DNA of 55,267 nucleotides, counting the filler, from Catajapyx aquilonaris (Eukaryota): the NCBI GenBank assembly GCA_000934665.2. It is 2 parts of 2 records of this genome, joined end to end, with 100 filler letters (N's around TTAATTAATTAA, not from the genome) between each part and the next. Parts side by side here need not be neighbours in the genome. Positions count along the whole stretch, not along the records: positions 27,670 to 55,267 come from JYFJ02005042.1; 1 more part is not named here. The stretch is one strand, 5' to 3'. The translations under genes and the position numbers were made by a program. How positions within the stretch are numbered: position 1 is the stretch's first letter; each line of letters begins with the position of its first letter. The notes under the pieces were generated by a model. It was given only the letters and a program-made list of their open reading frames with translations. It did no database searches and had not been told where the DNA came from. This document shows, piece after piece, positions 1-55,267 of the stretch.

Positions 1-1002
1 TATATCCAAGGGACACGGTGGGAGAAGCAGTGACTCGTACATTACAACAGATTATGTATTTCTTAACTTGGTGGAACCTGGTTATCTGGTGCTTTTTGAC
101 AAGAGCTTCCCTTCGATTAAATGACATCAAACATCTAATTGGCGCAAATTTACGAGAGAATAGAGGCGTTTCTCAGGAGAACCCAATATGTCATGGCCAT
201 GGCCTTAGAATGGCCATGACCAAATGAGTTACGGGTAATATTCGATACTTTTGGACACGCTCCGTGCAGTGCATCTCTCCGATTTCCGTGTTAAAAAAAC
301 CAGTCGTCCGATATTATGTCCGAAGTATTGAAGCGAAAAAATTAATGCTTCCAAAACAAATGCACATTTCGAGTGTATACCAATCGCACATACAGTATCA
401 GTGACATGTGGGATTTTTAGAGAGAAATCAGCATCCACGATAGTTCTTGACATATGTGAAAATAAGTTTTGCAGCCGTGAACCCTGGTGCTATTAAAATA
501 ATGGTTGCAGAACTGTGATATTCTCTGGTCCCTCTTCCTTTCAACTGTTTGATGCAGTAACCCACGTGTATCCGATTAGAGGACATTGATTATTTTCAAA
601 TAATACGAATTTTGGTGTGATCGAAAAACACGAGATAATAGTCACAGCAGAAACGGAAGATTGGATAAGGGTAATCCATCTTATTTTCCATCTTTCCTTC
701 TTGCCCATACCACATTGCATCATGGAAGCAAATGTTCCTTTTCCTGAGTGTGTGCAACACGTTCGACAGGAGGGTAGCTGGAGGGTAGTCTACCAGAATT
801 CAGTCCGAAATGTCTGGCGAATAGCAACAGTGAAGGGATAATTCCAAATCGGTCGGGGCAGAAGACAAGTTGGCCACCGAAGCCGACAGAAGTGACGAGA
901 ACGGACGACGACAGGCTGCCAAATAAAAAGTGTTGGCTCCGTACGCCGACGAGTTGACTGCAACGTCGTGGCAGAACGACGGAAGGCAGTTTCACTACGG
1001 CG

Positions 1003-1586
1003 CAGGAAAGCGTCGAACGACAGGGTCAGCAGGAGGGTCAAGTCCGCCGGACAACGAAGGACAGTTGCTGATCAGGAAAGCGTCGAATGACAGGGTCAGC
1101 AGGAGTGTCATGTGCGCCGGACAACGAAGGACAGTTGCTGATCAGGAAAGCGTCGAACGACAGGGTCATCAGGGGTGCCAAGTCCGCCGGACAACGAGTG
1201 ACAGTTGCTGATCAGGAAACCGTCGAACGACAGGGTCAGCAGGAGAGTCACGTGCGCCGGACAACGAAGGACAGTTGCTGATCANCCGGACAACGAGTGA
1301 CAGTTGCTGATCAGGAAACCGTCGAACGACAGGGTCAGCAGGAGAGTCATGTGCGCCGGACAACGAATGACAGTTGCTGATCAGGAAAGCGTCGAACGAC
1401 AGGGTCAGCAGGAGAGTCACGTGCGCCGGACAACGAAGGACAGTTGCTGATCAGGAAAGCGTCGAACGACAGGGTCAGCAGGGGTGTCAAGTCCGCCGGA
1501 CAACGAAGGACAGTTGCTGATCAGGAAAGCGTCGAACGACAGGGTCAGCAGGAGTGTCAAATCCGCCGGACAACAAAGAACAGTTG
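1003..1586. repeat. 70-bp GC-rich tandem repeat, about 8.5 copies
   Basis: Unit ACAGTTGCTGATCAGGAAAGCGTCGAACGACAGGGTCAGCAGGAGAGTCACGTGCGCCGGACAACGAAGG starts at 1061, 1131, 1201, 1271 (truncated at the single N, 1285), 1300, 1370, 1440, 1510. Confidence 0.95.
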
Positions 1587-3154
1587 GTGGTGAAACCGAC
1601 ACCGTCCACCTGTGCAGTGTGCAACAGGTTCCTCAAAACTCCGTGTCGAGAACTGTGCGTCAGATCGTCGTACAAGATGCCACCCTTTAGACGCAGTACC
1701 TCCGGAGGAGCACTCTGAGATGACCTGCCTCTCTCGCCCGCTCATTCCAACCGGATACTTACCCGATGCCATTGACACGTAGGCTACTGTTGTCAGCCCC
1801 CAGGTAAATCACACCAAAGAAACACCGAAGGACCCCATGGATGATCACTGGTTTATTCACCAACTACTGTATATAATAATACTATAATACTGTATTGTTT
1901 TGTTCTCATGGAATTTATATTGGCACAATAATTTTGCTATTAAAACGTCATCAATCTGCATGATCTCATAAAGTGAAGAGTGTAAAATCTCTAACTGTAA
2001 GTAAGATACCGTCTCTAAAAACCACACTCCTATTACTACTACTGAGAAGGTATCCTGATACTTGTACAAAACAACACATTACATTCATCAATTATACGCA
2101 TGATAGTATTCATTGAACTTTGATTGTGATTATACGCATGATCTTGGGCGACGACCCACGTATAAAGAAGAATCATCCTTCACGGTGGTGAATGTACAGT
2201 ATAAACAAACCTGAATAACAAAATATATTTCATTAGATTCTACAGCAAGGGAGCACTGGGTTCACACATTAATTTATTATATATCATCTCTGATTCCATC
2301 GTTCACATCTACTCATACTAAGGCCTTTCTCTTGTCAGTTCTGTTCAACACCATCTGTCATGGACTTTCCCCCATTCTCTAAACTGTCATTTGGTCCTCT
2401 TTCTGTTCATGTTGTAGATATAATTTTATAGTATTTCCAACACCATATGGATACTTCTGTCATTTGTGAAGTACAATGCTGCACAAAATGGAATCTAAAA
2501 ATTACATCACTGTGGAGCAGATCTTCTATTTTCAATTTTTATTTACTTTATGTTGGAAAGAAAAATAGCAGAGTAAATATTTTCATTTTTTCCAACAAAT
2601 TATAGGGTAATAATTACAAGAGTAAATAGGAAGGGAAAATTTTCAGTCATAATCAAGGCAAATGACGTGGAACAGAAATTTGAACAGACCAAGGCATATT
2701 AGTAGTAAGTCTTAACGAGATTTAAATGGGCTCGTAATGATATTAAAATTTAATGTGTGCACAATAAGTACATTGTTCTCTAATCTACAACATTTTAATT
2801 AATGAAAATATCTTTAGGTTCACCTGCTAGTACGTACTGTACATGACTGTATATTCTTACAAAATTGCAATAGCCCTTATCAAAACTGTTAGGACCATTG
2901 GTGCAGTTAAGTAGTTAACTAGACATTCTTCAGGACAAGCTCTCTGATAGTTTTGGGCCTGATAAAGGATCACGAATAATTCCTAGAGCAAATTGTAAAG
3001 TGAATTAATATTTCATTGTGTGGAAGTTTAGGAATGTATGTAAAACTTGTAATATCTCTAACATGCCAGGTTCAAATGCTTCTGAGTGAGAAAAAAAAAT
3101 CAATTTTTGAACTGTTGATTATTGCACTCAGTACTCACGCAGTTGCTACTTTGT

Positions 3155-3997
3155 TTAGTTTTGCTGGCGCAGATATTCCTGCTGATGGTGTAGCTCATGC
3201 AGCTCCTGCCGAAGCTTCTGCAGCCCCTGGTGAAATTCCTGCAGGTGCTGCTGAAACTTCTGCTCCAGCTGCTTACGCTTCTGCTCCAGAAGCAGGAGAT
3301 GGCGTTGTTTTTCCCGCAGCTGTTCCTGCACCTGTCGAAGTCGATGCTGCCGTTCATTTGAGCTCTGGAGCTGCAGAGGGCACGTTTGGGCTGCCCTGTG
3401 AGAATGGCTCACTGGAATGAAAGGACTCAGGGTAAATCACATTCATCAGAAATTTGTTACCGGTACTTACTGGTACTCTCGGGGCAGGCAGTTTCATTCT
3501 CTGTCTCTACAGCGTGGATCCCCTCAGCCTTTATGAAATTGACGACTGATTTCTCGATATTCGTCATTGGAGGAAGGGGACGAAGAGCCATCTTGCGATT
3601 TGCCTGAAATGTGTCGACAGTGTTTATCACACGTACAATGTCGGTTTTTAAACCCATCTACCCATGTTCTTCTGGGCAACCACAATCACTTAATTCTAAA
3701 CTACGCTACGTCAGGACGACAACAGTAGTTCCACAGTACCTGCTTGAGGAGCTTCTTCCACTTCGCCTTCAGGTCCTCGATGCTCCTTCTCTTCATTCCA
3801 CTTCTGCTGGCAATCATTGAAGCAATAGCTTCCCATGCAGCGCTTCGCCCGCGGACGAAGTTGCCTCGCCCTCCAAAGGTGCCCTCGGGCTGCCCCCACC
3901 TTGCCGTCATCGCGTTTGCCAATTCCGTGGTCTCTTTCGTGGACCATTTTGTCCGCATAACTTTCCTTGGTTGCATACCTTTTGCGTGGTCGGCCAT
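3155..3997 (-). CDS. Myb/SANT-like (trihelix) DNA-binding protein with C-terminal coiled coil, 3 exons (3997-3740, 3603-3471, 3411-3155), 215 aa
   Basis: Exon 1 reads KWSTKETTELANAM...RSAAWEAIASMI...RRSIEDLKAKWKKL (Myb/SANT-like W-W-W spacing). Canonical GT-AG introns (CAG|GTACTG...TTTCAG; CCA|GTAAGT...TTCCAG) join three ORF-track pieces in frame (258+133+257=648 nt) to a Q/E/L-rich coiled coil and stop. Confidence 0.8.
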
Positions 3998-4364
3998 CTT
4001 TTGGTGAGCAGCTACGTTGGGGCGGCCTGTCGACAACTGACGTTACTCATAATAACTGCTTATCATAACTACTGGTACACTGAATCGCTGCGATCCCAAT
4101 AGTGTAGCAGTCGCCTATTTTGCTTTGATCCAGATATTGGCGCGCCATATATGAACAGTGAGTGTACATGAATGCTTTTACAGAGTGTATCTGAGTCACG
4201 GGTCAAGCGCGCGAGGGGTGGGGAAAAATCGTAGGTGCGTGGCGACAACCCCGGTCGGTTTTATAAAGGACAAATCAATCAGAAATAAGGTAGTAATCAA
4301 TATTTTATCACGTCGTGACATCACATCCTTTCTGTTCGAATTGAATGGCGGGTACCTTGGGTAG

Positions 4365-4930
4365 AACGGCACCATCACAGAGAAATACTGGTACCACACA
4401 TGTTCGCACGAAACGCCAGCGGTACGTCATCCAGCAGATCTGGTAACTTCTCCGGGACTCCTGCAGAAGTTTCTAGTACAGCCGACCATCCAAGCGTGGA
4501 GGCAGAAAATAGCGGCCCTAGGAGGTAGTCTCCGACCCAGAGGAAGATACCAGCCCATACGTTGATGGAGAAGCGGCGTTGATGGTGCGCAACAACATAG
4601 GCATGTGGATGTCATAGGCCCACACATGAGTTCCTGAAATTTTGGTCGTCACGACGTGTGAAACTTTGCCTCATCTGACAGCAGCAACCGTTCGACGAAG
4701 CTTGGTTCCACCTCGCATCGTTGCAGATACCAGCGAGTGAACTCCACCCGCGGAGCATAGTCCGTAGGAAGAAGCTCGTGCACCTTTTGCACATGGTACG
4801 GGTACACCCCTTCGTCATGGATGATCCTCCACACACTGGAATGACTGCTGTGCACTCTGCGAGCGACTTCACGGGTGCTGATCGATGGGTACATGGCTGC
4901 CATGTGCAGAACATCTTCCTCCATTGCCAT
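4365..4930 (-). pseudogene. Tc1/mariner (Tc3/DD37D-like) transposase, frameshifted
   Basis: PSISTREVARRV..SVWRIIHDEGVYPYHVQKVHEL...LLSDEAKF, then in shifted frames PHAYVVAHHQRRFSINVWAGI, GDYLLGP and MWYQ..DGA. Confidence 0.85.
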
Positions 4931-5347
4931 GGTACATGTGGTACGAAGAGCACCTGTAATGATGTGCGATATATTAGAGTACAGTACTGTACACTAATGT
5001 ACACGGAAGATTCCCATAAGGATGTAATAGTTCACGGTCGATGATGTACGTAATGCTTATTATTATAATAGCTGCTAACAGATCAGCAGCGACGCTCTTT
5101 CGGTGTGTGCTCTGGCCAACGGCCAACCCATGGGCCAACCCCAGTAGTCGGGACCCAATATGGCTGCAGTCTTTATGATATAACATGTGAAAGTGTCACT
5201 GGCGACGATGAGATGTAGCATCGTTCATATTTTCAGTGGTGGTCCATTGCAGCTAACTTTAGCCTTGCACTTGAGCATATATGTGCATGGCATTGCAACT
5301 GTGGTGCACAAGGTATTGACATTAGTCGCCGGCGATGTCTTTTCGAG

Positions 5348-5650
5348 CATCAGGTCCAGGTCCGAACACCGAAGGACGGGCACGTCACTGGCCAGCTTCC
5401 AGCTTGAAGTACGACCATCAGGTCCAGATCCGGACACCGAAGGGCAGGTGCGTCGCTGACCAGGTTCCAGCTTGAAGTACGACCATCAGGTCCAGGTCCG
5501 GACACCGAAGGACAGGTGCGTCGCTCGCTCGACCCAGCTTCCAGCTTGAAGGACCGAAGGACAGGTCGTGCGTCACCAGTGCGTCACTGGCCAGCTTCCA
5601 GCATGAAGTACGACCATCAGGTCCAGGTCCGGACACCGAAGGACAGGTGC
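5348..5650. repeat. 68-bp GC-rich tandem repeat, about 4.5 copies
   Basis: CATCAGGTCCAGGTCCGGACACCGAAGGACAGG...CCAGCTTCCAGCTTGAAGTACGAC starts at 5348, 5416, 5484 and 5615, with one rearranged partial unit. Confidence 0.9.
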
Positions 5651-8600
5651 GGAGCAGCACCGCGCCTAACGACAGCACCAGTGTTAAGGCCGGACGACGA
5701 GAGGCAGCCATCACCGGAACAGCTAGGTGACGTGTGCGACGACTATACGACGAAGTTGGATGACGAAGAGGTCCACAACATGCGGACCTCGACGGACAGC
5801 AGTGGGCAGAACATGGTGGTGGTGCCCAGGCGGGAAGTGTTGAAGCAGATCGTCGTTACAGTTGTCGGCGGGTAGTCAGGTGGGAGTTCGACGAAGAGAG
5901 ACCGTCAAGTGGAGCACGTGCACAGGTATTGCCCGGTTGGCCATGTGTTATGTTGCCTCTTTCAGAAAGTGTAGGCCTAATATTATGAACAAATGGCAGT
6001 AGAACACGTCTGGTATATAGCATATTTGAATTTTAATTATTTTAAACATGTTTTATGATGCTCATTTTATATTTAATGTCATGTTGCATGCATACTTGTA
6101 AATGCAATGCACTGTGCCTCCATATGAAATCATGCTAGAGGCAACCAATAATACACGTAATAATACAGTAATAGGTATATGCAATCATAGACTTTAGAGA
6201 ACACTATGCAACTCTACGTACAGTAAATAATAAGTAGCCTATTCGGTAATCTACGGGTCCTTGATATGAAAAATAAAAATAAAAATTTATTGCACTTTGC
6301 AATTATCTCCCGCTGTGTTCGTGAAAGTTGAAAATGGCACAATTTAAATACAAATAAAAATTATCACAGGTTCCTGTAGCAAGCTGTGATACTTTGACAC
6401 TTTAAAAAAACTTCAAATTACCAACATTCTTGCTGCTACACTACATCTCAGCTCCGGCTTCTTTTACAGTTCGAGCTTTAGACTGTTCACTGTTCAGTAA
6501 TCACTATTAACCACCTGTGCACAAAAAATCTTGAGGTAGTACGCAAAACAGGTATCCTACTTGTAGGATATTGTTATTCAAGTCATACTCTGTGTGTAAC
6601 TACAAAAGCCTGATTGAAAGATATGGTGGATGCACATGGCACAATAATTTTTAGAATACATTCTATGGCAACCGAATTTGATACTTTCAGTTTGAGACCC
6701 GTGCAGTACGTTTATTTATTTGGGTGAAATGCCTGAATTTTTGTTTCACATCAAGAATATTAAAGTACCAGCCTTATACCATTATATTCTAAAAACACTC
6801 AGTTTACTCTTATCATTATAAATGGCTCATAATGCATGCAATTTGGAAGGTTGTAAGCCTGACTTGTTATTAATTACTCATGCCATTTCTCAAGTTCTTG
6901 CTCGAGATGTAAATGTCGTTGACTATACCGGACCAAAATTATCTATTGTTTTAAATGGTATGTATGATTCACTCTACTGAGTTAACTCTGTGCACACTTG
7001 AGTCTCCCTGCTCTTTTCGTCACATTCGGTCGTCATAAGCAGAGTTTCAGAACTGATTATCCTCTCTAACGGCGCGGAACTAGAATCCCAGCAGACCAAT
7101 GGCTCCACTTTTCTGATGCTCAAGCAGGGCTCAGCTGTGTCCGCAGTCGAGACAAAGCTTTACATCGGGGATTTGTTATATGCCATTGGTTGGTAAAAAG
7201 GGGAAGAAAAAACACAAGGAGGGAGCCAGGCGGGAGAAACAAAGGATGGGGTGTCGACATAGGGCGACGTGTAGCGGAGGCAACTGAAGACCAGGAGTTA
7301 GTCTACAAATTCTAAATGAATAGATGTCAACTCCAGTATTTCTGATAGTTCTACTCAGTCGGGTTATAAGTTATTTAAATTTAAATACAGTTTGCTGGAT
7401 CGGTTTAAATATTCTTATCTGCACATAAGGGTTGGTAAGTGATGTGAGATATGTCATAGAGAGATGCAAGGCATGTCTGTCACTTGAGGAACATGAGAGC
7501 ATTGCTCTCCATTCTACTCTGGTGGGATTTGATTGATCGCTTCCAAGGGAATTTGGTAATGAATCTGTTATGTATCATACCCACCGACTACCACGCTTCT
7601 GGCCGCATGAACACTCTGTGACCTCCAAATGTCAAACTTTTGCAGTGGAGAATATTTCACACTGGTGACGGGGAGAGGGAAGGTGAGGGAGAGATTATAT
7701 AACGAAACTCTAGCATCACGATTTGTCTCACACTCATGAAGGGAAAAAATATTTTCTCCATAATTTGAGTTCATACAACCTTCCCTATCGTAAAACAAAC
7801 GCTACAGTTTTTTCCCCGCTGCGGGTTGTGTCTAACGAGAGTAATGATCGACGAGAAAGTAGTGGAGTATTCCAACTAGAGCTTTGTGCAAAACGAATCA
7901 ATTTCACGTTAGGATTGCATGTACAGTATCAGATCCACTTTCAGACTGTATTTTGGGCAGCAGTTTGAATAGGATGGAGTATGTCGGACTATTGATAACT
8001 ATTACGGAACAAAATGTGAGGTGTATACATATTGCCCAGTTGCCATGCCCGTCACCGCACTGTACAAATAATATTGTACCAAGAGTATGACTCATTCTAA
8101 GTACCCATTGGATGGACCCACACTGTGATGAATGCCAATTGGGAATTTGCAAGGGGGGGGGGGGGTTGTAGGGGGAACAAATCTCCCGCAAAATGTATTA
8201 TGGTAGGGTTGAGAGAGGGAGAGAGAACATTGTGTGCAGTCCCGTGGTTGCATGTGTGATGCACTGCTTGCCCTCTCGGACTCATTTGCATCCCTATAAT
8301 TATATCCGTGACAAACAGGTTTATTTGAAGGGGATTTTACTTCATTAAAAATACGCCTTCGCTGGCCAGCCCTGCAGTGTCCAGCGGTGCTAGTCTTTGT
8401 GGGGATGTTATTGATTTTTAAATACGCGAGAGAGCAGCACGAGTATAGTTACTATCTGCAAGTCACTTAAGAGAGGGTATATCATCACGCCTTATCAAGC
8501 TGTCTTCAAGTCTACGAAATTACAACCTTAGAAATACGAATTAAATTACTATACATAATCGATATTTGCAGCAGAAACATGTGACCAGACGGTATCGCAT

Positions 8601-9149
8601 GAAAAGTTGGTTTTTTTGTGAGTAAGAAATTGCTAAAATGGGACGGTTTTAGATGACATTTTTCCAGGAAAAGTATAGATGAAAGCGGACCAGTGAACTG
8701 TACGTGGTGTAAAAGTCTCTGAACACATTCTCAAAAATCCTGACAAGTTTCATCTACCAGTAAGCCAGATTTTGTTGGCAGCAGAGTGGCAGGAGAGCCA
8801 TTTTGAAAAAGGACATTTTGGAATATCTTCTGGCTCACCAACCAAAGGTTCAGTAGGTAGGTGAGTCTACGAGACTTTTAGCTTTTGTTCCTAGACTTAT
8901 CCATGTAACTACTGTATGTCAGTGAACAGTTCACTGACCAAATATGTCATCGTGGGGACAATGAGTCTGAGTAATATCAACAATGATTAATAATTGAGGG
9001 ATAGTTGCCCATTTTTCTATTTATACCATATTTGAACAATTTTCACATTGCTTGAGACCAAGTCTTGAAGCAATGCAATATGACGATTCTGATGGAATGT
9101 ACTGGGTGCGCATGAAACAGATCTAACTTGGCCTTGTGGCTGACCACTC

Positions 9150-9300
9150 TCCAGCTGCAGGTTCCGGTGGATGATCCGGTTCACAGTTGGCACGCACACC
9201 CTTTCACACGTTTTCACAATGTCCTTTTGGGCCGGCGGGTTTTCTCTTGAACACCATAGCCTTCATTTTCCTCGCCACGTCCGGCAGACGACATTGGCTC
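9150..9300 (-). pseudogene. Possible Tc1/mariner transposase HTH remnant
   Basis: Frameshifted DVARKMKAMVFK..P.QKDIVK...VPTVNRIIHRNLQL resembles the mariner second HTH; weak match. Confidence 0.35.
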
Positions 9301-9950
9301 TTCCGGACTCTCCTCCGGAACAACCAACATGGGATTTGTGTCGCGATTCTTGTTGTAGATCAGACCGGAGGGGGACCGGCCCAAAAATATCTTCGTTTGG
9401 TCTTACAAGTCTGTCCTTGTAGGAGTCAACCATTGGCCAAAACCACACGCCACGGTATAAATTGAGACTTTAAACAACGCGATCCTTCAAACAGAAATCA
9501 TGCGACGCGTATTTTTCGTCGACATGTGGAAGGGACAAGATCACTTAACCGTAATAATCGATACTGCGATGTATGTCAATAAGTTCATTACCATGAACCC
9601 GATGCCACGCTGTATTGGACGGCTAAAGACTGCGTGAGTCAGAAAAGGTGACACTAACCTGGTTGCTGAATGATGCAGGGCGCCCTAGTGTCCTATCACA
9701 CTCAATGACCACATTCACATGCATGCTCTTTGAATCTCTTTGCTCTTGTTGTTGATGCTACATCTGTTGCCTTGTTTGTAAAATTTCCTTGTCAGTGAAA
9801 GGCTCTTAGGGCGGATGTACACAATATCGCTCAAAATGGATACGATTTTTCATTTGGATTCAATACAAAATCGTCTATCTTTTTGAGCGATATGGTACGG
9901 TAACCGGAAATTTCGTCCCCAACACATTACGTCCCCGACAAATAACGTCC

Positions 9951-10956
9951 ATAAGAAGAGAGACATTCGTAAAGAGATGATGTTGTTAGCCGCGGGATAG
10001 GTCGGTTAAATATCGTACATAATTTGCACATTCGACTGCAAGATAGCTATTATTATTAATTGTTGGCAACAGTCGGAAAAGTATCATTAATGACATGAAG
10101 AAACCCTCCGCTTATAACACATCGCTAGCAATGAAACAGGTGCTAATTTATGTAAGCTAAAATATTGAAACGTACGTGGAAAAATACCTATAAAACAAGT
10201 TATATTTCGATATATTTTACCAATGTACTATTGGGCTCAAATTGTTTTGACCACTTTATCCTGGTCTTGAAGCAACCCTTCGCACAGGCCCCACGTTGAG
10301 CAGGTGTGTGAGGGTGTCACGGTCTCGCATAGGGTCTGGGGACCAAGGTTGGTGTTTTGACTGTAGCTCTGGGGACATTCTCCAAATTGTGGGGCCATTT
10401 CGCGTCCCCACAGCAAAAACGCCTGGTGGGGTACTGCTTCAGTGTGGACATGTCCCCACAATTCCATTATGTAGGGTTTTACAAAAGTCCATTTTTCTCA
10501 GCCTAGGTTAGGTAGGGTAGGGTAGGTTAGGTTAGGTTCGATCCGTTTACACTCGCTTCGAAAATGTGTGTTGTCCTTGACCCCACAGCCTATGGGGCGC
10601 AATACTGGGTGTGTGTGAAGGGATGCTTCAAGACCAGGATAAAGTCGCCAAAACAATTTGAGCCCAATAGTACATTGGTAAAATATATCGAAATATACTA
10701 ATATAGCTTGTTTTATAGGTATTTGTTCCACGTACGTTGCAATATTTTAGCTTGCATAAATTAGCACCTGTTTCATTGCTAGCGATGTGTTATAAGCGGA
10801 GGGTTTCTTCATGTCATTAATGATACTTTTCCGATTGTTGCTAACAATCAATAACAATAGCTATCTTGCAGTCGAATGTGCAAATTAAATACGATATTTA
10901 ACCAAACTAGCCCACGGCTAACATCATCATCTCTTTACGAATGTCTCTCTTCTTAT
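9951..10956. mobile_element. Foldback/MITE-like element with about 335-bp terminal inverted repeats
   Basis: 9951-10285 (ATAAGAAGAGAGACATTCGTAAAGAG...) is the near-identical reverse complement of 10613-10956 (...CTCTTTACGAATGTCTCTCTTCTTAT). The spacer carries TTAGG/TAGGG-like units. No unambiguous TSD. Confidence 0.85.
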
Positions 10957-13197
10957 CAGAGCAGGATTTAGCTGTTCTTGTGATTTTCGAGAGGATTATT
11001 TTATCATGCAGGTTTAGCGTTTGATCTTGTGTGCTACACTCCCACATGCAGATTACTATTCATCTTGTAATGTAAGAAAATGAAAATCTTTATAATTCGC
11101 AGGGTAGATCACTGTACTGTACAGTCCAAGCAATATTAAGGCAGGGAAGGTTTTATTACAGAATTGAGCATTACCATTTTCCTCATTTTATTATGATCTG
11201 TCAGGATCGTTCTTTTCCTTCAATCGCTTCAATTTTAGTAGAAGTTATTGAAACTGTGAAGCTCAGTTATGTCCTACCTTTTCAGCTATCTCGGAAATCC
11301 GCATTTTAATTCGCAATTTTGATATTGTTATGATTTTATATTGCCACAAGAGACCCTAGAAAGCTGGGATAATTTCGTGTCATTTTTATGGTAATGGTAG
11401 ACGATGGCTGACTTTTTAGAATTACCAATTATTCACTAAAACTGGAATTAATGACATTAATATGACCAAAATCATGGTTCTACTCTGTACTGTATTATCC
11501 TATTCAAAGTCGTAATCTAGGCAAGCCGTGTTGCAAAATCATTGATTCTATTAAATCTCACTTTTAGCGAACAATCTGCAACTCCAAAAGACGGGCGTTA
11601 TTTAACATTGCTATAGAAAAATTCTGAGGCGATTTTTAATCGAAAAAGCTTACAATTGCTAATTTGAAATGCGGATTTCCGCAATTCCAGAAGAGATAAG
11701 ACAAAACTAAATTTGAATTTGTTATTAGGATTTATTTATTTATTTATTTATTGGGTTTTTTTGGCAGAACAGCGGCAAACATCTATCATTAGGAACCACT
11801 TCAACTAAAGAGTGTATCGCTTCAAGAAAACAATGCATTCACACCTTGAACCATATTAAAATTCAGACATCTCGTACTACCTATTATGTCCACATTAGCA
11901 TTATTTCACAGTTAATAACTTGTGATTCTTTTTATATTAGATGTAATCTGACATGCCCTATTTCCTTCTCAGGTTCGCCTAGTGTTTCTTCAGCTGCTGG
12001 ATTTTGCATGCGGCGACAGACGTCCTCCACCATGACCTGTAAGTAATGTCTTTTCACCATCTGCATCCTGGCTTCTTTCGCATCATTGGAATCCTTGTCT
12101 TGCAAGCAAACAATGTATTAGTCTGATCCGTATCGGTAGCGGGCGAGTTGTAAGGGTAGTTTGAAGCGTCCAAGCTAGCCCTAACTTGTGAAGCGTGATG
12201 AGACCGAGCAAAAGGGGAGTGGAATGATCCGTCCCATGAAATAATGGAGACGCGTGAGCGTGTCGAAATGGAATAATTAGCATGGTGCGCGCGCGTTCCC
12301 TCCCACCCTTCCCGCTTCCCTCTGCTCCACCCCCCAGCCACGCTTCGTTTCGACTATGGCCAAACAACCGTCACTCTGTCTACCATCCATAGCTGAAACT
12401 GGCTCTAGAGCTAGGGGGACTTTTCCCCGAGTCCAGCGTTCCATCCCGCTCGTTTCGCTTCCATCAGCGAACAGTTTAATTGGTCTGCAGTAAAATATTG
12501 ACACACATGACGATTGCGCCGGTCGCCTGGCATTAACATACCATTTGTTTCCGGTTTCAAACACCACGCTAGGATTCTCTCGGAAACGTTCGCGAGAGGG
12601 AAACCTATTGTGCCACCGTGGCTATATAGTTTTCGAGTAGCGCTAACCACCCGGCTCATGTTTAGAGCGTGCAGGACGTGTTTACAGTCCAGTCTGAGCA
12701 TTTACATGAGCGCTCGTGATCGGGATGGTCCGCATATCAGCAAGGATTCATCTATGGGGAGGAGGGGGTTCGTAGCATGTACTACGTACGATTGATGATC
12801 ACCCACCCCTGCCTTTGGGCTTTAGCTGTTGCCCCAGCCAGCCGGGAAGATGAACAGGGGTATTGGGAAGCCTATTTCACTTGCTAGCACACGCTGATGA
12901 AGTAATTCTCTTAGCACGGATGGAACTCACATCCCTTGCACGGTTCATATGACCACACATGCTCATTTGGTGATTTAATGTCCTGTACGCCTACAGTGTT
13001 GCTCAGTCAAATGAATGGTCTATTGACATAATGCTTTATTGTCACATCGTTTGAAGCAGAAAGTACATCCGTGATTATTTCACTCGTAGAATGAAAATGT
13101 TGTTTTACGCTTCATATAACATACAGTACACATTACATTACGTTATAGGCTACTGCAACCCCTGGACACTACCCCTATAATTTTATCTTATCGCCTG

Positions 13198-13800
13198 AAT
13201 CAGTGAGAATTGCGACCTTACAGCAAGGTCGGATGACCTTCAATGCAGTCTGAAATATGACTCCATCTACCTAATGCAGGTTCGCTATGTTTAGCTCGTA
13301 TAACAGTAGCCCATGGTCTTATAATACTAAGGTCTGGTCACTACCTCTTATCGCCTGCCGGGGCTTTTTGCATGAGGTGCTCACTTGAGAACGCCATGAG
13401 ACCGCTTTTCACTGCTACATTATGTGACGGCCCTACCTACCGCGCTGAACTTTATAGGTACAAAAGGGAAGTGCTACATTGGGGGACCCAACATGGTCGC
13501 CGGCGGCCATGTTGGGCCCGCATGTAGCGGCTTCTCTTCTACCTAAGTTCAGCGCGGTCCGGTAGGGTCGCCACATAATGCAGCAGTGAAAGGAGGTCTC
13601 ATGGCGCTCTCAAGTGAGCACCTCATGCAAAAAGCCCCGGCAGGCGATGAGAGGTAGTGACCAGACCTTAGTATTATAAGACCATGGGCTACTGCTATAC
13701 GAGCTAAACATAGCGAACCTGCATTAGGTAGATGGAGTCATATTTCAGACTGCATTGAAGGTCATCCGACCTTGCTGTAAGATCACAATTCCCACTGATT
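13198..13800. mobile_element. About 600-bp spacerless palindrome (MITE/foldback)
   Basis: AATCAGTGAGAATTGCGACCTTACAGCAAGG... pairs with ...CCTTGCTGTAAGATCACAATTCCCACTGATT; centre ACATGGTCGCC|GGCGGCCATGT at 13501/13502. Confidence 0.9.
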
Positions 13801-15516
13801 AGAACCACATATTTGTATGAACATATATAAACACGCCGCATTATGTTGCTGGGGTGACGGGTAACTTGATAAAGTGAAGGAAATTAACACATAAATTAAT
13901 CGTGGCTCTTCCATCTGATGAATTTGTGGACCTAATCAATGCAAATGTTAATTATACGACATAGGTTATACGGAATGTTATGGGAAAAGGGATTGCAATG
14001 CGTAAACCACATGCCTTTGTTACCCCTCTGATAAAGCGTAGAGGTTTTGTAATCATTAACAGCCGCCAATTCATCTTTGTGTACCTTTGTGTACAATGCA
14101 TGATACACATTACACCCTCTCCCCAACTCTACACTCAAAATGTGGAAAAGCCTTTAGGCACTTCATTCGTTCAGTGCAGGTAGGATATAGGGTTACATGG
14201 GGAAATTTTTACTTCACCGCGTTATATATACTTCTCTTTTGACGTCATTGCATATGTGCCATTTTTAGTACGGCGTAATGGAGTATTTTTTAATTAATTG
14301 CCGTCACTTTTTAAAGCCAAATGTCATTTTTAAATATGAGTTGAGATCCAATCATGTTTCAATCTCCGAGAGCGATACCGGTACCCGTTATAGCCATCTG
14401 CACGTGCATGAACTTGGAGTGAGGGCTATATTCCCAGAGAGTTTCGTTCGCAACTCGCCTGCTTCATCTATTATTTTTGAACCATCGTTTGCACTTTGTA
14501 ATTAGCGAAGGCTTATTATTAGCCACCATTTTTACCACACAAATGAAGCCCGGATAAATGGAGAGTCTTTCCTTTCTGAATGGTGTCGCCATTCATATCG
14601 TTAGGAGATTAATTATGTCATGTACGCTGCAAACAAATTCTCGGCTGGCTGAATTACAAGAACTTTGTAAGTAGCACAATTAGCAGTGAAATCAAAGCGA
14701 TAATAAAATTAAGGTGCAGCCACCCTCATTTCCTCTACACCCTTTTCACTGGGTACCATAGAGGTTTTTGCTTATTTGTCGAGTGCCTGCGGAGGTTGCT
14801 ATATCGCAATCATCCCTTCCTCGCATATCATATCCTCCCTCTCTCAGAGGCACCCCTGCAGTTCTGGCTTTGTTACCCTTCAAGTTTGTTGAAACGGAAA
14901 ACTTTAATAATAATTGCAGTGCCCTCCTCGTTAGAGATTAAACGTCCACTAGCCCACAATGTAGCCTACTGTAGCATGAATTGTTAAAGCACTGCTTTAC
15001 ACATTCACCAGGTTGGAGAGATTGTATTTTCAAAGAATTCTGACATTTTCCACCGCTTACACATAATTAGTCCCTCTGCATAGCCTTTCCTCATTGCCTT
15101 AAATTTATAGACTGTATTGGTTTACCTCCGGGTGTATATAGATGGGTACACCGGTACGAAGTCAGATGAAATATGTAGAGCCCTTCACACGCGGTTTCTG
15201 CAGAAGTTCTGTAAGCATTATCTCCATGGCGACCAAGGAGGAGGGTTTTCAGTCCTCCAAGACATTTTAAAGAACAAGCTCTAAATTCTGGCTAATATCC
15301 AATCATCAGATTAGGTAAGAAGTATACTCGGCAAGTTATTATTAATTACCTCGGTGTTACTGTACACGATTGGGTTTTGCCAGAAATGAGGTCTCAACAT
15401 TTTAGAAAGATCGATGAAACAAGGCCATGAAATTTTCAGGTCAGAATTTGCCTTCAGGGTAGAAATGAGTCCTATCAAAAATTTTAAGGCTTTTAATTAG
15501 GCAAATGGACTTATTA

Positions 15517-15800
15517 CAGTGAGCCCTCGTTATTCGCGGTTCAAAATGTTAAATCAATATGCCATTTTAAATTTAAAAATACAACGTGTATTCTTCTTAC
15601 AGTACAGTACTGTATTGTTATAATTATCCTACAAGTATTTTATTGTTAATTATTTCTGTTCATGTCTTAATGCTTATTATTTTGTAATTTAAACATCATA
15701 TTTATGTAGTCTGCGTGTGTTAAAACGTATATTTTATATGGTTCGGTACTATCTGCGGGGGACTTGGTACCAATTACCCGCGGATGACCAGACTGCAGTG
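15517..15800. mobile_element. Degenerate pogo/Tigger-like MITE
   Basis: TA|CAGTGAGCCCTCGTTATTCGCGG ... CCGCGGATGACCAGACTGCAGTG|TA; imperfect TIRs with TA flanks. Confidence 0.45.
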
Positions 15801-18115
15801 TATTGCATTTCAAGCAAAACACTTTTCTTCTTCACAAAAATGTCTGGCGTAAGCGACACAAATAGGACATCTCATGGGATAAACACTCAAGTACGATGCA
15901 GTTGATTGTATACCTTCAGTAATATTTTTCTTTCTAAACCGTCTTCCAAAAGCAGCTTAACCGAGCGAGTTATCTGGACTTGTCCAGCGACAGCCACTTT
16001 GGAAATTACGCTATAATCCGTAAAAAAAAAGAAACAAATTTCTGCCTGAAGAGCTGTAAAAAAGGAGAGAAAGAAATGGAGAGAGTCTGAAGGAAAGGAA
16101 AGGGAAAAAAAGTATCGATATTTTAAAGGATATTTGCGCAGCTGTTGGCTGGTCCTCCGCTGCCATCTCGGGATGACGAATGGCGTTGGTCCATTCATCA
16201 ATTCTTACAAGTGTCACAAGCAAGAAAATGGGAAGGCGAACCGCAGTTGGACGAGATGAGCTGCAGCAGCCCCTCTCCACCCGCCGCGATATTACACTTA
16301 TATTACAAGGTTCCCCAAAAAATTTCTGCGAGTCTCTGACCGACCCGGCTTAGTCTGCCGGAACTTTTACCACCAATTCTAACATGACCAATGACGGGAA
16401 TTAATTCTGAATCAATTTCTAACTGCGGGAATGGAACGTAATTCACTTGAAGTGCAAGAAGAATATTGAATTAAGCAGGACGTGAATAGAATAGGATCTA
16501 ATAGGAGTGGAATAAAACAGAATGATGAGTGATCAAGAATATGTTGACAATCATTTGAAATGTCACCTTGTTTATACCGGCTTCATGACGATAGGCTGTC
16601 AAAACGTTAATTTTTATCTAATGTCCAGCTATAAAATGAGCAATTAAAAACTCATTTTTAAAATTGCAATGTTGTATAGGACCACATTTGGAGGGATGGG
16701 AGGACGGAACCAAGAGGGGGGAGATGACTGACTGGCATCAACAAAGAACCACTGTAAACATGTAAACTTTTGTTGATGGCAATAGCTTTGCAGTAGGAAC
16801 GTCCGGAATAGCTGAAAAGAAAGTTCTTTCTTATACTATGTTACAATCTTGTTTGTTACGCTTCGAATATTTGGGTCAATCAAATCGATTTGGTCGTTAT
16901 GTTCATCCACCAATCAGCACTCATTGCTGTATCACACAGTGCCACAAAAACAACGACGCCCGTGTAAACCCTGCTTATAGGGTGGATACTATAATCATAT
17001 TTCGAGCAAAGACCCAGGGCGAAAGTGGGTGAAAAGACGCGAATAAAGCAAGAGCCCTGCACTTCTGTAGAGGTAAGTCCAGAAACAATATTCTGGTCCA
17101 CTTTGGTCGATTCCAGCCCAAGTGGCTTGGTAAGAAAGAAAAAGTCTTTATGGAAAGTTGTGTAAGAGAATGGAATTGGGCGTGGGCAAAAGGAAGGAGA
17201 TGATGGCCATACAAGGCGCCGCATTTTTTCAATGTTTTTTTTTTCTCCTTTCTTTTTTCTTGAAGAGACGGAGTTTTTCGGATATAGAATGACAGCTCCT
17301 TCCAGCACAGCGGCTGTCCACTGGGGCCTTCGTTCCCCGAACTAAATCTCTTTCATATTATCGAACATTATTTCTACCACCTGCGCCAGGCTGAAAATTG
17401 CCCGCTTCGTGATCGAACGGCTTCTATAAGGAGAACTTCTGCCATCTCCCAGGTTATATTTCCTCCTGAGCTGGGAATAAAATACGCCTGTGCACCATGC
17501 ATTTCCCCCCATTTTATATTACGTACGTAGGTATATACGGGCACTAATCGGAGAAATTGTCGGAAACAGAAGTCTTAATCGCAAAATGCGGGAAATTTTC
17601 AAGCTCATTGAAGTCAAAACTGGTAGTAAGTTTATCTAAGCTTGTATGGTGTCAATCATGGCTGGAAAAAAAAAATTTCATGGGAGGCGACAGGAGGGTT
17701 GTTCGACATAAAGATAATGCTGGAAAATGACTGCCGCCATTCGCGATTGCCATAGGATTGCAGGGGGATTATAGTAACCATAATTTTTACGCCGAATGCA
17801 TGTTGTCATCACTCACCCTGTTTCGTGGATTACAGAATGAAGATTGCACCAAGTGCCGATAACATCTTTACTGCCTCCGCTACAACCAATTTCACATTCG
17901 AAAGGATTTATTGCACATGTACTGTACGGCTTTGTGCAACGTAATTTAACGTGGCGTGTTTGAAACATCCCACCTCCCTTGCTGCTAGACGGAGATTATT
18001 TACATGAATTTTCGACTACGATCCTGTGTTATAATGTAACTTCCTATCTCAGCAACAATTATTGAGAAACCGCATTTTATTATATTGTCAACACCTGCGT
18101 AGCCGGACCAGTCGC

Positions 18116-18426
18116 TGTTGTGTTAGGAGGGAGCTATTGGAAGACTCGACTAGGCTTTGGAATGCCCTTTATCAAGTTTAATGTCAATACACTACTATGG
18201 ATACATAGTAACTATACAACATCCCCCCTTCTCTGGAGGTCAAAAGCCCATCCTGACAGGAGGCCTCACCAGTCTCTTCGGGGGCGTGGGTTCGTATCCC
18301 ACCGCTGCCACCATGTTGTGTTAGAAGGGAGCTATTGAAAGACTCGACTAGAATTTGGAATGTCATCTATAAAGTATAATCAACAATGTAAATACACTAC
18401 TATGGATACATAGTAACTATACAGCA
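18116..18426 (-). mobile_element. TRIM (miniature non-autonomous LTR retrotransposon), 311 bp
   Basis: Direct repeats TG...CA at 18116-18221 and 18314-18426. PBS complementary to the tRNA-Leu 3' end next to the 5' LTR. PPT (CCAGAGAAGGGGGGA, 18222-18236) next to the 3' LTR. 5-bp TSD GTCGC (18111-18115) / GTCAC (18427-18431). Confidence 0.9.
18267..18313 (+). other. 3' part of tRNA-Leu including CCA, forming an extended primer-binding site of the TRIM
   Basis: CACCAGTCTCTTCGGGGGCGTGGGTTCGTATCCCACCGCTGCCACCA: long variable arm, T-arm, acceptor 3' strand and CCA, matching the metazoan tRNA-Leu(AAG-type) 3' half as I recall it. Confidence 0.85.
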
Positions 18427-18500
18427 GTCACCAAAAGATTTCATTGTGACTAGGTGTACTGTGTATACTAGTCATCGCTGGCTACCCATTATGGGATTAA

Positions 18501-18640
18501 AGGTGCCTTTACATGTGAGCAATTTGACGAGCGAAATCTTCGCCGGGGCTGATATTAACAATCGATTTTCGCCTTAAACCATATTAGTTACTTGAGTTAC
18601 TCAGCCTCGGCGAAGACTTCGCTCACATGTAAACGCACCT
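18501..18640. mobile_element. PIF/Harbinger (Tourist-like) MITE, 140 bp
   Basis: TAA|AGGTGCCTTTACATGTGAGC ... GCTCACATGTAAACGCACCT; internal inverted repeat CTTCGCCGGGGCTGA/TCAGCCTCGGCGAAG. Confidence 0.65.
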
Positions 18641-21600
18641 TTTGCCGTGATGTTATTATGACAACACCTGAAACCATCCAGCTTTCTCCATATATGTTTT
18701 TTGGAGAAATCTGTAAATCACTGCGATGTATATAGGTAAGAAATGGTAGGGGACGGAAAGGAAGCTGGAGAAAATTAAAGTGGTTTCATTCCAATCTGAG
18801 GGATGCCTTTAGTCTGTGGAGAACGACAGCTTGGTTCAATCGGCAGCCAAACGGAGGGAATGGAACGTGGCTTGGAGCAGAAAAGTTGAAGACAGAACGG
18901 TCTTCTTCCTACGAAGATCGATCGCGAGCAATCCGTCGTAAAATGCATGATAAGGAATCGCTGGATGCAGTTTCCGCCCGAGTCTCGTCTTTTCAATGTG
19001 CCGTTGCACGGCAGGAAGTTGGGACCGAGCCCCATTAGAAAAAGATAGGGAAAGGCGAGGCGGATTATTATTGACTATTGTTGAGGCAAAAAGAGGGGGA
19101 GACGAGCCAGGGGAGCAGGATCTGGAGCCGATGCTTCCAACAATCAGGATCCTTTTCTAATCACTCTTGCCTGAAGACAAAAGCTAGACGTGCTGTACCT
19201 GTACCTCATCAATCAAGTATTGAACACCAGTTTATCCCTACTCGCACTGACATTAGACTACTGTTTAATCAATTAACGGTGCATTGCGTGCACTCGTTGC
19301 TTGGGAGAGATAAAGTTGGTGGTATGGCGTATTGGCAGTGTACCTAGTCAGCAAAAAGTTAGGGTGAGAAGCAGCCGAGTAACTTCCCAAAAGCCTGGGG
19401 CGAAACGTGCTCTGCGATTATACTTTATGTTCATGTCGGCTGATTACAGTGAGTAGATTGAGGGTAGATAGTACCTTATTAGAAGTGACACCAGCTTGTT
19501 TGTTGTCAGATGCAGGACAATGTTGTGGACATACAAGTGAAACATAGTCTTAAAAGTCAGTTTCGAGATAATGGGGGCAAAAAATTGAATTTGCACTTGC
19601 TTACATGAAGTGAAGGCAGAGAAATAATCCTGGCTCATTATGAATCTTTAGGCTATAAAGCATAGAAAATACTACTTTTCGGTCTAAAAAACTCAAAACC
19701 GACAGAACTGAACTTCGTGGATTTCTCCTGCATGACGCTATGATGTAAATCGTATAAAATTATGATCAAGTACGACCGGCTTCTTCAATTAATAATGTCA
19801 TTAGTTCAGAATCCTGAAGTGCGGAAATGGTTAAAAATTTCGTAGCCGAGGCAGTCTTTGTAACTAGTCTATTAAAGGAGAGTGGCGAAAATAGTAGAAT
19901 AGTCATACTTGTTGACGCGATAGGGACACTTAGAATAATTATCTGTGAGAAACCTTCACATGAAAAATATATTTATGCTGTATAATTGCTGGCGTAGTCA
20001 TCGCCTAAAAGCGGCTTAGTAAATGAATAAAATAAAGGCGTTGGTATGAACATACTCTAGAGACTGAGCAATCCATAAGGCTCTACACTATAGTTTGGAG
20101 GAGCTTCAATCTTTTTCATGAGAGAACTTGATGCGGAATTTAAAGACTTGAAATGCAGAACGATCAGCGGCACATTTTGGTCAGAACCTTGTTGATAGTA
20201 ATACGATACTTCTAATGAATAGCTACGCCGCTGGGTAAAAATTCGAATCTGAAGCATTTTCGTGGACACTTTGATGATGCATTGCTGAAACCCCTGCATA
20301 GTACGCGGTTTAGGAAGGGTAGCAGTGAGTGCTTGTAAGAGATCGAGAGGCGTTACACTTCGCGCTTAAAACTACGCCTCTTCCATGTGATTCCCGGTGC
20401 CGGACACTCCTATTTTACTCCAATTTTTGCCGGAACTGAAAACGGTAGTGGCCTAGGTCCGTGATGGCTTGCAAAACAAAAAAAAACAAAGCGTATGGAG
20501 CAGGTAATTAATCAGGCCAGCTTATAACGTTAGTCGTGGGACAGGATCCGTGTACCATTAAGTACCGTCACCACTTTTGTATTGACATCGTGCAGCTGAA
20601 TTGATAGGACTTGTTTTTGTGTGGGCCGCGCGAGAGGGCTGATTAATGGATATCCGCTGAAGCCTTGTTTGTATCAGCCCTGTGACTAAAAGGGTTCATC
20701 ATTCGTATAAGCCTATTAGAAGTGTGAGCATAGCGAATGGATGGGACTTTGGGAGTAGCTAGCCGAGTCAAGAGCTCTTCTTAACCTCTCCAAGCCCGTT
20801 ACGAATCCCATGTCTTCTCTTTTATCCCCTGCTCTCTCACCTCCACTTGGACTGCGACTTATGGCTTATGTGAGTGCCAGGTTTTTAGACCTTTAAAAAG
20901 TGAATATACCTTTTGCTGTCAAAATAGTTCAATGACATTTTTGCATAGTGATGTGAGGACTACAGCACATATTTTGGAATACAGACTACTTAGCAATGGT
21001 GATTGCAGAGCAGAAGAATGCGGTATTTATAGTGAGATTCAAACGATGTGAAGACATCGAAATTGAGCTGGCATAATACAGGGTATTCAAAGTTCGTGGA
21101 TAGTTTTTTTTAAATAACTGACAATATCGTCCGAAGCAGTTATTTATGTGTAGCTTGTTGTGCCCCGATCCAGGTGCCTCAATACTATCAGGTGGTCGAA
21201 TGGTAGCAGTGGTTATTGAATCGGACACCTGGTTAGGGTCGCAGCAATCTACAAAAATAACAGATTTGAGCGAAATTTCCTATACTTATAACTATTATAA
21301 AAGGCCCCACGAACTTGGAACACCATGTGTATTACTCTAATAGTATTTTCTAATGGTTCTGATAAATACATTACATCTTAGTAGAGAAACGGTTGAAAAA
21401 AAATCACACGTGTAGTAATGCAACGTTCAAAAAATTCTAATACGATATTGGTCAAACGTAACTTTTTATAGTTTCTAATATGAGGATGTGCTCGTATACA
21501 TTCAATATAACCCCAGTTTTTGTACGAGAATATGAGTGCTATAGGACGAGATAGTTTTTCTGCTTAAATCCCGTGCGTTTGTCCGCTCAGTATAAGACTG

Positions 21601-24600
21601 TATAATATCAAAGGGGGGAGACGGTCTTAGGGCAAGAGCACGGACTGAGAGCTTCTATATGTTGGGATCATAACAGAGTCTGGCCCCATCTCTGGCTGGA
21701 TGTTTGGGGAAGAGGGACTAAATAATAAACTGGCCCAGGTTATGTACCCTGCCTTATTTTAATGGGACTTAAAGCGGTGGTAAGGGGGAGAATATCATCT
21801 AACCCATTATTTTGATCCCAATCTGAAAGTAAGAGGGGCGGACAATGAGGGTAAGGGGAACAAATTAACCGATGCGTGATTTTGAATGATATGGACGTGA
21901 GAAGGATATGGCAGCGATGACGGCATTAATTTATGGAGTTGAATTTTTCAAGGTTATTATACTAATAATTATTTTAAAATTTGATGCTAATTGTACAACA
22001 GCAGGGTGTATAACTTCTATTGTAAAACATATTCGATGATTAGTTGCTAGGTTGTGCACTGTCACTGTAGCGTACAATATTGTACATCCTGAAGTGGTCA
22101 TCTGCTGCTCATTTTCTTATCTCGGAGTCACACGCGTTCAAATACTAAGCTGGAAACTGCTTTATTGACGATGAAAAGTAGTACATCGGAATATCCCTCT
22201 GAAGTTAATGAAAATGAGAATCTTTAAACCCATATTTCACGATCAATTTTAGCCACGTGTAGGTCTGTTCGCCAATGCAGAATACTATTCAATTACTGCA
22301 AAAGTTGTAGAGAGGAAAGTTTGACAAACGCCGTGATTAACCCGAACCCCCTACCTAATCTAAAATTTGACTTGACCTATTGCATGCGCCCTACCCAATC
22401 CCAGTACTAAGCAACGCATGATGAATCAATCAGAGGCAGAAATAGCAAAAGGGGGCAGTGGAAGATTGACTGGTGGGTTGGTAATTGTGCCATCCATTTC
22501 GGACGCGAGATGCCCATTTTCCAGCCCACTTGGTTTGCTGACGACATCATGCAAGCGCATAACCCTGCAATCCTTCCAGATGAAATAAGGAGTCCGCGGA
22601 GAAAAATGAGAAAAAGAAGAAGAAGAGTTGCGGAGCCCCAACTGGCGTTGGTTCGTGAGGCGCCTGGATATCACAACGATAGCAGAGCTCAACCCTCCTC
22701 CTCAACCCCCCATCCTTCCCAACTCAACCTCATTTCATTCCACGCCCTTGTTTTCGAGCGAGTATTTTCTCACTATTCGTACCCTTACTAATGCATGCTC
22801 TATGTGACGGGTATATTGCACTGATTTGATTAGAATCTTTCCCGGATATGGATTTTCTTTTTCGAAAAAAAAAATGAGCTGGTTAGATGGGGAAGGCAGC
22901 CATTTCTCTGCCGCTGCGTGACGCTGCTGTATTAGCAAGCTCCCTCCTGTTTAGTATGGCGTCATGTGGGAAACGAACAGTTGTTGATTTTTATAACAAC
23001 GAAATGTGCTAAGCATTCTTATAAACTGTAACCGCAATTAAATGCAAGTCGTTACCATTTTTCTGCCAACCAAACATACGAGTAATGTCCAAACGCTTCA
23101 GAGAAGTAGAAACTTTTTGTCGTAGTTGCCAGTGTCGCGTGGCAAAAGGAAAGAAAACTTGGCCGACGTCGGAAGATGGCACCATGAAAAACGATCGGTG
23201 AAGCCATTTACGTCATCTTCAATAGCATTTGGGACTAGGATTTCGGCAGCAAGTTAAGAAGCAAAAAAATGACAGCTAGTTTTTATGAAGACTGATGACG
23301 ACCAGGATTGCTGGCATACATGCAAAGATGATGGAAAAGTAAACAGGAGACTGTGTCCTTTCAGAAAGTAGTCAGTTTGCGGTCCCGGAGTCCCCCCTCG
23401 CCCCCTCTTCCTTCTACCCCTGGTTCTTCATCATTATGCATCTAGGCCCAGAGAGAGCCTGGACAAAAACTTTGCAGTGTCGTGCAGTAATCGATGTTCC
23501 AATTTCGCTCCAGAAGCTTTGCTGGGGATTGCTTTTTTTCCTCTTCTTCTTACCTCTGCCTGCCTCCTCAATAACAAAAGAAGAGGAGGCCATTCCAGGT
23601 GCAACTCAACTGTAGACCTTTTCTAAAAGCACCTTAACTGCACTGTACTTTTCCCAGCCGACCTGCCACAGCTTTTCTATGAAAACTGAATGTAAGCTCT
23701 CACCCTTGTCCCTCCTTCCGCCACCCCACTACCACCGCAGCTCTTCCATTGATTGTTCCAGGATGGACAAGAGAACCCCAGGGGTTAGGGATTTGATCAA
23801 AGTCGCAGGCAGATCTCACGCCGGAGTCGGGGGACAAAGTGGCCTCTCCTTTAAGTTGCACAGCATCCAGGACCGTATCAAGCCCAACGTTACGTGACAT
23901 CTGACCAGAGTAATCTACTATTTCCAAGTCGCTTGCAAACGTCTGGAGACCGGAGCAGTACAGAACTTATGTAATGTCGTGTGACATTACATGTCCTTCA
24001 TGGCAGAATTACTATATGTTATTGATCTTGTCCGTTCTAGTTTAGTGGAACTCGTAATGTGACAAAAATATATCTCTAGGTAGTGAACAAAGACACGATC
24101 CCCTTAGGCGTAGCAGGTAGTGGTCGAGGTGAAAGAAGTATCGTAGACTGTTATCGCGATGTAGATAATTGAAGGGTTCTCTGCAATAAGAAGGTGCCTT
24201 CTTTATAGCTTTTTCGCTTTAAAACTCTGGAAAATATTTTTAACTACCTACTGCAAAGATCTCTAAGGCGTAAGGCCTACGTGGCGCCTTTATGTGGTAA
24301 AAATGCTAATGACACAAGCCTTGCACCTGTATCTGAGCATATAGTAGGTAGGTGGCGCCACCGCGGTGGCTTACAATAACCCGATTATTTCAGTAAATGT
24401 GCATACCACATATATGAAAATGGTGGCTTTCAATTCTAAATGGTACGGATCATCCGGTAATAGCATCCAAAAAATATCCGATTAAAATTATGTGTCATGT
24501 TGGCAGGTGAAAGTTTGTGACCCTTGACACGAGCCTAATAGACTTGAAATTTCAGAATATTTTTGAAGTAATCCCCTATTCATAACCTTTCAGTTATGTA

Positions 24601-25635
24601 AGTTTCATTGTTGTATTCATATTAGGCTCCAAGAAATCAAATAAATAAGACGCCCGGGTGCGCCTCCCATAGGGATCTCTGCAAGAAGGTAAATGAAATT
24701 TCTAAGTATATTTATTTCTTTAAAACAAAGTGTGCTAGGTAACATGTTTCACATGACTGTATTTGATGAGACTTTATGGTATCTTCAAATGATTCACATA
24801 TACCAACACTACCTTCTATTTTAGTCGAATTTTCACGAAATCAAAATGTTCAAGTGCGTTTTTCTCAAAACGAATCATTTTCACTTACCTTCTTATTGCA
24901 GAGAACCCTTCAATTGCACTCTTTGTTTAATGCTAATTTATCTAGTAACATGCTTGCTGACATTAACCTAGAAGTTTGTGGAATAATTTATAAAACACCT
25001 TGTATATAAGGTTGTAGGCTATATGTAAAGCTTTGAAGGTAATTATAAAGCAAAATTAATGCTTTAGTTATGCAGTATATGTAGGTGCTCATTACACAAT
25101 TTGCTTAAGAGTTCCTCCTGCTTTATTAATAGACCCTATGAAAATCCAAAAAGTGAGTGCACTTTACATACCTAATGCTTACAGTATTTAAAACTAAAAC
25201 ATGCCCAAATTATGACCTTGCTTTTGACCTATAAACGAGAAATACAGCAGACGAAGAGGTGGAATAATGCTGGAGAGGATATGCTCAGTGAAGGTTATTC
25301 AAGCATTGCGGTGTTATACGGTAATTTACAATTTCACACATTTTTACTGTGGAATTAAATAATTATGCACTACAATGAAACAGTGAATTATAGCTGGTAT
25401 CTTTAAACAAAATATACCTATGTATTAATACATTATTCAGAAAATTTGCAATAACCACCCCCCCCCCTCCCACCCACACACCCAAAAAACCTCATGTTTT
25501 TATAACAAGTGCGAAGCAGTGATTACAAATGATGATGTGGTTTTGTTTGAAAAGCGGAAATGCAAATTGCTTCTAATTTTATGAAACAATTTTGCCCCTA
25601 CAGTACTGATACTCTTTACTATTCGACACACACTA

Positions 25636-26200
25636 CAGGGTGTCCACAATGAACCTTCCTTAGTTTAACCTTGCTATCAATACGCAAGTTACTGGACAAT
25701 TGTGTCGAAATTGTACAAATGAGAAGGGACACTCATCAAGTTTATGTAAAAAAAAAATCAGTAGCCTTCCACATGTGATCATATTGTAGTAACAAGCACA
25801 ATTTTAAGGCAATAATTTCCCACCCCGAGGTGCTTTCCAGCATGTCTGGGGTGATGGCGGACACGTCATTATTTGAGTTGTCCACTTTAGTTGCATAGAC
25901 TCTGTCTTGTAATGTGAAAAAGCGAAATGTCCAGCAAGTTTAGCACTTCTGTGATCGACTTCAGTCTCGCTAACCACCACACATCTTGCGTGTTTTCCCT
26001 TTGTACAGTAGATGCTTTGTTGGCATCTTTCGCCAGCATCCCCCCACAGGAGCACCACCACAGCATAATAGGCTGTTTAAAAAATTCAAAATTAGACTTG
26101 TAGAGTCTCCAGACAGTTTAAACAACCAAAACCTTAAATACCTCCCCATGTCTATTTTTTACTGCTCTTTGAAACTAAGGACGTTCATTGTGGAACCCTG
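25636..26200. mobile_element. Tc1/mariner non-autonomous element, 565 bp
   Basis: TA|CAGGGTGTCCACAATGAACCTTCCTTAGTTT ... AAACTAAGGACGTTCATTGTGGAACCCTG|TA; TA TSD on both sides. Confidence 0.85.
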
Positions 26201-26847
26201 TATTTAACAGTGAAAAATCCCGCGCTCCACGTGTCACCAGATAGAAAGGTATACAACCTGGCCACAGTATTTACCCATAACTGGCAGAGTAGGCCTACTG
26301 TGTATTTGAATAAAATGAAAAATATTGTCTTAGAAATATTCTGAATTTGACATTATATCCCTATATGTTAAATATTTTAAAACGACCCATGGAACGTTGG
26401 TGTGATGACGCATAACGTTTAAGAAATGCATTATCAAGTGAATAAGCTCTCACGAGACATTTTGGGTTCGTCTTTATCTCTTAAGCCAACAAATTAATAC
26501 TGGCGTAAAATAATGAGACAGTCAAGGGATGAGTTGGAAAATGCGTTTTCAATACATTTCACTTAGAAGACAGTATTAAGAGGAGCAATCAGCTGAGCAA
26601 TATTAAAGTTGCGAGTCGCTGGGGTGCGCCTGTTTTTTTTTTTAAAGTTTGGTTATGTTTCGCGGGCTCTTGGAACATGTTTCAGGTACTGTTCAGTGTA
26701 AGTAGGTACCAATCGAGCGCCCTCCCACGCAAACAGTTCTTAGGCCTACTCCAGTTTCAAATGGGTTACCGTATCTTATTAACTAACTTCCAGAGGGTTT
26801 CACTAACTGTAAGTAGAAAAGTTTCGAGTGGGAATGTGCATGGACAT

Positions 26848-27188
26848 TTTTTTACCCTGTGATGTCCCTTACGGGAGCTATAGGGGGGTGGCATACCACC
26901 ATCAGTTTTCTGTATATATTTTCACTTCATTCACCAGTGCAAGGAAACAGGGACAATGGGAAAGGACAGGGATTTTTGGGGAGGGAACATGGGTGCAAGG
27001 TGCAATGTCGTAGCTAATGGGTCATGTGCTGTTCCCCATATATGAGGTTAGGTTGCCAGACACCTCCTTGGTGCAGGTCAGAGACCCTCCTGACGCAGGT
27101 GAAAGGAAAGTTCCCCAGGCGGGGATCGAACCTGGTGCCTTTCACTCAGCAAGCCGAGACGTTACCATCACAGCCACCACACCTCCCC
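26848..27188 (-). mobile_element. Full-length tRNA-derived SINE, 341 bp
   Basis: Minus-strand head GGGGAGGTGTGGTGGCTGTGATGG (A box) ... GGTTCGATCCCC (B box); short A tail; 13-bp TSD TGTGCATGGACAT at 26835-26847 and 27189-27201. Confidence 0.88.
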
Positions 27189-27569
27189 TGTGCATGGACA
27201 TATACAGTATACAGTTCACATATTGGCCAACTGGGGGGCGCCCCGTCCCCCACCCATTGGATTGACGAAGTTAAGAAAAATTAATGATAATATGATAAAT
27301 TTTGAGGCAAGAAGTAACCAAAAATAATAATAAAAAATACAACTGTAAACTATGGAGTCAGAGGCCAAAAACGTGATGCATTCTTATGTGATCTTCCATG
27401 AGAGTGTGCGTGTATAGACGTGATTGAGCAGTGATAATAATAATAATAAATCAGAAAGCAAAATTGGTCCCCGGCTGGTTCCATTTCAATCCAGACGGAG
27501 GGTGCCCAGTCATGGTCTTCGATTTTTTTAAAAAAAATATATGTGAAACCCACATCCAATTGAACCCTT

Positions 27570-27669
27570 NNNNNNNNNNNNNNNNNNNNNNNNNNNNNNN
27601 NNNNNNNNNNNNNTTAATTAATTAANNNNNNNNNNNNNNNNNNNNNNNNNNNNNNNNNNNNNNNNNNNN
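27570..27669. other. Artificial contig linker (44 N + TTAATTAATTAA + 44 N)
   Basis: Symmetric N runs around a palindromic 12-mer that gives stop codons in all six frames; total length exactly 100 bp. Confidence 0.95.
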
Positions 27670-27879
27670 TGAAACAAGGCAAGTGATGTAAGACCGCAAC
27701 ACAGTCATGTAATCCAGGGCTGGCTTTTTAAAAATATATTACACCAAAAATTGACCAGATAACGGATACCTGGGATTAACACTTCCCCAAAAACAACTTA
27801 AAGTATGGTGGTACATCATTCATTAAGCCAGCAGGCTGCAGGACCAGCCTTTTCAGTCATACACTGTGCAACAAGATTT

Positions 27880-28040
27880 CTCTCCATTTCCAATCACATT
27901 TACACTTTCTTCATACATTTGGCATATATTATTATCCTCCACAGTTTGCCGTGTATTTCCAAGTCCCATAGTTTTATCATGAGTCCACTGAGTCGAAAGC
28001 TGTCTGGAGGTTTTCCCCCTCTTCTTACTGAGTCTATGCT
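27880..28040 (-). pseudogene. Non-LTR (LINE) reverse transcriptase fragment
   Basis: DSVRR..GLMIKLWDLEIHGKLWRII resembles the segment after the AFD motif of LINE RTs. Confidence 0.55.
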
Positions 28041-28211
28041 GCGCCACAATATGCATTGTACTTCTTCCATTCCTAAAATTTGCCTGTCCCTCGTGGTCAG
28101 TGGGTTACATATTGGGTCTCCTGACATCCACGAACTTTTCCTATAGGCTACACATTTCTACAATGCTAAATTATTACCATACTTACTACGCCCATTTATG
28201 TACACTACATT

Positions 28212-28538
28212 CTACAACACTCCCCTGCGCTTCACATTGTCAGTTCTACTCGTAGTCGCTACCACAGCTGCTTTCTTAATCTTTTCCCAAGAGTTAATGG
28301 TTGATTCCGGAAGCGAATTTAAATGCGCCCGCGCTTCACCGGCTAACTTCAACTGCAGGACTTTTATTTTTTTGCCTTCTTCTACACCTGCCAATTCAGC
28401 TGCTATTTCCATGTCTGCGATAAAATCCCTAATGTCCTGGCCGCAATTCCTTCCGCTATAACTGGCCACTTTGGTCAGCACCCCCATGTTCAGCGTCCTG
28501 ATGTTTACCACCTGTGGGTCATTACCCGCTTCTGGCAT
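28212..28538 (-). pseudogene. Gypsy-like Gag N-terminal fragment
   Basis: SYSGRNCGQDIRDFIADMEIAAELAG...KIKVLQLKLAGEARAHL...SWEKIK, a retrotransposon capsid N-terminal pattern. Confidence 0.75.
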
Positions 28539-29379
28539 GTTGAACTTTGAGTAGGATAACCCATCCCAATTGTACCAGTAATTTTGGTCAAAATATCGCC
28601 TGATGTCTCCGTAATATGACTCCTACCTTAATCGCACCTTTTAGTGAATCAGTATAACCCTATCCTACCGACTGCTGCTTATCTCCTTTGTTAAAGCAGC
28701 ACTTGTAAAAATCTTCACGGAGGACATCATCAATCTCATCTTGTTCAAGGTCATTAACTTATGTGTTTCCGCTTCATTGAAAAGCCTCCCCGGAAGCCTA
28801 TTCCTCTCATGGATTAGAAATTTTCCCTTTTCGTTAGCTGTTTTTTTTTTCCCCTTTGACCCTATCCAGAAAGATGGCACACAACAAGTGTTGCTTAAAT
28901 TTCCCTAACAATCCCTTTTTTGTCACCTGAGTGGGAGACCCATTATTTGGTACCTGAGTCCATAGAGCTCCTGAGCTCTGTTGGCTCCCTTGAGAGTCGT
29001 GGTCCGTCTCTCCCTGCCATCCACAGGCGGTTGGGGTGATATAGGTGTAGGAATGGGGATGGGGATGAGGATAAGGGGTTGAGGATGTGGTGCGTAGGTC
29101 AGGTGCCGGACCCCACCTTTGACAAACAATCCAAAAACTCGACCTTAGCGATTGTCCTGCCCATGTCACTCGACAAAGGAAAGGGAAAACCGGAGAGAGT
29201 TGTCAGTTTGCAGCCAGCAAGTTTCATGGAAACCACTTATTTAAAGAGCAATGAAAAACATAACAACAAAGACCTATAGTACTGTACAACACATACCAAG
29301 TACATTTCCTGTGTCCCTGCATTCATTAACATCTTGCTCAATTGTGGAGCACAATGACAAAGCGGCCCAGCTCCACAAA

Positions 29380-29705
29380 GGAAAAAACCTTTCCCTTTTC
29401 GTAAATACCTTAGTTTTTCAGATCAATGTGTCATGGTGATTCACATGGGTTGGCACGTCAAAACTCTGGAATCAATGTTCAGAATTCCCTTAAATAATTA
29501 AAATGTACTTGGATCTGGATCACTTTGATCAATAAAGGGTCACTCCATGTGATGTTGGTAAAGTCTGACATCCTAATAAATTATTAATAAGTTCCATCAA
29601 TTCACTTGTTGCTACAGCATTCAAGTTACGCCTTATGCTTATGGCATACTGTAGAATCATGCACAGTCCATCACCATATGTTGTTCCATTTCCTGCAACC
29701 AGTGA
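29380..29705 (-). pseudogene. EnSpm/CMC transposase N-terminal fragment
   Basis: GDGLCMILQYAISIRRNLNAVATSELMELINNLLGCQTLPTS resembles the animal EnSpm N-terminal RHxLT..L..LL.LIN...LP motif. Confidence 0.55.
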
Positions 29706-29759
29706 CCTCATGAAGTCTTCTTTTTTGAAGAAAGTGGAGGAAATGTTCTGTTAAGTGTG

Positions 29760-30060
29760 CTGAACAACATACTAAAAGTCATGGAGTGCGCTGCTGCTTT
29801 CATTGCTTCCTTTTCCTGCATAATCCTCTGTCCAGGTGTAAACATGAGGATCACCCTGTTGAGTAAGTGGGTGCATTTCCACTGTGACTGTGAAATTATA
29901 CATGTACAGCTGGCGGCTGTAGAATGCTGCTTGGTCAGGAATTTTGGGCAATGCTTGATTTTGTTGGCAGTCAAAGACGAACACTTTCATGCCTCCCTGA
30001 CGTTTGCGAAGGAGAGTGTAGAATGCTGATGCCCTCACCTTGTGCGTTCGCAAGGCAGCC
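29760..30060 (-). pseudogene. Sola-like transposase fragment
   Basis: FDCQQNQALPKIPDQAAFYSRQLYMYNFTV...YTWTEDYAGKGSNE (first catalytic D region). Confidence 0.75.
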
Positions 30061-30145
30061 ATGAAAGGCAACTCAAAGCTCGCAAAACATAACGAAAAAA
30101 ATAAATCACACACCTAATTCTTGGTGTGGCCACCCTGTGCGTTAA

Positions 30146-30530
30146 TCACCGCCTGGAACGGTCCGGGAGGGACTCCACAAGTCCCCGCATAAACCCTGGC
30201 CGGCGCTCCATGCTCCCCCACACATCGAGGACATGGGCCCGGAGAGCATCAGGGATGCGCTCGTGTCTGACATCCCACTCGCGCACCATTGAGGCCCAGA
30301 CGTCATCGATCGGGTTGAGGTCAGGGGAGCAGGGCGGCCAGTAGGTCAGCAGAGTTATATGTGGGTGGTCCTCCAGCCAATCCTTCGTCGTCCGGGCGGT
30401 ATGGATGCTGGCATTGTCTTGCATGTAGACAAAAGGAGCACCCTCGCCGAACAGGGCGCTGGTGAGTGGCACCAGCACCTCCTCCAGGATGTAGCAGTAT
30501 TCCTCCGCGTTCATCCTGGTGGTAGCTGGA
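30146..30530 (-). pseudogene. Tc1-like DDE transposase C-terminal half
   Basis: MNAEEYCYILEE...YMQDNASIH...WPPCSPDLNPIDDVW...LVESLPDR. Confidence 0.9.
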
Positions 30531-30559
30531 ATGAAAGGGGGCACTGGTCCCCATATCGA

Positions 30560-30660
30560 AAATGCCTGCAAAGGAAATTTTGTTCGGGTACTCCTCAAGA
30601 GTGTCAGTTGGTGCCGACTTAATCATATGAACAACTGCAGATCCATCAAGAATGACCCAT
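30560..30660 (-). pseudogene. Academ-like transposase fragment
   Basis: VILDGSAVVHMIKSAPTDTLEEY matches the IIDG.A.V.M....TF.EY motif of Academ-type proteins. Confidence 0.55.
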
Positions 30661-30684
30661 GTTTTTTTACATACATGACAAATG

Positions 30685-30835
30685 TTCAATGTGCCCTCCT
30701 TTAGATATGCGGCACACATCTAGCCGTAGTCCATTTCGCCCCGCACGCGAGCAAGCATGTCACGGTCAATCATTGTGAGTTTGTGACAGCCCCGGTGATG
30801 CGGTGGCGAAGTTCCTGGAAATTTGCAGGGGGTTG
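30685..30835 (-). pseudogene. Mariner/Tc3-like transposase C-terminus
   Basis: PANFQELRHRI...IDRDMLARV..EMDY / LDVCRISKGGHIEHL (frameshifted), the typical terminal GGHIEHL motif. Confidence 0.8.
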
Positions 30836-30984
30836 AAGCACAAAGACAGTGTCTTTCACAAAGCCCCGTAGGTCCCATAGTAGTAATATTAGAAATCATA
30901 GTTCCTCTTCAACTGTACTCAATTATTTTTAGTGAGAGCTGCAATAATGATTGCCCCTTCCCCCCTCCTCTTAGATTTGTCTGT

Positions 30985-31195
30985 GTTTTTCTGTACACCA
31001 GCATGAGGTTGCGCCACTTTTTATCACACTCACTGTCAGCTCCAGTCTATCCATTCACATTTTGATCCTTACACATTTTTTTCCGCAACAATGTTCCACA
31101 CCTTACCTTTCGGTCTGGGCTTCTTGAACTCAGCATCCATGTCTTGCCTTGTTGAAATCAACGCCTTGGTGAGTGTGTCTGACCATGTAACTGTT
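30985..31195 (-). pseudogene. Myb/SANT trihelix domain fragment (Harbinger accessory ORF type)
   Basis: VTWSDTLTKALISTRQDMDAEFKKPRPKGKVWNIVAEK then, frameshifted, CDKKWRNLMLVYRK. Confidence 0.75.
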
Positions 31196-31574
31196 CCAAC
31201 AGCAAAGCGTATTAATGTGAACGTGTTATAATCCTGTAATTTATCAGTGCAAATGACACCACTACCTTTTTCGGCTGATCCTGGTGGTTTCTTCTCGGCT
31301 TGGCCCTCCTCTCCTACCATGACGATTTTATGCACATCTGCGCAATCTGGGAGGCCCATCCGAGGTCCCATGCCCTGGAAGAACGTGGGCAGGAAGCCAG
31401 GCACTGAAATGTTGACGATGGGTGTTAAGAGTACTCGTCTGGGGGAAGTTTTAACCCAGCTTACCTGTCGAAATCGCCTTAACGGGTGCTGGACTCCATG
31501 GCGAGGGTGAACTTGATGTCCTCGCCGTAGGTGAAGCTGACTTCCTGCGACATATGGCATTGACATTGATACAG

Positions 31575-31866
31575 CTGCTGCAGTTGTTTCAGCAGCAGCG
31601 GTTTTGAATGCCATGTACTCTGCAAGGATTAAAATATAACTGTACAATGTGCGCCAGCTTTAATAATCATGTAAGTTCATTCGAGTTCATCAATTGGCTT
31701 ATGCAATGCGTTCCAGAAGTGTTATCCAGTTTAGACATGGAAAGCCTACATTTTGTGTGTAAAATGAGATTCATCGGAAATAAATTTTACACATTACTAT
31801 GTTACATACGCCCAAGTTTTTCTTTTGAAGAGGTGAATGTGCTTGTAACTGCCACCTTACCAACTA
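31575..31866. repeat. About 290-bp dispersed direct repeat, copy 1 (copy 2 at about 40319-40620)
   Basis: GCCATGTACTCTGCAAGGATTAAAATATAACTGTACAA...GTTTTTCTTTTGAAGAGGTGAAT is shared with scattered mismatches; it includes a minus-strand splice acceptor (TCCTTGCAG|AGTAC). Confidence 0.9.
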
Positions 31867-31929
31867 TATAATAAAATCCAACATACGATACAAAGTGTAT
31901 ACAAAGACATTTACATGTCCCCAAAGGTG

Positions 31930-33260
31930 ATGGGAGTAGGGTAAAACGGGGTACTTAGTCAGAAATGTCCTATAAATCCAAACTTATACATAGTACATAT
32001 ATCATTTTTTATGCGTACAGTTGTTGGTTATCCTGCTTTACAATACACTGAATAAGACCTTGTAAAGTTTTGTATATCAACGAGGAAAAAAAAAATTCAC
32101 CGAGGAGGCAAAGTACCCCGTTTTACCCTGCCGGTAGGGTAAAACGGGGTACACATATTACAAGGAAAATGCGAAGTAAGAAGCCTAAGAAATTGGACGG
32201 TTTTCTTTTAATCCAGGTTTATTTCCTTCTGCATCTTAAGTGCACAGTTCACATGTGTAATCTTCACATTCCTCCTCTACCCCTGCACATTCATCATGTG
32301 CCCAACCATGACACTGAATGCACATCACCCACCCTTCCGCCCCTTTGGAATTTGAGAATACGTCCCCACATACAATACAGGACACGTCGTCGCCATCATC
32401 TGAATCCCTTTCCTTGGTGCTCTCTAGTTTGCTTTTCTTACTGCGACCCTTTTTCGAAGCTCTTTTTTGCTGTTTCTCCTCATCCACGTTGAGCTTCCTT
32501 TTGGGTGTTTTCCTCTGCGCCAGTGATTCCTTCAGTTCATTCTTGTAAGGCGAATCGGTAAGTACAGCTGTCTTTCCCCGTCGTTTGTCGTTGGTATTTT
32601 TTTTTTTTTTTTTTGCTGCTCTCTCCGCCCTGGACATCTTCAAAATATCCTGCGGTGATATGTTGAAAGAGGATGATGTGCTGGCATTGCTGTTGTCCTT
32701 CATAACATTGAGCTGTGATGGAATTTCCACTGCACTTCCGGAGGGGAGATTGGCGTCAGGAACTTCTTCAGCAAGTTTGCTGTTCATCTCATCTCTTTCG
32801 GTTGTTTCTGCCGCTTGAAACATCCATTCTGGGAAGACATCAGTATCCAGAGGAAATATTCCAGTTTTCCTGAATCCACTGACAGCAGTCTCAATTGACG
32901 CTGCCTTCATAAAAGCTTCCATAGAGTTGTCCAATATGTTGGATGGAAATCATCCGTCCAGGATGTGAACGCATCCATTTCCTAGCCGCCTCTGCGTAGT
33001 AACCGCCAAGGGGGGCCATGAACGAAACATCAAGCGGTTGCAACCTGTGTGTACAATGGGGCGGGAAGCATAACATAACTACATGGTTATCTCTGGCCAT
33101 GTCAAGGAGCTTGAGATTTTTTGTATGCGTGGAATGGCCGTCCAACAGAAGGACTGGCTTTTCTTCTGTTGGCTTTGCAAAGTCAACAAAGCGCCTGAAC
33201 CACTTCAAAGAAATCTCTTTTTGCATCCATCCAGATGGATGGTATATTGAAAGTTGCATC
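31930..33260 (-). mobile_element. pogo-like transposon 3' half (DDE_1 transposase + PHD finger, subterminal repeats)
   Basis: SGWMQKE...LLLDGHSTH...FPPHCTHRLQPLDVSFMAPL; SGFRKTGIFP; C-terminal CIVC...WVMCIQCHGWAHDEC...YTCELC; GGGTAAAACGGGGTAC repeats near 31939, 32112 (inverted) and 32136. Confidence 0.9.
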
Positions 33261-33269
33261 TTTCAGATG

Positions 33270-34010
33270 AATCTACCGAAAAACGAGATGAATAGGGACC
33301 GCTGAGTTAGTGAAAAATCCAGTTTTGTAGCGTGGGTCAGGGTATGCCGCATAAGCCATTGGCCCCTCAGCATGCCCGACATCTCGAAAGCGCACAGAGA
33401 GGCCAGTAATTAGTTCCTTGACGACTCTCTTAGTCAGCATTTGGTAGTCCACTTGATCTTCCATTCTGTCTTGTGGCGCGTGGCATCTAGAAGTGACTTG
33501 AGTCATCATGATAACTCGGATCCAGTCAAGTACTGCTCCCCACTCATCTCCGTGGTTGCTTCCTGAAATGGAGTTAGGACTTCCACTAGATCTCTGCATA
33601 TTAGCAGTTCCTCTTGGACAAAGTCGGTAGTGTTGGATTCAGAAGGATAGCTGTGGTCCGTATGTGCTCCTCGATTTGAACGAATCGTTCCGGCATAATT
33701 ATGTAGCGTTGAATTCCACCTTGTTTCTACGTCTTTTATTGGGGTCAGTGGCGTTGTGAGTCCTTCTGGTAGCTGGGCCTGCTTCAGTTTTTCAAGGGCT
33801 TTGCGACATTTTTTTTGGAAAAATGTCACCATAGCTGACGCCTTCGTCACCATTGATACCTCCTCAATAGCCCTCGTCACTATTAGGTTCAAAGTGTGCG
33901 CATAACAACCTAAATGATTCCATTCCAGATTTGCCACACCCCCAACAATTTTTGACGCATTATCCGTCACGACCAGCTACTCTTTTCTCTTTTTTCAATG
34001 CCCCACTCTA
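33270..34010 (-). pseudogene. hAT (Ac/ZBED-type) transposase fragment
   Basis: TDNASKI...GCYAHTLNLIV...KDVETRWNST...LTPFQEATTEMSGEQY and DPRYK. Confidence 0.9.
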
Positions 34011-34409
34011 CGACAACCTTCACCATCATGTTTCCCCACTAGCAATGGTGATGGTGGTGATGATTTCCAACAATATTTGTAAACTGGAACTCACTAGCCA
34101 GCTAACTTGCCCACTAGTTAACTCACTCATTAAGTAACTAACATGCAAGGGATGACGGTGGTGGTGATGATGAAGAATTCTAGCAATGTTTGTAAACTGA
34201 ACTAACTCCACACCAACACTTCACGCACTAAGTAGCAGAGTTTCCTCCTGGCCTTCGACCTGCCTGTTGGACTGCCGGAATCTGGCGTCTTCTCTCCATT
34301 ACGTAGCTCCTCCAGATCACTCTGCGGCTGCAGAATCCACAATGGGTCGCGAACCTTCAAGGAGAATGTGTCTGGGATCGGCCAGTTCCGGAAGGACCTT
34401 GCCCACGGA

Positions 34410-35260
34410 TATTTGCATAACCTTGCCCACGGATATTTGCAACATCCAGCCCTAATGCTTCAAGTTCATGTAGAAGGGTGTGGTATAAATTTTGACCAGT
34501 GCTACTTTCCACCACTAACAACTTGATGAAATGTTCATATACTCCTGCTGGAGCATTTGATTGTACACCATCAGCTCATTTGCTCCTGATGACGTATGTC
34601 AGGAGTGCAGTCGAGAATTACTGCAAAATACTTTGCAGCCTTGATTCGCAAAACTATTTCCTGTAGAGCAGCTTGGCCCATTATATTAATTAGTTCATTC
34701 TGGATGTTTTTTTCCTAAATAATAATCATGAATTTCCTCATTCTGGATTTTTCGCAGATGCTCCTGCATTACTGGATCAAACTTTCCTAACTCGATAACA
34801 CCAAGGAATTTCCATTGTGTGATGTTCCTATGTGTTCCGCCGATCCCCGGAATGGCAAGTTAAGGCTAAAGTTGTGGTTGAGGGTAAATTTCCTGTTCAG
34901 TTTACATGGGAGGTACTCCATGTTGGGTATCCAGTACTTGTGCATGTACATGCCCGTCTGTATCTTTCTGCCAGGAACTGTACAGTGGCTACCAATCGCT
35001 TAAAAACTTGATGCCAGCGTTAAGCTTCTTGGCTGATTTGTTTTTCTGCTAATTCATCAATGGCTGTTCCAGCAGATAATCTTTGCTGCAGTTCACGGCA
35101 ACTGAGCATAGCTTGCAAATGCTTTTTGGAGTTCTCATGCTCAGCTAGTCTTGTATGAATGTTCAGCCAGTTTGCAAGTGCACTAGCTGTGGCATCAAAA
35201 AGCTTGAAGTTGTCACCGGAGCAGGTGAAGCATATTAAAACCAGTGGGTCCATTGTCCTT
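34410..35260 (-). pseudogene. hAT (ZMYM1/DUF4371-type) transposase fragment
   Basis: RLAEHENSKKH; RGSAEHIGTSHNGNFLG; GKFDPVMQEHL...NIQNELINIM...AKYFAVILDCTPD; LDVANIRGQGY. Confidence 0.85.
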
Positions 35261-35479
35261 TGATTGATTCTGCCTTGAAACGTGCGTTACAAACAAAATT
35301 CAGGAAGGGATAGGTGAGATGGGTAAAGAGTGATAGGTCGGGAGTAACGACCAGCCCCCAGGATATGCTCCCGGGGAACTGGCCCGGAGCATACGTGGGC
35401 GGTTGGTAAAATAGTATGGTGAGAACAATGCATGATGGTTACTAAAGAAGGTGAAACAGGATTGACGTACTAAACAGGT

Positions 35480-35826
35480 CTCGGAGCCGTTGATGATGTC
35501 CAGTACGTTCTCCTGATTTGGGGGCAGGCACGAAAGGAAGAGGAAAAGCCTTTCGAGGCCGGGGCTCCTCCGAACAATGTTTTTGAGGATGTCGGGCCTC
35601 CTCAACCTTATGGCGGACATGTCCAATTGGCACAGGGTGTGAGAAGAAACGGCATCTAGTAACCTGTCTGTATCATCGCGGCACATTGAACAGGTGATGT
35701 GCAATCGCTTCAGCTGGATCATCCTCGACAGCACGTCGGCCGCAGCCTCGGCGCCGGGTATTTACACGCTCTGCCACAGCGACGGGTCCTGGGTCACCAC
35801 CCTCCACCGTTTACACACCAGGGCCT
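35480..35826 (-). pseudogene. F-box/LRR (FBXL-like) gene fragment
   Basis: ALVCKRWRVVTQDPSLWQSV* (end of an F-box) followed in frame by LRR-like LKRLHI, LCQLDM, SPGLERLFL. Confidence 0.7.
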
Positions 35827-36084
35827 AAGAACTGGATGCCCGTATTGTGTTATTCGCTGTCATGTTGTTGCTTACCTGGGATTTCTCCTGTCTTCCGTAT
35901 TCTTTCTAGTTCGGTTTTTGTAAGAACAAATTTCTTATTTTGCTTCTCCGATGTAACAGTCATTATAATGGTATCATACGGGATGCTGTCCTTATATGAC
36001 CATTTGTACCTTTCGGTACTGATATTTTCAAACCATTGTATCTTGGCATGGTTTCCTTTTCTTCAGAGTATTTTTGCGAGATAA

Positions 36085-36225
36085 ATGAAGCAATCTGAGA
36101 ATTTGTGGATATACTGGCGATAGTATGAAGCCAGGCCAAGGAAAGTTCTGACCTCTTTCACCGTTTTCGGAACTGGAGAAGCAGTGACACTGATAATATT
36201 GTCAGGGTGGATGATGCCCTGTTGA
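36085..36225 (-). pseudogene. Gypsy RT/connection fragment
   Basis: PVPKTVKEVRTFLGLASYYRQYIHKFS. Confidence 0.85.
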
Positions 36226-37980
36226 CTCGCACTTGATCTCGATAAGAGGTGTGACCTTGAGATGGGCAGTTTGAAGTCTTTGGAAAACAGTTTCCAGACG
36301 TTGGAGATGTTCAGAAACAGAAGAAGAGAAAATTGCTGTGTCTCACAATCACACGGATATAGCGCTGCTAGATAGATGGGACAAGTGTCTCAGTGTGAGT
36401 TGGTACCACTGCCTTGGAACTTCCTCCAAGTACTGCTATCTTCAACAAATTAAGATATTGTCGTCAGATTCGCACCTCCACCTCCTCCAAGTACTAGGGG
36501 AAGTCTGCCCGAAAGGCCCCTGGCAGTCCCCACCCCCCCTCTTACGTTCAAAGGCCAGACTCTGTACCAGGCCCGAGATACACAAAGAACCTTTAACATT
36601 CGCATTTCCCTGGTGCCCTATGTTCTCTCATTGGCAGACTGTCTCAGTTTCTTTTTCCCAGGTACTGTAGCAGTGACTCAGTTATCTTTCCCTCTAACGG
36701 GCTTTTTTTTTTTGGCAAATGATGCTGATGTGTGAAGATAGGTCCGAAGACCGAGGCAGGGTTCCACCTATAAATGGAAGTGAACCAAATGATAATGATG
36801 TGACATTTACTGTTATAGTTAATAGCTACATTTAATGCACGTCACATACCTCATGATGACATTTCTCACAGCACAAGCCCTGTCTCGCCACCAACTATCA
36901 CCGCACCATGCACTCAAACGAACATGAGGCCTCCGCCGAATAACTTACGTCAACAGCGCGAGACACATACACTGGATGCGATACGTCCACACATTGTTAA
37001 TCAAGTCACCCATACTGACACCCGTACAATGAACAATCAATGTCGGCCATCTTAAATGTGTAGGCTACTCTTTAAGTCACATGAGAGTCTAGTAAATATA
37101 ATAATAATTTAAAATAGGAAATAGGGTTAAGGGTGATTGTACAAGCAGCATTTTTATGAATGTGCAAGTAGCTAGATTACTTTACATAGGTACATTATGG
37201 TAACATTATGCTAATATTTGCAGGTCTGAAGCGAAATCTGTGTATTGGAGATGCTGACACAGGACACAGGACAATGTCATGAATTTTGACTTGACTGGTT
37301 TATGGAACAGAGTCAGCTGTAAAACGATAGGCTCACAGTTGTTATTCTATATTGCATGATATCCAGTCGAGTCATGGTAGGGGTTTCTCTACTCGTTAAG
37401 AGATCGACGACTTCCTTCGTAGCACAATGTCCTCGTTTCTTGCTTGCTCTTTGCAGTGGACGCAGTGGTTGTCGCTAATGTTTTGCTTTTCCTTTTGCTG
37501 ATTGGATCGTGCAGCGATACTCCTTGTTACTTTGTAAAAACCTTGTTGTAAATATCCGGCAATGCAGATGTTTAAGATAACTGTCGTATGCAATTTACAG
37601 TAAAATCTGATAACTGTATGAGACTAGAATTATTTTGCATAACGATACCTCTTTTGTGGTAGTCTATACCGAGAGACAGTTTATAAGTTGACAGTCTCAT
37701 CAGAGCTTCACCAACATTCCATACATTAGGGCCAAGTTCTTGGAGATGTGGTATGATTTGGTTTGGATGAGGTTCCACTATATACAAGGGTTGTGGTGCA
37801 GCCAAACTACGGTCCATATCCTCGATCTTGTTTGCGTAATGAAAATATTTCTGAAACAGGAACATGACAAGTTTTTCAGGCTGAGAACTAGTTAGGTTAT
37901 GAATGTGTCTGGGATCGGCCAGTTCCGGAAGGACGCAATCCATGTAAAATCGAGTCAGCTTGGGCTCCCTTTTCTTTTGC

Positions 37981-38920
37981 TCAAAACTCGTCGTCCCTCT
38001 CGATCCGCTCTATCCTGATCCCTTTTTCGGTCCACGCCGCAAATAAAGCGTAATTGCGACAAGTCATGTGCAATTGCCCTTGCCCCTGATAGCAATAAGG
38101 GTGAGTCTTGTTTAGGCCCGTTATTGTCTTTGTGGACTTGTTGATGGTCCAAACAGTGCATTTTACTGCCAGAATGGTCCAGTCCGGGGTTGCCAGTCCG
38201 ATGCCATGTCTCTGTTGGTGGCGAGACACTCACCCCGACAAGTCCACCCTGCTGGATGAGGTCGTCAGGTGATGCTCCTAGGTACGGGAGGCCAGGGTCA
38301 ATAAAGAGATACTCTTCAATAACAACACCTTCCTTCTTCTGGAGGGCTTCCTTAGCCTCCTTCTCCATAATTCTTCCGTACAACATGGCACTGTTGTCAA
38401 ATATGGAATATAACAATCCAGTCACCAAATTGTGGCAGCTAGTGGATGGCATTTGCCTGCACACTTGACCGAAGTTAGAGGCCGTCAGCTTTTTCTTCTC
38501 CTTTCCATCCACTCACTGCTGTCCCTCTGCACCACAGTCTCTCTGTCGATCCTAGTACGTTTCTCTTTAACATTTAAGCCTTCTAATATTTCGGCAACCT
38601 TCTTGTTATACACCGTAAAATCATGTGGACCCCAATATGAGGCATATGACGGATGTTACATCTGCAATCATATCAGGCTTTGCGCAATTCTCACCGTCGT
38701 CGGCTCCCGCCGCCAATCATGCCCTTGAAGAGGTCTTGCTGTTCATTTTTCTGACACGGCGTTTCCCCCGGTCAGCTGCTTTTTGGCACGATGTCCGACG
38801 CCTGAGTTCCATTTTTTTTGTGTGTGCTAACGCTGGGGCTCCTGTTGTACATCTCCTTGTGCAGCATGGTCAGCGTGTGATCAACTAAATGTAATTAACG
38901 CAAGAAGGTTGGTGTTATAG
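37981..38920 (-). pseudogene. YqaJ/lambda-exonuclease-like PD-(D/E)XK domain plus linker of a Kolobok-like transposon protein
   Basis: Q..SSEW..RRKKLTASNFGQVC...AMLYGRIME...PYLGASPDDLI...HPYCYQGQGQLHMT; upstream linker D.GENCAKPDM; frameshifted. Confidence 0.85.
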
Positions 38921-38922
38921 TG

Positions 38923-39378
38923 GTATGTGTCGTGGATGTCCAAGTCGTAGCCTCTCTTGTAGAATTCAATGTATCTAATCTCTTTTCCATCCCTACGAAT
39001 GAAGGAATCAGTGGGCCTCAGGTTCCAGTCGATGTACCTAACCCTTGTACATCCTATTGTTATAAGGCGTCAGAACGTATGCATCCGTGACCATATTCAG
39101 CATCTCATCCTGGAAGTTCCCCGTAGTCTGGCACATTACGTATGTCATGACGTCAAGAGCAGTCTGAGTGTGGGGGACATATCTTGGGGAGAGACCGCAG
39201 CAGAGTCACCACCCCACTACCCTCATCCTCGTGGGCTGCTTGCCCACGTGACATGTTTCGCACCTGGCCACTCTTCGAGCCTTTGCCGAAGGATCTGTGA
39301 GTCAGCCAGTGGATTGAAGTAGTATGGTACACCTACTTTGACAATGTTGGCCTTTAAGTTTACTTGCCTTAACCTATT
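38923..39378 (-). pseudogene. PIWI-clade Argonaute fragment (L1 linker + PAZ domain), frameshifted
   Basis: KVGVPYYFNPLADSQILRQRLEEWPG / HEDEG / LCCGLSPRYVPHTQTALDVM...VLTPYNNRMYK / VRYIDWNLRPTDSFIRRDGKEIRYIEFYKRGYDLDIHD. This parallels the Piwi/Aub/Ago3 consensus GRNYxDP..HRLExWPG..LCxDVSHK..TVLD..VLTxYNNxTY..IDW..P.STF...DG.EI.Y.EYYK..Y...I.D. Confidence 0.85.
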
Positions 39379-39394
39379 ACGTGTCACGGTCGCA

Positions 39395-39600
39395 TCGAAA
39401 GGTTCATAATAAGCCTTTCCGATTTGTTCGCCTACTGGAAGTGATGCTTCATGGGGATTCAAGTTCATGACGCGAATAGGTACTTCATTCACGGGATCGG
39501 ATGTCACTAGAGCTCTAGCTACTCCTAACCCGGCTGAGTTGCTTACTCCTTCGATCAATAGTTCCTGTCCTTGGAGATACTCGGGTTTGTGCCTGTGTAC
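39395..39600 (-). pseudogene. Gypsy pol protease-RT spacer fragment
   Basis: GLGVARALVTSDPVNEVPIRVMNLNPHEASLPVGEQIG. Confidence 0.7.
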
Positions 39601-40641
39601 AGTTGCATTGTAATCGACAAACTGGATCAGGTAATTTCCATGAGAATATAATTCCCAGTTTTCAAATTTATTGAAATCTTCACTTTTGACGAAGTCCTTC
39701 AGAGGATAGCCTTATTGGGCCTACTGTCTTTGCAGTATACGTATAATAATTATGCAGTATTCTGTGAAATTATCAAAATATAACTCCCACACGGGGAGAG
39801 TTCATTGTCAAATATTATCTCACACTGACGAATTACTATACATTTCACATAAATTTCAATGCCATGGATGCATTCACCCGGCACAAAATTTCTCCACGCT
39901 TACCTGTTCATTTCGATGATGGCTAGCAGGGGACATCTGATGTAATTGCGATACCTTCTGCTGCATCCTGGGAAACAGCGAAAACTTAGCGTCCTTTTTT
40001 GTCGGTGGTGTCGCAGCTTCGGTATCAGCTGGTTCAGTTGTTGTGGCGTCAGAGGATGCATGTCAGAGCGTCGATGCAGAGCCAGCAAATACGAGCGCAC
40101 CTTCGTATCTACGTCGCGTCGCACAGTGACCTAGATTCGTAAAATCCTGGCCAAAATGTTATTTATCAGCGTGGAAAAATCAAAATAACTTCTAGGGGGT
40201 TTACTAGTCGCTGAACACGAATTTGAAGTCAAAAATTGTCAAATTGATCGGTGTACACGTGCAGGATTGGACAAAATAATAGGTTCCCCCTGCGAAAAGG
40301 GACTGTAACTTCGAGTCAGCTGATGCAGTTGGTTCAGCAGTAGCAGTTTTGGATGCCATGTACTCTGCAAGGATTAAAATATAACTGTACAAGGTGCGCC
40401 AACTTTAATAATCATTTAAGTTCATCAATTGACGTATGCCATGCATTCCAAAAGTAGTTTTCCAGTTTAGACATGGAAAAGCCTAAATTTTGTGTGTAAA
40501 ATGAGATTCGTCGGAAATAAATTTTACACATTACTATGTTACATACGCCCAAGTTTTTCTTTTGAAGAGGTGAATATACTTATAACTGCCACCTGCCATG
40601 TGGCAGGTATACCAACTATATACAAAGACATTATTGCCTTA

Positions 40642-40871
40642 ACCGCATACGACCTCATATTGGTCCGCTTTTAGATTTATAACTCTTCATTATGTGCCTC
40701 TTGATATTAAATCAACACAGTTTATTGAAATTCCTCTCGCCAGCACTCGACGGTGCCGCCTAGTGGCGCCGCGTAGTGGTCGGCAGCCAAACACGTTGAC
40801 TAAACAACTGGCCAAAAAGTGGCGACGCTTGGAAATCGTTTTTTCCACTCTTCCTAGTATTAAGCTCTTTG
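40642..40871 (-). mobile_element. Solo end of a P-like element (same family as 50490-51400)
   Basis: Near-identical to 51171-51400; ends in TTTTCCACTCTTCCTAGTATTAAGCTCTTTG. Confidence 0.85.
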
Positions 40872-40884
40872 CTCTGAACATTAT

Positions 40885-41100
40885 GGAATAGAATTTAGTG
40901 TCTCCTCGATGCATTGCCTGCATCTAAATAGGAAGCATCACGACCAGATGGGAATGTATATTGGTACTTCTTCAACTTTTCCAAATTACATGCGACTGAC
41001 TGATAACCTTTATTACGCAGGGCTGTACTTGGATTCTTCGCAGGACATGTCAATACCCCCTCCTCCTCCTTGACGGATGCAGCACTTGTCCCAGTCAAGT
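40885..41100 (-). pseudogene. Academ-like transposase N-terminal fragment
   Basis: DWDKCCI.Q / EEGVLTCP...GYQSVACNL...LDAGN / IEETL. Confidence 0.6.
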
Positions 41101-41589
41101 CCCTCAGAAGCAGAAACTGTCCCCAGAGAAGTGCAATCTTCCCGAGTCACTTTCACCTTCTTTTAGACCATTATTTCCAAAGAAGCTTAACCAGCGGAAG
41201 AAATTGATCTATAAATTGGGTAAAAGGAACAAAATTCGAAATGAATTATTGGTCACCTGATGAAAACACGCGTGCTGTAAGAACTTCCATTCCCTCTACG
41301 CCTCTACGTGAACAGATTAGCGCAAACGGAGTGACAAGTAACATATAATCATGTACTTACCTACAAAAACCAGATTGTGGAGATAACTGCATCACACCGA
41401 ACATCAATTGGCACGAATGCCAGAATGCAATTGCTACGTCTAGAGCCACTGCCTCACACCTTCCCCGCCTTAATAGTTTGATTGCTCTGAGGCAAAAGGC
41501 ATGTCACCACCCAAAGACATGCATGAGTCACTTCCTACTACATAACAGGGGACTTCCTCTTTCGTCATTGCAAGCTTGTTGCCTGAGCT

Positions 41590-42081
41590 TGGTCGCGGAA
41601 ACCCTTGAGGAGGATACGGGAAAGCTTTGATTCTTGAGACCATCGTATTCACATCATCTTCCAGATCGGTGAGGAAGCGGACAATACAGTCGGCCCCTCC
41701 ACACGTGTTGAATTTTACAACGGTTGTGTCCGGACCAATTATCACATATGCAAAGCCACAGGGGATATGTTTTAGAGAGTTGTCCTCCTCCATAATGCAC
41801 TCAAAGTCTGCGTATACTACGTAAGGTCGGCTCAACGTTTTCTTAATATTCCTAAAATGCACATGAATATTCTCCCCTTCCGGCATCTTAACAGTTTGGA
41901 CTTTCCCTCCTGGAATGGTGAACACTGCCCCATGCGCATGCAACCGTTCCTCCTTTGTAAATCTGCCGGTGCAGAATTTACAGAAATATTGCTTAGATAT
42001 CCCCTTCCCAACACCACACCGCAGTAAGGCACTTACATTAGTTATGGCAACATAGTGGCGCTTCTCCCCCTGGTGCAGCAA
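41590..42081 (-). pseudogene. Maverick/Polinton protein-primed DNA polymerase B, N-terminal fragment
   Basis: HYVAITNVSALL...FCKFC..RF...LHAH...VKMP...F.N.KK...PYVVYADFEC...HIPCGFAY (Exo I region). Confidence 0.85.
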
Positions 42082-42109
42082 GAGGAGGTCTCCCGAAACC
42101 TGTTGCCAC

Positions 42110-42190
42110 GTCGGCCCACTTGGTACACACTTTCGGCAGGACCAGAAGTCTCTCGTTCAAGTTGAGGTATGAGAAAATGTGCTCCTGACA
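42110..42190 (-). pseudogene. F-box motif fragment
   Basis: EHIFSYLNLNERLLVLPKVCTKWADVA. Confidence 0.75.
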
Positions 42191-42269
42191 GTCTTGTGCT
42201 AGAATACCGTTGAATAGGTCTTCCGTCGTGGTCGCAGGTAACTGTAGCGGTACGATTGGGGCAGCCATT

Positions 42270-43562
42270 CTTAGATGGGGATACTACTCTATGGCTGTCA
42301 AATTTCAAGACGCAATACTCATTTCCTGCCTGTTCGAACAAATCATTGAACTTGTCGGTCCAATCCTTCAGTCGACAAGCATGAGGGGCATGCAGCTTCT
42401 TCCATTCCTCCCGAGTCAATGTGAATATAAATTTGAGCTGTATTCCCAGTCTCTTGGTTCGTTCGGTAGGAACAGCTTCCTTCAAACTTGTGAGGGTAGG
42501 TCTCTTACGAGTCGTTTTGATGGGCGTGGAAACAACAATATCAACGTCTTCGTCAGCAGTGACGTCACTCGCGCTAGGGGATGGTGACTCGGGCTTCTTC
42601 TGTTGCAACGCCACAACTCCAGTAACACTGTTGTAATGGTTTCCAGTGTAGAAAAGCCTTATGGTCTGAGTAGGGGCAATGGTGTGTACTGCACCGTTGA
42701 AGTGGTTTACTTCCATGGCAGCGGCAAGAACCTCTGCTGCCGCGGCTATGTATTCGGCGCCGCCCCATTTGTTTTCGCAGGCGATATCGGCCATGTACGC
42801 TGCAATTTGGACGTCTTCATCAGGCGACATATCATCGTGACGCAGGTCTCCATACTTGCATGCATGGTCGTCTTCTTTTGCGGCCAGTATTTCACTCTTC
42901 ATGGTGTCCGTATAGCGTTCTAGGTTCTCCCATACGCGATCAGTCACCTGGTTGCGAATTGCCTTACTGAATTCGCAGTTGTTAGGGAACCTAGCTTCGT
43001 CTCCGTAAACCTGATGTGCCAGGGCATGAAAGAGGCACCCACCGTCGCTCGGGACTATCACCTGTGTGATAAGTCGGTGAGCGATGGGCAATATGAGAGT
43101 TGACCCTTCGTCAGCTGTCCACACTTTCATTTTCAAATCATCACGCAGGTGCACGTCCAGCAGTGGTTTTGTTACTAGGGACACCTTCGTCAACGGAGAC
43201 CCGCCGTCAGGTATGCTTTGAAGTTCAGCAGCACCGCTGATACTACGCTGCCTTTTCTCCTGACGCTGCTGAATGTGGTTATTGTCATCGTGAGAGTCAC
43301 TTGTGACATCGTGTTGTGGAACATCGTCTTGTTCGACGTTCAATGTGAGATGATCCTCTACAAGATGGTCGGTAGGGTTGTCATGTTCAACATCACCTTG
43401 TAGAAGGTCTTGTTGCACGTGAACCTGCAGAGGCTCTTCCCGCACAACATCTGCTTGCTTTTCCTCGCCGTACAGTATGGCTTTCTCTGCAATCTGTCTC
43501 TCCAACTCACTCGCGAAGACGTCCTTCTTGTACCAGAATTGATTATAACAATAGCGCGACAC
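42270..43562 (-). pseudogene. OTU-like cysteine protease domain followed by a NOF-FB-like (MULE) segment
   Basis: VPSDGGCLFHALAHQVYG...WGG.E.I.AA...LFYTGNHYNSV (D/C/H catalytic residues present); then FTLTREEWKKL...DWTDKFN...CVLKF, resembling NOF-type Mutator proteins. Confidence 0.75.
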
Positions 43563-43769
43563 CTAAGTGAGCTTGTCACCCATTTACAGCCCACTAGCAG
43601 AGTTCTGGCGAGACTCATCCAGAAGGAGTTTTCACCACCCCTCACCTGCTTACAGTGTTCATCGGTAGGTACCACTCCGCCTGTCACCTCAATAACACCC
43701 GTCACTATAGAAGGGATACCGAAACCTGCATATTTAGTTGGGGGTCCAGGATTGCTCTCTACCCCAGCT

Positions 43770-44300
43770 GTGATAACAACAGCTGCTGCACAACGCGGTT
43801 GGTATGACCTCTTCAGGGAAAAGTTCACCCTCTTACCCCCAATCATCTTCGCAACCTTGAAGTTAAAGTGTTCTACTGCATTGTTGTCGTAGTCACAGAG
43901 GAGACTCCTGCTGGGCTGCTGTGGTCCATTAGAGTGTCAATTAAGTCCATTAGTGATGTGTAGATCGAACACTCCTTCAGCTCGGGCACCCAGTTTTTTT
44001 CTCCGTCCTTTGGACCAGGGCAGAAATTGCCCGTTTCCGCACACTTCAAGTGCTGACCAAATACATGGCTAGGGCCATTTAGTAGGTCAAGCCTCAGGGC
44101 CTGGATGTTTTGATACATGGGTCCTGGTGCATCTTTTCGATGTTTTATGGCCCCAGTCACAGCTCGTCGGAGACGCAAAATCTTTCCGCCCACGACCTGT
44201 CGGAGACGCAGAGGTCCCAATTTAGTCTTGCCAACAAGGTCTCTCAGTTTGGTACATTAATTTCGTAGCAGGTGGTTTCTGCATTCAATGATCTCGACTG
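43770..44300 (-). pseudogene. Kolobok-like ('Mutator-like') transposase fragment
   Basis: ECRNHLLRN; LDLLNGPSHVFGQH.KC; NNAVEHFNFKVAKMIGGKRVNFSLKRSYQPRCAAAVV. Confidence 0.75.
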
Positions 44301-44789
44301 TTAGGGCATCATACTTTTTGACATAGTCATCATAAACATAGATCCATAAATCCCCCCTGGGCACCAATTCTACCATGCCAGAACTTTGGTCGGGGGGAAA
44401 ACTATACTATGCATCTACCTTGTAGTTGTAAAGAGATCCAGCGTTTGAAGGTGCCTGCATAATGTTTCCCGTCCACCGAACCGGCACAGTTAGGGAAGTT
44501 CCAGAACCTCCAAAAATCGTGGGCAATGGCCTCGTCCCCTTTATCATCAGGTTCCTGCCAAAAAATACGTGATAACCTTCAATATGTTTTCTAGGAATAT
44601 ACCGGTATACTGAGGATAACGTGCCATATGGCTCAAGTAACCCTTCATGTAGAGGGGTTGTAAGGTGTCCCAAATCAGTGGGGCCATGAAGTGCACAATT
44701 GTTGGAACACCTTGATTTCGTAATCTGTTGTGACCCACCCACCATTTCTTTGGGTAACCCAGACCCATCCCAGAATTGACTTGACTGAT

Positions 44790-44930
44790 TCAATTTCACG
44801 TATTCAGCAACAGAAAATGACATGGTGACAAAATTGAAATTCTTCATCTTTGCCACTGCATTTTTTCCTTCAAGCCTCATTGTCCAATGATGTTTCGTTG
44901 GGCCGTGTTTTTCCATTTGCTCCACAACAT
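44790..44930 (-). pseudogene. EnSpm/CMC transposase C-terminal fragment
   Basis: HGPTKHHWTMRLEGKNAVAK..NF.. matches the GPL..W.MRFE.KH motif. Confidence 0.7.
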
Positions 44931-45029
44931 GGGGTTAGGTTTTCACTGCCACACAGTAATGCACCTTTGAAAGGTGAATTGTTTTTTAAACCCCTACTCT
45001 GTCCCTCCATTGTGACAAAAGAGAGCCGA

Positions 45030-45690
45030 AGTGTCAAACACTTCTGGAGTAATGATCAAGCGGACAGTCCTGCCTTTCTTTCCTGTGATTTGGACCAGTT
45101 TCATCATTTCACATAATTTTCGTTCTAAATCTGATGGGGCTGAACGAAACAATGATGTGTTGCCTTCATCCCACTTCGGAGTGGCTTTTTATTGAAGGTT
45201 ATAATTCTGGTTAGGGTGACTTCTGCCAGCTCTGTCCAAGACTTTTTGCTTGGATCTGCAATCAATCGTGACTTTGAATTTTCAATCTGATCCAGCTGAT
45301 ATTTCACTAGTTTTTCTAGGTCGTCAGGTGCAGGAAGAACTTCCATTTTGTTTTGCTTCCTCTTACTTTGATAAATGAATCAGGGGACGTCTGGGATCCA
45401 ATGGTAATTAAATTACTTCATTTCTGTTTAACTTGTATTGCTGCATATGAATGTCACAACCCCATTGCACCTTACAGCTGTTTCGCGTTGTACGCTCATC
45501 AGAGGTGCTATACCATAAGGGCTGAAACAATACATGTACATTACAATATTGCAAGAGCATTTCATATTGCTATGAGGTTTAGTCGCGAGTCTCCTACTAC
45601 AATTTCGAACACAGTGTCGTCCTTCATTTTGCTAATGATCTCGTCCAAAAATCTCGTGCTTAAGTCTGGGCAGCTGGAATGATATAGTAG
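45030..45690 (-). pseudogene. Crypton-like tyrosine recombinase fragments
   Basis: IISKMKDDTVFEIV.GD; LPAPDDLEKL...WTELAEVTLTRIITFNKK; MKLVQITGKKGRTVRLIIT. Confidence 0.65.
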
Positions 45691-45729
45691 TGTCACCAAA
45701 TGTGAACACAAATAAATACCACAAATGGG

Positions 45730-46400
45730 TTCGTTTCAAGTCCTGAGTTTATTCGAGCGGTAAATAGGGCAAGGTAAAAGAGGAGAGAGGGATAGTCAGG
45801 TGTAGGTGAGTTAGGTGTTAGATCCATACAATCGTAACAGGATCAATAGTGGGACAGGTGACCTCCATTAAAGGAGGGTGGCACAGCTGTCCATGACACA
45901 ATAGAGGGATATTCTCCCTCCACGCATCCGATCAGTCCAAGGGGTCAAGCCCCGAGGTAAAGGCCTCGAGCGTAGGCAGCTGGTGGTTTATATACAACTT
46001 CAGGATCAGTCACAATGCATGGGGGCGCTCTGGCTGCTCGTTGCGGCTCCGTGTGCGGGACGCTTAGATGTGCCGGGGTGTCGAGCCGGGGAGTGGCGTC
46101 TCCCAGACGATTCAGCTGCACAGGCGTGGTCCTCTGGCCTCCTCCCAGGGTGTCTGAGGCAACGGCAGCACTTGGGCAACGTGCGCTTGATGGAAATGTT
46201 GTGGATCCTCTGAAGGTGGCGTTTCAGAAGGGCCTTGGCTGCTCCGAAGAGACGGCTGGTGGAGGTGAAGTCACAACCCTCCTCTGGACAACGAGTGGGG
46301 TTAGGAAGGGGGATGAACAGAGTCAGGGAACCCATGTGACTTATTATGAGCTGACGGGAGGGGGGCCCACGGTCAGGGGGGCCAGGAGGCGACTGGACAG
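45730..46400 (-). mobile_element. R2-superfamily (Utopia/NeSL-like) non-LTR remnant: N-terminal zinc finger joined to a 3' UTR-like tail
   Basis: LFIPLPNPTRCPEEGC...LLKRHLQRIH...CCRC...HAC, then pyrimidine-rich non-coding sequence with AATAAA near 45750. Confidence 0.55.
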
Positions 46401-46959
46401 TTGGGTATGGTCTCTCCCCGCTCGCAAGAGACTGTGGAGGCGACGGGTCAATATGCGGAGAACATGGGGACGATCCCGAGGAGTCGAGAGCGTCTGTGGC
46501 GGGTGAAGGTGCGACGCCGCCACCCTCCGCTGCTGGGCTGGCTGACTCCGGACCCGACGACTGCGCTGGACCCAACAGGCCGGGTGACCCCAGTACAGCG
46601 GAGGGGAGCAGGCAGAGGTGGGTGTCATGGTCAGGGCCCGAGGAAGTTGAAAGAGACTGATGTCGATGAGTTGTCCAGGTCGGAGAAACTTGCTGTCCTC
46701 CAGGTGCGGGTTGTATGCAGAAGAGGGGCAGGAGGCATGCCGGCTGGCCACGACGCACAGTAGGACGAATACGGAAAAACGCGAACGAATATCATATCGC
46801 CTGAACCAAGCCATAATTGTAGTGTGAAATAGTCTTCCTATATGTTTTCCATGACGCTGAATCCGATTTTGAGGTCGATTAGGTGGTAATTTTAAAAGCT
46901 ACAAAGTTGTGAATAAGGTACTGTTTGTTATTTCATGAATAAGAAATGCATTTTATATT

Positions 46960-47640
46960 TCAATCTTCTTCAGAGTCAGGCCCAGTGTTATTTGTTGTAA
47001 GTAAACACAATACATCCCCATCAAGAATTTGCCCCCCTCCCCCCTCCCGTTCGTCTGCATAAGAGCTAAGCTTTGGGTCTGAGCTGAGAAGTCTGTGAAA
47101 CAGGTCTTCATTCAAGTTCAACCGAGAACTTTTCCGCGTGTGGTGTTCGCGATACTGCCTCACGACTTTGTTCTTCGCCTCCTGTGCCTCCTCCGATAGT
47201 TCCCCTATTGGCAACAAAGCGGATTAGATGACGGCTGACCCATGAATGAGGATTTTATGGACGGTGGTTGGCATGAAATACCAGCCATACAGCTCAACAT
47301 ATTTTTTGGCAGTAGCCAGGCAATACTGGTCAAATTCTTCGACCTTGATTTGACATCCGCTGTTCAGAGCCTTCAAAATGACACCAAATCTTCGAATAAG
47401 TTCTTCATCTATTCCTGAGTAAGAAAGTTTTGCAATTAGGAAAATGGCATTGCCTGTAGTGCATTCCCGTTCAGACTTACCAGTTATTTCGGATGCTACT
47501 TTGGCATCAGAAAAAAAGTTCCTGGCTGTATTGCCATTGTTGGATGTGCCATAACCTGGTATTGGCACATCCACAATCAGGCCCATTTCATCTCGAAATT
47601 TCTATTGGATTTCTTTTTTCCGGGCTTCAAAACTCTCTCT
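46960..47640 (-). pseudogene. Transib transposase C-terminal fragment with a retained 66-bp intron (47415-47480)
   Basis: GLIVDVP..GYGTSNNGNTARNFF...EITG|IDEELIRRF...YGWYFMPTTVHKILIHG; LPIGELSEEAQEAKNK...HHTRKSSR...DLFHRLL.SDP. Confidence 0.92.
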
Positions 47641-48089
47641 GTCACCATTGGAAACCTATCATGAGCACAAAAGTGACTAAATAAAGCAATCAACTTTAAT
47701 ATCTCCTGTTCAGCGATTGTAGGTGCTTGCGCGAGCGCCCCTCCCCCCCCCCCTCACATTCTCTCTCCTCCGCTCCTCCCCGACCGGGAAATTTGGCCAC
47801 CTCAAATTATAATAATTAGTGTTTAGTGTTTGGCAGATTTACTATTGCATTTACTCACCTGCTTAGTTTCTGTTCACACTTGTCCCATGACTGTCATCAC
47901 TCGCACCACCTGCACTGCTCATTGATGCCGACTGATCTCCATCTAGGACTTATAGGTGCAGAATATGTTCATCTTCATCTCGATGACTAACAGCAACAAC
48001 TTCCTCCCGTCTGGAACAGAAATAGGGATTGAGACACCAGAATATGGTGACCGACACATAATTTCATTTTCATCATCGCCCCCGGAGGG

Positions 48090-48380
48090 GTCCGGTACCG
48101 GGTCTCTTGGATAGTTTCCTTTTTTGGCCAAAATACCCAGTTGTGTCTGGAAGTGTATACGAGCTCCAAGACTTGGTGAAATACATACCCACAAGTTGTT
48201 GAGTGACAGCCAATAAAAAACAGATAGAGCAGAAAATGTTACTCCTAATCGCATTCTCATTACGTAAGAACAACAACTTATTTTCTCTGGTCATGCCATG
48301 CGTGTCTTTGAGGGATGAAGAAATGAGTGTCAATAATGTGGTGAACGTGACAAGTGTAAAGTCACTGCCTATTGGAAATG
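48090..48380 (-). pseudogene. ISL2EU/IS5-like (HTH_Tnp_4-type) transposase fragment
   Basis: MTRENKLLFL / MRMRLGVTFSALSVF / WVFWPKKETIQET. Confidence 0.7.
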
Positions 48381-50350
48381 TGTAATAAAATTGTCAAATA
48401 TTCCTCGATTTTTATGAAACAAGTTTTATTCTGTACCTTACAATGGGAGAATTTAAACTCCCGCCAGTATGCAACTCCACGGCCCCAGGTGGCAGCAGCA
48501 GTCCCGATACCAGTAAATATGGCGCAGCTGGCGTCCCGTTTGCTGGTGTCGGATTCCTCGCACCCTTTCTTGGGATAGCCCCTCCCACTCCGACGTCATG
48601 ACAGTTAGCTCCTCCCCCTATGACGTCAGGGCATTGCACTGTAGCAGGTGAGTGATAGCCAAGGAACGCAGGCTCATCTTCGGGGCGCATAAAGTCACCA
48701 TTGCCGCCATTTAGAGGCATACATCATGCAGGAGGCATGTGGCACCATGGGGAACTCAACCCATCAGGTGAGACCCAGAGTAATCCCAGTGCAGTGTATA
48801 AACCAGGAACTCACTGGTGAGAACTTGCTTCCTACAGCTGCCAGCGTCGGCCAGACTCCAGGCCATGAGCCCACTCCAGCTACTCCAGCCAAAATATGTA
48901 ATAGATTATGCCCTTCAGATCGGGTGTAAGTTTAACATATTGAGAGAAAAACCTAGGCAATGGAAGTATAGCAGGTACTCTGACATCTAGTTACTTTACA
49001 TACATACTTACATACGTGCCCCCTGCCCTTTCAACGGATAACCTCATATATAATCCAATGCAAATGCAAATGAAAGACAACTCAGTGTATATATTTCACC
49101 TTAACTCGTTTACAAATAATCTCAGCAAAGCAAATGAAGTGTACTTCCAGCGAGGCGGAAAATATCAAAATTCTCCTTACTATACCTTAACACAGAGCTT
49201 AACACAGAGTATGAAGAAGAAAAATCAACAACTTTTTCTGATGATTAAGGACATAGATCAATTTATGCTCCTGATATTAGAACTCCACATGGAGGAACCA
49301 GACACTGGGGAAGACTGCTCACTTCACTTTGCAAAGAATTTGTAATACAGGTTAGTTACTTTGCTGAGTGAGTCTTCCCCAGTGCCTGTCCCTTACTCAC
49401 ACAAAAGGCGAGGTCATGCGGGGCTTTCCTCTTTCTGGGAAAACCCTGGGAGGTCACTCTTTGGGAGTACCCATGCTCGGCTGTGTAGCTGGATGCCGGT
49501 GGGCGCCCAGCTCCCACAGCTCTGCGACCTCCCAGGGTTCTCTGCCCCACCATCCTTCTCCTGCTGATTGCGGTTGGCTGCACATGTATGTACTTTGAAT
49601 GCTTCTTGGCGTGCCCTCCACCTGAATAGCAACCAAAACTTGCTAATGCTGAGGCTTTGGCAGCTGTTGTTTTCAATGATTTGTACCGCTGCACAAATTT
49701 CCTCGCTGACGGAGACAGCTGATCATAATCCTTGGCAAGCGTGCACCGTAAGTCATTCACTTTTTCATCAAGATCATCTAAATCCTCTTGCAACTTATCA
49801 TCTGGGGGCAGTATTTCTGGGACCCCATGAGTGGGTGACAGACAGTGTTCTTGACCTGCAGTCTGGGAAGACGACGAGGTGGAAGGCATCATCTCCACAT
49901 CACCACTCTGTGGTGCATTTTCCAAACTGTCATACCAGCCTGCTTGTACATCCTCATTGCCTACAGCTATGAAATGATAAACTAGCTTTTCCCTTGGGTG
50001 GGTGGGGAGAAATTGCATCGAAAATATGTTTGCATGCTTATATACTGCATACTGGTGGTTACAAGCCCCTCCATTATAGCCTATTGGGCAGCTACAACTC
50101 CAAGATTGCACGTCTACAGAATACTCTGTACCAGTCTGCAAATTTTGTACTTTGTACATGTCTGTACCAGATATTTTGGAAGAATTCTACCATACCTAGT
50201 TGGTCATGATATAAAAATTATGTGGCAAGTTATGTGTTGCATAAGGGTTGGCTGATACTCTCACATAAATAGTGCCAATTCAAAGATCATGGCAGTCAGT
50301 TGAATATTGGAACTTGACCGTGACGTAATAGTTTCGCTTACCAACTCCTA

Positions 50351-51417
50351 GGGCCAGTTGCACCAACCTCAGTATATCTTAGAACCTCGGGTATATCAAG
50401 AATTGCCATAGCAATCATTGTTGGTCAACAATGATTGCTATGGCAATTCTTGATATACCCGAGGTTCTAAGATATACTGAGGTCGGTGCCAAAGAGCTTA
50501 ATACTAGGAAGAGTGGAAAAAACAGCTGGTAGCATAGCAACCGTGTCGCCAATCGACTGACCTGCCACCTGGCGAGTCGACAGCGAAACTCGATACTGTA
50601 TTGTACAATACGGTAGATCGAGGCAGTGCCGGAAATATGGCAATAAAAGCCCCAGAGGTTGGAAATAAGTCATAAGTACTAGTATACTCCCGTCAAATTG
50701 CCGACAAAACACGTTGCAGAAGACCTGTGAATAAAAAAACCATCACGAAAAGCAAATATTATTTGCCAGAAGTTTATTGATTTCCACTACAATCCCACAC
50801 TCTGCTCTATACAATACACACCAAGGTACACACTGATAATGATGCTGAACATGGTCACATGACAGGAAGATATACCCCCCGCTGCCATCTTGTCGCAAGT
50901 GGCGGGACGGGCTTGTTCTTCTTCCCGTGAACTCGAGAACCTTGGAGGCCCCTTTGGTAACGAAAAGAATGTGATCCGAGACCTTGTGCGCGAACAGCAG
51001 TAGTAGCACGCGGCACCCGAACGTCTGCGCCATACTATGCCGGCAAAGGAACTTGTTCAATTTCGAAATTCGAACGTGATTTCTAAGCAACGAGGGGATT
51101 ATTTGTATTGTTAGGTGCAGGGTGGCCAGCTGCGCAGAATATCAGTTTCGGGTCCAATATTAGTTCCTTACCCCGTACGACCTCATATTGGTCAGTTTTT
51201 AGATTTATAACTCTTAAATTATGTGCCTCTTGATATTAAATCAACACAGTTTATTGAAATTCATCTCGACAGCACTCGACGGTGCCGCCTAGTGGCGCCG
51301 CGTAGTGAGCCATCAGCAAAACACGTTGGCCAAACAACTGGCCAAAAAGTGGCGACGCTTGGAAACCGTTTTTTCCACTCTTCCTAGTATAAGCTCTTTG
51401 GTCGGTGCAACTGGCCC
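50351..51417. mobile_element. Palindromic PIF/Harbinger MITE interrupted by a P-like element
   Basis: CTA|GGGCCAGTTGCACC ... GGTGCAACTGGCCC|CTA (3-bp TSD); near-perfect hairpin centred at about 50424. Confidence 0.88.
50490..51400 (-). mobile_element. Non-autonomous P-element-like transposon, 911 bp
   Basis: TIR CAAAGAGCTT(A)ATACTAGGAAGAGTGGAAAAAAC; 8-bp TSD GTCGGTGC (50482-50489, 51401-51408); THAP-start-like remnant CYYCC...ITFFSLPK on the minus strand. Confidence 0.85.
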
Positions 51418-52409
51418 CTAGTCAACGAAAATCTGCCAAATGCACCAAACCTCCCACTTTTCAAGTCTCCATGGAGATGCCCTCATGCAACAATAGAACA
51501 CTGTCTACTCTGATTGTTGTGTGAGGTCATTATATTTTCATGGGAATAGAAAAAGTGGGAGGTTCCAGAGGTATGTTCAGCAGATTTCCATTGACTTGGA
51601 GTTGGTAAGCGAAAATATTATGCCACAGTCAAGTCCAGCTGGGTCATCTTTATTGTGTGAGGGCATCTCCATGGAAACTTGAAAAGTGAGATATTGTTAA
51701 GAGGAGCCGTGAGAGGAGTGTGTTGAGCAATTTAGGCTCATTTTTGGAAGCTGAAACAAAAGGCATTAAAATTCCTCATAAAAATAAGTTACCCCAAGTA
51801 TGCTAGTTTAACTCAGTGAACCTGCATTCCCCTGGGTTTCCATAGCAAACTCACAAACAGACCAACTCACAAACTTCCTGAAATATAGATATAGATCTCT
51901 GCATGCTGCATAAATCATGGAATCATCTTACTGTGCCTTGGTTGGTTTGCCGATGGTTATTCGCAATTGTGCCTGGCAGTTTGTATGTTTCTTGGATGCA
52001 CTCTTCCCAGGCTTAGGCCGCGTGTTATGCTGGCACCGATAGCCAGCCTGGAATGGAAATAAATTTTGATGAAATTAAGAAATTCAGGCGAAGAAGATGG
52101 CCTGATTTGATAACATGAAAATGCTATTAAGAGAAGATTGCTTGGGTCATTATGTAGAACGTTCGTGTTGATGGACCACAGTGGTCCTCCAATGTCCACC
52201 AAAAGGAAACATTGGCAATTTTTCTTTTCATTCAGTGATTAATCACTAGCATTGTACAGTGCTAGACATTAATGGTAGCGACATAGGCGGCAGAAGGGCA
52301 CATAGAAGTGATAAAGTTTGATCCATGCAAATGAGAAATGGTAAGCCCTGGGTGAAGTCAACAGTGGGCTCAATCGTTCAAAACGTTATTGTACCAATTA
52401 AGGTCCTGC

Positions 52410-52935
52410 ACTACTGTGCATGGGTTGACTCAAAAGTCATTGCGTGTATTTAAAATTAAAAATGGTAACATACAGAGGTGACCTTTACTACTTTTTGAAG
52501 CTCTGGGCGATTAAATTTGCTCTGGAATGTGGATGCCACCCAGATCTCAAGAAGCGCCAATATACACAGGGGGATCATGACCTGCCACATCCCACCATCG
52601 CCCTAAGACGACCTGAGCCTGACTTGATAGGAGCTGTTGGAAGTTGCTTGCAGTGCTTCTGTGTTGTCCATCTTCAAGAGTCCTGCATGCAGCATTCAAG
52701 AGCTCCAATCATGTAAGGCTCGGGGCATCTTAGGGTGATGGTGCGGTGGAGGGTTCATAATCCCCTTTCATATACTGGTCCTGCTCATGATCTCTGTGCC
52801 ATCTACTGTATATACCAGGTGAAATTGTAATCACAGACACATCAAATCATAGTAAAGGTCATCTCTCTATATGCTACTATTTTTTAAATTTAAAAATGTG
52901 CACAATAACATGTAAATCAACCCATGTATACAGTA
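52410..52935. repeat. About 520-bp imperfect palindrome inside a MULE intron
   Basis: CATGGGTTGA...GGTGACCTTTACTA pairs with TAGTAAAGGTCATC...TCAACCCATG; CACCATCGCCCTAAGA pairs with TCTTAGGGTGATGGTG. Confidence 0.8.
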
Positions 52936-54519
52936 TATTGCTATTACAACATTTTATGTTACACTGATGATAAGTATACATACTTTGTAGATTCTTCTCG
53001 GAGTATCTTCCGGAAAAACTCTATAAATGCGCCATGTGGTGCATGACTTTTGCTGGAATTCAGCAAGCCATGCATCTGCATCTTCTCGCGAGAAGACATT
53101 CACTTTGAGAGTTGTCTCGAACTGTGGCTCCTGACCAAAATTCTCCAGCAAGAGAAAATCTTTAACTACATATTTGAAGTTAGGCAGCACCTTCTGTAAA
53201 TTAAAATACATGTTGCCATTATGTTGATGATGATGTATTTATCCTGTCAGTGTATTATGATTTGGATTATTCCTCACCGCCAGTTGCTGAGGAATATCAA
53301 TCCCAGTAGGTGCCCCTAAATGTTGTGTGTTGGCTGGAGTAGCTGGAGTGGGCTCTTGGCCTGGAGTCTGGCCGATGCTGGCAGCTGTAGGAAGCAAGTT
53401 TTCACCAGTGAGTTCCTAGTTTATACAGTGGGATTACTCTGGGTCTCACCTGGGTTGAGTTGTGTGTTGGCTGGAGTAGCTGGAGTGGGCTGTTGGCCTG
53501 GAGTCTGGCCGATGCTGGGAGCTGTAGGAAGCAATAAGTTCTCACCAGTGAGTTCCTAGTTTGGATTACCCTAGATTCCTAGTTGGGATTACTATGGGTC
53601 TCACCTGGGTTCAGTTCCCCATCGTGTCCCATGCCTTCCACATCGGCTGATGATGCCCCTAAATGTGTAGTGTTGGCTGGAACCTCAACTGGAACTGCAA
53701 CCTCAACCTGCTCAACCTGGTTTATACACTGCACTGGGATTACTCTGATGGGTCTCACCTGACTCACTGCAACTCCTCAACCTGGTTTATACACTGGTTT
53801 ATACAACAATAACAACAACATCATGACATTTCCCTATGAGGGGTAGTCAGCAATGAAGGGAGACGCAAGCTAACCCAACATATGAACTAAATTAAAACTT
53901 GTGAAAATAAACCTAAATACAACCTGTCCCACCCCCCACCCCATGCCCACCTCAGACATCACCTTATCCTCAGACATATTTACCTATTTACCCACCTGGT
54001 TTATACACTGCACTGGGATTACTCTGGGTCTTACCTGACTCACTGCAACCTCAACCTGTTCAACCTAGCTGCAAATCACCTGCTACAGTGCAAGGCTGTG
54101 ACGTCACAAGGCTGACGTCATAGGGGGAGGAGCTAACTTCCATGACGTCGGAGTGGGAGGGGATATCCCACGAAAGGGTGCGAGGAATCGTAAACCGGCG
54201 TCCCGTTTTGAAGTCGGGGGTCGGTGGTTAAAGTGCAGAGATGGTGGCGATACATACACGCGGTAGGAATCCAATGTTGCATGATGGGATGCCTCCGTCG
54301 CTACTGGTCTGACGTCGTGTTGGTGATCCAACAGGGAAGGAAACGGGGTTAGCATAGATAAAGGAAAGTGGGGCTAAGTGGGAGAGAATATCACAAGAGA
54401 CAGAGTTAACAATAGGTGCATACGACCGGTGTCTCATCCGACGTAGTAACAGATGGAGATAGTACATAATAAAATGCGTGGGGCACAACACCTTTCCCGA
54501 GAGGGTAAGGTCACAGTAC

Positions 54520-54590
54520 CTTTCTTGATTGCCACTCTGAAAAAATCCAGGACTGCCTTCCTCTCTTCTGGGTCCCAATTAGTTCGCTCT
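54520..54590 (-). pseudogene. C-terminal Myb-like exon of a Crypton-like protein
   Basis: RTNWDPEERKAVLDFFRVAIKK flanked by TTTTAG| and |GTAC splice sites. Confidence 0.45.
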
Positions 54591-54730
54591 AAAAATTAAA
54601 TATTTTCCTCAGTTCTCAAATACCACATTTGTAAAGGACGTATTTGACTAGTACCTTTTGTGGTGACCCTGCCACTTGGAGGACTCGGAGAATGTTGCTG
54701 GGGCTTTTCTGTAATGAATTTCATTTTGGA

Positions 54731-55069
54731 TTATTGGCATTCGTGTCCTGCGAATAGTTTAAGAGTGGCGTGCAAATACAGCTGCACTACGACCACAGGC
54801 ATCGCCATAGTGTTTTTCATACCGGGACTGTCTCCTTGCATGTGTTTCTGGACATGCCTCTGAAACCCCCCGGAAGTGTTCAGGGAGAGGACAGCAGACG
54901 CACACCTCGTCTGAAATGAGGTGCTCTTGGAGTACTTAATTCGCTTGCCACTTTGAAATTTGGCAGTGATATTGTTGAGGTCCTCGCACATATTGTTGGA
55001 TTCGGTTCGAACGAGGCTGTTGGCCTCGTTCGCTAGGTTTTGGACGATCGCCTGCATGACCGTCCACAT
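54731..55069 (-). pseudogene. Second Kolobok-like transposase fragment
   Basis: LANEANSLV..ESNNMCEDLNNITAKFQSGKRIKYSKSTSFQTRCASAVLSLNT...SPG; homologous to, but diverged from, 43770-43900. Confidence 0.75.
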
Positions 55070-55267
55070 GCCGCACCGGCCGCACTCTTCAAACTCGACA
55101 ACAACCTAGCGAACGACATTTTATCTAATATATAAATAAGGTATCAGGCACTTATTACAAATGCATTACAATAAGTGTGGGAAAGAATTATGATATTGTC
55201 TCGTGATCATTTATTCTGCTATTGTATGTACAGTATACAGTTGTGTACCCGTACATGTTGCACCATT

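Follow-up and report, generated by a model that had tools for sequence, protein, structure and literature searches.

Positions 18116–18426 of the window, as the whole 55,267-nucleotide stretch of Catajapyx aquilonaris DNA analyzed here is termed, contain a 311-bp element that is best explained, and probably correctly so, as a one-off by-product that arose during the reverse transcription of a Gypsy-type LTR retrotransposon, by aberrant plus-strand transfer after read-through of m1A58 in the primer tRNA, and that was then integrated. The element is oriented on the minus strand and comprises, in order, a 5′ LTR, 47 nt that are antisense to tRNA-Leu, a further 45 nt and a 3′ LTR, with the 92-bp interior placed between direct repeats at 18116–18221 and 18314–18426. 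About half of this interior (47 of 92 bp) is tRNA-derived, as had been noted in an earlier sequence-only reading of the DNA.

Anatomy of the element and its parent family

The features identified between 18111 and 18431 are as follows.

18427–18431, no strand: target-site duplication (TSD) copy flanking the 5′ LTR; GTCAC on the plus strand, the same as the other copy at 4 of 5 positions
18314–18426, minus strand: 5′ LTR, 113 bp, TG...CA; seven substitutions compared to the 3′ LTR
18301–18313, minus strand: ordinary 13-nt primer binding site (PBS) of the family, tRNA-Leu(AAG/TAG); the same 13 nt and the family leader in 11 of 21 matches
18267–18313, minus strand: 47-nt copy of primer tRNA-Leu(AAG), positions 76 to 38; tRNA sense on the plus strand
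18295, plus strand: T at tRNA position 58 (A in the host); would reflect dA inserted opposite a presumed m1A58, the methylation itself being predicted
18267–18274, minus strand: junction microhomology between the tRNA and the family pol end; GTG and up to 7 of 8 nt
18222–18266, minus strand: last 45 nt of the parent interior, comprising the end of the pol frame and the polypurine tract; from family alignment
18222–18234, minus strand: polypurine tract (PPT), within the last 45 nt of the interior
18116–18221, minus strand: 3′ LTR, 106 bp, with a 7-nt deletion; the same as the 5′ LTR at 95 of 106 positions, with four substitutions on this side
18111–18115, no strand: TSD copy flanking the 3′ LTR; GTCGC on the plus strand

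The element occurs once, is dead and shows no sign of a function. ARAGORN called no tRNA gene in the window, Rfam yielded only sub-threshold matches there (a tmRNA at the tRNA end and mir-610 at the neighboring hairpin), and no ORF of at least 100 aa within 12000–24000 overlaps the element. Four DNA sequencing runs, all of one sample from one study, contain 71–88% of the sequence words, but do not provide independent support because they possibly are the source of the assembly itself. No RNA run is among the sequencing runs listed as holding these words. Nested inverted repeats with 22- and 24-nt arms, which are MITE-like and have a sub-threshold Rfam match only, are located beside the element at 18499–18642. 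The window also harbors two elements with long terminal inverted repeats of 234 and 240 nt (9951–10956 and 13198–13800) and a 70-nt tandem array (~863–1674).

A search for an LTR-type CA followed by the first 13 PBS bases, a pattern that misses matches with T at its last place, located 21 sites. Eleven belong to the parent family and carry its own leader after the 13-nt PBS, nine belong to other families in which the tRNA match spans 17–20 nt, and the remaining site is the window, which alone among the 21 runs on into the tRNA. The sequence-only reading had assumed the usual PBS of 18 nt, whereas that of the family is 13 nt and the excess in the window is 34 nt. The family appears to be Gypsy-type judging by the integrase position and by motifs, the fetched copies being devoid of RT: copy L042 possesses an Integrase_H2C2 domain near the 3′ LTR (Pfam, E 3.9e-16), and copy L040 has a gag-protease-like frame with CCHC and DTGA motifs discerned by eye. 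A Pfam search of L040 gave no match. The family may belong to a Mag-like clade. The family pol frame ends ...GRFVRPPVRMDV, and the last 45 interior bases of the window correspond to this frame end and the PPT. All four two-LTR copies of the family that were measured are internally deleted, and copies L010, L015 and L039 are flanked by exact 5-bp TSDs. The last of these (L039:512–1002, G000:C6) is a young 491-bp deletion copy with LTRs identical at 127 of 128 positions, a normal 13-nt PBS and no tRNA excess beyond it.

The layout of the element agrees with that of a TRIM, which PMC10886601 defines by two LTRs, a PBS, a PPT, a length <1 kb and lack of coding capacity: it is non-coding and <1 kb with two LTRs, PBS and PPT at the interior ends and a TSD that matches at 4 of 5 positions. 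The earlier description as a miniature LTR element, in the sense of a mobile TRIM family, nevertheless is not supported, as the tRNA-pol junction pattern with ≤2 mismatches matched genome-wide only the window in an assembly fragmented into 20,583 contigs. Moreover, a BLAST search in which 40 of 67 candidates were scored returned 45 matches including the window, mostly LTR ends, and none of the 44 others spans both interior ends. Several copies that share one interior, as a TRIM family would have, were not found by these searches, and the T58 of the window is private since its junction lacks a second copy in the assembly. As the junction was found once, the element is considered a one-off deletion product; that it instead is one copy of a mobile TRIM family in which the long PBS is a fixed feature is very improbable, even allowing that copies may be missing from the fragmented assembly. 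TRIMs, among them Helenus, share with the element the short non-coding format, two LTRs, PBS, PPT and tRNA-derived sequence. Helenus, however, occurs as families and has its tRNA-like sequence within the LTRs, where it provides a Pol III promoter (PMC10886601), whereas here the antisense 3′ part of a tRNA is continuous with the PBS, lacks an A box and occurs once. Pol III boxes inside the LTRs, the hallmark of Helenus/TRIMp3, were not found; the tRNA match is interior and covers positions 76–38 only.

The primer tRNA copy and the base at position 58

Plus-strand strong-stop DNA is described as being ended by m1A58 with a second stop near 54 (PMC8599865; PMC11251516), although the role of m1A58 in this termination has long been debated and was shown mainly in vitro for retroviruses (PMC8599865). 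Human tRNA-Leu isoacceptors carry both m1A58, at which mismatches are produced, and m1G37, at which RT stops (PMC5066629); AMV RT also is reported to be blocked by m1G (PMC8062790). Together with A58 and G37 in the host genes, these human data lead to the prediction that host tRNA-Leu is modified at both positions.

The tRNA segment that includes CCA beside the 5′ LTR (18267–18313), detected in the sequence-only reading, is identical to host gene L036 in 46 of 47 nt, with position 58 as the sole mismatch, and to host gene L032 in 45 of 47 nt. Identity with L036 breaks at G37 and the last matching base is C38, so that the match stops before the anticodon. T at 18295, which corresponds to position 58, is the base given by the assembly, and the host base proved to be A, not T, in all seven ARAGORN-called tRNA-Leu genes (six AAG, one TAG). 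A genome search with N at position 58 gave eight matches, namely seven tRNA-Leu genes and the window. As in an over-extended plus strand, the copy is antisense, continuous with the PBS, placed directly after the 5′ LTR and furnished with CCA. The CCA does not prove an RNA template for the window because L036 and L032 encode genomic CCA after the discriminator. Genomic CCA opens the 3′ trailer in these two of the seven Leu-AAG/TAG genes and in the Ala gene L079, and in L036 is followed by T, which stretches the match to 49 of 51 nt. This extended match would suit recombination or repair of the PBS at the DNA level from a CCA-encoding tRNA-Leu gene, followed by a neutral A-to-T change. Such an event nevertheless requires the chance change at 58 (1.7%), and the TSD fits a single integration of a finished structure. 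Parallel copies elsewhere in the genome carry CCA, whereas it is absent from 19 of 19 Lys gene-type matches and from 3 of 3 matching Leu(CAA) genes, and the 5′ terminus of the full-length copies is that of the mature tRNA. An origin at the DNA level is thereby left with very little probability, and the 47 nt very probably are an RT copy of the primer tRNA.

The LTRs of the element have accumulated 11 substitutions in 2 × 106 positions, a decay of ~5% per site, and LTR identity in three other two-LTR family copies is 127/128, 105/105 and 98/99. Chimeric LTRs derived from two subfamilies were ruled out, as none of the 11 differences recurs in more than 1 of the 29 other family LTRs in an alignment that omitted eight LTR matches without an identifiable start. 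With this decay, 2.4 changes are expected in 47 nt and one was observed. The LTR decay of ~5% gives a neutral change at position 58 a chance also of ~5%, or 1.7% to a named base, and the window alone therefore is weak evidence of a copying error: by itself it is suggestive, not decisive. A primer tRNA that was copied by RT, but with T58 as a later mutation and the end at 38 set by chance microhomology, would be in keeping with this age, with the number of changes expected and with the microhomology contained in the junction. Against this explanation, the sole change falls on the one position that was predicted beforehand, T58 is found in four of five Leu copies, earlier stop positions also had landing sites, and the end at 38 is repeated in copy L171 (see below). 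Later mutation is improbable on these grounds, and T58 is in all likelihood a misincorporation.

The claim of m1A58 read-through with error, for which the window provides little on its own, is supported by independent events elsewhere in the genome. Among CCA-bearing tRNA copies that extend past position 58, the base is non-A in 9 of 14 (P 1.3e-6 at 10% background), and five retain A58, including L171. Searches left free at 58 yielded non-A in 9 of 12 copies with the window included, the count being extended from 12 to 14 by two decayed Lys lineages with A58 (L163 and the L164 array); omission of L087 and L090 gives 7 of 12. A pattern search that required non-A at 58 was excluded from all counts. 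Linkage to an LTR is shown by members of the respective families in the case of the window, L171, L089 and L087; for the other copies it is suggested by a terminal motif.

A T-arm search for tRNA-Lys(CTT) returned 25 matches: position 58 was non-A in five of the six with CCA, compared to none of the 19 without CCA (Fisher p 1.1e-4). Seven of 59 Lys-PBS matches extend through positions 57–52; the base at 58 is changed in five of the seven (to G, G, C, T and G), whereas position 59, which was left just as free, is unchanged in all of them. Three Lys copies with CCA span the entire mature tRNA, as far as its 5′ end at position 1, and have C, T and G at position 58; across the other free positions they differ from the gene at only 2 of 150. 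In the first (L089:1404–1750, G000:C1264), the whole mature tRNA-Lys(CTT) with CCA and C58 is flanked on either side by identical 122-nt LTR-end repeats, and a decayed ordinary PBS comes after the second of them. The other two, with T58 (L090:1457–1532, G000:C1847) and G58 (L091:1332–1407, G000:C11902), are called as genes by ARAGORN; L090, which has a direct repeat of 15–16 nt at its flanks, may have been made by a LINE. The G58 of L087 is shared with L120 and may have been inherited from the family leader. Among matches to tRNA-Leu(CAA/CAG) with G57, 11 of 12 have A58 and no CCA, and the twelfth, L086, has both CCA and T58. The Leu copies L170 and L197 also have T58, so that with the window counted T58 is present in the four of five cited above, L171 being the one that keeps A58.

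Other candidates were dropped from the count: L092 (Ser-like, G58, host gene not found), L131 (mismatch at 57), L079 (an ordinary tRNA-Ala gene), L198 and L199 (tRNA-Leu genes with a TAA-type anticodon) and further sequences judged to be chance or SINE-like matches from their T-stem and general resemblance to a tRNA, an assessment made by eye with a minority of them fetched. The searches also revealed several other arrangements. Five of the 59 Lys-PBS matches (L120, L126, L144/L145 and G000:C1835:6871) reach positions 57–55 and then stop, with non-A58 in all; they may be mutually related copies and resemble the lentiviral primer over-extension sequence. A decayed tandem array (L164:892–1135 and 2164–2202, G000:C1123; L163) is composed of whole tRNA-Lys, CCA and a short LTR-end piece with A58 throughout. 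Fold-backs in which two PBS or tRNA-end copies point toward or away from one another around a short palindromic core were seen at L088:1411–1519, L139, L144 and L170:1250–1389, and an LTR end with a Lys PBS is repeated in tandem with periods of 24–52 nt at L125, L131, L134 and L148.

The end of the copy at position 38

The sequence-only reading placed the end of the tRNA match at about position 38. The visible end is indeed C38, but GTG (tRNA positions 40–38 on the element strand) is common to the tRNA and to the family pol end, where it was found in 10 of 10 distinct 3′ copies, and tRNA copying therefore ended somewhere in 41–38. The junction homology is 7 of 8 nt in two of the ten copies (L004 and L012) and 6 of 8 in the remainder. 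Landing sites of 7/8 quality are present for many other stop positions, as judged from five family copies.

An end at 38 recurred in L171 (1–227, G000:C20110), a 227-bp contig that was found after this end had been predicted. Here an LTR end is followed by 49 nt in which every base agrees with three intronless host tRNA-Leu(CAA) genes (49 of 49). This tRNA copy retains A58 and terminates exactly at position 38, where a microhomology of 6 nt links it to a point that lies 1446 nt inside the interior of the family. The LTR family differs from that of the window and has a normal PBS of 18 nt. Among the remaining Leu copies, the match stops at 49–52 in L086 and L170, and the decayed L197 ends ambiguously between 39 and 33. 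The visible end at 38 thus is seen in the window and L171, blurred by microhomology of 3 and 6 nt, respectively. An end at the named position has a chance of 1.7% in a single copy; for one of the two long copies the figure is 3.4%, and for one or more of four it is ~6%.

Host Leu genes carry G at position 37, whereas host Lys(CTT) has A at positions 9, 26 and 37, and the three copies made from the latter primer, which lacks G37, run to position 1. The anticodon loop alone is therefore no block to RT. Another Lys copy, L088, likewise without G37 in its primer, shows a strict match as far as 44 and a loose one as far as 38. Although m1G37 probably caused the stop, a primer that was cleaved in the anticodon loop, with run-off at the end of a 3′ tRNA half, or a structural pause after the same transfer and m1A58 error, would yield an identical sequence. 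Host Leu(CAA) genes with an intron exactly at 37/38 (L150 and L152) imply that 3′ halves that start at 38 exist for that isoacceptor, and this alternative also draws on the A58 of L171 and the loose end of L088 at 38. It is opposed by the 49-of-49 match of L171 to intronless genes and its poorer fit to the intron-bearing ones, by the intronless state of the Leu(AAG) genes that were fetched, and by the passage of three Lys copies to position 1. Cleavage or pausing accordingly is unlikely, but more credible than the alternatives discussed for position 58. Thus, from the earlier proposal of termination near m1G37, the end itself recurs once, in L171, whereas the attribution to the modified base is shared with a cleaved primer that would look the same.

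From the arrangement of these sequences, we infer the following order of steps, as well as both modifications. Plus-strand synthesis from the PPT would have copied the LTR and then run into a still attached tRNA-Leu(AAG) primer, where RT would have passed m1A58 by insertion of dA, read as T58. The T-arm, the variable arm and the 3′ strand of the anticodon stem would then have been copied before synthesis halted once C38 had been reached, with m1G37 as the most likely obstacle. Too long to finish at the PBS, the new strand may instead have paired through its 3′ GTG (7/8 nt) with a minus-strand site that lies 45 nt ahead of the 3′ LTR, whereby the entire coding interior would be dropped. The two-LTR product presumably integrated and then decayed without further copying.

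Relation to known reverse transcription products and significance

The closest precedents are products of HIV-1 RT in vitro, which according to PMC13191261 end at 58, 55, 54, 37 and the tRNA 5′ end, with only those that end at 58–54 said to serve further synthesis. As proposed for the Catajapyx copies, plus-strand synthesis of minor products in the P1–P5 set passes m1A58 of the primer and ends at a later modification, with P5 at 37 and P1 spanning the full tRNA (PMC13191261, PMC8599865). The HIV-1 products were obtained in vitro with a retrovirus and tRNA-Lys3 (ms2t6A37), and P1 and P5 are portrayed as dead ends (PMC13191261). In contrast, the Catajapyx copies are integrated and inherited, stem from LTR retrotransposons with tRNA-Leu (G37) or tRNA-Lys(CTT), are rescued by microhomology and leave the inserted base visible. 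Pulsinelli and Temin in 1991 and Colicelli and Goff in 1986 reportedly described retroviral deletions that arose from faulty second strand transfer, and cloned retroviral DNA with tRNA between LTRs; an over-extended plus strand is said to have moved to a short homology such that the interior was deleted or tRNA was left beside the LTR. Those examples reportedly were single-round laboratory products, whereas the copies described here are germline fossils.

The primer over-extension sequence of lentiviruses and spumaviruses also shows tRNA complementarity past the 18-nt PBS, but is a conserved 4–5-nt genome feature (PMC13191261), whereas the excess of 34 nt in the window is private and adjoins a deletion. 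Sequencing of tRNA discloses mismatches at m1A58 and stops at m1G37 on tRNA-Leu, with laboratory enzymes that act on purified RNA (PMC5066629, PMC8062790); the Catajapyx copies instead record a natural RT in vivo and are read from genomic DNA. In a review of PBS variation in mouse ERVs, modification-made errors inside the PBS were looked for and none were found (PMC7472051). A literature search whose coverage included little of the older subscription literature returned no paper on inherited genomic LTR copies with a modification imprint.

Overall, a known failure mode of RT here is integrated, inherited and recurrent, and bears what is probably the signature of primer modifications. Products described as unusable can integrate, which offers a route to mini-elements and to CCA-bearing tRNA pseudogenes. 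These LTR-retrotransposon insertions are in vivo evidence for methylation of the primer at 58 and for occasional passage of RT through this base with an error, and they suggest that RT probably then stops at position 37. They also carry a warning for annotation, since three such copies were called as tRNA genes by ARAGORN, and supply a cheap genome-only test of modification stops. The broader proposition, which we favor slightly, is that tRNA modifications have left fossils that can be read from genomes: RTs of LTR retrotransposons would repeatedly read through m1A58 in the germ line, products supposed to be dead ends would be rescued through microhomology and integrated, and the base at 58 together with the stop (38 for G37-bearing Leu, position 1 for Lys-CTT) would report the modifications of each primer and how natural RTs misread them. 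If this is true, assemblies could be mined for maps of tRNA modification and for the error spectra of RTs in species and periods from which there are no RNA data.

Follow-up and report, generated by a model that had tools for sequence, protein, structure and literature searches.

The clusters that give rise to piRNAs in arthropods are, in the sections of PMC9175491 drawn on here, reported as a norm to yield long, uni-directionally transcribed RNAs of fragmented transposable elements (TEs). For loci resembling Drosophila flamenco (flam-like), strand-specific TE coverage alone picked out candidates, and both candidate species with public small-RNA data had piRNAs from one strand only; in the model outlined in that part of the study, the presence of a promoter leads to selection favouring antisense insertions (van Lopik et al. 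2023, PMC10643416). FlaHMM (PMC11400887), in the part considered here, is a further source on flam-like unistrand clusters. The locus described here shares with uni-strand clusters a size of tens of kb, many TE families, poverty in host genes, and strong co-orientation of the TE fragments.

The window, i.e. the whole stretch of DNA analysed (55,267 nt, Catajapyx aquilonaris), consists of two contigs joined by a linker, N44-TTAATTAATTAA-N44, at 27570-27669. The observation followed up concerns the entire second contig (contig B, 27670-55267), and the first (contig A) served as control. Protein domains were sought on contig B by scanning all six frames against Pfam at E≤0.01, each stop being read as X, by Pfam queries of 170 stop-to-stop ORFs of at least 60 aa on both strands, and by seeded tblastn of fetched relatives, run on both strands. 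Word depth was taken at k=31 in three DNA runs from a single sample, possibly that used for the assembly. A fifth run (X5, kind not given) held repeats and a few short bits only. Rfam and tRNA scans of the stretch returned no match. The chain, its recognisable pieces and one repeat between them are as follows.

27670-48541, minus: chain of co-oriented, decayed TE-protein snippets with a few host-like ones (Pfam, ORF counts, depth)
29556-30158, minus: internal snippet of the DUF7869-bearing family (library search and tblastn)
30149-30622, minus: Tc1/mariner transposase fragment, DDE_3 (ORF E 9.5e-14; six-frame E 1.5e-14, nt 30269-30517)
31072-31659, minus: 196-aa ORF, weakly Myb/SANT-like (Myb_DNA-bind_4 E 0.0059, below cut-off)
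32239-33262, minus: pogo-type transposase fragment reaching from the middle of DDE_1 to the C-terminal tail (DDE_1 ORF E 7e-16; six-frame nt 32963-33241)
33294-33991, minus: internal snippet of a hAT transposase (52 matches, best E 1.7e-22)
35303-35824, minus: host-gene-like fragment, F-box-like and LRR (F-box-like E 1.8e-4, nt 35762-35824; LRR E 8.9e-4)
36066-36389, minus: Ty3/gypsy-type reverse transcriptase / RNase H linker fragment (Ty3 RT 4ol8, E 0.0057, weak)
37958-38512, minus: YqaJ-like exonuclease fragment (ORF E 5.7e-7; six-frame nt 38249-38497; exonuclease 3syy E 0.0044)
38884-39069, minus: decayed snippet of a PIWI-clade PAZ domain (PAZ E 1.7e-6; 38-40 aa matched)
40630-40874, plus: high-copy short repeat (depth ~2500-4000)
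41473-42156, minus: 228-aa ORF from a repeated family of arthropod proteins containing C2H2 (Atlas feature score 0.96, a lead only)
42045-43562, minus: 506-aa ORF with an OTU cysteine-protease domain (OTU E 2.6e-7, nt 42690-43052)
44020-44319, minus: C-terminal fragment of a Mutator-like transposase (E 2.8e-10 six-frame; E 5.2e-4 ORF)
44410-44934, minus: 175-aa ORF with a PIF/Harbinger-like motif (by eye, motif 44480-44497)

The chain extends over ca. 21 kb and draws on many unrelated families, in which DNA transposons (Tc1, pogo, hAT, Mutator and the DUF7869-bearing family) prevail, together with some retroelement and host-like pieces. The snippets are internal, truncated at both ends, and abut their neighbours; the hAT and pogo pieces lie within ~30 bp of each other, and there is zero gap between the Tc1 and DUF7869-family pieces. 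A 1016-aa read-through frame was the query behind 467 library matches (E≤1e-3), and the best 150 of the 467 all fell on 29556-30158 only. Of proteins 500-620 aa long, this snippet spans just the part from about aa 200 to 360; PF25273 (DUF7869) was present in 10 of 12 long matches, and the family is a widespread repeated one of animal proteins. The DDE_3 match of the Tc1 piece covers profile positions 57-135 of 146, reaching the C-terminus, the relative P0010 aligns within the pogo piece at 32476-33226 (tblastn), and the Mutator match covers positions 263-357 of 357. The hAT snippet corresponds to about aa 250-450 of 450-680, without the BED finger and without the dimerisation domain, and its relatives are ZBED/hAT proteins carrying PF05699 and PF02892.

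Among the host-like pieces, the F-box/LRR fragment had a depth of ~120-140, i.e. few copies. Among PDB chains, the PAZ snippet was the most similar to the PIWIL2 PAZ domain (3o7x, E 4.4e-7), followed by PIWIL1, Piwi-A and Siwi, versus an E-value of 0.49 for the best chain of the Ago clade. The PAZ and F-box/LRR snippets share their orientation with the TE pieces. The 506-aa OTU ORF is the only long open frame of contig B, has no early Met and is TE-like; a word search gave 7608 candidate relatives with none at E≤1e-3, and PDB returned no match. A second F-box (42101-42196, E 5.1e-5) lies in another frame than this ORF, and a 2A-like motif (43742-43759) is located upstream of it. The ORF at 41473-42156, tentatively assigned to the N-terminal region of a Polinton-type DNA polymerase B, produced only spurious engineered-repeat matches against PDB. 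No Pfam family was found for the ORF at 44410-44934 or for the gag-like ORF at 28215-28622; the former had no relatives in the searches made and the latter no meaningful PDB match. Atlas was uninformative for ORF 46009-46791. The names gag-like, Harbinger-like, ZMYM-like and PolB-like are by-eye readings, as is a motif at 36120-36140 in the Ty3/gypsy-type piece.

The six-frame scan of contig B placed eight Pfam families at eight places on the minus strand (PAZ, DDE_3, DDE_1, YqaJ, F-box-like, F-box, Mutator and OTU) and none on the plus strand at E≤0.01. At the ORF level, ten minus-strand ORFs had a match; the single plus-strand match (40864-41070, DAZAP2, E 0.0084) was sub-threshold, with 17.4 bits versus a cut-off of 25. 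The ORF concerned sits within a high-copy repeat. ORFs of at least 150 aa numbered 14 on the minus versus two on the plus strand, and those of at least 200 aa five versus none, when the control contig had one versus one of at least 150 aa; TE protein matches were obtained for 10 ORFs of contig B versus two credible ones of contig A. With tblastn, 150 relatives of the 29.6-30.2 kb snippet (the best 150 of 467) gave 152 matches and the 52 hAT relatives gave 55, all on the minus strand (152/152 and 55/55). Homology segments supported by these tools amounted to nine strong and four weak, all minus, with no credible plus-strand segment (two-sided binomial, 0.004 for 9:0 and 0.0002 for 13:0), and the block 27.7-40.5 kb by itself had nine versus none. 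Relaxing Pfam to E≤1 on the minus strand added two noise matches only. The minus-strand bias of contig B is real and confirms the sequence-only reading, in which all recognised pieces lay on the minus strand and many plus-strand TE ORFs in a systematic search were named among the refuting outcomes; the searches made here found no credible case. The estimate of ca. 28 pieces from at least 14 groups, made in the same reading, is plausible, with the nine strong and four weak segments supported by tools and the rest including about six pieces recognised by eye only.

Word depth was ~25-45 in the three DNA runs over most bins from 31.2 to 48.5 kb, versus hundreds to thousands in interspersed repeats. 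Over most bins from 31.2 kb the chain is read as unique, single-copy sequence at k=31, and therefore it is not one multicopy cargo element. Contigs of 1-2.5 kb from the three runs bridge the snippet junctions, e.g. 31811-34300 (hAT/pogo junction), 35409-37930 and 44506-46783, and four length variants, differing by 74-314 bp, segregate in the locus. Inverted repeats around the coding snippets of 27.7-48.5 kb were absent among the 25 listed pairs of the 36 found. An arrangement of the snippets as a regular array, spaced by repeats, was rejected, as self-BLAST gave two direct repeat pairs only, plus one 24-bp tandem repeat. A second copy of the repeat at 40630-40874 is located at 51159-51403 in the same orientation (91%).

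At the right end, the chain is followed by a complete insertion.

48542-54196, minus: TIR-bounded DNA transposon of 5,655 bp, Mutator-superfamily-like (TIR arms, TSD, empty site)
48530-48541, plus: left-hand TSD copy, GGCGTCCCGTTT (exact 12-bp direct repeat, 2 matches versus 0 expected)

The TIR arms (48542-48892 versus 53330-54199) are 91-95% complementary over ~350 bp in blocks, and the right copy of the TSD is at 54197-54208. An empty-site allele was found in the same sample, where a loose end at 48541 continues into 54209 onward; the transposon is polymorphic in the sample. Depth inside it rises to ~5600, with nested high-copy repeats. A 276-aa minus-strand ORF (49359-50186) matched SWIM only weakly (E 0.0069, below cut-off), and no MULE catalytic domain was found within 48542-54196. 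The Mutator superfamily is marked by long TIRs, a TSD of ~9-11 bp and a MULE-type transposase ending in a C-terminal SWIM zinc finger; the element shares long TIRs and a TSD, which at 12 bp is slightly longer. The earlier description of most pieces as devoid of TIRs and TSDs thus holds for 27.7-48.5 kb but fails for this insertion, which has both.

Because the TIR- and TSD-bearing element is polymorphic and length variants segregate, the chain is read as the product of normal insertion and deletion, of which doubly truncated, abutting pieces are the expected outcome when repeated. The proposed origin of the array by capture of short fragments finds no support in these observations. Since the layout matches that of one-strand piRNA source loci, this DNA may fairly be read as a candidate uni-strand piRNA cluster, and on balance we lean slightly towards contig B belonging to a uni-directional piRNA source locus like those typical of arthropods. 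In such a locus, a promoter to the left of the contig would give one long plus-strand transcript, antisense to all TE mRNAs in the chain, which would be cut into 1U-biased piRNAs of ~24-32 nt; loaded into PIWI proteins, these would silence active copies elsewhere. The chain would gain by ordinary transposition and lose by deletions, and selection would keep insertions with their sense strand opposite to the precursor, resulting in the one-way layout. No promoter or cluster boundary was found within contig B. What stands of the cluster as first proposed is the co-oriented, multi-family, gene-poor and decayed layout; poly(A) hexamers do not fit it, being undepleted on the plus strand of contig B, the proposed precursor strand (AATAAA and ATTAAA, 31 observed versus ~19 expected; minus strand, 18 versus ~20).

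The missing hexamer depletion is also compatible with a transcript in either direction, and in this it suits an ordinary TE graveyard without a piRNA role, lying in heterochromatin or in a long host transcription unit (giant intron, read-through tail or lncRNA), where insertions bringing splicing or polyadenylation signals to the transcribed strand would be selected against, leaving the rest co-oriented. We consider such a graveyard unlikely, though by no means negligible: the piRNA reading draws on DNA layout, and the pieces resembling host genes (F-box/LRR and PAZ) share one strand with the TE pieces. Retroelements in introns generally show a moderate orientation bias, but nine strong segments (13 with the weak ones) versus none, short DNA-transposon pieces included, go far beyond it; the plus strand is without exon-like Pfam matches, and the host-like minus-strand pieces are decayed.

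Copying of short coding pieces in one orientation, by Helitron or Pack-type capture or by reverse-transcriptase template switching between mRNAs, is improbable. It would leave internal ORF pieces that lack ends of their own and lie 0-30 bp apart; also in its favour are the lack of flanking inverted repeats in 27.7-48.5 kb (25 listed pairs of 36), the host-gene snippets among the pieces, and the own-mRNA sense of all pieces relative to each other. Helitron and Pack-MULE arrays are mobile, occur in many copies, have defined termini and capture host genes. Both they and the chain are rows of short unrelated pieces, often in one orientation and without their own ends, but the chain is single-copy and not amplified, has no flanking inverted repeats among the pairs listed, shows neither a Rep/helicase nor any other machinery for capture in the six frames, and consists mainly of transposon genes. 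Moreover, non-coding high-copy repeats lie between the pieces, the sole datable event is the TIR and TSD insertion with its empty-site allele, and the segregating length variants indicate ongoing trimming. A Helitron or Pack-type cargo element was rejected, with 31.2-48.5 kb mostly single-copy and no Helitron_like_N or PIF1 in six frames; the one multicopy Helitron or cargo element that the sequence-only reading had weighed against itself is dismissed by the single-copy depth and the lack of machinery.

The PIWI PAZ and the two F-box pieces are unexpected from transposon insertion alone. An antisense archive of host genes and transposons, which would yield piRNAs against a PIWI effector mRNA as negative feedback and to which some pieces would have come as short coding-only copies, is highly improbable. 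It is very improbable that contig B is a chimera put together from unrelated repeats and the chain not one locus: three high-copy repeats (40.5-41.2, 47.9-48.5 and 49.9-51.2 kb) interrupt it and could be places of misjoining, and its support consists of 1-2.5 kb contigs, with no spanning long read, from runs of one sample that may be the assembly's own, but these contigs of three runs bridge the snippet junctions, depth is even over the unique parts, and the left block (27.7-40.5 kb) alone has nine versus none.

The preferred reading, a uni-directional piRNA source locus, has its nearest counterpart in clusters of the Daphnia magna type, which in the sections drawn on are likewise one-polarity remains of fragmented and nested TEs; those clusters were defined from small-RNA reads, whereas contig B is matched to them by its DNA layout (Hearn and Little 2022, PMC9175491). 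With flamenco and flam-like clusters, as far as described in the part used, contig B shares TE strand bias over tens of kb, but these loci are LTR/Gypsy-enriched and their bias stems from Gypsy alone, when contig B has one weak Ty3-type reverse transcriptase piece and mostly DNA transposons (PMC10643416). A strict flamenco-like cluster in the sense of van Lopik et al. (2023), within the same part of the study, was rejected on this lack of LTR/Gypsy enrichment. The contrast with flamenco drawn from the sequence at the outset is borne out, and DNA-transposon content is expected if the locus follows the host's own TE fauna. Mosquito core piRNA clusters, in the part of the report considered, are mostly uni-strand, with foreign (viral) fragments antisense to the cluster transcript; they depend on upstream-gene read-through and are rich in endogenous viral elements, whereas neither an upstream gene nor a viral fragment is visible on contig B (10.1101/2022.08.22.504762). 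As the layout alone is already described for arthropods, the general picture is unchanged. If small RNAs confirm the reading, contig B would help to map piRNA sources in a little-studied arthropod with a TE load of mainly DNA transposons, and the polymorphic insertion, its empty site and the length variants would show such a locus gaining and trimming its entries.

The window contains 89 N, with two 44-N runs either side of TTAATTAATTAA at 27570-27669. This N44-TTAATTAATTAA-N44 stretch is a linker and six-frame stop spacer joining two unrelated contigs (A, 1-27569; B, 27670-55267), and therefore no inference is drawn across it. Contig B coincides exactly with the range for which the sequence-only reading had proposed a candidate uni-strand, antisense piRNA cluster.

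Strand bias of contig B was assessed by three tests independent of the strand first inspected: Pfam search (E≤0.01) of the six-frame translation with stops as X, Pfam search of 170 stop-to-stop ORFs of at least 60 aa on both strands, and a database-free count of ORF lengths. The six-frame scan returned families on the minus strand and no Pfam family on the contig's plus strand.

Pfam families of contig B (six-frame scan) and credible transposon (TE) protein matches of contig A
30269-30517, minus, DDE_3
32963-33241, minus, DDE_1
35762-35824, minus, F-box-like
38249-38497, minus, YqaJ
38926-39045, minus, PAZ
42101-42196, minus, F-box
42690-43052, minus, OTU
44020-44319, minus, Mutator
3704-4042 (contig A), minus, Myb/SANT-like piece
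4652-4993 (contig A), minus, Tc1 HTH piece

At the ORF level, 10 minus-strand ORFs had a Pfam match, comprising the six-frame families without F-box-like and with weak SWIM, Myb/SANT and LRR matches added; the one plus-strand ORF with a match (40864-41070, sub-threshold DAZAP2, E 0.0084) lies within a high-copy repeat. ORFs of at least 150 aa numbered 14 on the minus versus 2 on the plus strand, the latter both overlying minus-strand ORFs, and those of at least 200 aa 5 versus 0; contig A gave 1 versus 1 at 150 aa. Thus all three tests favour the minus strand, upholding the one-way orientation of the TE pieces. Separate minus-strand segments were supported in 9 strong and 4 weak cases against no credible plus-strand segment (two-sided binomial, 0.004 for 9:0 and 0.0002 for 13:0). 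The earlier count of about 28 pieces from at least 14 groups is plausible, with about half verified by these segments, and the description "mostly DNA transposons" is true of the pieces that could be named. Since contig A held only 2 credible TE matches (150 of 155 ORFs of at least 60 aa scanned), contig B is enriched in TE protein matches besides being polarised.

Both contig A matches are on the minus strand, a number too small for any statement. Contig A also carries a tandem array with a period of ca. 70 bp at 1003-1604 (78-93% identity between self-matches at an offset of 70), a shorter tandem array at 5344-5651, an inverted pair of ca. 340 bp (92%) at 9951-10956, and a 600-bp self-complementary foldback (91%) at 13198-13800, the last two probably being MITE or foldback elements.

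The decayed protein pieces of contig B form a chain at 27670-48541. The minus-strand read-through frame 27672-30719, searched with HMMER against 1.84 billion representatives, gave 467 matches (E≤1e-3), and the best 150 were all confined to a single part of this query; DUF7869 was present in 10 of 12 long relatives scanned. In tblastn against the whole window, these best 150 of 467 relatives matched the minus strand only, at 29556-30158, corresponding to ca. aa 200-360 of 500-620-aa proteins; the sole exceptions were two matches of one library protein, P0010, on the pogo piece. This public predicted protein (594 aa) is itself a chain, in which a pogo fragment spanning mid DDE_1 to the tail precedes a DUF7869-family fragment of like orientation, and may be a comparable co-oriented chain of another genome, perhaps annotated as a gene. 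ORF 33509-33976 had 52 ZBED/hAT relatives (best E 1.7e-22) with hAT dimerisation and BED domains, of which all 55 tblastn matches were on the minus strand at 33294-33991, covering only ca. aa 250-450. The best of these relatives were insect proteins, and Atlas clusters for one contig B ORF were mostly arthropod, both weak pointers to an arthropod-like genome. ORF 36066-36389 weakly matched a Ty3 reverse transcriptase (E 0.0057). The 62-aa PAZ ORF (38884-39069, minus) was assigned to the PIWI clade (PIWIL2, E 4.4e-7, then PIWIL1, Piwi-A and Siwi), the best chain of the Ago clade reaching only E 0.49; this decayed snippet is oriented like the TE pieces. By eye, we tentatively take further parts to be a gag-like piece (ca. 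28.3 kb), a ZMYM/DUF4371-like hAT piece (ca. 34.7 kb), the N-terminus of a Polinton-type polymerase (41.5-42.2 kb), and a repeated family without a name (ca. 47.5 kb); two motifs, 2A-like at 43742-43759 and Harbinger-like at 44480-44497, were recognised in the same way. Tool searches confirmed none of these names.

We lean towards contig B being a one-strand piRNA source locus, because of the layout of the chain and its parallels with published flam-like and mosquito clusters. A dense, gene-poor, single-copy, fully co-oriented chain drawn from many unrelated TE families is the mark of such a locus at the DNA level, and piRNA clusters that run in one direction through fragmented TEs are described as typical of arthropods (PMC9175491). 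Three points were counted against the piRNA reading. The precursor promoter would lie outside contig B. Relative to a second-order Markov model, poly(A) hexamers in 27670-55267 tend, if anything, towards excess on the proposed precursor strand (plus, 31 versus ca. 19 expected; AATAAA 17 versus 11.7, ATTAAA 14 versus 7.5), with 18 versus ca. 20 on the minus strand (AATAAA 13 versus 10.0, ATTAAA 5 versus 10.5), and the PAZ and F-box pieces, being host-like, call for a separate explanation. An ordinary long transcription unit or heterochromatic graveyard, in either case without piRNA function, is a possible though unlikely account of the same chain.

The pieces are internal protein parts, cut on both sides and adjoining: the Tc1 piece reaches 30149, beside the DUF7869-family piece from 30158, and the hAT piece ends at 33294 with the pogo piece starting at 33262. 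Inverted-repeat pairs of at least 18 nt numbered 36; among the 25 listed, nearly all are within 48.5-55.1 kb, and no coding snippet of 27.7-48.5 kb is flanked by any of them. A regular repeat between pieces was rejected, as self-BLAST gave one 24-bp tandem repeat and no more than two pairs of direct repeats:
31572-31857 with 40317-40594, direct repeat pair
40630-40874 with 51159-51403, direct repeat pair
No Rfam families or tRNAs were found.

At the right end, inverted arms (48542-48892 versus 53330-54199) bound 48542-54196, and an exact 12-bp direct repeat, GGCGTCCCGTTT, occurs at 48530-48541 and 54197-54208 (0 expected). Two runs have a contig that reaches 48541 and runs on as window 54209-54238. 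The same sample carries an allele lacking the 5,655-bp element, which is an ordinary TIR+TSD insertion of recent date and still polymorphic. The element's ORF with a weak SWIM match (49359-50186) is also on the minus strand. Within it lie a near-perfect short palindrome (50360-50489, 64-nt arms, 98%) and a diverged 500-bp foldback (52419-52926), probably nested MITEs of very high-copy families (depth in thousands).

Inside the chain, four contig forms skip 74-314 bp of the window:
34369>34444
39622>39751
43144>43459
47148>47254
Since no TIR or TSD was seen around two of the four, our reading is that these forms are deletion variants or else close paralogues. The third shortens the sole long open frame of the chain by 314 bp, at about one third of the depth. 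This single-copy OTU protease frame (506 aa, no early Met; region 42045-43936, minus) is closely flanked by a 2A-like motif upstream, in a different frame, and by an F-box downstream, and a search for relatives found none; catalytic Cys and His motifs were recognised by eye. Together, the skip forms and the insertion for which an empty-site allele exists point to a chain that grows by normal transposition and is trimmed by deletion, not from ready-made short pieces. They speak against the "capture of short fragments" proposed in the sequence-only reading, making a fragment-capturing mechanism improbable.

A chimeric assembly is very improbable, as contigs of 1-2.5 kb span several junctions (e.g. 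31811-34300 over hAT/pogo), although the sample they derive from is the likely source of the assembly, so that they carry no independence as proof. Of the words sampled from 41200-51199, 83-87% were present in four DNA runs of a single sample, and three of these runs were placed on 31200-51199 as k=31 word depth. Depth was ca. 25-45 in most snippet-bearing bins, mildly raised (40-87) in a few others, e.g. 31.2-31.9 kb, and ca. 130 at 35.2-35.9 kb; at 40.5-41.2, 47.9-49.2 and 49.9-51.2 kb it climbed into the hundreds to thousands. At k=31 the chain is thus unique, broken by a few high-copy short repeats, which rules out the whole block as one multicopy Helitron or cargo element, an alternative that the earlier reading had itself raised.

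Particular to contig B are the insertion still polymorphic against its empty site, revealing the way entries come in, and the PIWI-clade PAZ snippet co-oriented with the TE pieces; were the locus to produce piRNAs, a part of them would, via this snippet, be antisense to the mRNA of a PIWI gene. Two DNA-level features of a uni-strand cluster, richness in TE fragments and their co-orientation, are found in contig B. Flam-like candidates have been picked by strand-specific TE coverage alone, and both candidate species with public small-RNA data (2/2) gave one-strand-only piRNAs (van Lopik et al. 2023, PMC10643416). In the model described there, the bias reflects selection for antisense insertions after a promoter arises (PMC10643416). 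Contig B differs from the strict flamenco-like definition, in which Gypsy enrichment carries the bias, and should not be called flam-like by class, only a locus that would work in that way. Mosquito core clusters, described as mostly uni-strand with foreign fragments antisense (preprint 10.1101/2022.08.22.504762), resemble contig B in their mostly one-strand layout.

Follow-up and report, generated by a model that had tools for sequence, protein, structure and literature searches.

Pieces of piRNA-pathway genes lodged in DNA that feeds the piRNA pathway are a footprint of the arms race between hosts and transposons, so far documented only for the telomeric elements of drosophilids. Capture by telomeric LINE elements in drosophilids was reportedly described by Ellison et al. 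in 2020. The locus described here comes from another genome of arthropod type, where it lies in a transposon graveyard, and raises the question of how a fragment of a PIWI-family coding sequence came to be there and whether it acts on the pathway from which it derives. It belongs to a window of 55,267 nucleotides of Catajapyx aquilonaris (assembly GCA_000934665.2), the window being the whole stretch of DNA that was analysed, with two parts joined by 100 filler letters; the fragment is in the part that comes from JYFJ02005042.1. A sequence-only reading of this window had noticed the fragment and offered two explanations, either piRNAs made at the locus against a piwi gene, as a feedback control of the pathway, or a divergent piwi carried by a transposon. 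Based on the analyses below, the fragment is probably neither of these, and is best explained as a dead, truncated, single-copy and intron-free pseudogene fragment of the PIWI clade, a passenger in a graveyard of co-oriented transposon remnants.

Homology to the end of linker 1 (L1) and to the PAZ domain of PIWI-clade proteins was found on the minus strand from about 39372 down to 38926, in three colinear frame pieces that together occupy some 450 bases, which confirms to within a few bases the position (38923 to 39378) at which the fragment had been noticed. Its parts are the following.

39262 to 39372, minus strand: L1 piece, reading ...VKVGVPYYFNP...RLEEWPG; last part of a 162-aa open reading frame (ORF) at 39226 to 39711.
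39203 to 39261, minus strand: disrupted stretch between the L1 piece and piece B; 59 bases in place of the 14 residues expected from the profile; in-frame stops and a change of frame.
39044 to 39202, minus strand: piece B, in a second reading frame, running from the last part of L1 into the beginning of PAZ, reading ...TALDVM...VLTPYNNRMYK; profile positions 312 to 363, residues 214 to 256 of PIWIL2 (7yfy_A).
39044 to 39046, minus strand: frameshift between pieces B and C, placed by the alignment coordinates and the sequence; the codons overlap by 2 bases.
38926 to 39045, minus strand: piece C, central PAZ, reading RVRYIDW...DLDIHDT; profile positions 363 to 402, residues 256 to 293 of PIWIL2 (7yfy_A).

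From high to low coordinates, the minus strand carries the 162-aa frame (39711 to 39226), the C-terminal end of which reads ...VKVGVPYYFNPLADSQILRQRLEEWPG, then the 59-base broken stretch (39261 to 39203), piece B and piece C, the latter with the third-frame peptide RVRYIDWNLRPTDSFIRRDGKEIRYIEFYKRGYDLDIHDT (39045 to 38926).

Several searches converge on this assignment at unequal strength along the fragment. Piece C matches the Pfam PAZ family with an E-value of 1.7e-6 and 28.5 bits, 0.3 bits below the curated cut-off of 28.8, and pieces L1 and B have no match in Pfam, ArgoL1 included. Of the two profiles that had been proposed as a check, PAZ was thus recovered just under its cut-off and ArgoL1 was not, the L1 region being supported by our own profile. 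This profile, built from 103 PIWI proteins of at least 700 aa, was run on the six-frame translation of the window (2373 pieces) and detected piece C (E 8.9e-9) and piece B (E 1.1e-8). The L1 piece, matched at 39351 to 39262 over profile positions 269 to 297, has an E-value of about 1 when taken alone; it is colinear upstream of B and C, and none of 2000 composition-preserving shuffles attained its 7.4 bits (shuffle maximum 4.2 bits). The PIWI set was enlarged by 120 further proteins gathered with an Ixodes protein as query, and in tblastn analyses 127 of 128 PIWI proteins matched the fragment site on the same strand and in colinear pieces, with 30 to 49% identity over piece B. These alignments extend the L1 homology to 39372 (e.g., P0054, with 38% of 37 aa) or to 39387.

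Comparison with solved structures points to the same clade. Using phmmer against the PDB, the best match of piece C was 3o7x_A, the PAZ domain of PIWIL2 (E 4.4e-7), and piece B matched residues 214 to 256 of 7yfy_A (E 0.004). Because the 7yfy_A alignments of the two pieces meet at residue 256, B abuts C exactly in the protein, with frames that differ in the DNA. At E-values up to 1, PIWI-clade chains made up 16 of the 22 PDB matches of piece C and 14 of the 15 matches of piece B, including PIWIL2, PIWIL1, sponge Piwi-A, Siwi and fly Piwi, and no eukaryotic AGO1-4 chain occurred among the matches of either piece. The fragment is closer to the PIWI clade than to the AGO clade, as had been proposed from the motifs. 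A full HMMER pass with piece C over 1.84 billion representative proteins returned eight matches at E up to 1e-3. Seven of them are PIWI-type and bear a PAZ domain; they comprise a PAZ protein of Ixodes, two short fragments of PAZ, and PIWIL4-type proteins from frog, whale, tree-shrew and cotton-rat. The best library identity to piece C was 51% over 41 aa, and the eighth match is a false positive caused by an RTX-repeat protein. For piece B, a word-indexed protein search among longer proteins yielded no candidate with three shared 5-residue words. Like PIWIL2/MILI (7yfy, 3o7x), PIWIL1, Siwi (5guh) and Drosophila Piwi (6kr6), the fragment shows the 'WPG' motif of L1 and the 'LT.YNN..Y..D..W' motif of PAZ in colinear order. 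Unlike these solved PIWI-clade Argonautes, it has a broken frame and is devoid of the N, MID and PIWI domains.

What is left of the gene amounts to about 136 codons, which encode the end of L1 and the first two thirds of PAZ, to be compared with the about 850 to 950 residues of full PIWI-clade Argonautes. A working gene would keep its frame open and encode N and MID domains as well as an RNase H-like PIWI domain; here, the frame is broken at least twice, and one of these breaks is the frameshift previously read at 39042 to 39044, which is real and lies at 39044 to 39046. Neither tblastn nor our own profile, applied to both strands, detected an N, MID or PIWI domain in the 55-kb window, the remaining tblastn matches having E-values above 0.1 and the remaining profile matches none below 1, and no second stretch resembling the fragment was found within the window. 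The three pieces cover profile positions 267 to 402 within 447 bases and leave no intron-sized gap, which suggests an origin from a spliced message, although a duplicate made at the DNA level would be indistinguishable from an intron-free copy if it consisted of one large exon. Two other candidates were dismissed as chance matches. One, at 43575 to 43814 on the plus strand, was suggested by tblastn as a second PIWI piece (E 0.12 to 0.65) and has no profile support; the other, at 14467 to 14592 on the minus strand, reads ...FRKERLSIYPGFICVVKMV and resembles the 'LevWPGY' block of the profile with an E-value of about 1, with nothing PIWI-like around it.

The fragment is strongly diverged. Its identity to 39 reference PIWI proteins ranges from 27 to 41% over 121 aligned columns, as compared with a median of 49% and a minimum of 36% within the panel itself. 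In a tree of 40 rows, it was placed beside mayfly Ago3 (SH-aLRT 81) and within the insect Ago3 group (SH-aLRT 91), at the end of a branch of 1.55 (median 0.27). The panel has no arthropod Piwi/Aub, and joining the fragment to the PIWIL4 rows was not rejected by an AU test (p 0.252), so that a placement with Ago3 rather than with Piwi/Aub is tentative. The long branch could stem from a source paralogue that evolved fast and not from decay. If identity dropped to about 36% from the 49% that is typical, this would correspond to roughly 0.3 amino-acid changes per site, a value that seems to agree with the 12 to 13% divergence of the flanking repeats from their relatives; a surviving parent gene would therefore be expected near or below 80% DNA identity.

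The borders of the fragment are informative as to both its copy number and its surroundings, which comprise the following elements.

39376 to 39922, minus strand: upstream piece of a multi-copy repeat, the ORF of which continues in frame into the L1 piece; relatives at about 87% identity and 4 to 5 times the depth.
38513 to 38875, no strand assigned: downstream repeat; another copy, about 88% identical, covers 38669 to 38850, and a further contig departs from the window at 38875.
37958 to 38512, minus strand: ORF of a YqaJ-like nuclease, a transposon remnant (Pfam PF09588, E 5.7e-7).

Contigs of X1, X2 and X3 (three of four DNA runs, all from one sample) and of X5 (kind not stated) were aligned to positions 37700 to 40699 at 80% likeness. 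In each of the first three sets, a single contig of 1099 bases corresponds to 38824 to 39922; it has no indel, is identical to the window in X1 and X2, and differs from it at 2 positions in X3, so that both junctions are bridged. No second contig was found on 38900 to 39394 at 80% identity or more in X1, X2 or X3; a multi-copy element of the TART-nxf2 type would be expected to differ from this pattern of one contig per run. The mis-assembly of an intact host piwi gene, which had been named as a possible source of error, is thereby disfavoured, the support from the three sets being non-independent as they come from one sample. Single copy and correct assembly are supported but not proven, because X1 to X3 represent one sample, perhaps the very one that was assembled, and because contigs can miss copies. 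The two differences of X3, with a T for the C of the window at 39053 and a T for the A at 39155, both fall inside the PIWI fragment, where X1 and X2 are identical to the window; they may correspond to allelic variation or to error.

On the right side of the fragment, other contigs with about 87% identity and 4 to 5 times the neighbouring depth (depths 124 to 153) lie on 39406 to 39585; their loose end keeps its likeness to about 39379, and the contigs then continue as sequence that fits nothing in the aligned stretch. On the left side, the second copy of the downstream repeat lies on 38669 to 38850 and another contig departs at 38875. The unique segment left between these repeats (about 38876 to 39375) coincides with the PIWI homology. 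The sequence-only reading had described the fragment as wedged between a Gypsy pol piece and a Kolobok/YqaJ piece in the same orientation. The YqaJ side was recovered, in that orientation, whereas the Gypsy assignment of the upstream side was not: the ORF of the upstream repeat matched nothing in Pfam or, by phmmer, in the PDB at E-values up to 10, the word-indexed search with the 162-aa ORF gave 807 candidates and none at E up to 1e-3, and the ESM Atlas returned no named family (best scores 0.94 for unnamed and 0.88 for named entries). A single-sequence AlphaFold model of this ORF was too poor to use (pLDDT 43). This ORF may resemble a protease-like region of a retroelement. Several minor features were observed on the same side. 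One contig per run (depth 26 to 36) joins 39622 to 39751 and skips 128 bases, which points to another copy of the upstream repeat that lacks them. Positions 40600 to 40699 belong to a very high-copy repeat, with a summed contig depth of 3400 to 7000 as compared with about 30 to 40 nearby, and the contigs of X5 match the aligned stretch only at 40630 to 40699, within this repeat.

Beyond its immediate neighbours, the fragment shares its orientation with all the recognisable transposon pieces. Among 399 of the 401 stop-to-stop ORFs of at least 55 aa, those with a Pfam hit (E up to 1e-3) were all on the minus strand (10 of 10), as compared with 197 of 399 ORFs overall (binomial p about 0.0009, the ten hits being partly dependent since OTU, F-box and Mutator are adjacent). 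The ten families are Myb_DNA-bind_5, Tc3 HTH, DDE_3, DDE_1, an F-box-type LRR, YqaJ, PAZ, F-box, OTU and Mutator; no EnSpm/CACTA transposase domain was found among the Pfam hits of the window, where EnSpm pieces had been reported to accompany the fragment. Such a gene-free array of co-oriented remnants has the layout of a one-strand piRNA source, and may be one. It is in this respect like flamenco-like one-strand piRNA clusters (PMC10643416); unlike these clusters, its recognisable pieces are mostly domains of DNA transposons (DDE_1, DDE_3, Tc3 HTH, Mutator, YqaJ) and not endogenous retroviruses.

The history that we favour would begin with a spliced PIWI-family message, or part of it, copied into the array by retro-copying or by transposon-mediated capture. 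The copy would then have decayed and been trimmed on both sides by later insertions and deletions, with repeat pieces now abutting it, and would persist without function among the minus-strand transposon remains. Neither a poly(A) tract nor a target-site duplication was found at the fragment; both of its ends are truncated, and therefore a tail or a target-site duplication is not to be expected. If the array acted as a one-strand piRNA source with plus-strand transcription, the fragment would give rise to small RNAs antisense to PIWI-like sequence, which would most likely have no target because the fragment has drifted so far.

The most attractive of the rival explanations is a relic of gene capture, in which a mobile element took a piece of a host PIWI message and one dead copy of the chimera was kept. 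The PIWI piece abuts a co-oriented, multi-copy repeat, a single 162-aa ORF runs in frame over the junction, an intron-sized gap is absent, and transposons are documented to have captured pieces of piwi and aub repeatedly (PMC13534243). Nevertheless, the in-frame junction had one chance in three of arising by accident, the neighbouring repeat has no class assignment from Pfam, the PDB, the ESM Atlas or the word search, and its abundant contigs depart near 39376 to 39406, with the PIWI piece present on no second contig. A transposon-borne piwi predicts many copies and one was seen at 80% identity or more, so this option of the earlier reading finds no support, and a capture relic is considered unlikely. 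The same absence of a poly(A) tract and of a target-site duplication would suit a remnant left in place by a former PIWI paralogue, or a DNA-level segmental duplicate restricted to one large exon, rather than the copy of a spliced message. A run of 136 codons without an intron would, however, be long for an exon of an arthropod PIWI gene, both ends of the fragment are repeat boundaries and not splice-like, and other PIWI exon-like pieces are absent from both strands of the 55-kb window. An in-place origin is accordingly held to be improbable. That the resemblance is due to chance, or that an intact host piwi gene was wrongly assembled here, could be argued from a PAZ score that falls short of the Pfam cut-off and from the missing ArgoL1 match; this reading is disfavoured and has next to no probability, given two exactly colinear pieces with E-values of about 1e-8 each against the PIWI profile, a site matched by nearly all the PIWI proteins searched, and contigs of three runs that repeat the sequence across both junctions.

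Active feedback, in which piRNAs of the array antisense to the fragment would tune a PIWI-family message, is favoured by the shared orientation of the fragment and the transposon pieces, and by antisense pseudogenes inside piRNA clusters that were proposed to regulate their parent genes (PMC4105748). Such control requires a near-identical piwi target, and none was found at 80% identity or more in the three DNA contig sets; the fragment is frameshifted and strongly diverged, as its low protein identity to the 39 PIWI proteins indicates. The published comparisons also argue against it: pseudogenes of primate piRNA clusters showed no signal of selection and only weakly conserved targeting (PMC6461890), and drosophilid captured fragments at about 79 to 82% identity left almost no piRNAs on the host gene, an identity too low for targeting (PMC13534243). 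The feedback option therefore has no support from these data and appears very unlikely. A bolder variant, in which the array would be a working one-strand piRNA source whose fragment-derived RNAs are antisense to a fast-evolving host PIWI paralogue, or in which a transposon once used the fragment in this way and the host archived it, is highly improbable; if true, the silencing pathway would throttle one of its own effectors.

The preferred reading, a dead pseudogene fragment, can be set beside two kinds of known cases. In drosophilids, telomeric LINE elements have captured fragments of piwi, aub and nxf2, captures that serve to blunt silencing (PMC13534243). The present fragment is like these captures in being a short, intron-free PIWI-family coding piece, co-oriented beside a transposon in DNA expected to feed the piRNA pathway. 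It differs in that the drosophilid pieces belong to the consensus of the element, are multi-copy, match the host gene at about 90% identity and are associated with piRNAs on that gene, whereas the present piece was seen once at a threshold of 80% identity and the other copies of the neighbouring repeat are without it. The second likeness is with primate antisense processed pseudogenes, host-gene pseudogenes in a candidate one-strand source and in an antisense-yielding orientation, although the primate cases are near-complete processed pseudogenes with known parents and measured piRNAs (PMC4105748, PMC6461890). The present sequence is an internal fragment of 450 bases from a genome of arthropod type, and it derives from the very family that acts as the piRNA effector. 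Published precedents exist both for antisense pseudogenes within piRNA clusters (PMC4105748) and for the capture of PIWI-gene fragments into transposon DNA that feeds the piRNA pathway (PMC13534243). Literature searches for cluster-borne pseudogenes of piwi or Ago3, a transposon-encoded piwi or a piwi retrocopy found none, an argonaute pseudogene being mentioned for C. elegans; the piwi-carrying EnSpm/CACTA elements of a cockroach mentioned in the sequence-only reading found no match among the titles and abstract openings listed.

The occurrence of a PIWI fragment in the transposon graveyard of this genome indicates that such pieces arise outside drosophilids too, and the locus offers a concrete place for small-RNA testing. 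Because the fragment is old, broken and solitary, the result is mainly a point of annotation, a PIWI pseudogene fragment and not a regulator, and its importance is modest unless small-RNA data reveal targeting.

Other parts of the array deserve a brief mention. The longest open frame of the window (42041 to 43562, minus strand, 506 aa) encodes a cysteine-protease domain of the OTU type (E 2.6e-7). An overlapping frame that follows it carries an F-box (42041-23 to 42283, E 5.1e-5), the tail of a Mutator-like transposase precedes it (43876 to 44256, E 5.2e-4), and these three may represent one Mutator-type element that carries OTU and F-box parts. At 35303 to 35761, on the minus strand and thus in the orientation of the other pieces, a weak match to an F-box-associated LRR family (PF24758, E 8.9e-4) might correspond to a second host-gene-like or F-box-related piece.
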